Assembly (NCBI GenBank): GCA_964016885.1
Contig: OZ024740.1
Span: 58,838,001-58,902,000 of the forward strand
DNA length: 64,000 nucleotides
Reading direction: 5' to 3'
Origin: Eledone cirrhosa
Taxonomy: Eukaryota
Part shown: positions 1-64,000 of the stretch, piece after piece
Position numbering within the stretch: the first letter of the stretch is position 1
How the letters are laid out: each line of letters starts with the position of its first letter
The notes under the pieces: model-generated
Databases searched by the model: none
What the model was told of the DNA's origin: nothing
The model's input: the letters and a program-made list of their open reading frames with translations, nothing else
Translations under genes and position numbers: made by a program

Positions 1-1384
1 AGCGTGGAAAATGGTAGTTAAATTATGAGGATGATGAAGATGATCATGATCATGATCATGATTATATATATATACACATAAATATATATAATAATACAAG
101 GAAGATTTGTTAAGCCTTCATTACATTTATTGTGCGTTTCGCTATTGATCAAGGTTCGATCCGTAATGATCGGGCCCAACTCTGGAATCAAAAGCTTGTC
201 GGATATATATATCATCATCATCATCATCATCACCATTTTACATCCATTCTTCCACACTAGCATGGGTTAATATATATATATTATAGCCATGAAGCAACAT
301 CAGTGACTGAGATCATCACTGCTCAAAAAAGGTAGCCATACATACTATAGAGGATGGGAAATAAGTTGTTTGGAGGAATAGAATGGGGGAGGTAAGAAGG
401 ATGACAGGTATGATGTGATGGGTAAGTGAGGAGGAAGTGGGGATGACAAGTATGTCATGGGTGTATGACAGTTGTGGTAGAGTTTAAAGGGGCAGTGTAA
501 GTTGACAGAGGGATGTGAGAGAGAAAAAGGCATGATCCTAAATAGGGGTGGAGTACAATGTAGATGAAAACAGTTACTAAAGCTATGGCTAATGTATGGG
601 ATTTAAAAGGGGCTGGGAATGATACTGAACAGATTACAGAGTGGTGGATTATAGTCACATTATACACTGGTGGTGAGTTTTCTCCACTACTACAGATTGC
701 CATTGTTTGCAGTGTTTTGTCATCTCTGTCACACACATGCACACATTATCATCTGTGAGAGATGATTGTGTGAGTGTGCGTGTGAAAGAAGGAGAGAAAG
801 GGAGAAATAGAGCCAAATTGAGAGAGAAACTAAGAGTTGAAGAGAAAGAGAGTAAGAATGTTGGACATGAGAAAACATTGAATTTGAAATATTCTGAAAA
901 ACCAAGCAAGATTATATAATATCTATGGGCTCAGTTTGTCTTGCTTGGGGATCTAGCTTGATCAATTGGAGACAGTTGCTCCTGATAGCACCTGCTAGGT
1001 GTGTTTGAAGACTCTGCCCTCACAACCCTCCCAGGAGAAAGGGAAGAAGAAAAAGAATTCTGAGATAGATCTTGATATCACTGTGTCAAATTTTGCCAGA
1101 ATTCATTGAGAAATACCATCATTGTTTCAAAACAAACCATCAAACTTTTGCTTTTTGCTCTAACACATTTTAAAGCTCATTTCATAATTAAAGCACAACC
1201 CAATTTGGGTCACAAACCAGAGATTGAAAGCTGAGGATCTAACAAATCTTAGTACCTCATTTCTCTTTATACTCTACAGATCATATAGATTGAATGTTTC
1301 ACTATTATCCAGCCTAACACATGCTATATAGCCTATTCTTTACAAGTCATGAGAATTACTTTGTTGTCAACAAAAGCAATAGAC

Positions 1385-1643
1385 CACGGGACATCCTCCA
1401 CTGCTTTGTACTTACTGGTCGCTCTCCGACAGGTTTGTGGTTGTACCCTTGGCAGTGGAGACTTCTGGTGTCCTCGGCCCTAGTGCTACCTCCCTACTCA
1501 CCACCATAGGCACTGAGCTGGCCAGCCGCAGGTGTGAGCCTCGCAAGCTGGAATGGCTTTTCCAGTGCGTCTCCCTTGCCGTCCTCCAGGGAAACACCTT
1601 CTCCATTCTGTCCACCTATGGAGAGGCCACCAATATGATTTAA
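1385..1643 (+). mobile_element. 3' fragment of a restriction-like-endonuclease (REL) non-LTR retrotransposon, CRE/R2-like
   Basis: ORF 1437-1643 VVPLAVETSGVLGPSA...LFQCVSLAVLQGN matches the P-x-A-x-E-T-x-G ... Q-R-x-S-x-A-x-Q-R-G-N C-terminal pattern of REL-type LINEs. Confidence 0.65.
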
Positions 1644-1899
1644 CTGACTTGTCATTTTATCAGTCAGATATTTTTAGATATCACCCAGTTAAATATGATT
1701 CATTCTAACTGACCAAGATTGTTTATTATCTGGTTATCAATATCAGAAACTAACCGTAACTCTACTAGACTACATCATTTAGTTCATTGAGCCAATGAGG
1801 GATTGTCTATGTTGTCTCTTGGATGGATAGAAACAGCAGCCAAATATCCTTCAAATCACACACAACCATGTTTAAAACAAGGTAAGATACATAGATTAA

Positions 1900-2120
1900 A
1901 TAATGAATTCTACTATATGCACAAGGCCAGCAATTTGAAGGTGAAGAGGAAAGTCGATTAAATCGACCTCAGTGCATTACTGGTGCTTTATTTTATCGAC
2001 CCCGTAAGGATGACAGGCAAAGCTAACCTCGGCGGGATTTTAACTCAGACCATAAAGGGCCGTTACTCGATGCTGCAAAGCATGGCGTCTGACGCTCTAC
2101 CGATTCTGCCAATCCACATA
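1900..2120 (-). mobile_element. SINE family B (tRNA-like head, Meta/MESC-like core), decayed
   Basis: Reverse complement contains GCCTGTCATCCTTACGGGGTCGATAAAATAAGCACCAGT, shared with copies at 7.9, 9.1, 22.0 and 33-34.8 kb. Confidence 0.75.
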
Positions 2121-2774
2121 CTGTAATCCTAGATACACGTTTTTGAAAATAAGATGTGATGGTCATGGCTGGAACACTGTTGATCATAGGTCTGCTAGAT
2201 CAGATCTAACCTGTGGCTAAACGTCTTGTTTTCCTTGATAATAGTGCTACATCTAGTGAATGAAACAACTGAACAATTAATGAAGTACCTTTCAAGGATG
2301 TTCTTACTGTTAAGTATTGTTGCTCATTAAAAATGACAGTTCAAAGATCTTATGGGTTTTTAGAATTCAGATTGCCTATATACTTTGAAACTAACTCAAA
2401 CAGAATACCATACATCAAAAATGATTAGTGTTCTAATGAATGACATAAGGATAATGAACAGCTATAACATATGGAAACTGAGAAGAAAGTAAATTATACT
2501 GACCAATTTATCAAATTAAAATCATTACGATATAATTATATTTATTATATTTGTAATAGAACTGGCGTGATGTACAGTAAATTGTATAAAGACATTAGTG
2601 AGTTACTTATTAATATAGAGATAAGGAACATTTGAGCATGATGTGAATGACTCATCCAAACCATTCCAGCAGGGAAAATGGAAGTAAAATGATGCTGATA
2701 TTGAGACTGGCCAATGCCTTCTGAATTAATTTAGGAGACAAAAATCTGTAAAAAGGAAGTCCATTGTATATATA

Positions 2775-2821
<47 letters not shown>

Positions 2822-2824
2822 ATA

Positions 2825-3030
2825 CACACTGTAAAATGGTCGTGTAGGCGTCATGGCAAAAATCACCCAGTACTCACTGTAAATGAGGATGGTGCTAGGA
2901 AGGGTATCCAGCTGTAGAAACCAAGCCAAAATTGGTTCTGTATGAGCATGACCTAGCTTTGCTCTCAACAGAATAACTCATCTAACCCATGCCAGCATGG
3001 AAAAATAGACGTTAAACAGTGATGATGATA
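2825..3030 (+). mobile_element. RTE-type SINE/LINE 3' tail fragment
   Basis: GGTGCTAGGAAGGGTATCCAGCTGTAGAAA ... CTAACCCATGCCAGCATGGAAAAATAGACGTTAAAC followed by GAT repeats; same tail as SINE family A. Confidence 0.7.
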
Positions 3031-5111
3031 TATAGTGTGTGTGTGTATTTTGGTCAGGTATCATAGATTTGTAGCTAGATCCGCCGTGTCTTACATGATT
3101 GGCTTTGGACTCAGGAAAGAAAGTACAGTGGTGATTCAAGAACTGAAGTGGGTTATGGAGAAAAGCTTCAGTATGTATATGGCAAAAGCATTTAAATGAA
3201 AGACCAGTGCTGAGAGCTGAGACCAAAGAACAAACCCTCTGCAAGTAGTAAACATTATAACGTCTGGATGAAAGAAATGGTTACAACAACATCACAATTG
3301 TGGTAATAAAGGTATGGATAACAGAGTGGACCATAAAATCTAGACATTCCTTGGTAGCATCAATGCTACTTGGAATCACTTAAGGGAGTGATACTGTTGG
3401 GGGGGGGGGTGCTGAAACCAGAGAGATCTCCAGCTGAAGAAGAGAATTTCCTTCAAGCTGTATGTAGAATATAGATAGATATTTTTAGAAGATGTTTTTC
3501 TCTGTTAGAGTATGGGTTAGCTTTGTAGGTCACATGTCAGGTTTCACACTCATCATGGGGTCTTTTTTAAGGCAATGCTTTATGGTCAGATGCCCTTTTA
3601 GGTGCTAACCTTTTGTCACCTCATGGACATTGTGTATTTGTTATTAGTTGAATAACACTGGGCTTGACATGTGGTGTTGTGATATCCTAGGATCTCCTAG
3701 ATATGACTTAGAGATGTTGTCAACAGTAACAGGCATATCGAGGATTTTAATTTAAATAACAATGATGAATATTCACACAATAAGTATGTATAGGGAGACT
3801 GGGGTGACAAACGCCTAGAAACATTAGAAATTACAGTTGTATATGACAGGGAAATATTGCTGTATCCCTCAACTCTTAAGTATATATATATATAGAGAGA
3901 GAGACAAGCCATCCTACTAGTGTGGAAAATGGACGTTAAACGGTGATGATGATATAAATTGATAGATAGATAATTAGATAGGTAGTATCAGCAGCAGTGA
4001 TGGTGGTGGCAGTGGTGTTGACAGCAACAGTGGCACCAGTAGCAGAAATAGTTGTAACAGTTTCAGTAATAGTTGTAGTAGCAGCTGTGGTGGTGACAGT
4101 GGTACTAGTAGTAGTAGTAGCAGTAGTAATAGAGAACTGAAAATACAAAAACAATTTCAAAGTTTTCGGAAAAAACTCTGAAAAACGGAAATTTTTCATT
4201 TTCTTTATTTTCCTTCATTTTTATTTTCCATAGATTATTAACAAGATGTTTTGTTCATGAGATATAATTGTTAAAAATTGGTATGCCAGGGAGATGTTCT
4301 TTAACGAAGAACTTTCAAATTTTTTTTGGTTTTTTCATATTCCATTATTTGCACCTTATTCAATGCAATAATTGCACAAATCCCCTTGCTCATACAGGAG
4401 CTGTAAACATTCTTATATTAAGAAAAATACTTTTTTAAATCATTAAGAGAATTCAATTAACAGCATTTTTATTTTTAGATATTTTATCATCATTATCATC
4501 AAGGTTGTTTAGACAATTGTGGTTTTCCAGTTAATTTATTTATTGTTTCTAAGCAAGTGAGTTGCTGAGTCATATAGATGAGCAGTTCTGCTCTTTTGGT
4601 GTTGTTACCATGTTCAACTTGGAGTTTGTGTGTGTGTGTGTGAGTGTGTATGTGTGTATGAGTATGTTGAACCTCTGTTGGTTCTGATGATCACTGTTCC
4701 AGCTATTTAAACAATGGAATGGCCTGCTCATGAAATGATAGTGTAAGTAACTGAGCATTCCACAGGCACGCGTATACTTGATGTAGTTCTTGGGGACACT
4801 CAGTATGACACCGGTACAACTCATTCTTGCTAGCTGGACGGGAGCAATGTGAAATAAAGTATTTTGCCCAAGGTCACAAAGTGCTGCCGGGAATCAAACT
4901 CATGACCTTACTGTCATGAGCTGAACTCTCTAACCACTAAACTATGTACCTTCACTCGACTTTGTATGAGAAACAAATATTCAGCTAGCTTAGTCTTTAA
5001 ATGTTTACCTTCTGTAAAGTACTTTGTTTCAAATATGGTAGGTTATTATTACAAATTTGCAATATGGCTAAGAGAAAGGACCTTAGAATAACATTAGTAT
5101 TACTATATCTA

Positions 5112-5252
5112 CAGGGTTGGATTAACCATTAAATAAAACTAGTACATGCTTAGGGTATTCCTTCAAAAAAGATTTTGCAGACTTTATATATGGGGTGGGG
5201 ACACCATAGTCTTTTAAGTACTTAGATCTTCAAAGGACTTAATCTGACCTTG
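5112..5252. mobile_element. Non-autonomous DNA transposon (MITE), hAT-like, related to 9052-9436
   Basis: Imperfect TIRs CAGGGTTGGATTAA / TTAATCTGACCTTG. Confidence 0.5.
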
Positions 5253-5399
5253 CATATGTGGGTTCTTTTCAGTAGTATCTTGCTTAATTGGTAAAATTAA
5301 TGTGACATAACTATAGGACAATTCAGGTTCCAATATAACAATAGACGGTTCTCTATTTTATTCCTTCTAATATACTAGAATACTGGATGTCATGGGAAG

Positions 5400-5870
5400 T
5401 TTATCTGACACCATCTTTTATACCAGGATAATGTTTTATATAGAGACATCATGTGTGTGCAATTTACACATCTCATACCAAACATGTACTGCATCCATAA
5501 AGACCTCTGAATCAAATTCCTCATATGGGATGCCCTTATCAATAACTCTTTTGCACTTTCACACATCCTAGATGTTGCAGCAAAGTTAGGGGTTTGTTGC
5601 ATCTCTAGTTGAATTAAATAAACTTCTAAAATACCATGGTTTATCAGTAAACTACATTGTTCAGCCTGTGGCATTTAAGATGTTTGGAGAAGCTGGGGTG
5701 CTGACAAGTTTTTATCATTGTCGGCAGCTTGCTTGACAGAAATATCTGATGATGTTCATGATGGTGCTTGGCTTTCATTCTAACACCTTAATCTAGCTAT
5801 GACCTGTGATATTACCATGAGTTCTTAGCTTGCCTCAAACATTTTTAGAAGGAAACACCAGCATTTCTTT
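5400..5870 (+). mobile_element. Decayed REL-endonuclease LINE 3' fragment (CRE-like)
   Basis: Broken + frames give LIWDALINNSFALSH and PVAFKMFGEAG, homologous to the LVWDAT..DTFA.SH ... PVAVETSG pattern also seen at 1437. Confidence 0.45.
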
Positions 5871-7160
5871 TTGTAACGTGTAATTAGATATGCATGTCTT
5901 CTCACATGTTTTGTTTAACTTTTATTGACTTCTTTCTTTTGCAAATCATATTTATTATAAATTGTTCCTGTCTACCTGAGAGGTCAGTGGCTCTGATTAA
6001 GTACTGATTTGGTCTGTAATGACCCATCCAACTCTTGCTAGCAAAGGAAACATGTTAAATGATGATGATGATATGGTAATATTTACAATATATTTTCAAA
6101 ATAATTAATAGGCATATATATTTTACCTTTGTAAATAAAGTGAAAGTTATTTCAGACAATTCTAAACAGAGCTCATTCAAGAGACAGTTCATTGTAAATC
6201 AAGTTAGTACTTAATCAGAGCTACTGTCATCCTAGATGAACCAATGATCATGTTTTCTTTACATACATTTCAAGTTTGGTATGGTCTCTAAAGTATAGTG
6301 AGAGTATTTTATCATGGCACTAGCACTAAAGAAGTTATCATGTAGTTGACGTGACTGAGGAATCCCCTCAACCCTGTTTGACACACACACACATATTTAT
6401 ATTTGAGTATGTGTATATATATATATATATTATTGTTATTATTATTATTATTATTTGCTACAACTGTTTCACTGACCTTTTTTTTTTTTTTTTTGTATAT
6501 ACCCTAGTCTGTTGCTGTTTAGCTTAAGCCAGCTCTGATTGAGCAGACCTATGATCAAAGGCATTCTACCAATGACCATCATGTCTCTTTTCAAAAATTA
6601 TATATCCAGTGAGGTTTTTTTGTTTTTTTTTAAACTGAAGAATGTGATATGAAAGAGATTTGGCTGCTTCTTTTAACAGGCTCTCTCATTGGTACATTCT
6701 TTTGTGCTGCTCTTTGACTGTTCAAGTTTAATCATTTGTCCCATTTTTGTTATTGATAGAAGAGGAAGTATATTCCTTACCAACTTCTTATGGGGTATAT
6801 TAAAGTTTATGTTATCTTAATCTATGTGGAAATGAGTGCAAAACTTAGGTTTACACCAAATCCCTAGAAATGTCTAGGCTATATATTATAAATTGACTTT
6901 CTGACAAACTAAATTTCATTTTAGTATCTGATTTTGATATTAATAATTTTTCCTATGCAAATCTCTTATCATTATCTCTACCTGTAGTTATATTACATTA
7001 TATTTAACTTCACTTAATAGTATTCAGTGTATATAACTTATGAAGAATCTTATTTGAAACTCAAATATATTTGTAAATTTCTTTTCACAGTGGTTTGTTA
7101 TATTTGCTCTCTAACAGAGTTAAACTTTCATATATATATTTTATATGAATTCTTGCATAT

Positions 7161-7215
7161 TATTCTGCTTAATAATATATTCTGCTTAATAATATATTCT
7201 GCTTAATAATATATT
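7161..7215. repeat. 17-bp tandem repeat, 3 copies
   Basis: TATTCTGCTTAATAATA x3 plus a partial copy. Confidence 0.9.
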
Positions 7216-7929
7216 TTGTTTCTACTACCATTGGCTATCTGAAATATCTACGTTTCATAATTATTGCCTTTTCATGCTATTCTTTCTATTCGCAGCTACA
7301 TGCTAGAAAATTGTCTCCTTAACTGCAATTTTTATCCTATAACCCATATTTCAAGATGCCAAATAATAAATTAGTTCCCCACTGTCTCCCTATCCTTTTT
7401 TATCAATGCTGCCTTATGACAAAATTCTCTATATAGCTTCCGGCTATAGATTTATGTTTTCTCATTAGAGATATATAATTTTATGGTAAAACCTATCACT
7501 ATGAAAGTGATTTATACTTGTGTGAAATCTGTTAGGATTCTGAAATACTCAATAGAATATAGTTTTGTTTTGCAAACTTTTAGCTACTTTTTAGATATTT
7601 CAGCACATATATAAATTCATCACTGAAATGATTAATCTCAAAATTAATATGCCTACCTGTTTTACAGTTTTTATATTTTTTTTTACCTTTCCTCATAGCA
7701 ACACATAATGGAGCCAGATATCTTCTCATTTCTTAATTTGTTCTTAACTCTTCATTTTACTCCAATCCAAGCCCAAACATTTCAATGTTTTAGTATGTCC
7801 TGAAAAACTTTGTTACTACTTTAGTTATAGATTGTGCCACATGTCTCCTCAACCATGTAACATCATGATGACAAAAATTCTTACACCTGCATTTTGTCTC
7901 TCAATTAGATTCTCATAATTATCAATGAA

Positions 7930-8130
7930 ATAATAATAATTGTTTCTACTTTTGGCACAAGGTCAGCAATTACCCAGTGCATTACTGGTACTTTATTTTA
8001 TCGACCCCCATAAGGATGAAAGGCAAAGTTAACCTCGGCGGGATTTGAACTCAGAATGGCAAGGGCCGTAACTCTATGCGTCAAAGCATAGCGTCCAACC
8101 CTCTACTGATACTGCCAATCCACCGTCCTA
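7930..8130 (-). mobile_element. SINE family B
   Basis: Reverse complement: GGATTGGCAGTATCAGTAGAG ... GAGTTCAAATCCCGCCGAGGTTAACTTTGCCTTTCATCCTTATGGGGTCGATAAAATAAAGTACCAG ... AGAAACAATTATTATT. Confidence 0.85.
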
Positions 8131-9051
8131 ATTAAATAATAATAATAATTACAGTCCACACTGTAAAGTGGTTGTGTAGATGTCACGACCAAAAGCACCC
8201 AGTATTCATTGTAAATGAGGTTGGCATTAGGAAGGGCATTCAGCTGTAGAAACCAAGCCAAAATCAGTTCTGTATAAGCAATACATGGTCACATGACCTA
8301 GCATTGCCGACAACAGGACAACTCGTCTAACCCATGCTAGTGTGGGAAAATGGATGTAAAACGGTGATGATGGTTAGTGGTTGTTGTTGTTGTTTGGTAT
8401 ATATATATTCCAAACAAAGTGTTGGAATATCTCTTCAGCTGTGTCATAAAAATTACAACCTCCTTAGTGCTAGTGCCATGATAAAATGCACTTGGAAGAA
8501 TGTGGGAATGTATGTAAGTGAGATGCAAGCTGCCAGTTCATCTGTGCCCTTCGTAGAGCATTCAAACATGAGTGAAATGCAGCCCACCTCTTCTGGCCCA
8601 TTTGAGAAGTTAGTAACTCTGCTTGAGTACTGACTTGGTCTGTGACGACCCAACCAACTCTTGGTAATAGGGAAAATGGACATTAAATGATGATGATGAT
8701 GATGAGATGTAACCTCTACATTATCTCATTTGTTAAACCCAACTTACTAATATATAACTCTTCTAACACTTCTTTGGTTATTCCATCACTAGTTTACATA
8801 TCACTCATTGATAAAGCATGCCTGTACTTGTGTAGTTACCAATATATCTTGCAAGTACATCTCCCATGATTCATTGCTGATGTTTCACTTCTCTGAAAAA
8901 TTGGGTTTTATATGAAGGAACAGTGTTATCAACAAAGGTCAGAGTTTCGTAAAGTTCTCATAAAGAACATCAGCCATATTAATCTCAATATTACCAGTCA
9001 CAGAGTCTGCAAACAATTAAAAAAGTAAGGAAGAATATCAGTGCCTGCAGC

Positions 9052-9436
9052 CAGGGCCAGATTAAGACCTTTAGAGGCCCTAAGCACTAACTAAATTGTA
9101 AGAGGCTCCCTTTTATGGGTTCTGGTTTAGCTGCATTATTACATCTAATTGGCAGTATCGGTAGAGGGTCGGACGCCATGCTTTCCAGCATAGTTACATC
9201 CCTTTACAGTCTGAGTTCAAATCCCGCCGACGTTAACTTTGCCTTTCATCCTTATGGGGTTGATAAAATAAAGCACCAGTAATACACTGGGATAATTGCT
9301 GGCCTTGTGCCAAAAGTAGAAACAATTATTACACCATGGTCCAATGTAAATCCAGCAATGGAAAAAAAAACTCTATGAGGCCCCGCTTGAGGCCCTAAGC
9401 ATATGTTTATTTTGTTTAATGGTTAATCCAAGGCTG
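9052..9436. mobile_element. hAT-like MITE with a nested family B SINE (about 9148-9330, +)
   Basis: TIRs CAGGGCCAGATTAA / TTAATCCAAGGCTG; 8-bp TSD CCTGCAGC / CCTACAGC. Confidence 0.7.
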
Positions 9437-9882
9437 CCTACAGCCTTCACAGGCCTCTGAGTATTTAGATCAATACATTTGATGTTTAACTTGACTTTTG
9501 TAGGTTGATATTTGTAGAGAAAGTATGGTCTGGGGTGGGGAGAAGTTGCAGTGGTAGGAAGAAAGGCTTAGTTGTAGGCTTCATTATAGGGTTTTGGAAA
9601 TGGCAGGAGGAGAAGTAGAAGAAGAGGATGCTTCAATTGGGTTTTTTGGCAAGAGTAAATAGACAGCTTGCTATTTCTGAGAAGCGGAAACCATTGTAGT
9701 AAGGGCAGGCATGTCCGTAGGCTAGTAGTTGTAGTGTGTTGGTGAGTGAATGTTTACTAATCAATAAGATGGTTTATTTTGGGGTGTGATCTGAAATGTT
9801 ATTAAGTATAGTCATTTCTCTATCTCAGATGTGTGAACAGTATTTGTATGATGGTTCATACAAATTTTGATATATCATTTAA

Positions 9883-10622
9883 CCCTTTTATTACCATATT
9901 TCTAATGATAGAGACTGTTTATAATTTTTAAATGATTTTGAAAATTATCAGAAATTTGGTTGAATTTAGTTATATAACTAACTGTCTAACCCATGCAAGC
10001 ATGGAAAACTGATGTTAAAAAGAGGTGATGATGATGATTTCTCATTGTTAAGTTGGTGTTTGAAGTATAACTTAAAAAAGATTTATACATAAAATTATGA
10101 TGGAAGGTTTTTAAATAAATATAAACACTTTAGGCACATAGCTTAGTGGTTAGAGCATTGGGCTTGCAATCGAAAGGTTGTGAGTTCAATTCTCAGACCG
10201 GGTGATGTGTTGTTTCCTTGAGCAAGACACTTTATTTCACATTGCTTCAGTTAATTCAGCCGTAGAAATGAGATGTTAGGACTGGAGTCCCTATCATTCC
10301 ACTGCAAAGTTGTCGTGGAGGTGCCACGGCAGAAAAGCACCCAGCCCACACTGTAAAGTGGACGTGTAGGCGCCACGGAAAAAAAAGCACCCAGCACTCA
10401 CTGTAAATGAGGTTGGTGTTAGGAAAGGCATCCAGCTGTAGAAATCAAGCCAGAATCAGTTCCTGTATGAGCAAGACAAAGTCAGCCGACCGGACACTGA
10501 CCACAACAGGACAACCCGTCTAACCATTGCTAGCGTGGAAGAACGGACGTAAAAAGGTGATGATGATTTAAGACCAACAGTTTTGTTTCAAATAACCAGG
10601 GGGCGGTTTGATATCAAAAAGG
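9883..10622. mobile_element. Degenerate piggyBac-type MITE hosting a SINE
   Basis: Left end TTAA-CCCTTTTATTACC; degenerate right end GATATCAAAAAGG-CTAA. Confidence 0.4.
10132..10567 (+). mobile_element. SINE family A (tRNA-derived head, CORE-like domain, RTE-derived tail)
   Basis: Box A TAGCTTAGTGG, box B GAGTTCAATTC, CORE/MIR-like CCTTGAGCAAGACACTTTATTTCACATTGCTTCAGTT, GAT-repeat end. Confidence 0.9.
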
Positions 10623-11157
10623 CTAAATATTTGAGATTTCCTTATAAATATTACATTGTATTAAGTACCTAGCTTCTTTCTGGATACTGTGCTTGGTTAT
10701 TTGTTGGACTGTTGATATCTCTATTTGTACCTTGCATTCCAGATTTGTACTTTCAGAAACCCTCTAAAGTGATCAATTTACTCAGAACTTTCTTATATTC
10801 GAATTATCTATTTCGTTTACCCCTTTTGAAATACTCTTATATTTTTTTCATAGATAAACAAACCTGAAAAGTTGAAGATTTCTTTTAAAGAGACTAAAAT
10901 ATACAATAGACCTAGATCTTATGCATGTTTAAACAAACTAACAGATGCATGAAAAAAATCAATGTTGACAAGTAATACATGTAACATTCATAAATATTCC
11001 TGTTTCTCACACATATCCAGCTAAAATATTTGTTATCAAATACCATGCTTCAGTTCCATTCATCTAACACATGAAAAGCATAAAAGTAGAAGAAAAATTA
11101 TACACACCTTGTGGGCATTATTTACAAGCATAGTATTTAGATTGATATATCTATATC

Positions 11158-11188
<31 letters not shown>

Positions 11189-11262
11189 CCATCTAACCCA
11201 TGCTAGCATGGAAAATGGATGTTAAATGATGATGATGATGATGAATATATATATCTATATAT

Positions 11263-11610
11263 GGAGGCACATGGCTTAGTGGTTAGAGCATTGGCCTTGC
11301 AATCGAAAGGTTGTGAGTTGAATTCTTGGACCGAGTTATGTTTTGTTTCCTTGAGCAAGACACTTTATTTCACATTGCTCCAGTTTACTCAGCTGTAGAA
11401 ATGAGATGATAGGGACTGGGGGTCCCTATCATTCCACTGCAAAGTGGATGCGGAGGAGCCACGGAAAAAAAGCACCCAGCACTCACTGTAAATGAGGTTG
11501 GTGTTAGGAAGGGCATCCAACTGTAGAAATCAAGCCAGAATCAGTTCCCGTACCACCCTTGCAAGCAGGGAAAAGCGGACGTAAAATGATGATGATGATG
11601 ATGATGATGA
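11263..11610 (+). mobile_element. SINE family A
   Basis: GGAGGCACATGGCTTAGTGGTTAGAGC head, CORE-like domain, tail CCACCCTTGCAAGCAGGGAAAAGCGGACGTAAAA(TGA)n. Confidence 0.9.
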
Positions 11611-11766
11611 TTGCAGTGAATTGGCAGATTGTTAGGATGTTGGATAAAATGCTTTGTATTGATTCTGGCTCTTTGAGTTCATATCCTACCAAGGTTAACT
11701 TTGCCTTTCATCCTTTTGAGGATAATAATTCTTTCTCTATATTTTTCTCACTTCCTTTATCCTAAC

Positions 11767-12007
<241 letters not shown>

Positions 12008-12174
12008 TAAGAAACCAACTATGTTCCAGCCTGGAGAGGGGATGGGCTCTGCCAGGTTTAAAATGCCCTGTTTATCATGACAGTGCTCCTACTGCTCCAT
12101 TGGGAGTGAAGGGTCCATTCTTACATACACACACACTCATGCATGCATACATACATGCATACACACATACATAC

Positions 12175-12465
12175 AGGGTAAAGGGCAAAGACCCCCTTCG
12201 ATCACGAATGACCATGGGATTTGCACCTAGAAAGTTCTCCTCTGAGGCACAAGTCTGGGCAAGGTTGTTTGTGGAAGACTAGCAGTCTCCCATACATACC
12301 AGCCTCCCTTCTCCACGTGACCAACGTTGTCCAATACAGCTTGGCACCAGTGACATCTACTGCTGACTAAGCTGGAGCAATGGGGAAATAAAGTGTTTTG
12401 ATCAGGGACACAATGCATCACCCAGTCTGAGAATTGAACTCACAACCTTAAGCCATATGCCTTCA
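12175..12465 (-). mobile_element. Family A-related CORE SINE with a different 3' tail
   Basis: Reverse complement has a truncated tRNA head and CORE (CACTTTATTTCCCCATTGCTCCAG); the tail ends GGGGTCTTTGCCCTTTACCCT rather than the RTE/GAT tail. Confidence 0.65.
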
Positions 12466-14769
12466 TATTATATATATATATACAAACTTAAACCTACAGT
12501 CAGTAGGCACCTCTTGCCGTTGAAAACCTGCCAGAGACAGTTCTGTATGAGCGAGACATGGTCTCCCAACTAATCCCGCATCAAGTGGAACAAAACTGTC
12601 TAACCCATGCTAGCGTGGAAGATGGACGTTAAATGATGATGATGATGATGATAATGATTATATATATAATATATATATATATATATACACACCCACACAT
12701 CTTTATAACCATAGTATACAAATCATATATCAATTTTATCACAAACTAAAACCACTAGAAATTCTTCTAAGGCTTCTTCAAAAATCACAGTAAACTTTAG
12801 AATAATCTTCTGTGTGATAATCATATTTAAGTGTTGAGCTACCTCCAATAATCTCTCTCTCTCACACTCTCTCTCTCTCTCTCTTTCATTCACGCATCCA
12901 TTCATTAATTCATTCACACATTCATTCATACATTTAGTTTATTATGACTGTCACACTTAACTCAACACAAACATCAAAGTGTAGCATGCTTGATATACTG
13001 TCAGTGAAGGAAAAAACAATAATATATCACATTTCTTTATTTATTTATTTGCTGTTATCAGCTGTTTAATTATCTGTGCTTTAATTGACAAAAGTTTATC
13101 AGTGAGTGCAACATTAACAAGCCTTTTAAAAATATGCCTGTTTAATAGGTAAAGTATGTCTTCTCAGACAGCCTGCAAATTCTTGTCAGTTTAACTAGTA
13201 GTCAGCAAATTCACTCCACTTCCTCATCTACTATAACTATATCATTTTCTGCTCCTCAGTGCTATCCATTTTCATCCCAACCCACTTAATATGATTACAT
13301 AACTCCCACTGCTTTTCTGTATCTCTCTGCTAAAACACAATATTAAATAGCCTGCTCAGTCTCTCTCTGAAAAATATCACTTTGTAGAATGAATGACTCA
13401 TTACAAAATAAATATTACCTACTTCTGACTAGTGTAACTTATAACTGATCATTCTTTTACTCCTGGTGTGCTCTTAGAACTGATAGTAAAACCCATATAG
13501 ATAGATGGCTCTTATATGTTCAATGTAAAAAGAATTCCCATTAAAAGAGAAATTATCATACGTTTAAGTTTTGATTTCTCAGCTAATCTTCATAAGTTTA
13601 TCTTGTCTTTTTTTTTTTAACTTCTTAACCAGAAATTGGAGCATTTTTATACAACTTCTTTTACACTTTATTATCACCAGAGAAATTTCTAGCTTCATTT
13701 TTAGTTTCATTGATACATTTACCTGATTATATCTGCTTTACATGTCTAAAAGATTTTTAGCTTGTGATGATAACTGATTTTCCCAAGAGATAAGTGTTTA
13801 GAAAACTGGATATTATAAATAACACTACTAAATATATTTTATCTTTATTTTCAACCTTTTAGCTACATGATTTTATGTATATTTTTAATGGTATGAATGC
13901 ATGTGTATGTTTTTGCTGTATGTGTTTTATTACCCTGCAAAGCGATCTGTATTTAAATATATACGTTTTCCTGTGTATTTAAATCCACAGCTATGTTTAT
14001 TTGAATGTACTATATTATTATGTCTCTATGTCTATGTGTGTGTGTATATATATATATACTTGAGCATATCTGAACATATTCCCACATATATACACATACT
14101 TGTATGTATATAAATCATACATATACATTTCTAGGTTTAGATCAGAAGATATTTTTCTCTATATATGTATCAGCTTCTATATTTTGAGCATAAATTTATA
14201 ATTTGATCACATATTGAATTTTTATTATTAGAGCTTCTATATTGCATGAAATAAGTAACATTTTCATTATCTTCCTGTTTTCTTTCTTCTATTGGGTACA
14301 TTTACTGCCATTATTAGCTTGTTCATTGAACAGGAAGACCAGTCTGCTTTTAGTTAAAAGTAGGAAGTACAACTGATGTCTCGTTTATCTTCACTCTTAC
14401 TTAGCGCTCTGTACCAATGTAGACATAGTCACAAAAGAGGAATGGTATTTGGTTAGAAGAAAATATCAATTCCTAAAACTGTAAAGAATAAAATAAAAAA
14501 ATGTAGTCATGTTGTGAAAAAGGTTTCTATTTCAAATGGGAAACTACTTAATGTTTTGAAAACAGTTATAAATAGAGAAAAAATACCGAGAGCACATTGC
14601 ATCTGGCAAAATACTTAACTTGAAATTGTCCATGAGGAAGTGTTGAAAATGACGCAAAACAATTATGCATAGACACATACATCCAGACAGATACACACAC
14701 ACACACATATATATGTATATGTTTATATGTATGTGTATATATATATATATAATATATATATATATATAT

Positions 14770-14813
<44 letters not shown>

Positions 14814-14956
14814 ATATATAACATATATTATATATATATATTATATATATATTACATATATTATATATATATTACATATATGTATATATTGTATATATAT
14901 ATTATATATATGTATTATATATATATATATATATTACATATATTATACATATTTAT

Positions 14957-15297
14957 GGAGGCACATGGCTTAGTGGTTAGAGCATTGCCCTTGCAAGCGA
15001 AAGGTTGTGAGTTCAATTTTCAGACCGGGTGATGTGTTGTTTCCTTGAGCAAGACACTTTATTTCACATTGCTCCAGTTTACTCAGCTGTAGAAATGAGA
15101 TGATAGGGACTGGGGTCCCTATCATTCCACTGTTAAGTGGTTGTGGAGGTGCCACGACAAAAAAGTACCCAGCACTCACTGTAATGAGGTTGGTGTTAGG
15201 AAGGGCATCCAGCTGTAGAAATCAAGCCAGAATCAGTTCCCGTCCCACCCTTGCAAGCAGGGAAAAGCAGACGTAAAATGATGATGATGATGATGAT
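14957..15297 (+). mobile_element. SINE family A
   Basis: Complete head, CORE-like domain, RTE tail and (GAT)n end. Confidence 0.92.
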
Positions 15298-15413
15298 ATA
15301 TATTTCCTGCTCTATCAAGCGTTAACCTAATATATACCTTCCATATACTGTACCGATTGTATTATTATTTCTGTTTACCTTTTACATACATATATATACA
15401 TATATTATATATA

Positions 15414-15799
15414 TCATCATCATCATCATGATACGTTTGCTTTCCCTGCTTGCAAGGGTGGAACGGGAACTGATTCTGGCTTGATTTCTACAGCTGGATG
15501 CCCTTCCTAACACCAACCTCATTTACAGTGAGTGCTGGGTGCTTTTTTGCCGTGGCGCATACGCGTCCACTTTACAGTGTGGGCTGGTTGCTATTTTGCC
15601 GTGTCACCTCCATGACCACTTTTCAGTGGAATGATATGGACCCCAGTCCCTATCATCTCATTTCTACAGCTGAGTAAACTGGAGCAATGTGAAATAAAGT
15701 GTCTTGCTCAAGGAAACAACACATCACCCAGTCTGAGAATTGAACTCACAACCTTTCAATTGCAAGGCCAATGCTCTAACCATTAAGCCATGTGCCTCC
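15414..15799 (-). mobile_element. SINE family A
   Basis: Reverse complement of the same consensus; lies tail-to-tail with 14957-15297. Confidence 0.92.
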
Positions 15800-15928
15800 A
15801 TATATATATACATATATAGTAAAAATAATAAATTTGAAGACTAAAATCCAAAGAGGGCTTGATAAGGATAAATATATATCAAATATATAAGAACCATAGA
15901 GCAAATATTTATTAAAATAGCAGATTAA

Positions 15929-15980
15929 AGTTTAAGCAAAGAATCGCTGCTTTCACCCTTAACGGGATCTTTTGAAACTA
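15929..15980 (-). ncRNA. Degenerate type I hammerhead-like fold
   Basis: UAGUUU-CAAAAGA-UCCCGUUAAGGGU-GAAA-GCAGCGAUUCUUUGC-UU-AAACU; core has two substitutions versus CUGANGA. Confidence 0.45.
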
Positions 15981-17011
15981 AAAAAAATCAATCTGTGAAC
16001 GCAGAAGTAAATATTTCGAAAAACGTTGCAACTGAAGGAAGACAGGAAAATGATACTTTGGTTCGTAGAAACGTTCCCTGGCAAAGAACGGAAAAAACGA
16101 AGATAATATGTCATTATTTGGATCGGTGAAAACAATTACACGCAAAGACAAAACCACGTTTATTGTATAAAGGAAGTCGTAGACTAATATTCTATTAGGT
16201 GGTTCGTGGAGACGTTCTCTGGCAATGAACGGAAAAAACGAAGATAATACATTATTATGTGGAATGATGAGAACAATTACACGCAAAGACAAAATCACGT
16301 TTAAGGTATAACTGAAGTCGTAGACTAAAATTCTATTTAGGAAACCGAATGATTCTCGGCTTCAGAGTTAAGAATAATGTAAATAAATTACAGAGGTAAT
16401 TGAAATCAACAAAAATTAAATATATACATGCACGCATCCATATACGTACATACACATGCATACGCGAAACACCCACCATGGGTATGCAAATACAAGCACG
16501 TACACAAAAACACGCACACACATACAGAATCCACGCAACGCCTGAACCCGCACACATACGAACGTATACACCAAATACACATAAAAATATATATATGTGT
16601 GTGCGTTTATACATATAATTATATAAACATATATAAATATACACACATAAATATGTATATAACGCGCGCACACACATACCTACATGTAAATCCACATGTT
16701 CACTAAACGTACGTCAACCAAAACACAAAGTACCCATATACACACACCCTACATACGTGCAAACCCGCATACTCATACAGACGCAAAACTCACGTATACA
16801 CATAACCATATGCACATGTACCAGTATATATAATATAATATATACGCCTATAACATATACAAGCAAATATACGTACGAGAAAGTATACGTACCTTCATAA
16901 AACATACAGGTAATATATACTTACCTATACAAATAAGTAATAACATAAGTATAAACATAACATATACTTAGCTACCACATCAAGACATAAATTATCTGCG
17001 TATAGTTCGTA

Positions 17012-17770
17012 CTATCCGTTAGGGTATAATGTGAGGCTGTAATACAGGAAAGTTTTGTGCAATTTATGTTTACAAGCCAAAATTGCTTCAGATGTTTTGT
17101 TTAAGATGTGGTCTTTGATGTAGAGTATTTCCAGGGCTTCAGCGGCGCAGAAGTCACATGGTCTTTTATTTCCGTTATACGATCTAGCTTTAGCTAGGAT
17201 CTCTCAGTGTAACTTATATTGGGTGTGGTTGTCTTTTAGACTCCAGATATAAGCTGAAAGTGACGTCATATTCCTTCTTAGAGGGTAACGAAAAGAATGG
17301 GTATGCATGTAAAGAGGCTGCTTGAAACTATTGGCGGTTAACCCTATGTAGGCCCTACGGGACGTGGGTGTTACAACCTTACATTTGTAGACAATGTTAC
17401 TAGAGAGGCATTTCCCGGATAGGGGGCAATCAGCCCGATTCCTACAATTAGAGTTAGTACTAACTACAGGGCTGCACGTGTTCCTACGGCTAGGTAGTTT
17501 AGCTAAATTTGAAGCTGTGATGTTATGTACAAGGTTAGGAGTCGTAGAGTAAGAAATTTTAATGGCATTTCTATTAAAAATGTTACTATATTTATGTGCT
17601 GGGAAAAATGCTTCATAATAAGGGAGAGAAAGATCTTAGCTAATGGTGTGGCCACCTCCATATTATATGGTGGGTTATACCATATAATGCGCCGGGATCT
17701 ATTTTTCCTAGGTCTATTCTCATATTCTGTACATGCTACCTTATCGACAAATCCACTCCAAGCAAGAGCT
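17012..17770 (-). pseudogene. PLE linker + GIY-YIG endonuclease, frameshifted, with an internal stop
   Basis: Manual translation: RSRRIIWYNPPY...; SNCRNRADCPLSGKCLSSNIVYKCKVVTPTSRRAYIGLTANSFKQ...TSLSAYIWSLK...KLH*EILAKA...CDFCAAE...LNKTSE...CKH; stop TAG at 17012-17014. Confidence 0.88.
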
Positions 17771-18137
17771 CCATTGTAATATGTGGAATGGTCGGTGAAA
17801 ACATGCTCGTTTGTAGATAGACGTGGTTTTGTCTTTGCGTGTAATTCTTCTTTTGCCCCACATAATGATGTATTATCTCCGTTTTTTCCGTTCATTGCCA
17901 GAGAACGTCTCCACGAACCACCTAATAGAATATTAGTCTACGACTTCCTTTATACCATAAACATGGTTTTGTCTTTGCGTGTAATTGTTTTCTTACTCCA
18001 AATAATGACGTATTATCTTCGTTTTTTCCGTTCTTTGCCAGGGAACGTTTCCACGGACCAAAGTATCATTTTCCTGTCTTCCTTCAGTTGCAACGTTTTT
18101 CGAAATATTTACTTCTGCATTCACAGATTGATTTTTT

Positions 18138-18190
18138 TAGTTTCAGAAGATCCCGTTAAGGGTGAAAGCTGCGATTCTTTGCTTAAACTA
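18138..18190 (+). ncRNA. Degenerate type I hammerhead-like fold (U4A)
   Basis: Stem I UAGUUU/AAACUA, core CAGAAGA, stem II CCC/GGG, GAAA, stem III GC...GC, CUU triplet. Confidence 0.55.
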
Positions 18191-18484
18191 TAATCTGTTA
18201 TTTTAATAAATATATATATACATAAATGGAAAAAAATGAAATTTCATTTCTCACTCTTAGTACGGTTGATACTTAAATATAAGTATTATACGTACATACA
18301 TATGTGTATACAGACGTACAGTAGTATGTATATACGTACATACATGCACATATATATATATGTACGTATGGGTTTACCGAACATTTATTATAATGCTCGG
18401 TTTGTTTGTAAACAAACAGCCAAAATTTTTAGCCGTACAGTGTTCGGCAACCATCATTGCCCTTTTGTTCAACACTGATAAAGG

Positions 18485-18529
18485 AACAATGAACTAGTTT
18501 CTAGCTTATTAGCTGTCATCAGCACCATT
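18485..18529 (-). ncRNA. Minimal type I hammerhead ribozyme
   Basis: AAUGGUG-CUGAUGA-CAGCUAAUAAGCUA-GAAA-CUAG-UU-CAUUGUU; palindromic AACUAGUU stem III; C.A mismatch at 10.1/11.1. Confidence 0.75.
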
Positions 18530-18813
18530 TACCTTCCTGTCAGTCGATTGAACGTTTGATAGTATATACTTTCCTTATGCATATTAACGGCTGAGCAGCC
18601 TAATTTGCATATCGAGTGAGTTAATCAGCCGGCGTACTGAAAACGATAAATGGAAAAAAATGAAATTTCATTTCTCACTCATTTTTTTCCATTTATCGTT
18701 TTCAGTACGCCGGCTGACTAACTCACTCGATATGCAAATTAGGCTGCTCAGCCGTTAATATGCATAAGGAAAGTATATACTTTTAAACGTTCAATCGACT
18801 GACAGGAAGATAC

Positions 18814-18856
18814 ACGGTGCTGATGACAGCTAATAAGCTAGAAACTAGTTCATTGT
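18814..18856 (+). ncRNA. Minimal type I hammerhead ribozyme
   Basis: ACGGUG-CUGAUGA-CAGCUAAUAAGCUA-GAAA-CUAG-UU-CAUUGU; predicted cut after 18850. Confidence 0.75.
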
Positions 18857-18948
18857 TCCTTTGTCAGTGTTGAACAAAAGGGCAACGATGGTTGCCGAAC
18901 ACTGTATGGCTAAAAATTTGGGCTGTTTGTTTACAAACAAACCGAGCA

Positions 18949-19842
18949 GAGTCAGAACGGGGTGGAAAAAGTTCAGAGAGCTTATACCACTATTGGCCGC
19001 TAAAAGGTTCTCTCTAAAAATGAAAGGCAGGCTGTATGATGCCTGCATACGAACAGCAATGTTACATGGCAGTGAGACTTGGGCATTGTGTGCAGAGGAT
19101 ATACGCAGACTGGAGAGGAATGAAGCTTGCATGTTCCGTTGGATGTGTAATAGTAATATACGTGAACGGCAAAGCATAAATGAACTAAGGGAGAAATTAG
19201 GAATAAGAGGAATCAGATGTTGTTTACTCGAGAGAAGACTACGTTGGTATGGTGACGTCATGCGCATGAAAGACGGCAGCTGTATAAAAAAGTGCAGGGC
19301 GATAAAAATAGACGGTAGCCACGGTGTAGGCAGACCCAGAAAAACCTGGGACGACTTGATAAATTCCGACCTCACACATTTACACCTCTCCAAGACATTG
19401 TCACTGGACCAAGATCTTTGGCGCTACACAGTAATACAGAAGACCCGCCTTGCCTAAGTACAAAGCGAAACCTACAGTCAGTAGGCACCTCTAACAAAAA
19501 TACACCCCGTCCCACCACCCCCACCCTATCCACACCACCTCTTTCGATGTAAAGTTATGTTGGTACCACAACATCCAGTCCGAAATAAATGAGGTCATGT
19601 ATGTGTCATGAAAAAAAAACACACAGTCCACGCTGTAATGTGGCTGTGTAGGAAACACGGTAAAAACCTCCCAGTCCACACTGTAAACGTGGTTGGTGTT
19701 AGGGAGGGCATCCAGCCGTAGAAAACCTGCCAGACAGTCCTATGCGAGCAAGACAACCAATCTTGCCTCAAGTGGGAAAATTCCCATCCAAACCCATGCA
19801 AGCGTGGAAGTGGGACGTTAAACGATGATGATGATGAAGATG
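18949..19842 (+). mobile_element. 5'-truncated RTE LINE (same family as 59.8-63.6 kb)
   Basis: RVRTGWKKFRELIPLL...GRPRKTW...TRLA* followed by a long 3' UTR and GAT tail. Confidence 0.95.
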
Positions 19843-19974
19843 ATGTTCGGTAAATCCATACGTACATATATATATGTGTGCATGTATGTATGTATATACA
19901 TACTACTGTACGTCTGTATACATATATGTATGTACGTATAATACTTATATTTATATATACATATATATATATAT

Positions 19975-20562
19975 GTCAGGTCACTCTTGAGTGCTACTGA
20001 TAACATGTAACTCAGTACAACCTGTTGCATGGTCGGGTCATTGGCGACTAAACTGGCAACCCCAGTTGGTGAGGAGGGTGATTCTGGACACCCTGCAGGA
20101 CAAAAAACTAAATCTGACAAAGGGCGGAAGAGTCAACGGCCATCCAAAAGTGTGTAAATATGTATATACATATGTACATATGTATGTATATGTATATGTG
20201 TATATACATGAGTGCATGTGTATGTATATGCGGGGGGACATAGAAATAGCCCGATCACGCGGTTAAACCACAGGGAGGAAAGGACCCCTAGCCCATGTCA
20301 GGGCATTCTTCTAGGAGAAGGCAACTCAGGAAACTGGGATACTTCTGATATAAAACCTCCGGCTCAGTAGTTACCGATGATGTTGATCTTCTCTTCTTTT
20401 CGGGTTATAGCTACTGTCGCTCAGAGAGTGGGATTGGCTCAGTGCACAGTCTTTCCTCACTTTAAAAATATCTTCACGCACAGGCATTGCACGATAGAAT
20501 TAATTAATAATTATTAATAATGGTATATCGTGCAATGCCCATACTCGATAACGAGGGGCAGC
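19975..20562 (+). mobile_element. Bipartite non-autonomous RTE-derived element
   Basis: Homologous to 31513-31910; contains RTE 5'UTR-like CTAGGAGAAGGCAACTC; ends ATACTCGATAACGAGGGGCAGCC(ATC)n. Confidence 0.65.
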
Positions 20563-20913
20563 CATCATCATCATCATCATCATCATTTCATTTTACGTCC
20601 ACTTTTCCCTGCTTGCAAGGGTAGGACGGGAACTGATTTTGGCTTGATTTCTACAGCTGGATGCCCTTCCTAACACCAACCTCATTTACAGTGAGTGCTG
20701 GGTGCTTTTTTGCCGTGGCACCTCCACGACCACTTTGCAGTGGAATGATATGGACCCCTGTCCCTATCATCTCATTTCTACAGCTGAGGTAACTGGAGCA
20801 ATGTGAAATAAAGTGTCTTGCTCAAGGAAACAACACATCACCCAGGCTGAGAATTGAACTCACAACCTTTCGATTGCAAGGCCAATGCTCTAACCACTAA
20901 GCCATGTGCCTCC
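20562..20913 (-). mobile_element. SINE family A
   Basis: Complete copy in reverse orientation. Confidence 0.92.
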
Positions 20914-21974
20914 ATATATATATATATATATATACACACACATACATACAGATTTGAGTGAAATAGATAGAAGGGTAAACTTGTTTGAATATCTAGTTAT
21001 TCATAACTGAAAATGTATGTATGTAATGATAGGTAAATATACATAGCTTGGGTAGTTAAATGAATAAAGTAGTGATTTAGAAATTTGATTTTGATTTGCA
21101 CAAAGCCTGTAGACTGTTTAATATTTACAATTGTATTATTTTAGAAAAATAGCCAGAATTTATTTTCTATTGTTCTAGAGGAATGTAACACAAACTCATT
21201 TTATTGCAGAGCCCTTCAGCAATTTTCAAAACATTACAGAACCTACACCTATATTTCGCAGACAATTCTTACCATCCTGATTTAAAATAAGACATTAAAT
21301 TAAATGAAATCCTTTCCACAGAGAGAATTTATTTTATAAAAAAGCATCTAAGGAATTTTATTTAAAAAAATACACTTTATCTTGTAGAACCCTTGAAATA
21401 TTTTAGCAGAATCTACTTTAAGAAACAGTTATAAAGTAATTAAAATAAGATTATCTAAAAATAAAAGGTCAAATTCTCAAATGTAATTTCTTTATTTTAA
21501 ATGTTCTCATTAAAAACAAAATCCAAAAAACATTTTCAAGATAGCCAAATATTTACTTTTCTTTTAAGCTGGTGATTTATTGTGCAATAATAGCTACTTT
21601 CTAGTCCATAGGGATAACTTAATATAAAGAATCCCAAACAGTACTATATATAAATATAATGCAAGATTTAGACTGGAGATAATTGTTGTAAGGAGATGCT
21701 GTGCTGTGACAACTTTTGTATTTTCTATTGTTTTTGTTATTTCATTCTTTTCTAGCAGCTGTTGTATATATTGTTTAGCCCCATGGCCAACTTCCATTGA
21801 GTAATCCTATGATCTAATAGTGGGATAGTAATTGCGAAAGTTATTGTTTAGCCCTAGGCCAATTTTGATTGAGCAGTCCTTTGATCTGACAGCAGGATAG
21901 AAGCTGCTATAGTTATTGTTTAACCCTTGGTCAACTTCCATTGAAGCAGTCCTATGTCCAAAAGCATTTCATTA

Positions 21975-22155
21975 TTGGCAGTATCGGTAGAGGGTCGGAC
22001 GCCATGCTTTCCAGCATAGTTACGTCCCTTTACGATCTGAGTTCAAATCCCGCCGAGGTTGACTTTGCCTTTCATCCTTACGGGGTCGATAAAATAAAGT
22101 ACCAGTAATGTACTGGGTAATTGCTGGCCTTGTGCCTAAAGTAGAAACAATTAAT
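21975..22155 (+). mobile_element. SINE family B
   Basis: TTGGCAGTATCGGTAGAG ... GAGTTCAAATCC ... GCCTTTCATCCTTACGGGGTCGATAAAATAAAGTACCAG. Confidence 0.88.
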
Positions 22156-22689
22156 AACCTTCCCATCTTTTTATTTGTATTTAAGACTACCTTATCTAAT
22201 ATAACATGACAGGAGAATGTGATTTGAGGATATAAGGCATGAGAATTTGATTTGAGGGGGATTTGGCTGCTATTTCTTACAGGTTGAGTAACCAAGTAGA
22301 GTTTCTATCATTGACTCATGCTGCCGTAACTAGGCAAGTATCATACACATTGCTTTACTTACTTCTGGGTTTCACTATGAAGGTCAAGTTGAATTTTGAT
22401 GACAGAATAACAATAGGTCTGCATTAAATATGATATTTTCAGCTCTGTGTTACCTGTAATTAAACAGACCTCTGATCAAATTGGATCCAGTTGTGACCAT
22501 ACTATTTATTTTCAGAGATAGTGCATGCAAGATTATATACCATGACATTGATATCTTTAAGACAGAGTGGGATTTGATAGATTTAATCATTATTTCTACC
22601 TGTCAAGTGATTGTATAGAGGGCCCCCTCCTCACCATCTTGCTATGTGAATAGTTATATTTACATTAGTATGTATTTATGTTTGTAGAG

Positions 22690-23000
22690 AGGGGCATGGC
22701 TGAATGGTTAAGGGGCTTGTTTCACAATCATTAAGTCCTGGGCTCAATACCACTGTATAGTATCTTGGGCAAGTGAATTTGGTATACATTTATGTTGACC
22801 TAAGCCTTGTGAGTGAACTTTGGTAGACATAAACTGTGGAAGCCTGTCAGATTGATTGTACCTGTAACTCAATGGCCCAGCCTTCTCACATTGTGTCACA
22901 CTAACTCAGCTTGTGAATTATGTTAAAAGTACATTCCTCTGTGGAATATTCAACCACTCATACATTAATTCACATATCAGATGTCCAGCTGGTCAAACAT
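22690..23000 (+). mobile_element. Old tRNA/CORE-type SINE
   Basis: TGGCTGAATGGTTAAG box A, GGCTCAATACC box B-like, CTTGGGCAAGTG CORE start. Confidence 0.55.
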
Positions 23001-23584
23001 CTGAGTACTCAGCATCAAAATGTATTAAGAATCTATCAGATTTATGAGTGTAAGTTATCATACACCTATGTAAGCATTGATTCAAAGTATGTATTGATTG
23101 AGAAGACTGCTAGGGGATATGGCAGAAATAGTTAGAATAGCAGACTAAATTCCTTATAGTATTTTGTTTTCTCCCTTTTGTATTCTGAGTTCTAAATTGC
23201 AGCAGAGTTGACTTTATTTTCATCTATCTTTCCACAATTTATAAAATAAATTACATACATGTAGTATAATCAGGAGATTCTGTTTATATCCTTCTCCTGG
23301 TGTGAATATTATACATCTATATTAACAAATTAGAAACTAAACAAGCATGACCAGAGTCCAGTGGCTGAAATCAGTAAAAGAGTAAAGAATTAATTATTTA
23401 AACCTCTATTTCACACAGATTTTACTACTCTATCTCTGTGTGTGTCATAATCATGTTTTTTTTTTTACAAATGAACTTAATGCTAATATTTAAACCATGA
23501 AATGGGAATATAATGCATGTTCAGTAAGAAAGTTGTATGTGGACAACATAATGCAATGCTAGATGCAGGATTAAACACCTAAAC

Positions 23585-23877
23585 CAGTGGTTCTCAACCT
23601 TTTGTGCCCCATGCCCTGCCTCAACATCTCAAACATGTTTATGCCTCACTTTGATATAGAAACAGCAACAATCAGCTACAAAGTGTACACAAATTGGCAT
23701 ATGGGTGATGCCAGATGCACAATAACATGAGTGAAGGAGGTGAAATAGGAGTATCCAACCATAATTTGTTCCAAATTTGCCTTGGTGTAAAAGTAATCTG
23801 AAGTTTGTTCTCATTAACATCATTTTCAAAATGCCCCCTCCCCCTGTGGGGCATGCATCCCACGTTAGGAATCACTG
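23585..23877. mobile_element. hAT-type MITE
   Basis: TIRs CAGTGGTTCTCAAC / GTTAGGAATCACTG; flanks ACCTAAAC / CTCTAAAC (imperfect 8-bp TSD). Confidence 0.7.
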
Positions 23878-25224
23878 CTCTAAACATTGTAATCAACCAG
23901 AATTTTAGATTATTCAATTACTTCCTCTCTTTTAACCTACATGATTTCTTGTGATACAGGGTAGTTTTGCTGCACTTAATCTTTGTCTAATAGACAAATA
24001 TTAAATTTTGAGTAGGATAATAGTTTTGCTATTATATTCATTTGAAAAGCACTACCTATGATTTCCAAATAACTTGGACTTTCTCATTATTTATATGGTA
24101 TTTGAAAAGTAATTTAAAATAAACATCTTTGTAATATAGAACATGGAGCATTTTTAGATGATTTGGTATGAAAAGGGTTAAATTAAGATTAAATATAAGT
24201 TCTTTTACTCTGATGTAGTATTTTATTCTTACTCTAATAAATATTGATCAACATAAACATATTTTATTATCTGATAGCTTTTAAAATAGACAATTTAGTT
24301 AAATAGATTTTATGGCTCAAAAATAGAAGACCAAACAATGATAAATCTAATTTTTTCTAATTGTAAAGTATGGCCTGCAGACTCTGTTTGTAGACAAGAG
24401 ACAAAAATATCTACCAAATTCACATTTTGGTTAAAGAAGGCTTCCTTTGATTATAGATCCATCTTATTCAGGAAAATTGACACAAAAAATAAAGAAAATA
24501 CAAAGTTATCTCTTCAAATAGTAACCAATAAAATGTTATTTGCTGTTACTGGAATAGGTCTTGGTAATATTTAACATCTTTAGCATCTAGTGTCTTGGTT
24601 TGCTTTAAAAAAATGTTTAGACAAAAACACAGCCTTCCTTGTTGTAGGGTATAATTAAGTATACATATCCTCTCTGGGGGGTTTTCTTCGACTAATCTTT
24701 GGTAATTTGTTTTTGTTGTTGTTGTAGCTGTTTTTATATAAATCATATTATATATATATTTAGAATATACTTTTGCAAAATTTCAGATTATTTAATACTT
24801 TGTCAGTTCTACAAAAAATACTCATTCCATTTATATATATATTCCCTCCCCCACTAAATATTTAGGTTTTAACTTTTTTGGCTCAAACCATTGGATATTC
24901 ATGCAATTTACTTAAAGTATGCCACCTTATATTTCTTTACACTTCTCAGAATAAAGCATATCTTTTTATTTGGAGAAATTAGGCTATTTTAAATAGTTCT
25001 ATTTTTACTAGAATGAAAACATGTCTGTTTCTTCTGTGTGATGCAAGAGCTTTGAATCTCAGTACCCAACTATTCTGTCTGGAATCGTTGTAAATAATCC
25101 AACTTCATTATAAAATTACTAAGTCTATAAAAAGTATATTTTTAGAAAGTAAAGCTGTAAACGCTGCTTTATACTACTTTTTATTAATGTGTTTTATTTT
25201 CAAATACTTAACAAATTTAGGTTT

Positions 25225-25225
25225 A

Positions 25226-25257
<32 letters not shown>

Positions 25258-25542
25258 GAAGCTAAATTTATATATGTATATATGTTTCTATATATATATA
25301 TGTTTATGTATATATATATACATATATGTGTATGTATATATATATATGTGTGTGTATATGTATATGTGTATATATATGTATATATGTATATATATCTGTA
25401 TGTATATATGTATATATATCTGTATGTATATATATGTATGTATATGTATCTACATATATATGTGTATGTTTATATATGTGTATGTATATATATATATATA
25501 TATATGTGTGTGTATATATATATACATATATATGTGTGTATG

Positions 25543-25573
<31 letters not shown>

Positions 25574-25720
25574 ATATATATATTATCATCATCATCATCA
25601 TCAACGTTTAACGTCCGTGTTCCACGCTTGCATGGGTTTGGACGGGGGTATTCCCACTTGAGGCAAGAGTGATTGTCTTGCTCGCATAGGACTGTCTGGC
25701 AGGTTTTCTACAGTTGGATA
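25225..25720. repeat. Compound (TA)n/(TG)n tract followed by an RTE 3' tail (-) at 25585-25720
   Basis: Purine-pyrimidine alternation; tail matches 59860-59990. Confidence 0.9.
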
Positions 25721-28700
25721 TGTATGTATGTATAGACATATCATGCCAGCATGAAAAGATGTACATTACATTATGATATATATCCACAAAGATTTTGTTT
25801 TAAGTTTACATTTCTTTTTTGTTTTTGTTTTTCTTAAATGTTTTCATGGTTATTTACATTTTCGTTTATTTAGTATTCTTCCAACTCTTTTATTTACAGC
25901 GTTCTTATATTATGCTCTGAATTTGAAATTCACTTTAAACTATACATTTCAACAAGCGGTGATCCAATGTCTAATTTTATTCGGCTGTTTAGCATTAATT
26001 TTAAAGAAATAACCATATGTTTACGATTTTTAATGAGTTGTTATTTACACTATTTTCTCTTGTTACCATTTCTGATATTACCATCATCCTTGTATGTCCA
26101 CTTTTCCATACTTTCTGTGGTACCTCTCTTTATTTAGGAATGCACTTCAGTATATTCATAGTTATATAAAAAAAAACATAATAATATAATGGTTACAGAA
26201 CGAAAACAAACACATATGATATATACAAAGCACGTAATAGGACCACATACAACAAAAAGGATGTGATAGGGTTTGGAAAACTAACCGCTAACAGAGCAAA
26301 AGATAACAATATTGCGAAGAGCACAGGGAAACCTCTCTAATATTTTTTTAGGCAAGCCAGCACACTCGCAGTGTTACCTCGAGTGATGGCGAGGCTGATG
26401 TGCTAGAACAACCAAGCGCCCTCATGAGCATCACCAGTTATCTCAGTTAGGTGAGCTGCCAGTGAAGATAAGAACCTCGCAGTCAGTAGCCCAATTCCTT
26501 CCTCCAAACATCTCGAACGCCACAGGATGTTCTAGGGAGCTATTGCATCCAAATAAATAAGTGATTGGTTTTTTACCACATAGGTACTGTCTTATATCTA
26601 AGAAAAATATTTCATACTATCCATCTCAATTCACCTAGATAATGCTTTGGTATGAAAAATAAGATATATTTCTGGTTATAACATTAATTGTGGGAAAATA
26701 TTAATTTAATTTTGTCTAATAGAACCTATAACAAAGTTTGTGATGACACTTTTCTTTCCTATTCTGTGCACATTAAACAATATTTAGTATTGAATCATCC
26801 ATTAATGGATGGCTTTACTTCACCGACAGGATACTCAAGTATCAAAACATAAATGTAACTTTATCAACTACAGTTACACATACAAAGCAGACTTTTTCAC
26901 AACATTAATTCAATGCTTATTAGATTCATACTTATTATCATGAGCGTCAAACCTAATTTGTAAGATAATTTAAAATTAATGAAGAGAATCATACTTAGTG
27001 TATACCAGTAAGAGTATATATATTATTTCTGTCATCTGATATAATCAGTTAGATTTAATTGAATAAATCTTCAAATAAAACATTATTTTAATACCATGGT
27101 AGGTTTAGTATCTACTTATTAGGTAGTTATTAAGTATGTTTCCTCTTTAATTTAACCTCTGAGTGTTTACCTTCAATGAAAAAGATTCATAATGTAACTT
27201 TTGTATTTTTTAAATGAATAAAACCTTGAGATCTATCAAAATAAACCCTACTTTCAATCTATAGCTAGTGTAAGATCTGATTTTAATATGAAATGACGCA
27301 GCAGCGAGAAAAAAAATGCTCTGTCAATTAGAAGTCAAGCAGAGCTTTTTCTTAAGATTCTAGACTCTTTTTTCCATTTTGAACTGCCAGCAAAATCTCA
27401 CTTTTATTGGGAGAATAAAAGAATATTGATTTTGATAAGGTACTGAAAAGCAAAGAAGGCACTTCCAGTTGAATTAACATATTTATTTAGTACACTAAAA
27501 GGGGGAAAATTATATTTAATAAAAAAAATATATATCTTAATACTCAAAGCAGCTGACTTTCTGACAAGATACATTTCATTGATTTAGTAAACAAGTTTCA
27601 ATTTGATCATTGTATGTTGCTTTAAATAGGAGCAGCTACATTGGCATTGAAAATTCCCAATTGGAAATTTGGTCAATCAGTTCTTAATATACTTTAAGAA
27701 AGACTGCTTTGGTCTATCTATATTTCTTCAATGTAAATAATCTCAATACATCACAATTGTAAATTGATCTTTTCAGACATAATAATTATCTTCATGCATA
27801 AGTGTCAGAGAAGAGGGAGAAATAAAAATATATGCATCTTTTTAATTTTGTGAAAAAAGTGACTATGTTCTAACTAGAAAGAAAGTTGTTGGATTACTGA
27901 TAACATTTTTAAATAGAATTCATTAAAAAATTAATGAAAGACAAGCTTTAGAATCTTGCCAAAATTTACCAATATTTTAGTGTTTAGTTTTAATTAAGAA
28001 TTGCTGTCTTAAAGAAAAATATTCTTTTAATTAGATATTTTTTTGTTGTTTTAAAATGTGTCAATTACATTTTGATAAAATATAATTAATCAATTTTTTT
28101 TTTATATTCCAGCTTCTGACAAATCAAGTGTTGTTAAATATGCATAACAAGATATTGTTAATTACCTCCTTTCTTATTAGTAGTAAGTCTCTAGTTGAGT
28201 ATAAGTAAAGAATTTCCATATAATAAAGTACTCTTTATATGTATGAATACTGCCATTATTAATAATATCTTTTGATATAACATGCATATCAAAGCTTGAC
28301 TTCTAAGACTTAGTACTATTTTTCGTTACATTTATGTTGGTTTTATTTTAGAGAAGCAGTTGTTGTTGTTGTTGTTATTGTGCAGCCTCAGATCTGCTCT
28401 TATTGAACAAACTTATGGAATATAGATAATTAGCTGTATGATCCACATATACTTATAACATACATCTGTATAGTTGAGGAGTACACTGCACATTCTGACA
28501 TGCATTGATTAACAAGATGTTATAGTTTGCTTGAAACATTGTGGAATGTGTAGAAAATATTTGTTTGTTTGTTTTTTGTCAGAGACTACAGCTACGCAGA
28601 TACAATATTAATGACTCCATATTGATTTCTTCCTTGATTTTATCCCAAAATATTAAGGAATATTAAGGATTAATTAATCATTTAGCATTAACATTACTCC

Positions 28701-28856
28701 ATATATACTATTGTATTTTTACAGTAAAGGCTTTATCTTACATAAGATCTCACATAATATCGAATCTATGAAATTTTGATATTATGTATACCTTAACATA
28801 ACAATACCTTAACATCAGTATGAGTGACGACTTCTGGCTGGATACAACCAGTTTAA

Positions 28857-29061
28857 CCCTTTAGCATTTAAACTGGCCGTATCTGGCCAGAATTCTCTCA
28901 CCTCTCTCTGTTCAAACCGGCCATAAGTGGTTGCTCATACTGATGTTAAGGTATTGTTCTCAAAATAAATAATATCAAAATCTCATAGATTCGATATTAT
29001 GTGTGGTAAAGCCTTTACCATGAAAATATATTAAATGTAGAGTAATGCAAATGCTAAAGGG
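28857..29061. mobile_element. piggyBac-type MITE
   Basis: TTAA TSD on both sides; perfect 13-bp TIR CCCTTTAGCATTT. Confidence 0.88.
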
Positions 29062-29479
29062 TTAAATGTTAAAGTGTTAAACACCCTCACGGTAACTTTC
29101 CAACAGATTAGTTATTTTATTTTTGGCATTCAATATCCTATTTTTATGCATTGATTAACTATATGTGGTGTAGCATTACAGTTTGATTAGGTTGTGCTCT
29201 CTTCAATGACCAGTTTATTTCCAAGTGTGTAGATTCTGTTGGTAGTCACAAAAGGAGGTGGGCAAGGTAATTTCTACTCAAATATGATAACTACTGCTTC
29301 TCTTCATTTATCTGTAGTGCTGTGCAATCCAGCACAATGTTTGAGGCTAATGATCATATTGATAATGAGGCTATTTTTGTGTGTATGTGTTTTTTGTTAT
29401 GTTTGTGTGATCTGAATAAGATAGTGTTCTTAGGATGTTGTTGTAGATGTGTCTCTTTGATTGTGTGTATAATACTAGT

Positions 29480-30120
29480 GACTGAGAAGATGGCTAATTT
29501 CTTAGCTGGGTTGTCTTTACTGTGAGACGTGGACTCTGAATGCAGAAGATTTGCAATGACTGGAAATAAATGAAGTAGGCATGCTCCATTGATGTGTAAT
29601 GTTAGTATGTATTAATAATACTCCATGTGAAATGCTAATGTGCATAAATAATACTCCATATGAAATGCTAATGTGTAATGCTAGTTGTCATCTATATTGC
29701 TCCATGTGTGATGTTAGTGTGCATTAATAATGCTCCATGTATAATGTTAGTATGCATTTATACTTCTCCCTGTGTAATGTTAGTGTGCATGAAGAAAACT
29801 CTGTGTAATGTTAGTGTGCAAGAATGCTGTGTGCATGAATAATGCTCCATGTGTAATGCTAGTGTGCATGAATAAAAAGCACAAGTTCAGTATAAGTGGA
29901 CTCAGTTGTAGTGTGCAGGAGACACAATTGCACAGATATGGACATAGGATGCCTTAGGAGAATAAGAACTGTATAAAAAAGTGTCAGGCTTTTAAAGTAG
30001 TTAGAACATGTGGAAGAGGGAGACCAAGAAATACATGGGACGAAGTTGTGAAGAATGACCTACAAAAACTGAATCTTGTGATAATGACACATGATCATAT
30101 TCACTGGTAACTTCCTGTGC
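29480..30120 (+). mobile_element. Decayed RTE 3' fragment containing a minisatellite of about 33 bp (29581-29875)
   Basis: ETWTLNAEDL-like start and GRGRPRNTWDEVV-like end flank roughly 9 degenerate CTCCATGTGTAATGTTAGTGTGCATTAATAATG units. Confidence 0.75.
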
Positions 30121-30379
30121 TATCGTACACTGTAAACCCCGTGGCATTAATAGTAAAAGAAGTGAAAGAATACAAACTGAATGGAATGAAGAGTTCCCTC
30201 TTAGTCTGGCAGTAGATAATACAATCTCTCTAATGTTACTGCCATGTTAAATTGCACTCAGTACACTCTGTAAAATGGTACTGCTGGAGTCACTATAAAA
30301 TGTACCTAATAGATTCTATAAAGTGCTTGGTATTAAGAATCCCAGAAATGTTCTATAGAAATAGTTGATGATTTTTGTT

Positions 30380-30690
30380 ACCTGGAAAATTTGAAGGTGC
30401 TACTACCCCTGTTGACAACAAAGGGATTTTCTCTCACTGAGCAAAGGTAAGATTTGGTGATGCCTGTGTGGTGAGTACAATGCTGCATGGCAATGAATAC
30501 AGAGGATATGAGAAATTGGAGAGAAATGAAGCCAATATGCTTCATTAGATGTGTAATATTAGTAGTGTGCATGAATGAACTAATATTAGTAATATGCATG
30601 GATGAACTAAGGTAAAAACTGGATATCAGAATCAGATGTAGTGTATAAGAGAGAGGGTTGCTCTGGTATGTGTATGTTGTGTGTCTGGAG
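30380..30690 (+). mobile_element. Decayed RTE 3' fragment
   Basis: WKI*RCYYPC/KGFSL...DACV...LHG-type remnants matching the other RTE copies. Confidence 0.6.
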
Positions 30691-30952
30691 GATGATCTTT
30701 GGGTGAAGAACTGCCAAGTGATCCCAGTGAATGAAAGCTAGAGTAGAACAACTATGCACTTTTTTTATATTTTAAATTTAATCACAGATAGTGAAATAAA
30801 TGGTATGAAAAATAATACTTCCCTTCCAGTTAAAAATAGAATATCATGTGAAATGCCTTACCACACACAAACTCTACATCACCTTTCATATATGTAAGGC
30901 CAGAGAATAACTAAAGATTGATAATGAGGGGGGGGGGTGGCAAGTCACAGTA

Positions 30953-30997
<45 letters not shown>

Positions 30998-31469
30998 GTA
31001 CACACAGAGATACATATATAAGTAACTTTGTCTCTAATATACATAACATCTCAATGAAAAAAGATTTCCAAAATTTAATTCAGAGAAGCATATACATATA
31101 GAACATCTTATACAAAATCACTGATGGGTAGATCCCAGTAAAGAAATTTAAAACAAGAAAACTTCACAAGCATCTTTCCCTAGGGGTAGAATCTTAGTTA
31201 AGCAATTTGAAGCTAGAAGGCTGCACTAGGTTCCCTTACTGATAGGAACAGAAAGATACCACAGTTAAAATAAGGAACTCAATGCATTAAGTAGAGTAGT
31301 TATTTGATTTATTTCAGATAGAAATGACTTCTACAGGACTAGAACAGTTTCATTTGTTTGAAATCATGAGGAAAGTCCTGAAAGTTCTGTTTGAAATAAA
31401 TCATGTACATACATACAGCCACATACAGAAATATATATATGTATATATATATACAGAAATATATATATA

Positions 31470-31512
<43 letters not shown>

Positions 31513-32120
31513 GTCAGGTCACCAGTTGGTGCTACTGGTAACATGTATCCCAGTACAACCTGTCCCATGGTCGGGTCGTTGGCGACTAAACTGGCAACCC
31601 CACCAAGGTTTCTTGGTGAGGAGGGTGACTTTGGACATCCTGCAGGACTAAAAACAAAACCTGTCAAAGGGCAAAGGAGCTCTTAAGAGTCAATGGCCAT
31701 CCAAAATCACCGGGAGAGATGACCCCTTAGCCTTTGTCAAGGCAGAATTCTAGGAGAAGGAAAACTCTGATATAACACCTGCAACCCTGATGGTTTCCAA
31801 TGATGTTGACTTGTTCTTCTTTTTGGTAAATATCATCTTGGTTAAGAGAGTGGGACTGGCTTTGTGCAGTGCCTTTGCTCACTATAAAAGCTTCACAGCA
31901 CAGGCATTGCTTTATATCTGGAGATCTCTCTGCACTTGTCGTCACATGGTACCATGGGCCCAGCACTATGTGTCAATAATTGTCACAAGTGTAGTGTTTG
32001 TACCAGAGCTTTCAAGTTGCTGGCTGGACTAAAAAGTCACACTCGTTCAGCGCATCGGTAGGGGTTCTCCTACATGGATATAAAGTAGTGGCCGTACTTG
32101 AAAACGAGTTGGCAGCCACC
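31513..32120 (+). mobile_element. Bipartite non-autonomous RTE (BovB-like) derivative
   Basis: 5' part with CTAGGAGAAGGAAAACTCTGA; 3' part encodes C2H2-like CSVCTRAFKLLAGLKSHTRSAHR* and ends GTACTTGAAAACGAGTTGGCAGCC. Confidence 0.65.
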
Positions 32121-32149
32121 ATATATATATACAGAAATATATATATCTG

Positions 32150-32186
<37 letters not shown>

Positions 32187-33154
32187 ATCTTGAGAAGTCC
32201 TTTAGCAAGTGTCAAAGTATAGATTTAGCTTACCATGGCAGCACACATACTGGCAGGAGGGAGTGAGGAGAAGACTACCATATATACTTAAATATAATGA
32301 TGACGATGATAATAAGCCAAGGAATATGTGTCAAAAGAAATTGATGATAGAAGTGGGGTTTCCTTCTATTTGGGTCAATATTTTGATGATTTTCACCGAC
32401 TTCAAATTCTATGTTAATAAAGTTTGGATTTTTGCCCATAACTCAGACATAAAATAGTGGAGTTGGCTTATATCCGGTAAGTTTTTAAATGAAGGAATGA
32501 ATGCACACACACATCTATATTTACATGCAGTGGTCTTCTTTTTCTTCTTACCTGTATAATATATAGCCTTCTTCTTCTTCTTCTTCTTCTTCGTCTTCTC
32601 CTCCTCCTCCTCCTCCTCCTCCTCCTCCTCCTCCTCTCTACCTCCTCCAACCCATCCTCCCTGAGAGGGTCATGGTGGGCAGTCCTCAAACACTCCTTCC
32701 AGCAAGTAATAATTCTGTTTCTTGATTATGAATATACACTATTTTTACAAACAAGATATGGTAACTATGTTTTTGGTAAGATAAACATGTTGATTGTATA
32801 TGTTTTTCTTTGTTAAATTAACTGCACATCTTTGAAGACATTGTGTAATCATGCATGTTTCTGGAACAGTATTAATGCATTTGTAGCTGTCTAGTTATTT
32901 ACTTTAACTGATCTCTAAATGTTTAAGCATCAATAAGGAAAGTTAGAAACAGAAAAATCAAAACAAATTATATGGCTAATTAATTGGCAATGTATAATTA
33001 AGCCAAAATAATTAATCATAAAACACTACTTTCTTTTCTTATCTCCCCTTTCTTTTCCACTAGTCAAACACATCTCAGGAAATGTTATATGTTTGTTATT
33101 TAAGTAACCGGGGAGTACACATATTGTGGGCATTGCCAAATATTGGAAATAATT

Positions 33155-34875
33155 TAATAATAACAATAATAATAGTTTCTTATATAAGCACAAGGCCAGC
33201 AATTTAATGGAGGGGGGGGGTCGATTAAATCAACCCCAGCGTGTGACTGGTACTTTATTTTATCGACCCCATAAGGATGAAAGGCAAAGCCAACTTCAAC
33301 AGGATTTGAACTCGGAATGTAAAGGGTCATAATTCTATACTGCAAAGCATGTTGTCTGATGCCCTACTGATACTGCCAATCCACCAGCTTGCTGATTCTA
33401 CCAATCCTCCATCCTTATAATAATAATACTAATAATAATTGTTTCTACTTTTGGCACAAGGCCAGCAATTATCCCAGTATATTACTGGTACTTTATTTTA
33501 TCGACCCCGTAGGATGAAAGGCAAAATTAACCTCGGCAGGATTTGAACTCAGACCATAAAGGGCCGTAACTCTTTGCTCCAAAGCATGGCACCCAAATAA
33601 TTGTTTCTACATTTGGCACAAGGCCAGCAATTACCCAGTGCATTACTGGTACTTTATTTTATCAACCCCGAAAGGATGAAAGGCAAAGTTAACCTCGGCG
33701 GGATTTGAACTCAGAATGGCAAGGACCGTAACTCTATGCGTCAAAGCATGGCGTCCGACCCTCTACCGATACTGCCAATCCACCGCCCATGGCACCCAAA
33801 TAATAATAATAATTGTTTCTACTTTAGGCCAGCAATTTGAAGGGGAGGGGAAAATTGATTAAATCGACCCCAGTGCAGTAAAGAGAGGAATTTACAAAGT
33901 GGATGTGTCAAAGAAATGTAGATTGTTGCTGAAAACGTACAATACAAGATCTTGTAGGACATGACCATCCAGTGCAACCATTTTATCGTGGCTAGAAAAC
34001 TTAACATTGTTGTAGAAAAGAAGAATAACAAGTCAATTATTGTGGATATTGCTTCAACGTGGGACCACAGGGTGAATGAAAAGGAAAGTGAGAAAGTTAA
34101 AAAATACCTGGAACTGAAAAGGAAAATCAGGAAACTATGGAGAATCAGACATGTAGAAGTGGTACCAATTGTGGTTGGTGCACTGGGAGCAGTTAGTAAA
34201 GGGTTGGATGCATGGCTTGAGAAGCTAGGAATTACCATCAGGATGGAATTGTAACAAAAAGCAGCCTTGGTAGGAACAGCAAGAATTCTAAGGAGGGTGT
34301 TAGAAAGTTGAAGGAGAAGGAATGAGCCAAAGGACCTTTGGCCATTGGCTACTGCTCACCCTTTTGGTATAGCATTGGTATCACATCTGTGAGAGAAAAA
34401 GCATTATAAATGACAATAATAATGATTTCTGATTTAGGTACAAGTAAATTTGCGAGAGGGGAAAGTCGATCAAATTGACGCCAGTACGTTACTGGAGCTT
34501 GATTTTAATGACCCCATAAGGATGAAAGGCAAAGCTAACCTCAATGGGATTTAAACTCAGAACATAAAGAGCCATAACTCTATGCCACAAAGCATGTTGT
34601 CCAATGCTCTACCAACAGTGCCAAACTGCCACCCTCAATAATAATTATAATAATTGTTTCTGTTTTAGGCACAAGACCAATCATTTTGGGGATGGGAAAG
34701 CTGATTAAATCGACCCCAGTGTGTTACTGGTACTTTATTTTAAAGGGACATATGACTAGTGTCTTATTTTATCCACTCTGGAAGTATGGAAAGTAGAGCT
34801 CAGAAGGTTAAAGAAGCATAGTAAAATACCACCTCACATTTTTGCCAATGTTCTAATGATTCTGCCAGTTCATCA
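33155..34875 (-). mobile_element. Cluster of about six co-oriented family B SINE copies separated by (TAA)n
   Basis: Copies at about 33155, 33418, 33602, 33805 (partial), 34416 and 34638; 17-bp TSD CATGGCACCCAAATAAT around 33602-33787. Confidence 0.85.
33880..34425 (+). mobile_element. 3' fragment of an R4/Dong-like REL-endonuclease LINE
   Basis: IQCNHFIVARKLNIVV...IIVDIASTWDHRVNEKESEKVKKYLEL...VVPIVVGALG...*QKAALVGTARILRRVL; ends in TAA-like repeats. Confidence 0.8.
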
Positions 34876-35230
34876 ATAATAATGGTGATAATGGTGATAA
34901 TGGTGATGATGATGGCATTGGTGGTGATAATGGTGATTATAGTGGTGGTGGTGGTGCTGCTGCTATTAGTGATGATGATGGTAATGATTTTGTAATGATG
35001 GTGGCATAGGTGGTGATAATTATCACGATGATGGTGGTGATGATGTTAATAGTGTTGATGGTGATGATGATGATGGCATTGGTGTTGGTAATTATGATGA
35101 TGGAGTTAGTGGTGATAATGATGATGATGGTGGTGGAGGTGTTGATGATGTTGGTGGTGCTGGTGTTGGTGATGAGGATGATAGTGTTGGTGATGGGGAG
35201 GATAGTGTTGGTGGTGATGATGATGATGAT
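34876..35230. repeat. Degenerate (GAT/GGT)n trinucleotide low-complexity tract
   Basis: Directly visible. Confidence 0.9.
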
Positions 35231-36069
35231 TTGACAGTTGAATGAATAGGTTTACTAGACCAATTATGAGAGAAGGCTTTCGCAATAGCTGCCACCACCA
35301 CTTGGTGTCAGTGCAAATAAAGAGAATGTTGCAATGTATATGGAATATTACATATTAAGTTAGCAGAATAGAAGTTAGCAAAATAGTCACAGCAGATTTT
35401 TGAGAAAGTTATAATGATCCAAGGTTGTGCAATTTCAACCAATTCTAACATGTTAAATGTGTTAAATATATTTAGATACTGCTAACAACAGCATTAATAA
35501 TTGTGATTTGATCTTACCAGTCAAATGTTGAAATAACATGCTAGACCCCAAAGAATGTTGTTTAAATAGAAAATATCAATTTAACATATTTTAAATGACA
35601 TGGATTGAATATTGTGTCAGCTAAATTTTTTTTTTTAACAAAACTTGTGCTTTTTACCCAGTTAGTGTTACAGTTCAGTCATATATTTCGGAGGATTACA
35701 ATTTAGGGAAAATACTGAGATTGTTATAGAAGTTTAGTCTGTCTTAATTTCACTATGAAATCTTTTCATATCCAGTCTTTGTGTAAATTAGTCTAAACCA
35801 CTTTTAATTTTCCTTGTAGTCTCTTCATATTTCACAAACCAACTGCTGCTGTTGTTTTGTTCTTGTCCATCAAACTTATCACCAAAGGTATTCCAGCTAA
35901 GTCCATCCTGACTTTTTGTATGTCTACATACAAGTGGAGAGTAGAGAGCCGTTGCTCTTTGCTGTAAAGCAAACAATTATTATTATATAAAAACTGAACT
36001 GGAAAAGTCAACAGTTGACATGATTTTGATTTTGTATCAGTACTGATGGTAATATATATATATATGTAT

Positions 36070-36102
<33 letters not shown>

Positions 36103-36235
36103 TGGCGTGTGTGTTTGTATGCATGAGTGTTGGTGTGTGAGTGAGTGTGTGTGTGTGTGTGCCGTGAGTGTCAATAAGTGTTTTTTTGTTTTTTTTATGA
36201 CCATGCTGTAAAATGGAGGGGTAGAGAGGGCCCAT

Positions 36236-39200
36236 GAGTCCAGTAAGACATCCTCTCTAGTGCTGGTGGCACAAATAAAAGCACCCAGTCCATGCTGTAT
36301 AGTGGTGTTAGGAAGGGCATCCAACCAGTGTATCAATGCCAAAACAATTATAAGCACAGCAACAAGTATATAGGAACAACAAAATATGAAGACGTCGCAT
36401 CTCAGAGTTGCAACACTTAATGTTGGCACTCTCAAAGGTAGATCTGCTGAAATAGCGGAGATCCTGGAGAGAAGGCATATGGATGCGTGCAAGAGGTGAG
36501 ATGGAGAGGTGCCTCTGCGAGACTAGTCGCAGGCAAACATCTTAGCTATAAGCTTTTCTGGGAAGGTAAGGATGATGGGTTAGGGGGAGTAGGCATTTTC
36601 CTGGCTGAGAAATGGATCAATAAGACAATAGAGGTAGTTGGAGTTAGTAATCGAATAATTAAGCTTAGATTAGTTGTAGGTAGGAGACTACTGACAATCA
36701 TCTCTGCCTATGCTCCCCAAGCAGGCCTAGGCAAAGAAGAGAAAGACTGCTTTTACGAGCAACTTTTACAAACAACTGCAATGACAGAGGACGGAGACAT
36801 CGTTATGTTAGCAGGGGACTTCAATGGTCATGTTGGACAGCTCCAGGATGGTTACACTGGGGTACATGGTGGGCATGGTTACAGCTCAAGAAATGAAGAA
36901 GGAGTGACACTTCTTGACTTTTGTGATGCAAGTACACTGACTATTTGCAACACTAACTTCCAGAAACCTGCCAACCACCTAATAACCTACAAATCAGGCG
37001 AGCACATAAGCCAGATTGACTTCTTACTAGTTAGGCAGCGGGACAGGCAGATGGTGTCTAATACCAAGGCATACCCTGGGGAAGAATGTACTCCACAGCA
37101 TAGGTTAGTCGTTAGTGATATCTCAGTAAGCAAGAGATGGAATGAGACACACAGGAAGGTGTGGAGAAGAAAGGTCTGGAAGCTAAAAGACCTTTCACTA
37201 AAATACAAATTTAGGAAAGCCCTTTAAGATGTGTATGACGAAAAACAAGACAATTTAGAGACGTATGACATAGATAATAACTGGAATTTCTTACATGACA
37301 ACTTACTGCTGGCTACTGATAAAACTTGTGGCTGGAGCAGGGCTCCAACCAAACAAAGAGTGACCTGGTGGTGGAACAGCACAGTAGATAAGGCCATTAG
37401 AGACAAAAGACTAGCATGGAAGGCTTGGAAAAAGGGTGGGAGTAGAGAAGGATATACAGCAGCTAAGAGAGAAGCTAGACGTCGGGTGTACTTAGCACGC
37501 AGGGAGGCTGAGAGTAGGAGGTTTGCCAATGTTCTGCGATGGGAAGATCAGAGGCGTGCTGTGTTCCACATTGCAAGGCAGTGTGTCAATGCAAATCAGG
37601 ATGTTGTTAGAGATAAATGTGTCCGGAATGATCCCTGTGTACTTAGTGTCACGAATGATCAGAAAAAGGAGGCCTGGAAATGTCGCTATGAGAGACTGAT
37701 GAATGTGGAAAACGAATGGGAGAGAGAGAAATTACCCTTGGTAGATCCGACAGAGGGACCAGCTATTGAGATTGACGAATATAGGGTCCAAGAGGCGATG
37801 AAGGAAATGAAAAATGGTAAGGCTGCTGGACATCGGGGATAGTTGCTGAGATGCTGAAGGCATCAGGGGACATAGGCACTAAACTGGTTGCACGCATCAT
37901 CAATCAGACTATATATGGTGGTGTCATACACAAAGACTGGTGCAGCAGTATTCTCATAAACTGCTACACAGGTAAAGGGGATGCTCTGGAGAGGAGCAAT
38001 TATAGGGGTATAAAACTGATGGATCAGGTTATGACAGTGGCAAAAAGGATATTAGCACAACTAATTAGAGAAAGGGTCAAACTAGATGAGATGCAGTTTG
38101 GTTTTGTGCCTGGGAAGAGTACAACAGATGCCCTCTTCTTGGTGAGACAATTACAAGAGAGGTTCTTAGAGAAAAATAAGCCACTATACTTAGCCTTTAT
38201 TGACCTAGAGAAGGCCTTTGATAGGGTACCCCGATCTGTCATCTGGTGGTCCCTAAGGAAACTAGGTGTTGAGGAATGGCTTGTGAGGACAGTGCAAACT
38301 TTGTACAGAGGTTTTGTCAGTAAAGTCAGGGTAAGAATGGAGTTTAGTGAGGAATTCCAGATACAAGTAGGAGTACATCAAGGTTCAGTCCTCAGCCCCC
38401 TCTTATTCATTATAGTCCTCCAAGCCATAACAGAGGAGTTTAAGACTGGCTGTCCATGGGAACTTCTCTATGCTGACGATCTGGTTCTTATAGCAGAATC
38501 AGTAGAGGAGCTAGAGAATAAATTCTGGCTATGGAAACAGCAGTTGGAAGCAAGAGGACAGAGAGTGAACCTAGCTAAGACAAAAGTGTTGATGAGTAGA
38601 AAAGAGGACAAAACTCTGATTCCGTCAGGGAAATGGCCATGTTCGATATGCAGAAAATGAACTGGCATAAATTCTATAAAATGCACACAATGTAGATCCT
38701 GGGTACATAAGAGATGTAGCGGGATAACAGGTAGGGAGAAATACGTATGCAGTAGATGTACAGGGAAATTAGACAGTAGAAGTCGAAATGATAGACACAT
38801 TTTTCAAATGCAGGTGGGTGCTATAGAAGTGGTGAATAGCTTCCAGTTCCTAGGAGATTAGCATGGGAGGAGGGTGTTCCGAGGCCATAGTATCTAGAAT
38901 AAGGACGGGTTGGAAGAAGTTTAGGGAGCTGCTTCCTCTGCTGACAAAGAAGGGTTTCTCCCTGCGTACGAAAGGCCGGTTATATGATGCCTGTGTGAGG
39001 AGCGCGATGCTGCATGGTAGTGAGACATGGGCAGCAACTGCAGAGGATATGCGACGGCTGGAGAGAAATGAGGTAAGCATGCTCCGTTGGATGTGCAATG
39101 TCAATGTGTGTGAATGACCCAGCATGAATATGTTGAGAGAGAAACTGTGTCTGAGAGGGATAGATGTAGTGTGCGAGAGAGGAGACTGAGGTGGTATGGA

Positions 39201-39440
39201 CATGTGATGCACATGGAGGATGACCGATAGTTGAAGAAGTGCCAGGAAAGACGTGGTAGAGCTAGACCACGAAAAACATGGGCGGTGGTGGTGAGAACAG
39301 AGCTCAGATCACTGAAGCTCACCGAGGAGATGACGAAGGACCGGGACAAGTGGAGAGATGCTGTGCTGAATAAGACCCGTCCCACCCTTGCAAGCAGGGA
39401 AAAGCGGACGTAAAATGATGATGATGATGATGATGATGAC
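36236..39440 (+). mobile_element. Near-full-length RTE-clade LINE (APE + RT + PHD-like finger), inactivated
   Basis: ATG at 36386 MKTSHLRVATLNVGTL; QEVRW, SAYAPQ, AGDFNGH (APE); QFGF, FIDLEKAFD, GVHQGSVLSP, YADD (RT); several stops and frameshifts; (TGA)n tail. Confidence 0.96.
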
Positions 39441-39457
39441 AACAACATTGTCTAGTA

Positions 39458-39631
39458 CAGTAGTTGCCAGCCAGTGTTCCGCAGACCACTGGTGCTCCGA
39501 GACAAAATTTTTGTTGTCTGCAGAAAAATTTAAATGTATTTATCTTTTTTAAAAAATCCATATTAGTGGTCCATGGGATTTAAAATTAAGAATTTAGTGG
39601 TCTATGAGGTCTGATGGGTTGGCAACCACTG
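39458..39631. mobile_element. hAT-type MITE
   Basis: TIR CAGTAGTTGCCAGCC vs CAGTGGTTGCCAACC (13/15); perfect 8-bp TSD GTCTAGTA. Confidence 0.88.
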
Positions 39632-41078
39632 GTCTAGTATGTCCTTCTTTATTTAAGGCAGAATGTACGAATTGAGGGCAATTTGATTGTTCATTTCTAG
39701 CAGTTTGGGTGGCCTCATAGAAGCTTCCATGTCAGATGTGCTGTTTACTCATATTCTAGAACAAATCCAATGATGTTAGCTTGAAAATAAATAATAAAAA
39801 ATACTGACACATAAAATATTTCTCAACATATCTTTTGATCCATCTTTGTGTATAGAGAATAATAGAGCTGTCAGGAATATCTGCAACAAGGAGAGAAATA
39901 TTAATATTTAGTCAATTTTTTATTCGCTTGAGTAGAATTAATGCTTTGATAAACCTCAGGAATAAATTTGGCTGGTACTTAATAACAGGCTTTGAAAAAT
40001 TATGTAGATGATTGACAAATCCCCTTCTGGACTGTATCTAGCCCAATCAAAGCTAACTTTGGTATATATTCCTGTCACAAAACATGCATTATCCACCTGC
40101 CCAGTTCCCCACCCACCCTCTCTCTTTCTCTCTTTCTCTCTCTCCTGCTTTTACTATTTCGACAATATTTCTTGCTCCTTTGATCTAGCTTGTAGTTTAT
40201 CATTATCATTCAAACATAATGCACCCACCTTTCTCCTCTCATCATCCTTATTCTGTTTTATTTCAGGCCATATTCAGAATATTTTCCAGTTCTTCCTAAG
40301 TTAACTACAACCTTCTTTCCTAAAATAATGTCTCACCCATAAACATGGAAATGACTACAAATGATTTGAATCCATAATCCATGGCTTCATGGTTTATGAG
40401 CCAGATATCCTCTTCAGTCAATCAGCTTCTACTTTAAAAACTCTAAGTTCTTTGATTAAAAAATGTTTGTTATTCAGTCAGCTTGAATTGATCTAGTTCT
40501 GGCCATGTTGGAGCACTGTCTAGAACAACAACAACAGCAGCAACAGGGAGTGATACTGTCAGGAAGAGCTGAAATCAGTAAGATCTCCAATCAACAGTTG
40601 ATAAAGGAAATGTCCTGCAGTGAATACCATGTGTAGAATAGAGAAGGAAAGAGTAGTTATATTTTTTTTAATGATTTTCCCTGCTAGACTATGGGTTAGC
40701 CTTGCCAACCTCATGACAAACTTATCATGGCATCTTTGTTTGAGGCAGTATTTTACAGCCAAATGCTGTTCCTTAGGTCAACCATTTTAGTCACCTCTTA
40801 AGACACATAGGGATATGGTGTACTTATTCTAAACTGGATACACAGTATTGTTGGAGCACTGCTACTTGTAGAGAAGTAATGTTTCTTGACCCTATAATGA
40901 CTAAATTATCAATATATAGGATACTAAAAATATTATTAGTCAGTTTCTTGCTGAAAAAATTCCAATAATCACCAGTTATTAATAATGCTTGCAATATGGT
41001 GGTGGATTGACAGAACCATTAGGTGTGTCAGACAAATGCTTTGTAATATATGTTCAAGTTCTTTATGTTCTAAGTTAA

Positions 41079-41386
41079 CCCTTTAGCATTTAAACCAGCC
41101 ATATCCGGTTAGAATTCTCTCACCTCTTTCTGTTCAAACCAGCCACTCATACTGACGTTAATTGTTCTCAAAATAAATCATATCAAAATCTCATAAAATC
41201 TCATAATATCATAGGGAGGGGTGTGGTGAGAGCTGACCTGAAAAGGAGATGATGAAGGAATGCATCGTGTTGGGGTGGGGTGTGCTGTGCTGAAAAAGAC
41301 CTATACAACCCATACAAGCATGGAAAGGTGGACATAAAATGTTGTTTATAATAGAGACAGTTTTAAACAAGCTGGTGTTTAAAGGG
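41079..41386. mobile_element. piggyBac-type MITE (family of 28857-29061) with a nested RTE tail fragment
   Basis: TTAA-CCCTTTAGCATTTAAAC...TAAAGGG-TTAA; first 130 bp match 28857-28990. Confidence 0.8.
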
Positions 41387-41698
41387 TTAATTCATATTCA
41401 TCTGTAGGGTATCTGCAAATGTGAAATTAAATATAGTTAAATCTTTTACAGTGAACAGTTTATTTCCTTTATTTTTATATTTTAAACTTTTTATAAAATT
41501 TGTCAGTATGAATTGTTTGTTAAATTGTAAATGAGAAACAGTGTTTAACTAGCTACATATGTTTGTGTGTCTGCACCTAGATCTATGTGTATTTATGCAT
41601 GTGTAATTTCTAGCATCTTTTACAACTTCTATAAATGTCTTTACATAATGTTTTCATGTTTTTTGATATAATTTAAAACTGTTTCCTTTGATTCACAG

Positions 41699-41776
41699 CT
41701 GGAAATTCTCTTGGAACAGAAAAAAAAAGCAGAAATACAAAGCTTAAATGACTTCTCTTATACTTATTTAACAGAG
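41699..41776 (+). CDS. Candidate 78-bp internal coding exon of an unidentified host gene
   Basis: tttcctttgattcacAG acceptor, GAG/GTatac donor, open phase-0 frame LEILLEQKKKAEIQSLNDFSYTYLTE in non-repetitive sequence; no homology recognised. Confidence 0.3.
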
Positions 41777-42269
41777 GTATACATATTACAAAAAATAGCA
41801 AGCAAAGGCTGGTTATAAATATTAGTATACATTTCTATCCAGACAAACTCATATCAGTGCAGTCTTCTCTCTTACACACCACAAGTAATAATTTAAAACA
41901 TACAGTATACACTGATTAATAACAGAAAAAAAAGTATTGCTTTCCTATGATCCTAAATTCTTTATGTGATGCTGTTTTTGTCTTTACATAATTTATTTTT
42001 CTAAGTTTTTCAAAAGTTACAATGTTAAACATTCTTTCTTAATGAAAAATTTCTTATTTCTAAGCTGTGTTTGTTGATAATAGTTAACTTATAAATGTTC
42101 ATTTTAAAATTTGTTAATTCCACCTTTTTTTTGTAAACCTTTTTGTTATGATTGGCATACAATAAAAAAAATTATACATTGGAATAGCATTTTTCTTGTA
42201 TTTATGACTGGTTATTTTGAGGGTACAGTGCAGTATTTTGAATATGATTCAACAATATTTTTTTAATGA

Positions 42270-43140
42270 AAATCCCAAACAAGGTGTGAAGCCACTTAGT
42301 GTAAGGGACTATGAAGGAGGAGAAATTAAGTTGAAAGGAATGATTTTACTTTAGATTTGAAAGAGTTCAGGTCATAAGAAGGAGGTAAACAATGAGATGG
42401 AAGAGAATTCCAAAGTCTTGCAGTTTGAGGAAAAGAGCTACGACTGTAGAAAGACTTCCTTATTTGTGGAACCACAACAAACATCTGGCTGAAGGCACTG
42501 TAAGTTTCAAGTTAGTGGCATGATGGGCACCTGCCCAGATATGACAATAATATTCCACACAAGGGCGAATTGTGGACTTGTAAGTACAACATGGCCTTGG
42601 ATGTGAGGTAGTCCTTTGACCTATACAATGATCCAACCTTATGGGAAGCAGACCTACTATTTCATTGTATGTAAGAACCCCAAGAACGATCAAGTGAGAA
42701 AGTAAGATGGTGCAATTTCAAAGAAGACCTTCCACATGTGGTTTGACTGTCTCACCATGTGACACCTCAGACCTATAACTCAGGTAAATGGGAAGAAGAT
42801 AGAGATCGCACTTCCTACTGAAAGACATGAGTGTGGTTTTGCCAGGGTTGAAAGTTATTAGCCACCTCTTGCTCCATTTCTTAACAGCCTGCAGATCCAC
42901 TTCAAGATTAGCAGCAAATTCCAACCATTTCAAGAGAGAAGGATTGCCAGGAAAGCCAGAATAAAAAGTAGTATCATCAGCATAAATGTTGATGAAATGA
43001 AGAAGATTGGCAGGTAGATTGTTGAGATGGATGAGAAATAGAGTTGGATCAAGAATAGAGATTGAAATCTTAGGTTAAGCGTTCCCTGAAAAAGTGCTCT
43101 GAATTATTTGGGATTGGAATACCATCTAGAGAACACGTCT
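42270..43140 (-). mobile_element. Decayed CR1/L2/Jockey-group LINE RT and 3' fragment
   Basis: IYADDT, DLQAVKKWSKRWLITFNPGKT, YKSTIRPCVEYYCHIWAGA, PQTARLWNSLP. Confidence 0.85.
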
Positions 43141-43386
43141 AGCTACAAGACTCACATAATTTTTTTGTGTGACAGTAACAAACAATCAAACGCAGACAGA
43201 AAAAATAGTCAGACATTGAGGTGAAGGGGACTGTGTGTGTACTTGTGTATATACCTGCATAAATAGTATGTGTAATGAATGTCATTAAAGTAATAGCACA
43301 TAAAATTCATTGTTCTTTAAACCCCGGGATTAAGGTAGCCTTCCAGACAGAGCAGTCTGAGGGTGAGCAAATTTAATATATTTTGA

Positions 43387-43520
43387 TATGGCCCACCGAT
43401 AAGACACTGCATAGTTATGTGGCCTACCAACGAAACATTGCATAGCTATGTGGCCCGCCAACGAGACACTGCATAGCAATAAGGCCCACATACAATACCC
43501 GTAAAAGGTTGCTGACCTCT
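43387..43520. repeat. Tandem repeat of about 31 bp (x3) next to a hAT-like right end
   Basis: TGTGGCCCGCCAACGAGACACTGCATAGCTA-like units; AAAAGGTTGCTGACCTCTG end. Confidence 0.6.
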
Positions 43521-43633
43521 GCTTTAGACTGATCAAGTCCAGAGATTACCTGAGCAACTAACTTTGAAGTCAACAAGAAATTGTTTTGGGATATAGTTTA
43601 GTTGAAAAATGACAATAACTACTTGGTGTAGAA

Positions 43634-43868
43634 CAGCACTTCTCAACTAGGGTCTGCAAAAGTAGTAATGGGTGTCTGAGTTAAATTCAACATTTCTAAT
43701 ACATTGTTAGAAATATAACATTCACAGGCTTTTGGTTATGTATTCTTCACTAGGTATAAACATTTCTCTTTTAATTGTTAATCTTCTCTAGGAGGGGAAT
43801 AATTGCAGTGGTGGGGGATCATTTAAATAAAAAGGGGTTCTTAGTAGTGAAAAGGTTAGGAACTACTG
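43634..43868. mobile_element. Degenerate hAT-type MITE
   Basis: CAGCACTTCTCAAC / GTTAGGAACTACTG; flanks GTGTAGAA / GTCCAGAA. Confidence 0.5.
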
Positions 43869-44439
43869 GTCCAGAATTTTAAGAGTCTTAGAAGAAAGGA
43901 GAGGTATGTGATTATATCTATCATTCTATAATGTACATAATACATTCTATATGTAATACAATGTTTGAGCAACCAAAACATTCTATAAATGATAATAGAA
44001 CCCCTTTACTGTTGTTTTATTGATAACCTTTTAGTAATAAAGGCGGGGGTCAACATCAGTTTATGTCTACTTTTCTACTCTAGCATGGGTGAGGGACCAT
44101 GTCTCATTTACATACATTCCAGTTTTCATATGGTTTCTACAGTTGGATGTTAACCACTGTAGATCTATGGGTCACTATTAAAATACTACAGAAACTATTA
44201 AACTGTTTTAATTCAGTGATAGAGGACTAGTGTAAATGCATGATACACAAATTATACACATATATCCTTGGTCAATTTCTCTATATTGACTTCAGTTTTT
44301 TTTTGGGTGGGGAGTTGTAGGGGTGAGGGTTCAATCAGAGATTCTGAACTTGGAGTGTATGCCCCATAACAGCAATTGTAAACCTTTTTATTATTTTTGA
44401 TAAATTTCTAAATTTTACATTGTCTTTTTTAAGGCCAAA

Positions 44440-45745
44440 TGTACAACAGAAGAAGGGAGGTTGGTGTAAAAGCCAAACACACTGTCTTCAGTTCAGTGTT
44501 TGTACTTACCCTCTTTTATGGTCCTGAATCTTGGGTAATGACCAAAAGAATATAATCACAAATACAAGTGACCAAAATGGGGTTTCTCCAATGGGTCTTT
44601 GAAGCAACATTAATTGATAGGGTCAAAGTTTGGAGATCAGGGAGTTGCTCCAGGTAGAGCTGTTACTTCTCTGAATCAAGAGATCATAGCTCCAATATTA
44701 CAGGCATGTGGTTAGAATGTTTAAGGAAAGAATTGCTGGACAGATTTTATGAACAAGATGGTTGGATATCGTCCATGAGCTCAGTTGATTTTGCTTTGGA
44801 GATGGTTGCTTCTGATAGGACCTTCTGGAAGGCATGTCCCAGGAATAAATGGGCAAAGAAAAAGAAGAGTGAGGTATCACAAATTTAGTGGTGAAGCATG
44901 GAACAAAAAAGACAAACAACCACTGAGTTAGATGTTCTTCATATTTTAAGTGTGCAGGAGCGAAGACTACTTTGGTATGGCTATGTGACGTGCATGAATG
45001 ATGACCGCTGGGTGAAGAAGTGGAAGGAAGACACAGTAGAGGAAGATCATGGAAGACATGGGCGGAGGTGGTGAGAGCACCTCAGAGCATTGAAGCTCAC
45101 AGAGGAGATGACAATGAACCGTGACAAGTGGAGAGATGCTGTGCTGAAGAGGACCCGTCCCACTCTTGCCAGCAGGGAAAAGCAGACGTAAAATGATGAT
45201 GATGATGAATTTCCTGTTATGCACATTCATAGAATGATAATCATGATCTATACTTAATTCCTATATCGGTTTTGCAGAATAAACTAGAAGTTTAGAGAGC
45301 TACTCACACTGTTGACAACAAAAGGTTTCTCCTTATGTTCAAAAGGATGACTGTATGATGCCTGTGAGCAAAGTGTGATGATGCATGGTAGTGAAACATA
45401 GGCTGTAACTACAGAAACCATGCATAGACTGCAGAGAAATGTAGCAACTGCAACAATGCTTCTTTGGGTGTACATGAGAGAAGGCTGCATTGGTATGGAC
45501 TTGCGATATGCACGGACAATGACCGCTGTGTAAAAAAATGTCAGGAAATCCTAGTGGAAGGAAGCCACAGTAGGAGACAAAGAAAGACCGGGGTAGAGGT
45601 TGTGAGAGCTGACCTCACATCGCTAAGACTGGCAGAGGAGATGATGAAGGAACGCAACAACTGGAGAGATGCTGTGCTGAGAAGGACTCGTCCAACCCAT
45701 GCAAGTGTGGAAAAACGGGCGTAAAAACGATGATAATGATGATAT
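44440..45745 (+). mobile_element. Three consecutive decayed RTE 3' fragments (about 44440-44890, 44950-45210, 45285-45745)
   Basis: LFYGPESWVMT; DKWRDAVLKRTRP; NWRDAVLRRTRP motifs; the latter two end in GAT tails. Confidence 0.8.
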
Positions 45746-46039
45746 ATATATATATATGATGATGATGATATATATATGATGATGATATATATATATGTAT
45801 ATAAATATAGTTCCAATTTGCTTACAAACCAAAAATTTAAGAGTTTAAGGCATTTAATTACTAATATATATCACTCATCAAAGCATCAAGATACTTTGAT
45901 GAGTGATATATATTATCTGTTCTTTTTTCCTGAGTGAATTGTATTGGTATTTTAATTATTAGCTAATGGCAAATTGTTAAATAAAATGATTTGATATATG
46001 TGGTATATCACAGTGGGAAGAAATAATTGTCAGTAATTA

Positions 46040-47295
46040 AGAAGATGTTGTGATTGGGTTTGGATCATCAAAGAATTCTCTCCACTTTGCAAGGATGTAC
46101 CTCTCTGATACCAGGTGTGGAGGAAGATTTCTTATTACAAAATCAGCGGATGGTCTGTCAGAATACTTTATTTGGTAATCTGAAGTTGGATTTCAGCTTA
46201 ACCCCAAAGTCGTCCCATGTCTTAACTCTGGATGTCTTTACTCTCTCTGCTGCAACTTTTCCTGCCTTCTTGTATCACAAGTACAGGGAGGAGAACTTAT
46301 TTCTAAGCTAAACTCTGCTCGAATGGCATCTTTGACCACCTAGTACCACACCGAGTTGCTTTCGCCCACAGCATTTAACAGCTGAAACAGAAACTCCTGA
46401 GCTAAACAGTCTCCAGTCCGTTTCAATGTCCTCGATTTTCTCAGGGAATTCTCTGTTTGGATGCTATAGTATCAGCAAACCTGATCCTGATTTCCTTATC
46501 CACCAATGCTTCCCACTTTATCCTGCAGGTCAACCTGGACATGCCAGTTTAGTGGGCTTCTTTAGGTAGTCTTAACTTACAGATAACAAGATGGTGGTCA
46601 GTTGACAGCTCGGCCCCTCAGTTAACACGAACATCCAGTACAGAATCAAAGAGATCAGAGACAATTACAAAATCAATTATTGATCTCTGTCCCTGATTCC
46701 CCTTATACCTCTGCTTGAGAATACGTTACAGGTGGCGGATAGCTATATGGCCACCAGATGGGATGGTTAGTTATGTTAAAAATGGGCAGCTGCTGGATGA
46801 ATAAGCAGACCAACAGCAGTAAACTGCTAGGGAAGATGGAGCAATGGGTAACACCTGTATCTCCCAGGAAAACTCACACAACCCAGTGATGTAGCTATGA
46901 TGAGGTGAGTAATAGCTACCTCTAAAAAAGCCTAGTCCTTCCAGGTTTGAGAAAGTACCAGATTGGTGACAGGCACAAATAAGACCATCAAAGCTGCAAT
47001 ATGGTGAAAAGTAAGAAAAAGAATCATACCACATTGTCCTTTGTGTGGGTTAACAAGGGACACATTCAGGCCTTATGTAGTGGGGCCTGTTCAAAAATAT
47101 ATATTGCAGTCTCCATTCATGCCTTAAAAACTGGCGATAGCCTGGTGACCTGCCCTAAGAGTTGTGGGATGGATACACTAAGATTGCATATCTTGAAACC
47201 CCAAAGAAGGTTTGGAAGGGAGCAAACCTTAACTATTGGAATCTGGAACATCACAACCCTTACAGATAAGGAGCAGGAATTAGTTGGGGAGGCTA
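46040..47295. mobile_element. Rearranged old RTE-like LINE: internal part on - (46040-46770), 5' end/APE start on + (46770-47295)
   Basis: + frame LTIGIWNITTLTDKEQELV (APE N-terminus); - strand IDFVIVS...VLDVRV...ELSTDHHLVI-type remnants. Confidence 0.6.
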
Positions 47296-49903
47296 GATTT
47301 TTTTTAATGGAGAATCCCTTATGTTTCTCACTGTACCATTTTATAGTTCATAAACCCAAGCAAAAATCGATCTAAGTAATCAATTATCAATTACCATCTA
47401 TTGATTTTGATAAAGCTAAGTATTATGTGCTTTATATATATGTACAAAATATTATGTCTTTCTCAAACGATATATGGTTCTTTATATACATGTATCTTTT
47501 AACTTGAATTATATATAAATATATCAATATATATTGTTATACTTGGGGAGGGTCATATTTGTGTAATAATATTGCCAGAATTAACAACAGAACAAATATC
47601 AATATATATGTACATACATATACATACACACACACACACATACACATATATATGTGTGTGTGTGTGTGTGCGTGTGTGTATCCCAGGCTCAATCGGGGGT
47701 AATGACAGTAAGTAAGGTACTCAATACATAGAGTATATAGAATATTTAATATAGAAATGGCTTCTATAAACACACACATATACATATTAATCCAAGCCTG
47801 CAACATTTTGCTTTGTATGCAAATAAGCTTCATCAGCCTATGTACATAAGCATAAAAACTATATGCCTTTTGCTTATTTCATCTTAACAACCAAAAAGAA
47901 TAAGTCTCTCTGGCGATGGTGAAAGAACAAGAAATGGTACTGTCAGTGTGCCCTCTCTTTGTTGCTAAGAATAATAACAACATGATAACAGCTTTTTTAA
48001 AATTCATAGCAAGGCTACAAGGATGTTTATTTACATGAACATTTCATATATACTTCAATATACAGCCTCAGTCATATATATATAGGGCAGGTAAAATTCG
48101 TGAGATAGTATATATATATATAGCTCCAGACCAAACCACATATATATATATATGGTTTAGTCGGGAGCTATGCCTTTTGCTTTTGAGAATTAGATTAAAT
48201 GACATTTAAGTAGATTTCATTTAGTGGATTGTAAAATCTGAAGTAGCTAAAATGTTGATTTGAGTTGTTAAATAAAATGCTTCATTATTTCTTATTTTAC
48301 TGCAAGTGCAATAGTCCTTTTGTTCAAAACACTTAACCACATTTAATTTAGTTTGGGGATTTATATTTTGTCAGAAGGACCAATTATATGTACTAGTTGT
48401 AGGCTAAAAGAAATAAGTAGCTTACAAATTTTTGCATATAGTCTAGAGAAACTTTCAAATAACCTTAAAATTAGAATTGATCCTGATTTCTAATTAGGGA
48501 ATTGTATCAAAATATTGATACCATGCTTTCTCTTCATTTACACCAAGCCGAAAAGTGAATTTAATTTTATTGGAAAACAGAATCTGCCAACTTAGCCATT
48601 ATTTCCATCACTGCATTTTCCAATAAACACTGTTGACATCTCTCTTGGATTCAATAATTTACTTAACATAGCTGTCTCTTGACTGAAGAGCAAATGGGTA
48701 TCAAAATTATGAATTACTGAAAAGATATTGATTTACTTTGAAATATCAATTTATTTTTCAATATATTCTAAACAAATGTTTAATTAAGTATTTTCCATTT
48801 TCAAATTACAGTGTGAACACAACAGGCTTAACTTTACCCATACACTCTATAAGGAAAATAATTTACATTTTACATTTACAAATACTACAGCAGCTGTTCT
48901 ATTATTTGGACAGATATTGAATATATTTCAGAAACCATTCACATTTTATATGTCTTTGGCTGAGGAAATAAACAGCAATTTCTTTATCATTTAAATTTTC
49001 TTATTGGCAACATGACCCTCCCAAAGTATAACAATATCGGTTTCAACACACGATTTCAGATAAAGAATCTTGCTAAACAAATTCAGAAACGAAATGTCAT
49101 AAATCAAAATATATCAAAACTGATGATTTGATAAAATTAAAGCAAGACATTCCTTTTTTAGTTCTTTTATATCATGATAAATGCAAGTATAATAAATTAT
49201 TCTGACATGTTAGAGAAAGATTTGTATGTCATCTTATCGAGTATTTATGAAAGAGAGCAGCCAATTTTGTTTATATTAAAAATCCTTTAGTTCTATTATA
49301 AACAACTCTTTGTGGTTGCTCTCTCCACTTACTCCTAATTGTTTCATAATTTTTAAGTTACCAAAATTATGTTGTGTCAAATTGTGCCAAATGTTCTTTT
49401 CCATTCATTTTTAAACAATCTCTTTTTTTTTCATGTGGTAAAATCATTTGCATTTAAGTTTTAATATCTAAGTTTCATTAACACACTTTATTACAGTTCT
49501 AACAAGGCCTAGACAACCATTTGAACTTATTTCCATTCCCATAACGCCTATACAATGTAAGAAGTAATAAATCTTACATACTTGTACTAATGTAATATAA
49601 TATTATATATATAATATTATTCTACAGACATGGCTTTGAAGAAGCTGTTTGCATAATTGCAAACGGATCGAATATTATTATTAATATTCGAAAAACTCAG
49701 ATTACATTTATATATATATAATATTATATATAATATAATATTGTATATATATATGTAATATTTTATATAATATAATAATATATATAATATTATATATACA
49801 TATATATATATAATATTATATTATATATAATATTATATATATATATATATATACTATTATATTATATAAAATATTACATATATATACAATATCATATGAT
49901 ATA

Positions 49904-49941
<38 letters not shown>

Positions 49942-49967
49942 TATAATAAAAAAACATAAGATAATTA

Positions 49968-50028
49968 TTTCATTTACCAGTGGTTTCTTGAAAGCAAACA
50001 AAATTTCCTTTCAATCATCAGAATAAAA
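49968..50028 (-). ncRNA. Type I hammerhead ribozyme
   Basis: UUUUAUU-CUGAUGA-UUGAAAG...CUUUCAA-GAAA-CCACUGG-UA-AAUGAAA; intact core, 7-bp stem II, GUA triplet. Confidence 0.85.
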
Positions 50029-50637
50029 AAATCCTGGTGTATTTATTGACAGTGGATATTAGAAAGCAAAAATATAATCTATATGAAAATGAGGCTGGAA
50101 AAGGAAGAAGGAAAGGAAAAAGAATAAGTATAAAAGTAGATAAACACACATGCATGCACACACACACACACATGCACACACACATATACATACACACATA
50201 TATACATATATATACATATACACATATATATATATACATACACACATATATATATATATACATACACACATATATACACATACATATATATATACATATA
50301 CATACATACACATATATATATATATACATATCCATACATACACATACACATAAATACACAAACACAAACAACTTAGGAAAATAAAAATAAAAATTATTAT
50401 AAAGTTGACAGCGATACAGGAAAGGACACAAATAAATGAACAAACACACGTGGTAAGCAATAAACACATTTACACATACACATACATACATATAAATATA
50501 TACATACACACACACACACATACACACACATATACATATATATATATACATACATATATATATACACATCATCATCATCGTTTAACGTCCGTGTGCCACG
50601 CTTGCATATATACACACACACACATACATATACATAT

Positions 50638-51421
50638 ATCATCATCATCATCATCACCGTTTTACGTCCGTTCTTCCACGCTAGCATGGGTTAGACGGGT
50701 TGTCCTGTTGTGGGCAGTGTCTGGTCGGCTGACCATGCCTTGCTCATACAGGAACTGATCTGGCTTGATTTCTACAGCTGGATGCCCTTCCTAACACCAA
50801 CCTCATTTACAGTGAGTGCTGGGTGCTTTTTCGTGGCGCCTACACGTCCACTTTACAGTGTGGGCTGGGTGCTTTTTTGCCGTGGCACCTCCACGGCCAC
50901 CTTGCGGTGGGTGGGGGGGGGGGGGGGCATATTGTTTATATGCTTCAGCATGTACCCATGGGAGGTCGGGTACCCTGTATTACTGCGTGACGCCAGAAGT
51001 CACGGTCGTGTGTCATTGACTTTGAGAGGTGTAGTTGGGTAAGGTCGGCTTTTATCACCTCATCCCAAGTCATCTTGGGTCTCCCCACTCCGCGGTTTCC
51101 ATCAACTTCTAGTGCTCTGCACCTTTTTATGCAGCTGTCATCCTTCATACGCATCACATGTCCATACCAGCGTAACCGCCTCTCCTGCACGCAGCATTTG
51201 ATTCCTCTTATGCTCAGTCTCTCTCTCAATTCCTTTATGCTTTGTCGTTCACGTATATTACTGTTACACATCCATCGGAGCATGCAGGCTTCGTTTCTCT
51301 CTAATCTACGTAAGTCTTCCACCTTCAGCGCCCAGGTCTCACTACCATGCAACATCGCTGTTCGGATACACGCATCATACAGTCTGCCTTTCATTCTGAG
51401 GGAGAAGCCTTTTGCAGCTAA
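50638..51421 (-). mobile_element. 5'-truncated RTE LINE with a SINE-A-like 3' UTR
   Basis: ORF 50945-51469 LAAKGFSLRMKGRLYDACIRTAMLHGSETW...; UTR matches the 10320-10567 SINE tail. Confidence 0.93.
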
Positions 51422-51502
51422 TATATATATACATATGTGTGTGTGTAAAACATTCTTTGATGTATTCATTGAACCTAGTATAACTCTTAAATATATATCT
51501 AT

Positions 51503-52396
51503 ATATATACGAAATAAATTAAATTAAATTAAATTAAGGGAGTCATGCCCGAGACATGCACCATATCCACCGTAGAATAAGCTCAAAGATTCCATTGAAT
51601 AGATCCAAGCATTTTATATCAACTAGAAATTGATTGACATATATATATATATTTAAAATAAACACATGAAACAATCACAGGGGATAATTTGTAAAGTGTG
51701 TAATCACACATAGCATTTTTTAAAAGGTAATATTTGAAGCTCTAGTTAAACTTTAATTAGTTACCTACCTAGCTGTGTGTGATTACACACTTTACAAATT
51801 ATCCCCTGTGATTGTTTCATATGTTTATTTTAAAAATATATATATATGTCAATCAATTTCTAGTTGATATAAAATGCTCGGATCTATTCAATGGAATCTT
51901 TGAGCTTATTCTACGGTGGATATGGCTCGGACATGACTCCCTTAATTTAATTTAATTTAATTTATTTCGGATATATAAACGGCTCCTTAATTGTAGAGCT
52001 AAATCGGTTGAAAGGACTCGGCTGCTATTTATAGCTGTCGACCACCCTATTCACGCCAATGGGAGGACGCTAGCATGTTGTTAGTAGTTTTAGAATTACA
52101 ACATGTGCGACGGGTCACTCGCAGATTTGCATTTGATGTGTAAACACAGATAGTTATTTCTTGCCCCTTGCTGAATATCCAAGATTTGACTACTGTGACT
52201 TTACGGATTATTGGTGAAATATATACAAGGAGGATTAAACATTTTTTAAAAGGTAATATTTGAAGCTCTAGTTAAACTTAATTAGTTACCTACCTAGCTA
52301 TGTGTGATTACACACTTTACAAATTATCCCCTGTGATTGTTTCATGTGTTTATTTAAAAAATATATATATATGTCAATCAATTTCTAGTTGATATA
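51503..52396. mobile_element. Foldback + tandem non-coding element (526-bp unit) with a degenerate HHR
   Basis: 51503-51714 is inverted at 51772-51977; 51714-51871 is directly repeated at 52240-52396. Confidence 0.85.
52166..52230 (+). ncRNA. Degenerate type I hammerhead-like fold (G8U)
   Basis: CCUUG-CUGAAUA-UCCAA...UUGGU-GAAA-UAUA-UA-CAAGG; palindromic minimal stem III. Confidence 0.55.
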
Positions 52397-52587
52397 TATA
52401 TATATAAGAAAATACATAAATATTATATATATATAAAAATAAAAAGGTGGAAGGGGTAAACAAATAGTTGGGAATACGACAAATAATAAATAAATAGATA
52501 AAGGTATAAATGTTTATAGCTGATTTAGAGCACTCAACAAGTTCCTAGAGCAAATAATCAATGAAAATAAACATTAAATCACTCTGT

Positions 52588-53020
52588 GCATCATCATCAT
52601 CATCATCATCAACGTTTAACGTCCGTGTTCCACGCTTGCATGGGTTTGGACGGGGGTAGTCCCACTTGAGGCAAGAGTGATTGTCTTGCTCGCATAGGAC
52701 TGTCTGGCAGGTTTTCTACAGTTGGATGCCCTTCCTAACACCAACCACATTTACAGTGTGGGTCTGGGAGGTTTTTACCGTGTTGCCTACACGGCCACAT
52801 TACAGCGTGGACTGTGTTTTTTTGTCATGACACCTACACGATCTCATTTGTTTCGGCCTGGATGGTGTGGCACCAACATAACTTTACATAGAAGGGGGCG
52901 GTGTGGATGGGGTGGGGGTGGTGGGACGGGGGTGTATTTTGTTAGAGATGCCTACTGACTGTAGTAGGTTTTACTTTGTATTTAGGTAAGGCGGGTCTTC
53001 TCTATTACTGAGTACCGCCA
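52588..53020 (-). mobile_element. RTE 3' fragment (family of 59.8-63.6 kb)
   Basis: Near-identical to 59855-60272. Confidence 0.93.
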
Positions 53021-53347
53021 ATATATATACACACACACACACACAACCATACAAATACACACATATATACATATACATACATATATATATATATATACAT
53101 ATACATATAGGAAAAAGTATGACCCCGACGGCAGAGCTCAAGCCGTTTCGACGGCTATTATATATATATACACATATAAACACATACATATATATAAAAA
53201 TACACATATACACACACACATATATACAAAAAGTTGCGTCACCATCTTAATAAAAATACACACACACATATAAACACACACATATATATATACACACACA
53301 TATACACACATACATTTATACATACAGATATATACAATTATATACAC

Positions 53348-53399
<52 letters not shown>

Positions 53400-53715
53400 T
53401 TATATACACATATACACAACACATACATACACACAGAAATAAATATCTATAAATAAAAAACGTGGGTATGTAAAGGGTAAGGTAGAAAGTAGGGGGGAAT
53501 AAGGAAAAATAAATAACATAGGAAAAAGTTTAAATATAAGGGGAGATAAGGGAGAAAAAGAATATAAGAGTACAGAAAGTGAGTTCATAATTAATTGTGT
53601 GTGTGCGTATGTAGGTGTGTGTACATATATCTATATTTCTGTGTGCGTATGTATGCATGTGTGTATATATGTGTGTATGTGTGTGTGTATGTACATGTGT
53701 ATATATGTATGATTA

Positions 53716-53764
<49 letters not shown>

Positions 53765-53865
53765 GTGTGTGTGTATGTATGGATATGTATATATATATAT
53801 ATATATGTGTATGTATGTATATGTATATATGTATATATATGTGTATGTGTATATATGTGTGTATG

Positions 53866-53940
<75 letters not shown>

Positions 53941-54109
53941 GTATATATGTGTGTATGTATATGTGTGTGTGTGTGTGTGTGTGTGCATGTGTGTTTATCT
54001 ACTTTTATACTTATTCTTTTTCCTTTCCTTCTTCCTTTTCCAGCCTCACTTTCATATAGATTATATTTTTGCTTTCTAATATCCACTGTCAATAAATACA
54101 CCAGGATTT

Positions 54110-54170
54110 TTTCCTTCTGATGATTGAAAGGAAATTTTGTTTGCTTTCAAGAAACCACTGGTAAATGAAA
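54110..54170 (+). ncRNA. Type I hammerhead ribozyme
   Basis: Inverted copy of 49968-50028; one mismatch in stem I; predicted cut after 54163. Confidence 0.82.
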
Positions 54171-54416
54171 TAATTATCTTATGTTGTTTATTACATAACT
54201 AATAAGCTCTCTAACCTACATAGAGCACTCTTTTTTCCTGGACCTTTCCGACGGAATTACTTCATTTATATATATATATATATATAAATGTAATCTGAGT
54301 TTTTCGAATATTAATAATAATATTCGATTCGTTTGCAATTATGCAAACAGTCTCTTTAAAACCATGTCTGTAGAATGACCCCATAATTCTTTATCTTATG
54401 TTGGCATGTAAATAGA

Positions 54417-54463
54417 ACTGCAGATACTAATGTTTCTGGATGATTACCCTTCATCAGTACAGT
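54417..54463 (-). ncRNA. Type I hammerhead-like fold, stem III damaged
   Basis: ACUGUA-CUGAUGA-AGGGUAAUCAUCCA-GAAA-CAUUAGUA-UC-UGCAGU. Confidence 0.6.
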
Positions 54464-54611
54464 ATACTGCCAACTGCCACAGCTAGTGAAAATATATGAT
54501 ATTTTCTAAAATATACAGTGACTGATCGGCCTGTTTTGCATATTAGCAGACTCTGCCTGATCAGTCAGATCTGCATATTAGCAGACTCACTGATCAGGCA
54601 GTCTGCTAATA

Positions 54612-54696
<85 letters not shown>

Positions 54697-54741
54697 ATGT
54701 CAGAACAAAGGAGAGGCACAAAACAAAGGAAAGAATCCCCA

Positions 54742-54784
54742 GTCACTGAAGAGGTCACAGAATGTGTGACAAAAGAACTTTGAC
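54742..54784 (+). ncRNA. Degenerate type I hammerhead-like fold (G12A)
   Basis: GUCA-CUGAAGAG-GUCACA-GAAUG-UGUGAC-AAAA-GAAC-UU-UGAC. Confidence 0.5.
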
Positions 54785-54904
54785 AATATATGAACAACCA
54801 TCCGGTTGTGGAACCAACCAGAAATTTATAAAATTTATAATAAATTGAAGTGAAAGTAACTGGTGTGTGTGTTTCTTATTGGCAACATGACCCTCCCAAA
54901 GTAT

Positions 54905-54907
<3 letters not shown>

Positions 54908-54935
<28 letters not shown>

Positions 54936-55082
54936 CTTATATATATATATATATAGAGATATATATATATATACTTCATCATCATCATCATTTTACGTCC
55001 GCTTTTCCATGCTATATATATACATATAAAAGTATATATATATATATATATACTTATATATATATATATATATATATATATA

Positions 55083-55121
<39 letters not shown>

Positions 55122-55132
55122 TTATATATATA

Positions 55133-55195
<63 letters not shown>

Positions 55196-55490
55196 TCATC
55201 ATCATCATCATCATTTCATTTTACGTCCGCTTTTTCCCTGCTTGCAAGGGTGGGACGGGAACTGATTCTGGCTTGGTTTCTACAGCTGGATGCCCTTCCT
55301 AACACCAACCTCATTTACAGTGAGTGCTGGGTGCTTTTTTGCCGTGGCACCTCCACGACCACTTTACAGTGGAATGATAGGGACTCCAGTCCCTATCATC
55401 TCATTTCTACAGCTGAGTAAACTGGAGCAATATGAAATAAAGTGTCTTGCTCAAGGAAACAACACACCACCCGGTATATATATATATATA

Positions 55491-55529
<39 letters not shown>

Positions 55530-55596
55530 TTATATATATATATATATACTTATATATATATATATATATACTTATATATATATATATATATATATA

Positions 55597-55647
<51 letters not shown>

Positions 55648-55744
55648 TTATATATATATATATATATATACTTATATATATATATATATACTTATATATA
55701 TATATATACTTATATATATATATATACTCATATATATATATATA
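54908..55744. repeat. Long interrupted (TA)n tracts with a headless family A SINE (-) at 55191-55474
   Basis: TA runs punctuated by TACT; SINE tail and CORE on the minus strand. Confidence 0.9.
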
Positions 55745-57110
55745 TGACTTGGGCTTTGGTGTTGATGTAGAGCAGTGATATCAGGTCCACTATCTTCTAG
55801 GGGATTCCATAGGCCTGTAAGATCTTCATCAGGCAGTGACGGTCCACAGAATCGAAGGCCTTCCTAAAGTCAATGAAAACCATGACCGCAGGAAGGCACT
55901 TTGCTTTAGCTCCCTCTAACATCCTCCTCAGCATCAGGATGTGACTGGTGGTTGATCTTCCCTCTCTGAAGCCGTTCTAGTTGTCCCTGAGCCTCTTCTC
56001 CATCTCAGGCTGGACCCTGTTAAGAATCATCTTGTTGAGGGTCTTTGCCACAAGTGATGTCAGTGAGATCCCCCCTGTAGTTGTTGGTGTTAGAGAGATC
56101 TCCCTTCTTTGGCACTGGGACGATGTTACTGATCCTCCACTGATTAGGGGCAACTCCTTTTTCCAGTGCCTGGTTACAGAACCCCAAGTCATTACACCTG
56201 ATGGGATGACAGAGTTCTTTGAGATACTGGCTGGAGTGCTCCAGGGAGATACATTGGCTCCCTACCTTTTTATCATCGTAGTGGACTATTGTATGCGCCT
56301 TGCACTGGAGAAACACCAGGACTCTGGCTTTACTGTAGCACCGGCTCAGAGCGGGAGAGTTAAGGCAAAAAAGATATCGGATGGTGAATTTGTCGACAAC
56401 ATAGTTTTGGTGACAAATACAGTGAAGGAGGCAGAGGATTTGATGCAGGGGGTTGAGACTGTGTTGATGAGTGTGGGGCTGAGAATGAATGAGACTGAAA
56501 CAAAATATCTGGTAGAGAATGTTGAGAAGCCAAAGGGGATAACTAATGTAGGCGGGAAGCCGCTAGAATTGGTTGAGGACTTCCTGTATTTGGGAGCAAA
56601 GATTGGGAATATGGAAGATGATGTGGTTGAGAGGAAGAGCAAGGCCAGGGCGGCGTGCCACAGCTTGAGATCGGACCTTCATAAAGACCTGAAAATCCGC
56701 CTCTTCATTGCTGTAGTGGAGTCTGTGCTGGTGTACGGGTCTGAGACTTGGACACTGACCGAGAAACTCACTCAGATGGTGAATGGGTGCTACACGAGAA
56801 CGCTGAGGATGGCTCTGAACATTAATCAGTATACACTGAGGATGAAAAACAGAGCTGTATGCAAGCCTCCCAAAAGTCAGCTCAAAAGTGACACAGAGGA
56901 GACTGAGGTTAGCTGGACATGTTCACCGACTTTCAGAGTTGACATTGCACTCAGTGCTCCTGTGGGAGCCCCTACATGGACACACTGGAAGAGGAAGACC
57001 AAAGTTAACGTATGTTGATGCCCTAAGGACAGACACTGGTCTGTTGGAGACGCAGGACATGGCAGCGATAATGAGGGACAGAGACCGCTGGAGAGAACTC
57101 GTCCAGTGAG
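55744..57110 (+). mobile_element. 5'-truncated RTE-group LINE with an inverted 5' segment (55744-56182 on -)
   Basis: - strand: QWRISNIVPVPKKGDL...NGFREGRST...FIDFRKAFDSV...YINTKAQV; + strand continues QVITPDG...GVLQGDTLAP...YGSETW...GRPKLTY. Confidence 0.92.
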
Positions 57111-57299
57111 TAAAATGAAGTTGCAGCTATGGCTAGTATCTCTCTAAAGAACAATACTCAGAAGCTTGCATAAGCACTCAATAAGATGATATCAATAAAT
57201 AGATAAGTTAAATCTCAGTATAATAAACATACGTTAAAGGTGTGACAAATTGAAAACTGCGGCTAGGTAAAGAATGCCACAAAAGCCACTACAACAAAA

Positions 57300-57830
57300 A
57301 TACAAACAGGTTAATATGAACCTGGACCTGGTCGATAGATATTATAAAATAACTTCGATTGGTTTCTGGGAATCCTAAATCAGCAATCCAAACTGCGCAA
57401 TATGCAAGTCAGTACTGTAACTTAAGATCGAACATGGATTCACTTTTTCAACTGGCATTTTGTTCTGTATACCAACAGCTCGGTATGTTGGCACTGGTCT
57501 TAATCACTATAGTATCAGCTATAACAGTGGGGTCATGTGTTCTTTCTCAAGGAAGGAGAAAGAATCACATCCGGGTTTTTGGAGACAAATTCAAAGTGTG
57601 AACAAATATATATATATACTTATAATATAATTGAATATATGAGAGGGATGAACACCGATACAAGTATGCATGTGTTCCAATTACAAATGACCAAGTTAGC
57701 TAGGTTGAAAAAATACTAATTCAAAACAATATGGTTTATTTTAATTATATTACACGGCTCGGAAAGATTCCCTTCTTTGAGCTTAATTGTAAAAGACTAT
57801 TTTGAGTTTCTAACTCAATCTATGATATAT
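57300..57830 (+). mobile_element. Possible heavily decayed PLE endonuclease-region remnant
   Basis: Broken frame SNPNCAICKS...GFTFSTG...RYVG resembles the CxxC/GIY-YIG region; very degenerate HHR-like trace at 57679-57721. Confidence 0.3.
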
Positions 57831-58397
57831 ACTTATATATTAATTTATTAATTCTTACTGTTCAATTATTGTATTGCTGCTACTAAATTTTCTTTTTTAA
57901 TTTTAAATTAGTAGAGCTGGTTTAAAGCTATAGCAGTGCAATAATAGTACTTTTAGCATATTAGTTGATCTGGGCATTTGTCAGACGATATAATGAATAA
58001 TTTTATGTATTAATTAAAATATTAATATATGTAATTTTGCCCTTAACATTAAATTTTAGTAGAGCTGTTTTATTTAGACCAAACATGCTCCTACTTCTAG
58101 CAATCGCTTTGGCCTGCCTGTATCCTTAAATTATAACATCTTCAGCATGTGCGTTCACATTCTGTTTTTGAATTTATGGGGATCAGTCTTTTCTAATCCG
58201 TTTATTAAGACATATCTCTACTGATGATGGGTTGGTTTGTCTTAATGGTGCCATTTATTTAATACTTGGCCCTATTTCTCTTTTACTTACTTTCCAATTT
58301 TCTTTGTCAATGTACATATATATTGAAATATATATAGTGTCTGCAGAAATATAACATTAAAGGAATTTCACCAATCCAGCCTCCTCTCATTTTATTC

Positions 58398-58446
<49 letters not shown>

Positions 58447-58563
58447 TGTGTATATAGTATATTTGGCAATACACTGTATTTAAAAACATTTTGAAAACCT
58501 TACGCTATTGTTTTAAAGTAGTGACTATGTCACTTACTTCTTTTTTCAACAAATAAAGGGAGA

Positions 58564-58611
58564 TAAGCTGACAGATCTCTGTTTCATACTGTTGGTATTC
58601 ATCAGAGCTTA
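58564..58611 (-). ncRNA. Type I hammerhead ribozyme
   Basis: Exact reverse complement of 58804-58851. Confidence 0.92.
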
Positions 58612-58803
58612 GCACTCTCCTTTGTCTGTTGAAAATTATAAATGTTGGATTCTTATAGAATTCCAGTAATAATCAGGAACTGATTATACAGAGCCGGTCC
58701 AGCAAAAATTGAAAATAGAATTGGTGCTCTGAAATAGCGATGTATATATGTATATACATCGCTAATCCAACATTTATAATATTCAACAGACAAAGACGAG
58801 TGC

Positions 58804-58851
58804 TAAGCTCTGATGAATACCAACAGTATGAAACAGAGATCTGTCAGCTTA
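58804..58851 (+). ncRNA. Type I hammerhead ribozyme
   Basis: UAAGCU-CUGAUGA-AUAC-CAACA-GUAU-GAAA-CAG-AGAU-CUG-UC-AGCUUA; all three stems Watson-Crick, GUC triplet, predicted cut after 58845. Confidence 0.93.
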
Positions 58852-58988
58852 TCTCCCTTTGTTTGTTGAAAAAAGAAGTAAGTGACATTGTCACTACTTT
58901 AAAACAATAGCGTAAGTCTTCAAAATGTTTTTAATTAAGCATATACTATATATACATTCATATATACATCGCTATTTCAGAGCACCAA

Positions 58989-59024
<36 letters not shown>

Positions 59025-59229
59025 ATTAAGAATCAATCTTTTACTATCTTTATGTAAATTCTTTCATTTACTGATCTTCTTATGTCATTGCACCTATATG
59101 TGTGTGTGTGTGAGGATAGATAAGGTTTTATTTATGTATATCAAGAATGAATGGTTAAACAAAATAACTGCTTACCAGAGAATTTGACTAAAAATTATCC
59201 TTTGATTCGTATAACATTAGTATCCAAGC

Positions 59230-59562
59230 GGGGGGATATGGTATACTTGTCCAGACAACAGCAGAGCTCCCATGACTTTTGGAAACACTTTTTCACGCTC
59301 AGAGTTGCTGAAGCATGGAACAAACTACCTACATCAGTTATTAGCTGTCGAGATACTGCATCCTTTAAAACCTCCATGCTTCCTGATATTCGCCAACACT
59401 ACACCTGATGTCCCTCCTCCATACACACGCATACATGACTCATACACTGTTCATTTTCCTGACATTTGTACATTATTCTATGTACTATACATGCACCTTT
59501 CATGAGTTGTAGTGCACCTGAGCACTGTAGACAATAATTTCATTATTATATTATTATTATTT
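59230..59562 (+). mobile_element. CR1-type LINE 3' end
   Basis: KHFFTLRVAEAWNKLPTSVI...SFK* followed by a UTR and (ATT)n tail. Confidence 0.8.
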
Positions 59563-59838
59563 ATATAATATAAGCAAGTATAGCACCAAGAAAAATATAG
59601 ACTTTGCTGAGAGGAGATAGTAATAATTTATTAGCTTTAACATATGTTTCTGTGCCTATTATAATAGTCTACATATGCTGACTACAATATATATTGTTCA
59701 ATCATATGCAATACTTAATCATTTATATATATATATATTGTTATACTTGGGGAGGGTCATATTTGTGTAATAATATTGCCAGAATTAAATATATATATAT
59801 ATGCATATATATGTATATATATATGAATATATATATAT

Positions 59839-59875
<37 letters not shown>

Positions 59876-60233
59876 ACGTTTAACGTCCGTGTTCCACGCT
59901 TGCATGGGTTTGGACGGGGGTAGTCCCACTTGAGGCAAGAGTGATTGTCTTGCTCGCATAGGACTGTCTGGCAGGTTTTCTACAGTTGGATGCCCTTCCT
60001 AACACCAACCACATTTACAGTGTGGGTCTGGGAGGTTTTTACCGTGTTGCCTACACGGCCACATTACAGCGTGGACTGTGTGTTTTTTTGTCGTGACACC
60101 TACACGATCTCATTTGTTTCGGCCTCGATGGCGCGGCACCAACATAACTTTACATAGAACGGGGTGGTGTGGATGGGGGGGGGGTGTATTTTGTTAGAGA
60201 TGCCTACTGGCTGGAGTAGGTTTTACTATATAT

Positions 60234-63200
60234 TTAGGTAAGGCGGGTCTTCTCTGTTACTGAGTACCGCCAAAGGTCTCGGTCCAGTGACATTGTCTTG
60301 GAGAGGTGTAAGTGTGTGATGTCGGAGTTTATCAGCTCGTCCCAGGTTTTTCTAGGTCTGCCTATTCCGTGACTACCGTCTATCTTTATTGCCCTGCACT
60401 TTGTTATACAGCTATCGACTTTCATGCGCATCACGTGTCCATACCAACGTAGCCTTCTCTCGAGTAAACAACATCTGATCCCTCTTATCTCTAATTTTTT
60501 CCTTAGTTCTTTTATGCTTTGCCGTTCACGTATATTACTGTTACACATCCAGCGGAGCATGCAAGCTTCGTTCCTCTCTAGTCTGCGTATATCCTCTGCA
60601 CACAATGCCCAGGTCTCACTGCCATGCAGCATTGCTGTTCGTATGCAGGCATCGTACGACCTGCCTTTCATTTTTAGTGAGAACCCTTTAGCAGCTAATA
60701 GTGGTATAAGCTCTCTGAACTTTTTCCAACCAGTTCTGACTCTAGCTACAGTACTTTCAGAGCACCCTCCCCCGCTGCTGATTTTATCGCCCAGGTAACG
60801 GAAGCTGTCCACTATTTCTATAGAACCCTCTGCGCAATTGAAAGAGCTAGTATTTTGTGGGCACTTGCTGCTACTTATTGTACCAGAGCACCGGCCACAT
60901 GTAAAATCTATGTTCTTAGTTAGCTTACCTGTGATCCCACTACATCTTTTATGCACCTATACTTTGCATTTAGGACATAAAATGGAGTTTCTACCTACGC
61001 CTTTCCTACACACCGAGCACGACCATTTCCCAGAAGGGACCGCCGCCTTGTTTTCTTTCCTACAAACTAGTACTTTGGTCTTAGCCAGGTTAATTTTAAG
61101 TCCTTTTGACTCTAGGCCGTGCTTCCATGTTTGGAATTTCTTCTCTAGCTCGGCCATTGATTCCGCTATGAGTGTCAGGTCGTCTGCGTATAGGAGTTCC
61201 CATGGGCAGCCTGTCTTGAACTCCTCTGTTATAGCCTGAAGGGCAATAATAAATAGTAGTGGGCTGAGAACAGAGCCCTGATGGACGCCAACTTTTACGC
61301 TAAACTCTTCACTATATTCGTTGTTAATTCTAACCTTGCTGACTGTTTCTTTATACATGGCTTGTATAGCCCTCACAAGCCATTCGTCAACGCCTAGTTT
61401 TCTAAGAGCCCACCAGATAATGGAGCGGGGGACTCTGTCGAAGGCTTTCTCCAAGTCGACAAAAGCTAAGTAGAGGGGTTTACCTTTAGCTAGGTACTTC
61501 TCCTGTAGTTGTCGTACTATGAAAAGAGCGTCTGTGGTACTTTTGCCTGACACAAACCCGAACTGCATTTCATCTAGGTCAATTCTCTCTCTGATTAGTT
61601 GCGCTATTACTTTTTCCGTGACCTTCATGACCTGGTCGATTAATTTAATGCCTCTATAGTTACTCCTATCTAGGGCGTCTCCTTTACCCTTATAACAGTT
61701 AACGATGATGCTGCTATGCCAGTCCTTCGGAACAACCCCATTCTGTACGACTTGGTTAACTATGCGGGTGACCATGGTGTGTCCCACCGTGCCAGATGCC
61801 TTCAGCATCTCAGCAACTATTTCCGAAGGCCCAGCCGCCTTACCCGTCTTCATATCCTTGATTGCCTTACTTATTATACTCCCCTCGACTAACACTGCTG
61901 GTCCCTCTATTGGGTCGATATGGGGGAGACTGTCTTTCTCCCATTTATTCTCCTCATTTAGTAGCCTTTCATAGTGACACTTCCAAGTTACCTTCTTATC
62001 AGCGTCAGTGATGGCAAGTGTGCCATCGTCGTTTAGTACACACTTCTCCCCGACAATATCACGGTTTTCCTTGACGCATTGCCTAGCAATCCTGAACACC
62101 TCACGTTTTTGGTCATCGCGTTGTAGAACATGCTTGAACTTTCTTTCCTCAGCTTCCCTTCTTGCTAAGTACACTTGTCTCCTAGCTTCCCTCCTGGCCA
62201 CTTGATAGTCTTCTCTACTTCCCCCATCCCGCCATACTTTCCAAGCCTGCTTTTTGGCCTTAATTGACCCCTCCACCTTACTGTTCCACCACCATGTTAC
62301 TCTCCTCCTGCCTACAGGCCTGCTCCAGCCACAGACTTCGTCTGTCGCCAACAGCAGGTTTGCTTTCAGAAATTCCCACTCTCCCTCTATATTGTCCGAC
62401 TCTAAATGTTCTTCCTTACTGTCGAAAGCATCAAGTAATATGCTTTGAAATTTATTCCTGGCTGTGGGGTCCTTTAGCTTCCATATTTTTCTCCTGAGGA
62501 TAGTTCTCTTCTGCTGTCGGGTACGTCTCGTCCTGACTATGAGGTCGCTAATTATCAGTCTATGTTGGGAGGTGCATTCTTCATGGGGGAGGGATTTAGT
62601 GTTTACAACAGACACTCTGTCACGTCTTCTGGTAAGAATATAATCTACCTGGCTTGTGTGTTCCCCGGATCTATAGGTGATCAGGTGATTGTCACGTTTT
62701 TTGAAGTTAGTGTTACAGATAGTTAGGTTATTTGCATCACAGAATTCCAGGATTCTGGAGCCTTCCTCATTTCTAGTACCAAACCCATAGCCTCCATGGA
62801 TTTCGTCGTAGCCGTCACAATGTTGTCCAACGTGACCATTTAGGTCGCCTGCGATAATTATATAGTCCCTGTCGGATATTTGGGAGGTAGTTAGCATCAG
62901 TGTCTCATAGAATCTGTCTTTTATAGTGCCGGGCAGTCCGGATTGGGGTGCATACGCAGATATTACTGTCACCGTAGTTCTATTGAGGACAAGTCGTATT
63001 TTAATTATTCTGTCGTTCACTCTATTTACGTCTATTATCTTATCTGCCCACTTTTCTGCTACCATGATTCCTACTCCACCCAGCCCATCGTCGTTTCCCA
63101 CCCAGAAAAGCTTATAACATCGTTTTTTACCCTCAATGAACCTAGCAGACCCACCCCTCCACCTGGTCTCTTGAATACAACAAACATCGACCTCCTTACG

Positions 63201-63290
63201 TTCAAGCATTTCTACAATCTCGTTAGTGCGACCCTTTAGGGTGCCTACATTTATGGTACCAACTCTGAAGTTTTGGATTGCGTTTGGGGG
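60234..63290 (-). pseudogene. RTE APE-RT polyprotein frame (about 1000 codons) with a single in-frame TAG at 60957-60959
   Basis: ORFs 60957-63209 and 60234-60956 abut in frame; the stop replaces the Trp of KC..WVHKRC (compare CRSWVHKRC at 38.7 kb). Confidence 0.93.
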
Positions 63291-63496
63291 TTAGGGGCGA
63301 TGGGGTTATGTTAGCCGTCCGCGGTCGAAACAATGAGTGCTCGCATTCTCGTCCAAGAGGTGAATTTGTCTTTATCTTTGGCATTGTCGCTTGAGCGTCC
63401 AGATTTTTCTCTCTCTCTCCTCCACTCTCCAGGATTCCGCAGTCCATCCATCCATCATATATCGAAAGGCAACCAGGCAAGCGATAGTATAGGCCT

Positions 63497-63590
63497 CTGG
63501 CTTCTGATTGGTCCGCGTAATAATACTGGTGATGCGTGGGGGCTCTGTTTTATGATTGGTCCACGTAATAGCAATGGTGGTGCGTGGGGG
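63497..63590 (-). promoter_or_regulatory. 48-bp tandem duplication with a CCAAT box in each unit, upstream of the RTE ORF
   Basis: TGATTGGTCC(G/A)CGTAATA...TGCGTGGGGG at 63505 and 63553; reads GGACCAATCA on the LINE sense strand. Confidence 0.4.
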
Positions 63591-64000
63591 TGGGAGGGGT
63601 GTTGGGTAGCTAGATAGAAGGTAATGATTGAATGGGGTCCTTGCATTTAACAAGCGATTAACAAAAATACAAAATTTGTTCTGTTCAATACGACCAAAAA
63701 CTTTCGTATTTAACAATTAATAAATACAAAAAATGTAGTTTGTTTTAGCGATAGATTGGCTATTTGGACTTGATACGAAATATGGATTGTTTTGAAAATA
63801 CGCTAGAATTAGAATTAAAATACGCTAGAATTAGGATTTGTGGAGGAAGAGAAATGAAATCTGTACATTACGTTACATGAATATCGTGGAGTAGAGACAG
63901 CAAGCAATGAAATTTGGCGAAGTGAATTCCTATCATATATATATATATAGAGAGAGAGGGGGGGTGGCCGCATGATGGTTGTGTGTGTTAGGCGTTTGAC

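Follow-up and report, generated by a model that had tools for sequence, protein, structure and literature searches.

The 64-kb stretch of DNA analysed here (the window) contains 11 type I hammerhead folds, far more than shuffled sequence yields (Table 1). They belong to seven families, A to G, of which F has a perfect core and G is decayed; the earlier note on this DNA had claimed at least seven unrelated folds. It had also described four divergent pairs, a single motif beside a foldback and a GIY-YIG endonuclease remnant. The pairs and the motif were found where it had placed them, and the divergent hammerhead pairs and the remnant are confirmed as real. The motif in unit D is single because the inverted arm of this unit is too short to hold a hammerhead.

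Table 1. Hammerhead-bearing units and associated features of the window (assignments to Penelope-like elements, PLEs, are by sequence)
Feature	Position	Strand	Remarks
Unit A main arm	15819..17823	-	5'-truncated, Hydra-type PLE; ends at (TA)n; 89% to near-intact copy L042
Unit A tail	15819-15904	-	~85 nt, end of main arm
Hammerhead A left	15929..15979	-	sense to ORF; core CAAAAGA (family U4A plus private G5A)
Unit A GIY-YIG remnant	17015-17823	-	RT thumb and C-terminal GIY-YIG, followed by ~1-kb 3' UTR and hammerhead
Unit A inverted arm	17821..18213	+	second copy of 3' end, untailed; 3-nt junction overlap
Hammerhead A right	18135..18193	+	core CAGAAGA (U4A, a fixed change in this family)
Unit B left arm	18219..18680	-	428-nt ORF-less monomer family, tailed; hammerhead 18485-18529 (-)
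Unit B right arm	18683..19953	+	parts 18683-18948 and 19843-19953, untailed; hammerhead 18814-18856 (+)
LINE 3' fragment	18948-19845		later insertion splitting unit B right arm
Hammerhead G	31312..31373	-	decayed, seventh family; core CTCATGA (G5C); matches cluster 7 of sampled genome
Family F 3' fragment	49619-49733	+	115 nt
Unit C long arm	49936..53587	-	microsatellite-rich 3' UTR of second Hydra-type PLE, untailed; hammerhead 49963-50033 (-)
Unit D inverted arm	51497..51714	-	tailed
Unit D main arm	51715..52391	+	~1.3 copies of 526-541-nt ORF-less monomer, untailed; hammerhead 52166-52230 (+), decayed
Unit C short arm	53587..54268	+	tailed (~54202-54268); hammerhead 54105-54175 (+)
Family F copy	54266..54616	-	perfect-core hammerhead ~54407-54461
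Unit E left arm	58439..58759	-	319-nt ORF-less monomer family, untailed; hammerhead 58556-58619 (-)
Unit E right arm	58764..58994	+	~29-nt tail (~58966-58994); hammerhead 58804-58851 (+)

At scores of at least 25 the window gave six matches, compared with a mean of 0.15 (maximum 1) when it was shuffled 40 times by block-wise dinucleotide shuffling. A genome sample of 600 kb contained 60 hammerheads, with 24 hammerhead clusters, versus 0-3 in five shuffles, and hammerheads are thus enriched over shuffled sequence in both. At the threshold used for the sampled genome the window has 7 matches per 64 kb, which is no enrichment over 60 per 600 kb; it is ordinary genomic background for hammerhead pairs. 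Extrapolation from the 600-kb sample gives a whole-genome load of about 2-3 x 10^5 hammerheads, or about one per 10 kb.

An Rfam scan of the window returned no hammerhead at gathering score and none among the 150 listed of the 177 low-score matches. This result and the weak folding z-scores of the motifs (see below) favour chance matches in AT-rich foldback DNA transposons. The excess over shuffles and the confinement of core variation to position N7 have already refuted that explanation, however, and the linkage to PLE ORFs and the few two-sided stem changes seen among genomic hammerhead copies also speak against it; its probability is close to nil.

Coding and non-coding families

Units A and C derive from Hydra-type PLE families that code for protein, and represent their truncated 3' ends. 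Near-intact ORFs of 709 and 713 aa lie upstream of the hammerhead in two family A loci (L047 and L042), and the encoded protein has 124 homologs at E<=1e-20. It contains DKT, the CxCX5C linker, CxxC and CxH, and no CCHH; its RWK motif reads RWR, a form shared by 21 of the 70 homologs aligned. Family C seemed short at first, but two of 30 loci (L103, L113) were then found to reach the ORF, of which only the GIY-YIG end, with CxxC and CxH, was seen, 1.3 kb upstream of the hammerhead. Hammerheads A and C are thus both linked to PLE ORFs. Pfam searches with the GIY-YIG remnant and the full-length ORFs gave no RT/EN or other relevant match, and no relative of known structure was found. The RT and GIY-YIG domains of families A and C are assigned by their motifs and by the list in PMC8557442.

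Both families resemble Hydra-clade PLEs with a C-terminal endonuclease (Hydra-1_Obim, Penelope-13_HM) in having a hammerhead near the 3' end and (TA)n targets, and family A also in its RT plus C-terminal GIY-YIG of ~710 aa, its DKT and CxCX5C linker, the lack of CCHH, and CxxC and CxH around the catalytic E/N. They differ from the listed Hydra-1_Obim in their hammerhead stems and in microsatellite-rich 3' UTRs of ~1-1.3 kb. The U4A core of family A contrasts with all listed Hydra-clade hammerheads, which start with CUGA, and its tail of ~85 nt with the 30-40 nt of Hydra-clade PLEs. Apart from unit A, the window has RT ORFs at 36451-38660, 42718-43074, 55981-57018 and 60957-63290, two of which carry an APE-type endonuclease. 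A Hydra type was rejected for these four, as no match to the family A protein was obtained outside unit A.

Families B, D and E are non-coding, retrozyme-like permuted monomers that carry the PLE footprint genome-wide. The monomers are 319 nt (E), 428 nt (B) and 526-541 nt (D) long, with a GC content of 31-35%, a longest ATG ORF of 22-38 aa and one type I hammerhead each. Tandem junctions occur in all three families. The permutation noticed in the earlier note is real, whereas its description of the elements as non-autonomous probably suits B, D and E and fails for A and C, which derive from coding PLEs. Two sense hammerheads were found in a few B loci (L063/L074, L077, L078) and in no window unit, so none of the latter is 'active' by the definition of bioRxiv 10.64898/2026.07.22.740005. 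No similarity beyond microsatellite exists between the monomers, and a recognition motif common to B, D and E was rejected.

Families B, D and E could instead be stumps, that is, pLTR-pLTR partial tandems of autonomous PLE families that were not sampled. The copy searches scored the best 40 of 2,000-3,000 candidates, and the example of family C, short until two loci reached its ORF, is in favour of this alternative. Against it, the tail runs back into the element's own monomer in many independent B, D and E loci, whereas the family A tail runs into the ORF start (L047). Moreover, the end of a Hydra ORF lay sense-upstream of 0/44 B, 0/22 D and 1/38 E hammerheads, the single case being a neighbouring family A copy, and the E and B monomers are predicted to fold as strongly paired circles (z -6.2 and -6.5). 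No coding parent was seen among the top-scoring copies (60, 60 and 30 loci for B, D and E) and no shared upstream ORF in the B, D and E loci, although profile HMM misses are weak evidence, because the HMM also missed the unit A remnant in the translated 64 kb. We regard the stump explanation as unlikely. The search thus yielded no autonomous partner of these three families, and their mobilisation in trans and the PLE clade responsible are deduced from the footprint.

The retrozyme-like monomers share with the non-LTR retrozymes of animals (Cervera and de la Pena 2020, PMC7229834) the lack of ORFs, the low GC content, the single type I hammerhead, the predicted paired circles and the co-occurrence with PLEs. 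E and B fall within the retrozyme range of 150-450 bp and D is above it. In contrast to the long tandem arrays of animal retrozymes, B, D and E are mostly dispersed, sub-dimer, head-to-head copies that lie in (TA)n and carry PLE tails. Term searches of PMC7229834 and of the preprint cited above (Li, Clavereau and Pollet 2026), whose supplements may describe inverted copies, brought up no account of retrozymes with inverted copies, a tail or a microsatellite footprint.

The head-to-head insertion footprint

Each divergent pair consists of two 5'-truncated copies of one 3' end that meet head to head within (TA)n, and in all five window units (5/5) the tail is present at one end only. The ends of the units are bordered directly by (TA)n, both here and in most loci displayed. 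The proposals of a PLE link with an inverted 5' repeat and of (TA)n targeting were thus borne out. Among same-family pairs in the 600-kb sample 13 were divergent, none convergent and two same-strand, as against 16 divergent, 10 convergent and 23 same-strand pairs of different families. A divergent partner was found for 33 of 78 scorable top-scoring B, D and E copies (four duplicates removed by hand), and none of the 78 had a convergent partner except a neighbouring duplicate unit. One tailed and one untailed end were combined in 26 of these 33 pairs, compared with about 16 expected by our own arithmetic; the pattern was missing in seven. Neighbours of family A within 5 kb, counted by hand in the first 100 listed places, were divergent in 16, convergent in one and same-strand in four cases, and an anchor test gave two convergent cases among 28 loci. 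For B the anchor test gave none; 14 apparently convergent B junctions were set aside as probable matches to the self-complementary microsatellite part of B. In coding and non-coding families alike the 5' ends are scattered, whereas the 3' end takes one of two fixed forms, one of which has a tail (~29-110 nt) that the other lacks. Within a pair the arms carry subfamily variants in common: a shared non-majority variant occurs at 12-35% of variant sites, compared with 4-9% in unrelated copies.

This layout is the published footprint of PLE insertion (PMC8557442, PMC3846280). Craig et al. (2021, PMC8557442) describe PLEs with an inverted 5'-truncated copy, a one-sided tail and (TA)n targets, and in their catalogue Penelope-13_HM of the Hydra clade has an inverted 5' copy and a hammerhead on either strand. 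Frangieh et al. (2024, PMC11167929) report that the protein of a PLE introduces nicks into the two strands and extends each of them, and that the tail is located between two RT start sites. The units agree with the architecture described by Arkhipova et al. (2013, PMC3846280) and PMC11167929 in their head-to-head inverted 3' ends, one-end tail, microhomology junctions, AT-rich targets and two RT start sites; what differs is that they were counted here across coding and non-coding families of one genome, with tails of ~29-110 nt.

The best explanation, with a probability of about 0.8, is that a divergent pair represents two 5'-truncated copies of one hammerhead-bearing 3' end, joined in (TA)n by a PLE enzyme. 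A Penelope-like RT-endonuclease, probably of the Hydra clade, would introduce a nick into each DNA strand and initiate two cDNAs, likely in one insertion. It would prime at the two RT start sites, either on a single RNA or on RNAs that come from the same source locus, on a template spanning an uncut or re-ligated hammerhead (a multimer or circle), and the cDNA ends would be joined through microhomology or untemplated bases. Families B, D and E would borrow the enzyme in trans.

Alternatively, the inverted arm could arise from fold-back (self-priming) of one cDNA or antisense template with endonuclease trimming at the tail, instead of two primings, as proposed for rotifer PLE head-to-head repeats in PMC3846280. 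Fold-back agrees with the common source of the arms, indicated by their shared variants, and with units A, B and D, in which the short arm lies within the long arm. In units C and E, however, the short arm has a tail beyond the long-arm end while the long arm extends further 5'; neither arm is contained in the other, and a single fold-back copy cannot yield such units. Many E and D junctions have extra bases or overlaps and not a clean hairpin (overlap of at least 4 nt in 7/35 versus 2.8% in the null, a modest excess to which BLAST end effects may contribute), and both strands are extended in vitro (PMC11167929). Fold-back is accordingly given a low probability.

The claim that read-through from either strand would meet one sense ribozyme and form dsRNA is correct as to geometry. 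This geometry is also what could be expected if the pairs were maintained as functional modules, serving as two-way terminators or as dsRNA or circRNA sources on read-through transcripts. But the arms differ from each other by 3-5%, about as much as from unrelated copies (4-6%), and since they decay independently, a dsRNA function is not supported. In addition, A left, D and G have core lesions, later insertions interrupt unit B as well as unit C (whose long arm contains SINE/LINE pieces and unit D), and the window density equals the genome average. Maintenance as modules is thus very improbable, and in the two-priming explanation the arms decay neutrally after insertion.

Ribozyme cores and the load of elements

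The core CUGANGA is perfect in the window copies of B, C, E and F. In the window copy of D the hammerhead carries G8U, and 17 nt of its stem III are missing, the core of the family being intact. Common core variation in B, D and E is restricted to the free position N7, and family C cores are perfect in 25 of 26 copies. In family A, the commonest family, U4A was found in 40/48 copies and CUGA in 0/48, with the fold kept; exact genomic copies numbered 17,572 with U4A and 70 with canonical U4. A canonical-core subfamily was rejected, as a control A-to-T change gave 57 copies.

Self-cleavage of the window hammerheads is predicted. For most isolated hammerheads the three-stem fold is not the minimum free energy structure, and none of the ten motifs folded in isolation did better than shuffled sequence (z from +0.9 to -1.8). 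An accumulation of 5' ends at the cleavage site, which would be a sign of cutting in vivo, was not seen: the 5' end was no more than 4 nt away from the cut in two of 60 E and B copies, in searches whose queries began at the cut and in which copies that end immediately 3' of it may be under-represented owing to the ranking by top score. The ribozyme likely serves the source elements, its core being selected in B, C, D and E, and not the inverted pair, and the family A ribozyme is likely weakened or dispensable. Cleavage was unnecessary for insertion in one in vitro PLE study. Among core variants PMC3088659 names U4C and not U4A in its available text, and the PLE variants in PMC5785218 may include U4A.

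The layout has been described for PLEs and is therefore not a new system. What may be new is insertion-level evidence of retrozymes using PLE machinery, the very high load and the spreading of a family with a U4A core. On the enzyme that moves animal retrozymes and on the role of the PLE hammerhead the cited papers argue from co-occurrence and phylogeny. Here thousands of copies of coding and non-coding families show one footprint, and the two 3' ends have been mapped, so that trans-mobilisation becomes testable, and family A offers a natural core variant to contrast with families whose cores look selected. Taken jointly, the data could mean the largest hammerhead load among the reports found, an exact footprint of two start sites and two strands that is insertion-level proof of retrozyme mobilisation by a PLE RT-endonuclease from uncut or circular RNA, and, in the most successful autonomous family (A, tens of thousands of copies), a U4A core that is either a new active natural variant or a sign that PLEs can transpose in vivo without catalysis; we hold the chances of this combined reading to be about even.

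No study of such a load was found in the octopus hammerhead and retrozyme literature, including that on Octopus bimaculoides. The estimated 2-3 x 10^5 copies exceed the published counts for coral (>6,000), mussel (~5,000) and axolotl (up to 120,000). A density of this order is relevant to repeat annotation, the palindromes being easily confused with MITEs or miRNA hairpins.

Hammerhead motifs in the window and across the genome

All nine hammerhead motifs named in the earlier note were recovered with a type I hammerhead descriptor; six motifs scored at least 25, against a mean of 0.15 (maximum 1) in 40 block-wise shuffles. With two hammerheads added by looser scans (families F and G, Table), the window (G000:C1:58838001-58902000 of the 3.0 Gb host genome) contains 11 predicted folds from seven families. 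It is AT-rich, with many (TA)n tracts and pieces of SINEs and LINEs, a repeat content that may be octopus-like. An Rfam scan of the window gave no hammerhead match at gathering score or among the 150 weak hits listed of 177, and none of 10 isolated window motifs folded better than shuffles. In several window hammerheads stem III is short and palindromic, a feature that has been tied to dimer-dependent cleavage (PMC4209133).

Sixty evenly spaced 10-kb stretches of the genome yielded 60 hammerheads (48 with a perfect core) in 24 clusters, compared with 0-3 in five shuffles; 52 were found in 46 stretches of the four large chromosomes and 8 in the 14 others. The weighted genome-wide estimate is about 2.6 x 10^5, i.e. 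2-3 x 10^5 predicted hammerheads, whereas the published counts, obtained with other descriptors, are more than 6,000 for a coral, about 5,000 for a mussel and up to 120,000 for the axolotl (PMC7229834). At the threshold used for the sample the window has seven hammerheads; its density is the genome average, that is, background. Same-family pairs were divergent in 13 cases, convergent in none and on the same strand in two, and the corresponding numbers for different-family pairs in the sample were 16, 10 and 23. Different families are frequently nested in one another's TA tracts, as in sampled stretch L198 with seven hits, and units A and B adjoin at 18213-18219. Hydra-type coding sequence was present in 14 of the 60 sampled stretches (L151-L210), amounting to about 27 kb of 600 kb, in which some frames were possibly counted twice.

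Paired ends and their origin

The divergent-pair architecture is the known footprint of Penelope-like elements (PLEs), at genome-average density. The motifs of the earlier note are real and most of its interpretation stood, but a function of the pairs found no support. An inverted 5'-truncated copy, a one-sided tail and (TA)n targets have been described for PLEs in PMC8557442, which lists the octopus Hydra-1_Obim and also Penelope-13_HM, with hammerheads on both strands; head-to-head is the commonest arrangement according to PMC3846280.

In every family the 3' ends fall at two fixed points, tailed (about 29-110 nt) or untailed, and exactly one end is tailed in all five window units. Four duplicates were removed by hand, and five further copies had no end that could be scored; of the remaining 78 B, D and E copies, 33 had a divergent partner. 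One end was tailed in 26 of these 33 pairs, neither in six and both in one; by our own arithmetic, about 16 one-tailed pairs would be expected if the ends were independent. Convergent calls among these loci all came from one duplicated unit, and family A gave two in 28 loci. The E and D junctions were divergent in 35 of 35 cases, with an overlap of at least 4 nt in seven (null 2.8%) and extra bases in 15. Fourteen convergent B junction calls from the same run were discounted as presumed self-complementary matches.

With queries beginning at the hammerhead cut site, an inverted copy adjoined the 5' end in 34 of 60 E and B copies, some of them being both arms of one insertion. The 5' ends were scattered (within 4 nt of the cut in 2 of 60), thus most copies cross an intact hammerhead, and the template RNA was therefore probably uncut or re-ligated. 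Both arms had in common 18 of 104, 11 of 89, 10 of 39 and 17 of 48 non-majority variants, compared with 6, 6, 4 and 9% for unrelated copies, several pairs coming from some single loci; arms differed at 3-5% of sites and unrelated copies at 4-6%. This fits arms derived from one source that then decayed independently.

A PLE protein nicks and extends both strands of AT-rich DNA, its reverse transcriptase starts at two internal sites bounding the tail, and insertion proceeds without hammerhead cleavage (PMC11167929). Two primings, one per strand and one per start site, would yield a divergent pair with a single tail, and we infer that the pairs originated in this way. A single fold-back, put forward in PMC3846280 as the source of the inverted arm, fails for units C and E, in which neither arm is contained in the other.

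That PLEs move retrozymes has been proposed from co-occurrence and phylogeny (2026 preprint; PMC7761336). A term search of the accessible text of these two sources and PMC7229834 returned no description of the inverted, tailed footprint for retrozymes, and the word 'ribozyme' is absent from the accessible text of an octopus repeat annotation (PMC13282606). What is added here is the PLE footprint on ORF-less monomers, the hammerhead load and the U4A family.

Coding elements and ORF-less monomers

The proposal that the elements are non-autonomous probably holds for units B, D and E, which are non-coding monomers, but not for A and C, which are 3' ends of coding families. The coding element in unit A is truncated; along the minus strand come an inverted 3' end, the truncated ORF, the 3' UTR, the hammerhead and an 85-nt tail. 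The family A search gave 4,141 candidates, with open frames of 713 aa (locus L042) and 709 aa (L047). Its protein, compared with 70 homologs by motif counts, carries DKT, CxCX5C, CxxC and CxH but not CCHH, a set that PMC8557442 gives for the Hydra clade. Another Hydra-type family supplied the 3' end that makes up unit C, a GIY-YIG end lying 1.3 kb upstream of the family C hammerhead at loci L103 and L113; unit C spans 4 kb because of later insertions, including unit D.

In genomic copies of B, D and E the sequence beyond the tail re-enters the same monomer, with periods of 428, 526-541 and 319 nt, respectively, a GC content of 31-35% and no ATG ORF longer than 38 codons. Folding as circles gave z values of -6.5 (B, possibly inflated by a self-complementary microsatellite), -2.7 (D) and -6.2 (E). 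Searches returned 2,620 (B), 3,087 (D) and 2,529 (E) candidates; in each search the best 40 received a score and 30 were retrieved. Among these top-scoring copies, none of the 44 B and none of the 22 D hammerheads had a Hydra ORF end sense-upstream, and one of the 38 E hammerheads did, the single case being a neighbouring family A copy; because of this sampling, a coding parent may still exist. A B copy with the same LINE interruption at L064 (G000:C1:58571306-58574554), about 284 kb from the window, suggests a local segmental duplication.

Family F (2,882 candidates, a tail of its own) looks like a further ORF-less monomer. Its 3' ends around unit C form a convergent same-family layout, reflecting either two separate insertions into one TA tract or a flank duplicated in inverted form as C inserted.

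Core variation and other repeats

Among copies collected through similarity searches, the frequent core variants of E, B and D all fell at the free position N7 (E: T28, G17, C4, A1 of 60; B: T51, C11 of 70; D: A21, T4 of 37), and the family C core was invariant in 25 of 26. Covariation among genomic copies is present in the stems, but thin: C-G (26) to U-A (6) in D stem II, G-U (54) to U-G (4) or U-A (2) in B stem I, and two pairs, with two copies each, in E stem II.

An exact 31-mer of family A occurs 17,572 times with the core substitution U4A, 70 times in the canonical version and 57 times with a control change; therefore, the family was amplified carrying U4A. Ten of the 60 hammerheads in the sample belong to this family, a number exceeded only by a mixed cluster of 11. 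U4C reduces activity but is enough in a viroid (PMC3088659); no U4A was seen in the accessible text of that paper. Related hammerheads at loci L083 and L142 (cluster ids 36 and 38), with the U4C core CCGANGA and a long stem III, are perhaps a second variant-core family.

Table. Features located in the window
Feature	Position	Strand	Remarks
RT thumb and GIY-YIG remnant	17015-17823	-	encoded in unit A
Family F 3' ends	49619-49733 (+), 54266-54616 (-)		facing across unit C
Family F hammerhead	~54407-54461	-	
Family G hammerhead	~31312-31373	-	decayed
tRNA-derived SINE family	10112-10567, 11245-11614, 14934-15822, 20561-20933, 55136-55475		young, ends in (CAT)n; Rfam tRNA matches at 10139, 20843
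LINEs (APE endonuclease, RT)	36490-39215 (+), 59853-63290 (-), 18948-19845, 50967-51423, 52589-53021		
Foldback, 390 nt	28674-29065		degenerate, without hammerhead; related sequence at 41075-41195; possibly a MITE
Second short interspersed family, ~160-220 nt	1899-2117, 7909-8150, 9148-9331, 21974-22156, 33159-33875, 34409-34742		tandem at 33434-33752

The LINE copy at 60957-63290 has kept a 777-aa open frame, and its 3' part has sequence in common with the tRNA-derived SINE, a similarity suggesting a LINE/SINE pair. At 14934-15822 the SINE copies lie paired in inverted orientation.

Follow-up and report, generated by a model that had tools for sequence, protein, structure and literature searches.

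An ageing two-armed copy of a hammerhead-bearing 424-nt repeat in Eledone cirrhosa, likely a retrozyme inserted by a Penelope-like element

A palindrome with a hammerhead motif on each strand raises two questions, namely what kind of element leaves such a structure and how its second arm was made. The palindrome considered here lies in Eledone cirrhosa (assembly GCA_964016885.1, contig OZ024740.1, positions 58,838,001-58,902,000 of the forward strand); all coordinates below are those of the window, meaning the whole 64,000-nt stretch that was analysed. Its DNA is AT-rich, of animal type, and rich in (TA)n tracts, tRNA-derived repeats and LINE fragments. With good confidence the element can be regarded as an ageing two-armed copy of an abundant, non-coding, hammerhead-bearing retrozyme of 424 nt, which a Penelope-like element (PLE) likely brought into the genome through its enzyme and which a LINE later split. 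The insertion footprint, the ribozyme class and the PLE dependence have each been published already, and the element is a decayed addition to a known type.

Architecture of the palindrome and its neighbours

With the continuation of its right arm included, the element spans approximately 18222-19953, with both ends in TA-rich DNA, and GC content over the region is 37-40% in two 2-kb bins. Its features are as follows.

18213..18224 and again 19952-19963, plus strand: 12-nt TA-rich word, candidate target-site duplication, not significant
18222..18680, minus strand: long arm of 459 nt, equal to 1.08 units of the non-coding 424-nt repeat; its 3' end is outward (left)
18222..18273, minus strand: one-sided 52-nt tail, including the 35-nt run-on (18222-18256) into the next unit
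18231..18252, minus strand: predicted hairpin with AAUU loop (18243-18240); the preferred long end of the family lies at the 3' edge of the loop
18269..18286, minus strand: predicted 7-bp hairpin with UAUU loop, where the preferred short end (about 18274-18277) and the right-arm end map
18474..18545, minus strand: left and more decayed copy of the type I hammerhead motif, predicted cut 18492/18491
18664..18678, no strand: central 15-nt spacer, part of the long arm; the arms overlap by 2 nt at 18679-18680
18679..18948, plus strand: short (inverted) arm, first part, from unit position 18, by inverted-repeat match
18797..18868, plus strand: type I hammerhead motif, right copy; core 18820-18826 and 18841-18843, predicted cut 18850/18851 (GUU)
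18949..19842, plus strand: LINE insertion of 894 nt, 5'-truncated, APE-type, with (GAT)n tail
19843..19953, plus strand: short arm, second part, with a TA-rich tract at its end; 107 of 111 sites match 18274-18384

The core of the structure is a gap-free inverted repeat (18394-18663 / 18679-18948) in which 260 of 270 sites are complementary and 10 differ, and its two halves are separated by 15 nt exactly where the original prediction had placed a hairpin loop of about that size. The same prediction gave arms of about 390 bp within 18222-18948, which is correct only if the right arm is followed beyond the LINE; inside those limits each arm has 270 nt, while the full arms measure 390 nt on the left (18274-18663) and 381 nt on the right and differ at 14 of 381 sites. 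Read in the ribozyme sense, both arms point outward. The outer end of the long arm carries 52 nt that are absent from the short arm, which itself runs from unit position 18 to approximately 405-407, and the locus as a whole contains only 1.08 and 0.9 units. An exact 35-nt direct repeat (18222-18256 and 18646-18680) sets the period of 424, and this sequence has no further match at up to 9 mismatches on either strand of the 64-kb window. The 424-nt unit contains neither an open reading frame nor a remnant of one, the longest stop-free stretch in the ribozyme sense being 51 aa, and thus carries no reverse transcriptase or GIY-YIG frame; it is predicted to fold into a branched multi-hairpin structure (z -7.6) that none of 100 shuffles equalled in stability. 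The 12-nt word that flanks the element was rejected as evidence of a target-site duplication, as it occurs 32 times in the window on both strands together.

Over 902 nt the LINE within the right arm shares 88% identity with a copy at 59856-60743, upstream of which an open reading frame has RVT_1 and Exo_endo_phos domains; the inserted fragment is putatively RTE-like. It entered the right arm later, splitting the element, and removed 9 nt of that arm without a target duplication. The related copy belongs to a long APE-type LINE at 59856-63290 (minus strand) with a 777-aa stop-free frame and a (GAT)n tail, of which other copies lie at 36451-39400 and 50945-51523 and whose 3' end is similar to the tRNA-derived repeats found in the window. 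Two copies of the tRNA-derived repeat stand inverted and 377 nt apart at 14934-15822, and more are found at 10132, 11245 and 20570, two of them giving weak Rfam tRNA matches. A 72-nt tandem repeat of 2.6 copies occupies 21769-21956.

The left end of the element adjoins a separate PLE remnant (approximately 15905-18213), which is 5'-truncated and has the same inverted build, with arms of 400 nt (15905-16303 / 17818-18213, 93%). An internal repeat of 140 nt lies in the remnant, as does a broken C-terminal GIY-YIG frame (17030-17790, minus strand) with a CxCx5C linker and with CxxC and CxH motifs around a conserved E and N. These motifs match the Hydra clade as described in the available text of Craig et al. 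2021 (PMC8557442), where Hydra PLEs are reported to carry a hammerhead; no intact hammerhead core was found in the remnant. GIY-YIG is present on 27% of the members of the named Atlas clusters, which serves as a lead, and neither Pfam nor a search among longer proteins recognised the GIY-YIG domain of the remnant. The end of the remnant has very high read depth. The remnant shows that this genome does contain PLEs that target (TA)n.

A high-copy family with two preferred ends

Fourteen entries of a sequencing-run search, from 10 studies, match part of the stretch; none of them matches half of its words, and no RNA run is among them. The family figures are drawn from the contig runs X1, X4 and X6 and from the RAD-seq raw-read runs X15, X16 and X17, with runs X2 and X3 left out, as well as X5 and X7-X14, which match a small share of the stretch. 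Depth of contigs in the runs does not equal copy number, and the three samples X15-X17 come from a single RAD study, whose reads depend on restriction sites and favour one subfamily. By read mapping, the 424-nt family is high-copy in two organisms (A and B) and leaves traces in a third (C). Among titles and abstract openings in the accessible literature no published description of the family was found; the PLE consensus sequences and hammerhead lists that accompany Craig et al. 2021 may bear on its novelty.

The family forms head-to-tail tandem repeats, with junctions in contigs from three organisms. Loose contig ends, matched by eye to 18617-18645, continue into the start of the unit in at least 12 contigs of X1, at least 34 of X4 and at least 1 of X6, and the 35 nt can therefore be read as a run-on across a head-to-tail junction. 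The original prediction had described a unit that starts and ends with the same 35 nt at a period of 424; the repeat is indeed exact, but it is not a fixed terminal redundancy, as it represents run-on and most copies end 16-18 nt earlier.

The raw reads are revealing of where copies usually end. In X17, 17,678 reads among the rows listed end at 18238-18240, at a depth of approximately 22,100, and the flanks beyond are unlike one another and AT-rich (agreement 0.34-0.35); the same long end recurs among the rows listed for X15 (22,655 reads) and X16 (19,320 reads). Another 7,481 reads among the rows listed for X17 end at about 18274-18277, a position placed by eye, in (TA)n and before 18287. The family thus has two preferred ends, separated by 34-39 nt and both placed at a predicted hairpin, on the 3' edge of its 4-nt loop, and the centre of the palindrome in this copy sits on one of those two loops. 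The right arm of the locus ends at the preferred short end, matching down to 18274. The long arm runs 16-18 nt beyond the usual long end to a rare end at 18222-18224, the X17 depth at 18224-18227 being approximately 0.3% of that at 18244-18247. Because at most 3.4% of X17 reads continue past 18235, tandem junctions are a minority in that run. A T at position 18221 in 38 contigs of X1 and 27 of X4 suggests that other copies also end near there. In a joint that leads from 18224 to 18287, reads from other loci connect the end of the PLE remnant directly to the short end of the 424-nt family (177 and 160 reads, with 3-4 start places), which suggests that both families have common (TA)n targets.

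The differences between the arms of this copy can be set against the same runs. Eleven of the 14 are transitions and 4 fall at CpG. Ten have a row among the best 40 of 172 variant rows, and of these 6 are private to the left arm, 3 are private to the right arm and 1 is a site at which both arms differ from the majority; one further difference favours the right arm on a single contig, and the 3 that remain lie in or beside a skipped microsatellite. At 5 further sites both arms depart together from the letter that prevails in both contig runs, which indicates a single donor for the two arms, followed by separate decay of approximately 1.8% per arm. Three of the arm differences lie within 6 nt, a clustering that is not significant (P 0.085) and by which two templates for the arms are not shown.

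The hammerhead motif

Hammerhead cores were located at 18522 (minus strand) and 18820 (plus strand), with CUGAUGA and GAAA core elements, stems I and II and an NUH cleavage site, arranged in the order stem I, CUGAUGA, C, 4-bp stem II, A, GAA, A-CUAG-U and U17. Stem I has 6 bp, its 5' strand being ACGGUG or AUGGUG paired with CAUUGU, and is extended by 5 and 6 bp across bulges; a C.A pair occupies 10.1/11.1 and the stem III region reads AAC-UA-GUU. A type I descriptor with checked stems matches four times in the window and in none of 200 dinucleotide shuffles, and a separate core scan suggests that the two matches outside the element are those at 58605 and 58810. Rfam at gathering thresholds returned 2 tRNA-like matches and no hammerhead in the window, and exact-pattern hammerhead scans of metagenome contigs and of viral contigs gave 0 matches each.

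Judged from its sequence, the motif has the canonical metazoan type I form, with a helix I of 6 bp, a helix II of 4 bp, a 1-bp helix III and a palindromic tetraloop. It had earlier been assigned to the minimal class of hammerheads, an assignment that the 4-bp helix II, the extended helix I and the palindromic tetraloop show to be wrong. In the available text of Cervera and de la Pena 2014 (PMC4209133), helix II of the minimal PLE hammerheads is larger and helix I shorter, G10.1-C11.1 is conserved, and one more base stands between 9 and 10.1; the 424-nt family differs in its 4-bp helix II, its extended helix I and C.A or U.U at 10.1/11.1. What the family has in common with the minimal forms, by the same text, is a predicted dimer dependence, a palindromic helix III region and opposite-strand pairs a few hundred bases apart. 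Its closest parallels are in the axolotl, as described in the accessible part of Cervera and de la Pena 2020 (PMC7229834): HHR_Amex1 has a one-pair helix III with a palindromic tetraloop, like the 424-nt family, and HHR_Amex2 has U.U at the base of helix II, where the 424-nt family likewise has a mismatch; both axolotl ribozymes cut better as dimers.

The non-canonical C.A at 10.1/11.1, already pointed out in the original prediction, is the majority state in contig runs X1 and X4, and more than 90% of RAD reads have U.U there. At position 17 run X4 has U, and runs X1, X15 and X16 have A. In stem I, the majority letters in reads convert one G.U pair to G-C in all 4 runs and another G.U to A-U in run X4, so that one side is improved at two pairs; no two-sided change occurs among the best 40 of 172 variant rows. 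The two versions of the stem I 5' strand, both able to pair with CAUUGU, are present as had been noted, but they do not represent covariation, the left-arm letter being a private CpG transition at site 18527, where C is the majority letter in all 4 runs. The family provides a natural hammerhead with C.A or U.U replacing G10.1-C11.1 and with GUU or GUA cleavage sites, fit for a monomer/dimer assay.

Canonical metazoan type I hammerheads need a second copy to stabilise helix III, according to the part of Cervera and de la Pena 2014 that is available (PMC4209133). The suggestion that AAC-UA-GUU pairs between copies agrees with that dependence, but the pairing part would be ACUAGU only, the outer A and U of the 8-mer being the core A14 and the cleavage-site U17; the predicted dimer helix III has 6 bp and -4.8 kcal/mol. 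The energy of extended stems I and II is -9.3 kcal/mol for the left copy and -14.4 kcal/mol for the right. By energies that leave out core and tertiary contacts, competing hairpins bury the core, so that the hammerhead fold of the right copy exceeds the predicted minimum by 4.5 kcal/mol; stem I has a pairing probability of 0.02-0.04 there and of at most 0.01 in the left copy. With majority letters the gap is still 2.2-2.5 kcal/mol. These values, like the Rfam result, speak against activity of this copy. Cofolding of two ribozyme copies swapped the distal part of stem I and did not give the dimer hammerhead, a topology that ViennaRNA cannot score. For comparison, 8 of 9 Xenopus retrozyme dimers are reported without cleavage in vitro in the available text of Li, Clavereau and Pollet 2026 (bioRxiv 10.64898/2026.07.22.740005).

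A dimer between the two copies at this locus is not feasible: since the two ribozymes are on opposite strands, a transcript of the locus would carry one ribozyme and one antisense copy, which cannot dimerise together. Such a transcript would likely fold into a long hairpin instead.

The octamer ATGCAAAT lies 65 nt, and a TATA-like word approximately 25 nt, upstream of the hammerhead outer stem (18560-18610, minus strand), and the two together are a possible internal promoter. Newt satellite 2 has a promoter of the snRNA type; such a reading of ATGCAAAT was not confirmed. The octamer occurs 10 times in the window, a count that is not significant.

Identity of the element and the making of its second arm

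The locus is a monomer-type derivative of the tandem family. A tandem copy elsewhere would be transcribed into RNA of 424-nt units, the predicted hammerhead, probably acting as a dimer held by the ACUAGU palindrome, would cut multimers to monomers of 424 nt, and the monomers may be ligated into circles. A PLE reverse transcriptase/GIY-YIG enzyme would cut both strands of TA-rich DNA, both DNA ends would be primed at a pair of adjacent hairpins of the RNA, approximately one unit would be copied from each end, and the two cDNA ends would join through the 2-nt overlap. Because the cleavage site is intact in both arms, and hence was uncut or re-joined in the template, and because the long arm is longer than one unit, that template would have been a circle or an uncut multimer. 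One decayed copy alone adds little; its value is as a modest and testable hint about the way in which PLE enzymes produce inverted arms and about whether retrozyme circles are the templates.

An inverted, 5'-truncated copy with a one-sided tail is the published footprint of PLEs, and PLE insertion is thereby supported. According to the accessible text of Craig et al. 2021 (PMC8557442), PLE insertions carry such an inverted copy and a tail of 30-40 bp at one end. In the available text of Frangieh et al. 2024 (PMC11167929), a PLE protein cuts and extends both strands of AT-rich DNA and starts inside the RNA at two adjacent sites of a stem-loop, the interval between them being the tail; ribozyme cleavage is described there as unnecessary for insertion in vitro. 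The present element resembles this footprint of the EN+ PLEs, as far as these texts describe it, in its inverted 5'-truncated copy, its TA-rich target and its two adjacent stem-loop start sites. The preferred ends of the family, 34-39 nt apart, compare with the PLE tail of 30-40 nt, the tail of this particular copy being 52 nt. Unlike the EN+ PLEs so described, the element has no open reading frame and no homology to an identified autonomous partner: no link to an autonomous PLE was found in the window, the best match of the unit to the adjacent remnant being 16 nt (E 0.46), and the unit matches no pLTR of a full-length PLE within this window.

Animal retrozymes have been argued to be non-autonomous PLE derivatives (Li, Clavereau and Pollet 2026, bioRxiv 10.64898/2026.07.22.740005, available text), and the link to Penelope-like elements made in the original prediction agrees with that work as well as with the footprint. 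As metazoan non-LTR retrozymes are described in the sources available, the family is like them in its non-coding unit within the 150-450 bp range, its low GC, its canonical type I hammerhead and the PLE dependence proposed for both. It is unlike them, as so described, in the two-armed build and fixed ends found here. It also has one hammerhead per strand, unlike the two tandem motifs of the retrozymes that the accessible text of Li et al. terms active.

Two-ended priming by a PLE enzyme is the moderately probable account of the second arm. An alternative of lesser but real probability is that this arm arose by fold-back of the cDNA after a single priming event, or by a later inverted duplication at the DNA level; it would alter only the last step of the mechanism and not the identity of the element. 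A snap-back with a loop of 15 nt and 2 nt of pairing can be drawn at the centre, the departures from the majority common to both arms fit self-copying equally with a common template, and Craig et al. ascribe the tail to endonuclease resolution of an intermediate in the text that is available (PMC8557442). However, the short arm ends where thousands of other reads end, so that a passive fold-back needs a second site-specific step, and the PLE protein extends both strands in vitro by the accessible account (PMC11167929).

That the arms are solo pseudo-LTRs, severely 5'-truncated ends of autonomous PLEs with no independent retrozyme RNA, is improbable. The sequence beyond the tail is the unit's own start, both here and in contigs of the three organisms, and the unit shows no remnant of a reading frame; these facts outweigh the observations that most RAD reads stop at the tail and do not run into another unit and that, in the available texts, PLE insertions are mostly 5'-truncated and PLE hammerheads mostly occur singly or as opposite-strand pairs 100-700 bp apart (PMC4209133; bioRxiv 10.64898/2026.07.22.740005). 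PLE palindromes do trouble assemblers (PMC8557442, accessible text), but an assembly fold-back is ruled out for practical purposes by the 894-nt LINE in one arm only, by ends that differ by 52 nt and by the 14 differences in 381 sites, with private changes on both sides, the last being a point that the original prediction had rightly made.

Within the account of two-ended priming, a more specific reading may be put forward tentatively. Two PLE reverse transcriptases, each at one side of a single DNA break, may have started at the twin hairpins of one ribozyme-made circle of 424 nt, the trailing enzyme halting where the other had started; if so, the centre of the palindrome would be the collision mark of a one-lap, two-enzyme insertion from a circular template. 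The short arm runs from unit position about 405 back to position 18, and its inner end thus falls where the usual long-end site lies once one unit is subtracted (17-19); the chance of falling within 3 nt is 7/424, in one case noticed after the fact. Against a collision, the hairpin by itself may be enough to halt the enzyme or to make it switch, and the long arm of this copy started elsewhere.

A second, unrelated hammerhead palindrome of the same build lies in (TA)n at 58385-59031, with cores at 58810 (plus strand) and 58605 (minus strand). Its right arm is without approximately 100 nt at the inner end, and its tail (58950-58993) recurs at its centre (58716-58759), an arrangement that fits one-lap copying.

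Follow-up and report, generated by a model that had tools for sequence, protein, structure and literature searches.

The locus at positions 58443-58993 of the analysed window (the whole 64,000-nucleotide stretch of Eledone cirrhosa DNA) carries one hammerhead ribozyme on each strand, and raises the question of whether it is the source of an active retrozyme-like RNA, as suggested in the original prediction, or the residue of some other insertion process. The evidence points to a decayed insertion of the type made by Penelope-like elements (PLEs), in which the inserted sequence is a high-copy, non-autonomous hammerhead mini-element of the retrozyme type; we consider this reading probable. Insertion into a (TA)n tract was likely performed by a PLE endonuclease and reverse transcriptase (RT) acting in trans, as judged from the anatomy of the insertion.

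The element consists of two arms placed head to head, with a (TA)n tract on either side. The minus arm passes at its 3' end into the left tract (58401-58442), which is the likely insertion target, and the right tract (58994-59023) is likely the target's other half. The minus arm comprises about 1.0 unit and reads B (35 nt, 58716-58750, the 5' start of the arm), C (64 nt, 58652-58715, which occurs once here, adjoins B and A elsewhere in the genome as well, and contains an EcoRI site at 58658) and A (209 nt, 58443-58651, the hammerhead-bearing 3' part of the unit, with no tail). The plus arm comprises about 0.75 unit: 14 nt of B folded back, then A (58764-58958, a 5'-truncated inverted copy), then B again as a 35-nt tail (58959-58993), which matches the B of the minus arm (58750-58716) exactly over 35 nt. 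The unit measures 308 nt, with 32% GC and a longest ATG frame of 18 codons. The proposed ORF-less unit of about 305 nt, with the order B-C-A in the minus copy and A-B in the plus copy, is thus confirmed; the folded-back 14 nt ahead of A had been overlooked, together with a 30-nt palindrome (58735-58764; 14-bp arms, 2-nt loop) that lies at the head-to-head junction and is built from the start of B.

The two arms are 93% alike, and their 211-column alignment contains 8 substitutions and 5 gap events. Compared with other members of the family, each arm has changes private to it, and near the 3' end of A a different piece that those members hold is missing from each arm (insertions at 58479; loose ends at 58941). 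The flanks outside the TA tracts show no duplication, and both ends of the element lie inside (TA)n, which would mask a target-site duplication (longer than 4 bp in retrozymes, where present). The permutation point falls 113-148 nt downstream of the predicted ribozyme cut, not at the cut site. Neither an RT nor a GIY-YIG open reading frame is present inside the element, tblastn with 11 relatives of a PLE endonuclease remnant in the window (see below) returned no endonuclease-like coding remnant in or near the unit (best E 0.21), and 58443-58993 contains no head-to-tail array and no second hammerhead on either strand. No other sequence in the 64,000-nt window, including that Hydra-type PLE remnant, matched the element.

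Both arms carry the same type I hammerhead, at 58564-58611 (minus) and 58804-58851 (plus). It is composed of a 6-bp stem I, the CUGAUGA core (58605-58599 on the minus strand, 58810-58816 on the plus strand), a stem II of 4 bp closed by a 5-nt loop, GAAA, and a 4-bp stem III with an AGAU loop, followed by a GUC site whose C17 is at 58570 (minus) or 58845 (plus), the cut being predicted directly after it. In both arms the features of the type are present (a CUGANGA core, GAAA, an NUH site, and three helices with stem I open), and the stem sizes are the canonical 6 bp for stem I and 4 bp for stem II given in PMC4209133. Beyond a 3x1 internal loop, stem I is prolonged as a long hairpin (58782-58870 on the plus strand) that carries the hammerhead and shows pair-preserving variants in other copies; this internal loop and the 5-nt loop 2 are candidate partners for a loop 1-loop 2 tertiary contact (for the role of loop-loop contacts, see PMC6155905). 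A descriptor scan gave five matches in the window, including both arms, and none in 60 dinucleotide-shuffled windows at either stringency. The hammerhead pair is real and well beyond chance, and the fold and the scan bear out the identical ribozyme that had been described for the two arms. No Rfam hammerhead model matched either arm, even at E values up to 10, and the matches to miRNA and snoRNA models found over the element, all sub-threshold, were rejected as hairpin or chance matches.

The constrained hammerhead fold lies 1.1-1.7 kcal/mol above the minimum-energy fold, and is thus not itself the minimum; in both the linear and the circular monomer folds the difference is 1.7 kcal/mol. The unit as a whole folds far better than its shuffles (z = -4.76, 0/100). 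Two pairs beside the internal loop of stem I are lost in the plus arm, and a C-G pair (58554) that other copies keep is lost in the minus arm. The AGAUCU palindrome noted earlier in stem III exists (58837-58842), but it is not centred, overlapping both loop 3 and the 3' strand, and stem III is stable without it; a dimer-type ribozyme formed through this palindrome was rejected as unneeded, stem III already having 4 bp. The ribozyme had also been singled out as identical between arms that otherwise differ. The differences are there, and a 63-nt identical run spans the ribozyme in both arms, but an identical run of at least 63 nt has P = 0.10-0.33 and a clean 48-nt window P = 0.03-0.12; the identical stretch is within chance and therefore gives no sign of selection at the locus. 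When a 19-nt ribozyme pattern was searched for in metagenome contigs, five matches were obtained, none extending beyond 20-26 nt or having the flanking core and stems, and these were dismissed as chance; viral contigs gave none. Segment A also contains a 6-bp hairpin downstream of the ribozyme (58881-58895 and 58520-58534). In a tandem or circular RNA, the A-B junction would lie within a predicted 7-bp stem that pairs the 3' part of A with the start of B. These structures are a possible RT recognition element.

To place the locus among its relatives, we surveyed contig sets from three sequencing runs of one sample together with the raw reads of a second sample (X13) under the same species label. 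The survey covered these sets only; in runs X4-X12, from other organisms, the shares were small (0.04-0.14). The family is represented by 4,813, 4,268 and 4,498 contigs in the three runs and by 5,573 reads in the second sample. Summed depth in X1, which is not a copy number, ranges from 2,130 to 366,106 over the element versus 8-67 in non-repetitive flank bins. The unit therefore belongs to a very abundant dispersed genomic family. Diverged contigs bridge the C-A and B-C joins (records 3-7, 15-20 and 22 of the 24 listed), and the end of A precedes B-C elsewhere: 58751 reads T>A in 133/185 and 21/56 X13 reads, and at least 15 X3 contigs have a loose end behind 58750 that shows the end of A ahead of B-C. 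The circuit A-B-C-A thus closes at the level of the family; among the contig pieces listed, none spans a whole unit or two units, and a full tandem dimer was not seen. B is followed by TA-rich sequence (58716) in 38, 30 and 39 contigs of the three runs, which identifies the end of B as a recurrent insertion end. The reference is left in the middle of C, at 58694, by 61, 42 and 56 contigs and by 348 X13 reads (a median of 87 loose letters, with agreement of about 0.7); the sequence beyond these breaks is heterogeneous and may belong to copies that are truncated, to subfamilies that have diverged, or to a longer body upstream. Pile-ups of X13 read ends near 58659-58662 coincide with the EcoRI site, as expected for a restriction-based library.

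Variation among copies was read from the variants, joints and loose ends among those listed, beyond which the family has a further 156 variant rows, 75 joints and 1,055 loose ends, and all of the counts are unphased. The free core position 7 varies (58814, 58601). The base pair at the foot of stem II changes from A-U to G-C, with the 58817 change in 66/106 and 60/68 X13 reads and the 58829 change in 81/121 and 136/151 X13 reads, and the hairpin pair 58629/58549 likewise changes from A-U to G-C in other copies. A loose-end consensus at 58623 (at least 19 and at least 15 contigs, and at least 266 reads) reads as a U3-A8 core, a natural covariation reported for PLE hammerheads (PMC4209133). Within the limits of unphased counts, covariation across the copies appears to keep the hammerhead fold. 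The hammerhead hairpin (58533-58646) is much more diverged in other copies than the adjoining segments: its loose ends give three or more distinct consensuses, and joints there skip 86-106 nt. The family seems to hold several ribozyme subfamilies inside a conserved frame.

As a unit, the element resembles the non-LTR retrozymes of metazoans, which measure 350-390 bp in mussel and 220-245 bp in coral (Cervera and de la Pena 2020; PMC7229834). Retrozymes of this kind are expressed as circles, and the same source names PLEs "a strong candidate" for mobilising them in animals. The likeness comprises a canonical type I hammerhead in a high-copy, low-GC, ORF-less unit of 150-450 bp, good folding that leaves the ribozyme accessible, and PLEs as proposed helpers; at 308 nt and 32% GC, the unit lies within the size range and below the 45-50% GC ceiling of these elements, and its multiple copies are evident in the family contigs and reads. 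The Eledone locus differs from them in its head-to-head arrangement of about 1.0 and 0.75 units, in place of a head-to-tail array, and in a stable 4-bp stem III; circles and cleavage are features of retrozymes, for which the locus offers a predicted fold. The comparison of the unit with described families was made through Rfam and one supplement only. A recent preprint (bioRxiv 10.64898/2026.07.22.740005) argues that retrozymes are non-autonomous PLE derivatives and reports cleavage in one of nine tested dimers. The proposed origin and helper are the same as here, and solo monomers are common in that work too; in the parts considered here, the argument is vertebrate-centred and draws on co-occurrence and pseudo-LTR homology, not on tails, inversions and target sites. 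Membership of its "active" class calls for two hammerhead units in succession, which the Eledone locus does not have. The retrozyme-like reading is hence upheld as regards the small ORF-less unit, the canonical-type hammerhead, the closed A-B-C-A circuit and the fitting size and GC content, and falls short where two consecutive hammerheads are called for.

The anatomy of the insertion, in turn, matches that of a PLE. A 5'-truncated inverted copy adjoins the other arm head to head at its 5' end, the junction is palindromic (58735-58764), the 35-nt tail is one-sided, on the plus arm, and lies inside the 30-40 bp range of PLE tails, and (TA)n borders both ends, as for the targets of the Hydra and Naiad clades. 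According to PMC8557442, PLE insertions take the form of partial tandems in which the 5' end is occupied by a 5'-truncated copy in inverted orientation and one end has a tail of 30-40 bp; the same work reports that Naiad and Hydra elements favour (TA)n and that Hydra elements carry hammerheads. PMC3846280 describes copies placed head to head, with junction palindromes and a 31-bp tail. The locus thus shares the inverted 5'-truncated copy, the palindrome and the tail with the insertions of endonuclease-containing (EN+) PLEs (PMC3846280, PMC8557442, PMC11167929), as well as a hammerhead near the 3' end and an AT-rich target; unlike EN+ PLEs, it has no RT or GIY-YIG frame, and its entire monomer is only about 305 nt. 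In the experiments of PMC11167929, a purified PLE protein cut and extended both strands of AT-rich DNA, reverse transcription in vitro started internally at two sites, with the interval between them forming the tail, and insertion in vitro did not need hammerhead cleavage. Two internal RT starts would explain, without a circle, why the outward 3' end of one arm coincides with the end of A and that of the other with the end of B. By this analogy, the A-B join would be a PLE tail, with internal priming on a linear tandem transcript sufficient to explain it. The earlier use of the A-B join as a pointer to a circular template finds no support here, given that a 35-nt tail, an inversion and a palindrome are standard in PLE insertions.

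Within the PLEs, the Hydra clade offers the closest parallels. Nearly all Hydra PLEs insert in (TA)n, their hammerheads lie about 100-270 nt from the 3' end, and the stem III arms ACAG/CUGU, as in the ribozyme of the locus, are common to four listed members (PMC8557442, section 11 and File S2); a Hydra-like remnant is also found in the same window. The differences are that Hydra-clade PLEs are coding elements of 1-3 kb, that no shared termini were found within the window, and that the hammerhead row of Hydra-1_Obim in File S2 of PMC8557442 differs in all three stems. A 10-nt motif of the element's ribozyme was absent from the PLE supplement searched (PMC8557442), and the window yielded no autonomous partner sharing the ends of A or B.

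The window holds further loci of a related kind. A PLE endonuclease remnant at 17063-17709 (minus strand), interrupted by a frameshift and a stop, was not recognised by Pfam; its relatives (11 of 14 candidates, then 34 of 110) reach about 710 aa, are 36-50% identical, and include proteins with the Hydra-clade CxCX5C linker, the first C of which reads S in the remnant. The surrounding region (15810-18220) is 5'-truncated and Hydra-like, has TA at both outer ends, and is bracketed by a 400-bp inverted repeat (15905-16303 and 17818-18213) with subrepeats of about 140 bp. A decayed hammerhead-like motif occurs near 18130-18170, inside this inverted repeat. A second hammerhead family forms a head-to-head pair at 18222-19953, with cores at 18522 (minus) and 18820 (plus), a minimal type of ribozyme with a palindromic stem III, and an ORF-less unit of about 425 nt; it has an exact 35-nt duplicated end (18222-18256 = 18646-18680) that runs into TA, and its plus arm is broken by an RTE-like insert (about 18949-19842). 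In a third inverted pair (49619-54376), hammerhead-like cores at 50021 (minus) and 54117 (plus) have a long stem II and a stem III layout that resembles the Hydra-1_Obim row in File S2 of PMC8557442; each arm passes into a TA tract, and other repeats separate the two. The setting of the locus within the window therefore includes a Hydra-type PLE remnant and two further pairs of head-to-head hammerheads, of which one has a 35-nt duplicated end of its own, and with these three further inverted loci the head-to-head layout is common in the genome. No sequence in the window is common to the 58443-58993 element and either the other hammerhead pairs or the PLE remnant.

Taken together, the features of the locus are compatible with the following course of events. 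Tandem or partial-tandem source copies, with the A-B-C-A joins present in other copies of the family, would have been transcribed, and the hammerhead may then have cut the multimers to monomers, possibly with circularisation as in the coral and mussel retrozymes; variation within the family appears to keep the fold. A PLE protein, most plausibly from the (TA)n-targeting, hammerhead-bearing Hydra clade, would have nicked both strands of the (TA)n tract. With internal starts of reverse transcription where A or B ends, 35 nt apart, one arm would have acquired a tail and the other none; the arm ends are those observed at the locus, and the mechanism is taken from PMC11167929. The start of B could then have folded back and linked the two cDNAs head to head, leaving the palindrome present today, and the differences between the arms would reflect either independent decay afterwards or the use of two slightly different templates. 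With its hammerheads on opposite strands, the locus provides no single-strand transcript containing two cut sites, and hence no monomer release; it would seem, from its sequence, to work as an offspring insertion and not as a monomer source. The proposal that it is active is accordingly not sustained, each strand having one cut site and each arm its private changes.

Three other explanations were weighed against that of a mini-element inserted by a PLE in trans. The locus might be the stump of an autonomous Hydra-type PLE of 2-3 kb, with A and part of C as its 3' pseudo-LTR and B as its 5' start. In that case the B-C-A copies would be only derivatives that arose by deletion or by template jumps during insertion, and would not have a small-RNA life cycle of their own. 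Every PLE hallmark is present, the hammerhead lies 113-148 nt from the 3' ends, resembling the positions in Hydra PLEs, some records leave the reference at 58694, and the plus arm itself is an example of a possible jump from B into A. Nevertheless, the B-C join recurs in diverged copies from two samples and is among the deepest bins (240,701 in X1), the tblastn search described above found no endonuclease-like remnant, and the canonical 6-bp/4-bp ribozyme layout is tied to retrozyme repeats by PMC4209133 and PMC7229834; we regard the autonomous stump, and equally the derivation of the B-C-A copies that it implies, as unlikely. Still less probable is that the template was a covalently closed circle of about 305 nt, excised by the hammerhead and reverse transcribed through the A-B junction, with the locus as an active circular-RNA producer. 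The closure of the A-B-C-A circuit at the family level, the good folding of the monomer (with the hammerhead 1.7 kcal/mol from the minimum), and the circles expressed from coral, mussel and axolotl retrozymes of similar size (PMC7229834) fit such a template, but the permutation point differs from the ribozyme cut site, the 35-nt overlap equals the PLE tail, which is explicable without circles, hammerhead cleavage was dispensable for insertion in vitro (PMC11167929), each strand has a single cut site at the locus, and neither arm is longer than about one unit.

That the inversion arose apart from insertion, through a local accident to the DNA (replication with fold-back, or recombination, at the TA tract) or through a fold-back error of the assembly, is very improbable. 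TA-rich ends and a central palindrome would favour snap-back, and none of the records listed covers the whole locus; however, the 8 substitutions and independent indels that separate the arms do not resemble the product of a read fold-back, sequence outside the TA tracts is unduplicated, only the plus arm has a tail, and three other hammerhead- or PLE-bearing loci of the window are inverted in the same sense. Returning to the preferred reading of a decayed PLE-type insertion of a mini-element, its strongest extension, in which the family is a true retrozyme family with a closed circle of about 305-320 nt, retrotransposed in trans by a Hydra-clade PLE at thousands of sites, is one that we would advance only tentatively and judge rather doubtful.

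The locus is ordinary in kind, as hammerhead repeats of such a size and inverted, tailed PLE insertions are both already known; its value lies in having a retrozyme-type ribozyme and the marks of PLE insertion together in one ORF-less unit. A large family with the tail, inversion and target of a PLE at its ends would make the question of the helper testable from insertion anatomy as well as by the in vitro PLE assay. If a circle and a Hydra-clade PLE were indeed involved, the insertion ends, with their PLE signature of two RT starts 35 nt apart, a fold-back inversion and a (TA)n target, would be direct anatomical evidence for the proposed partnership between retrozymes and PLEs, and the family would be a ready substrate for asking whether a PLE RT copies circular RNA. 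The subfamilies with a U3-A8 core are natural variants suited to cleavage assays. No description of the family was found in the mostly open literature searched, and it may already be catalogued, for instance in Repbase or Dfam; the main text of a study of Octopus vulgaris repeats (PMC13282606) contains neither "ribozyme" nor "hammerhead".

Beyond these loci, the DNA of the window is of animal type and rich in AT, and contains many microsatellites as well as RTE-like fragments of RT. A sigma-70 promoter scan, irrelevant to an animal genome, gave 4 sites versus 6.3 expected, and two tRNA-like Rfam matches that reached the gathering score were rejected as hairpin or chance matches. LINE fragments, which we take to be RTE, lie at 60957-63290 (minus), 36451-38660 (plus), 18849-19457, 50945-51523 and 55981-57018; one has a 777-aa frame with an APE endonuclease and an RT (Pfam RVT_1, E = 3e-32). 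Self-inverted elements of 400-480 bp at 51502-51977, 52297-52396 and 28674-29065, with no hammerhead core in the descriptor scan, are possibly MITE-like or PLE stumps, and 51615-51714 is repeated in inverted orientation at 52297-52396. Finally, tRNA-like heads at 10139-10196 (plus) and 20843-20906 (minus) belong to a dispersed repeat of about 350 bp, which is present in several copies, including an inverted pair at 14934-15822, and is likely a SINE.
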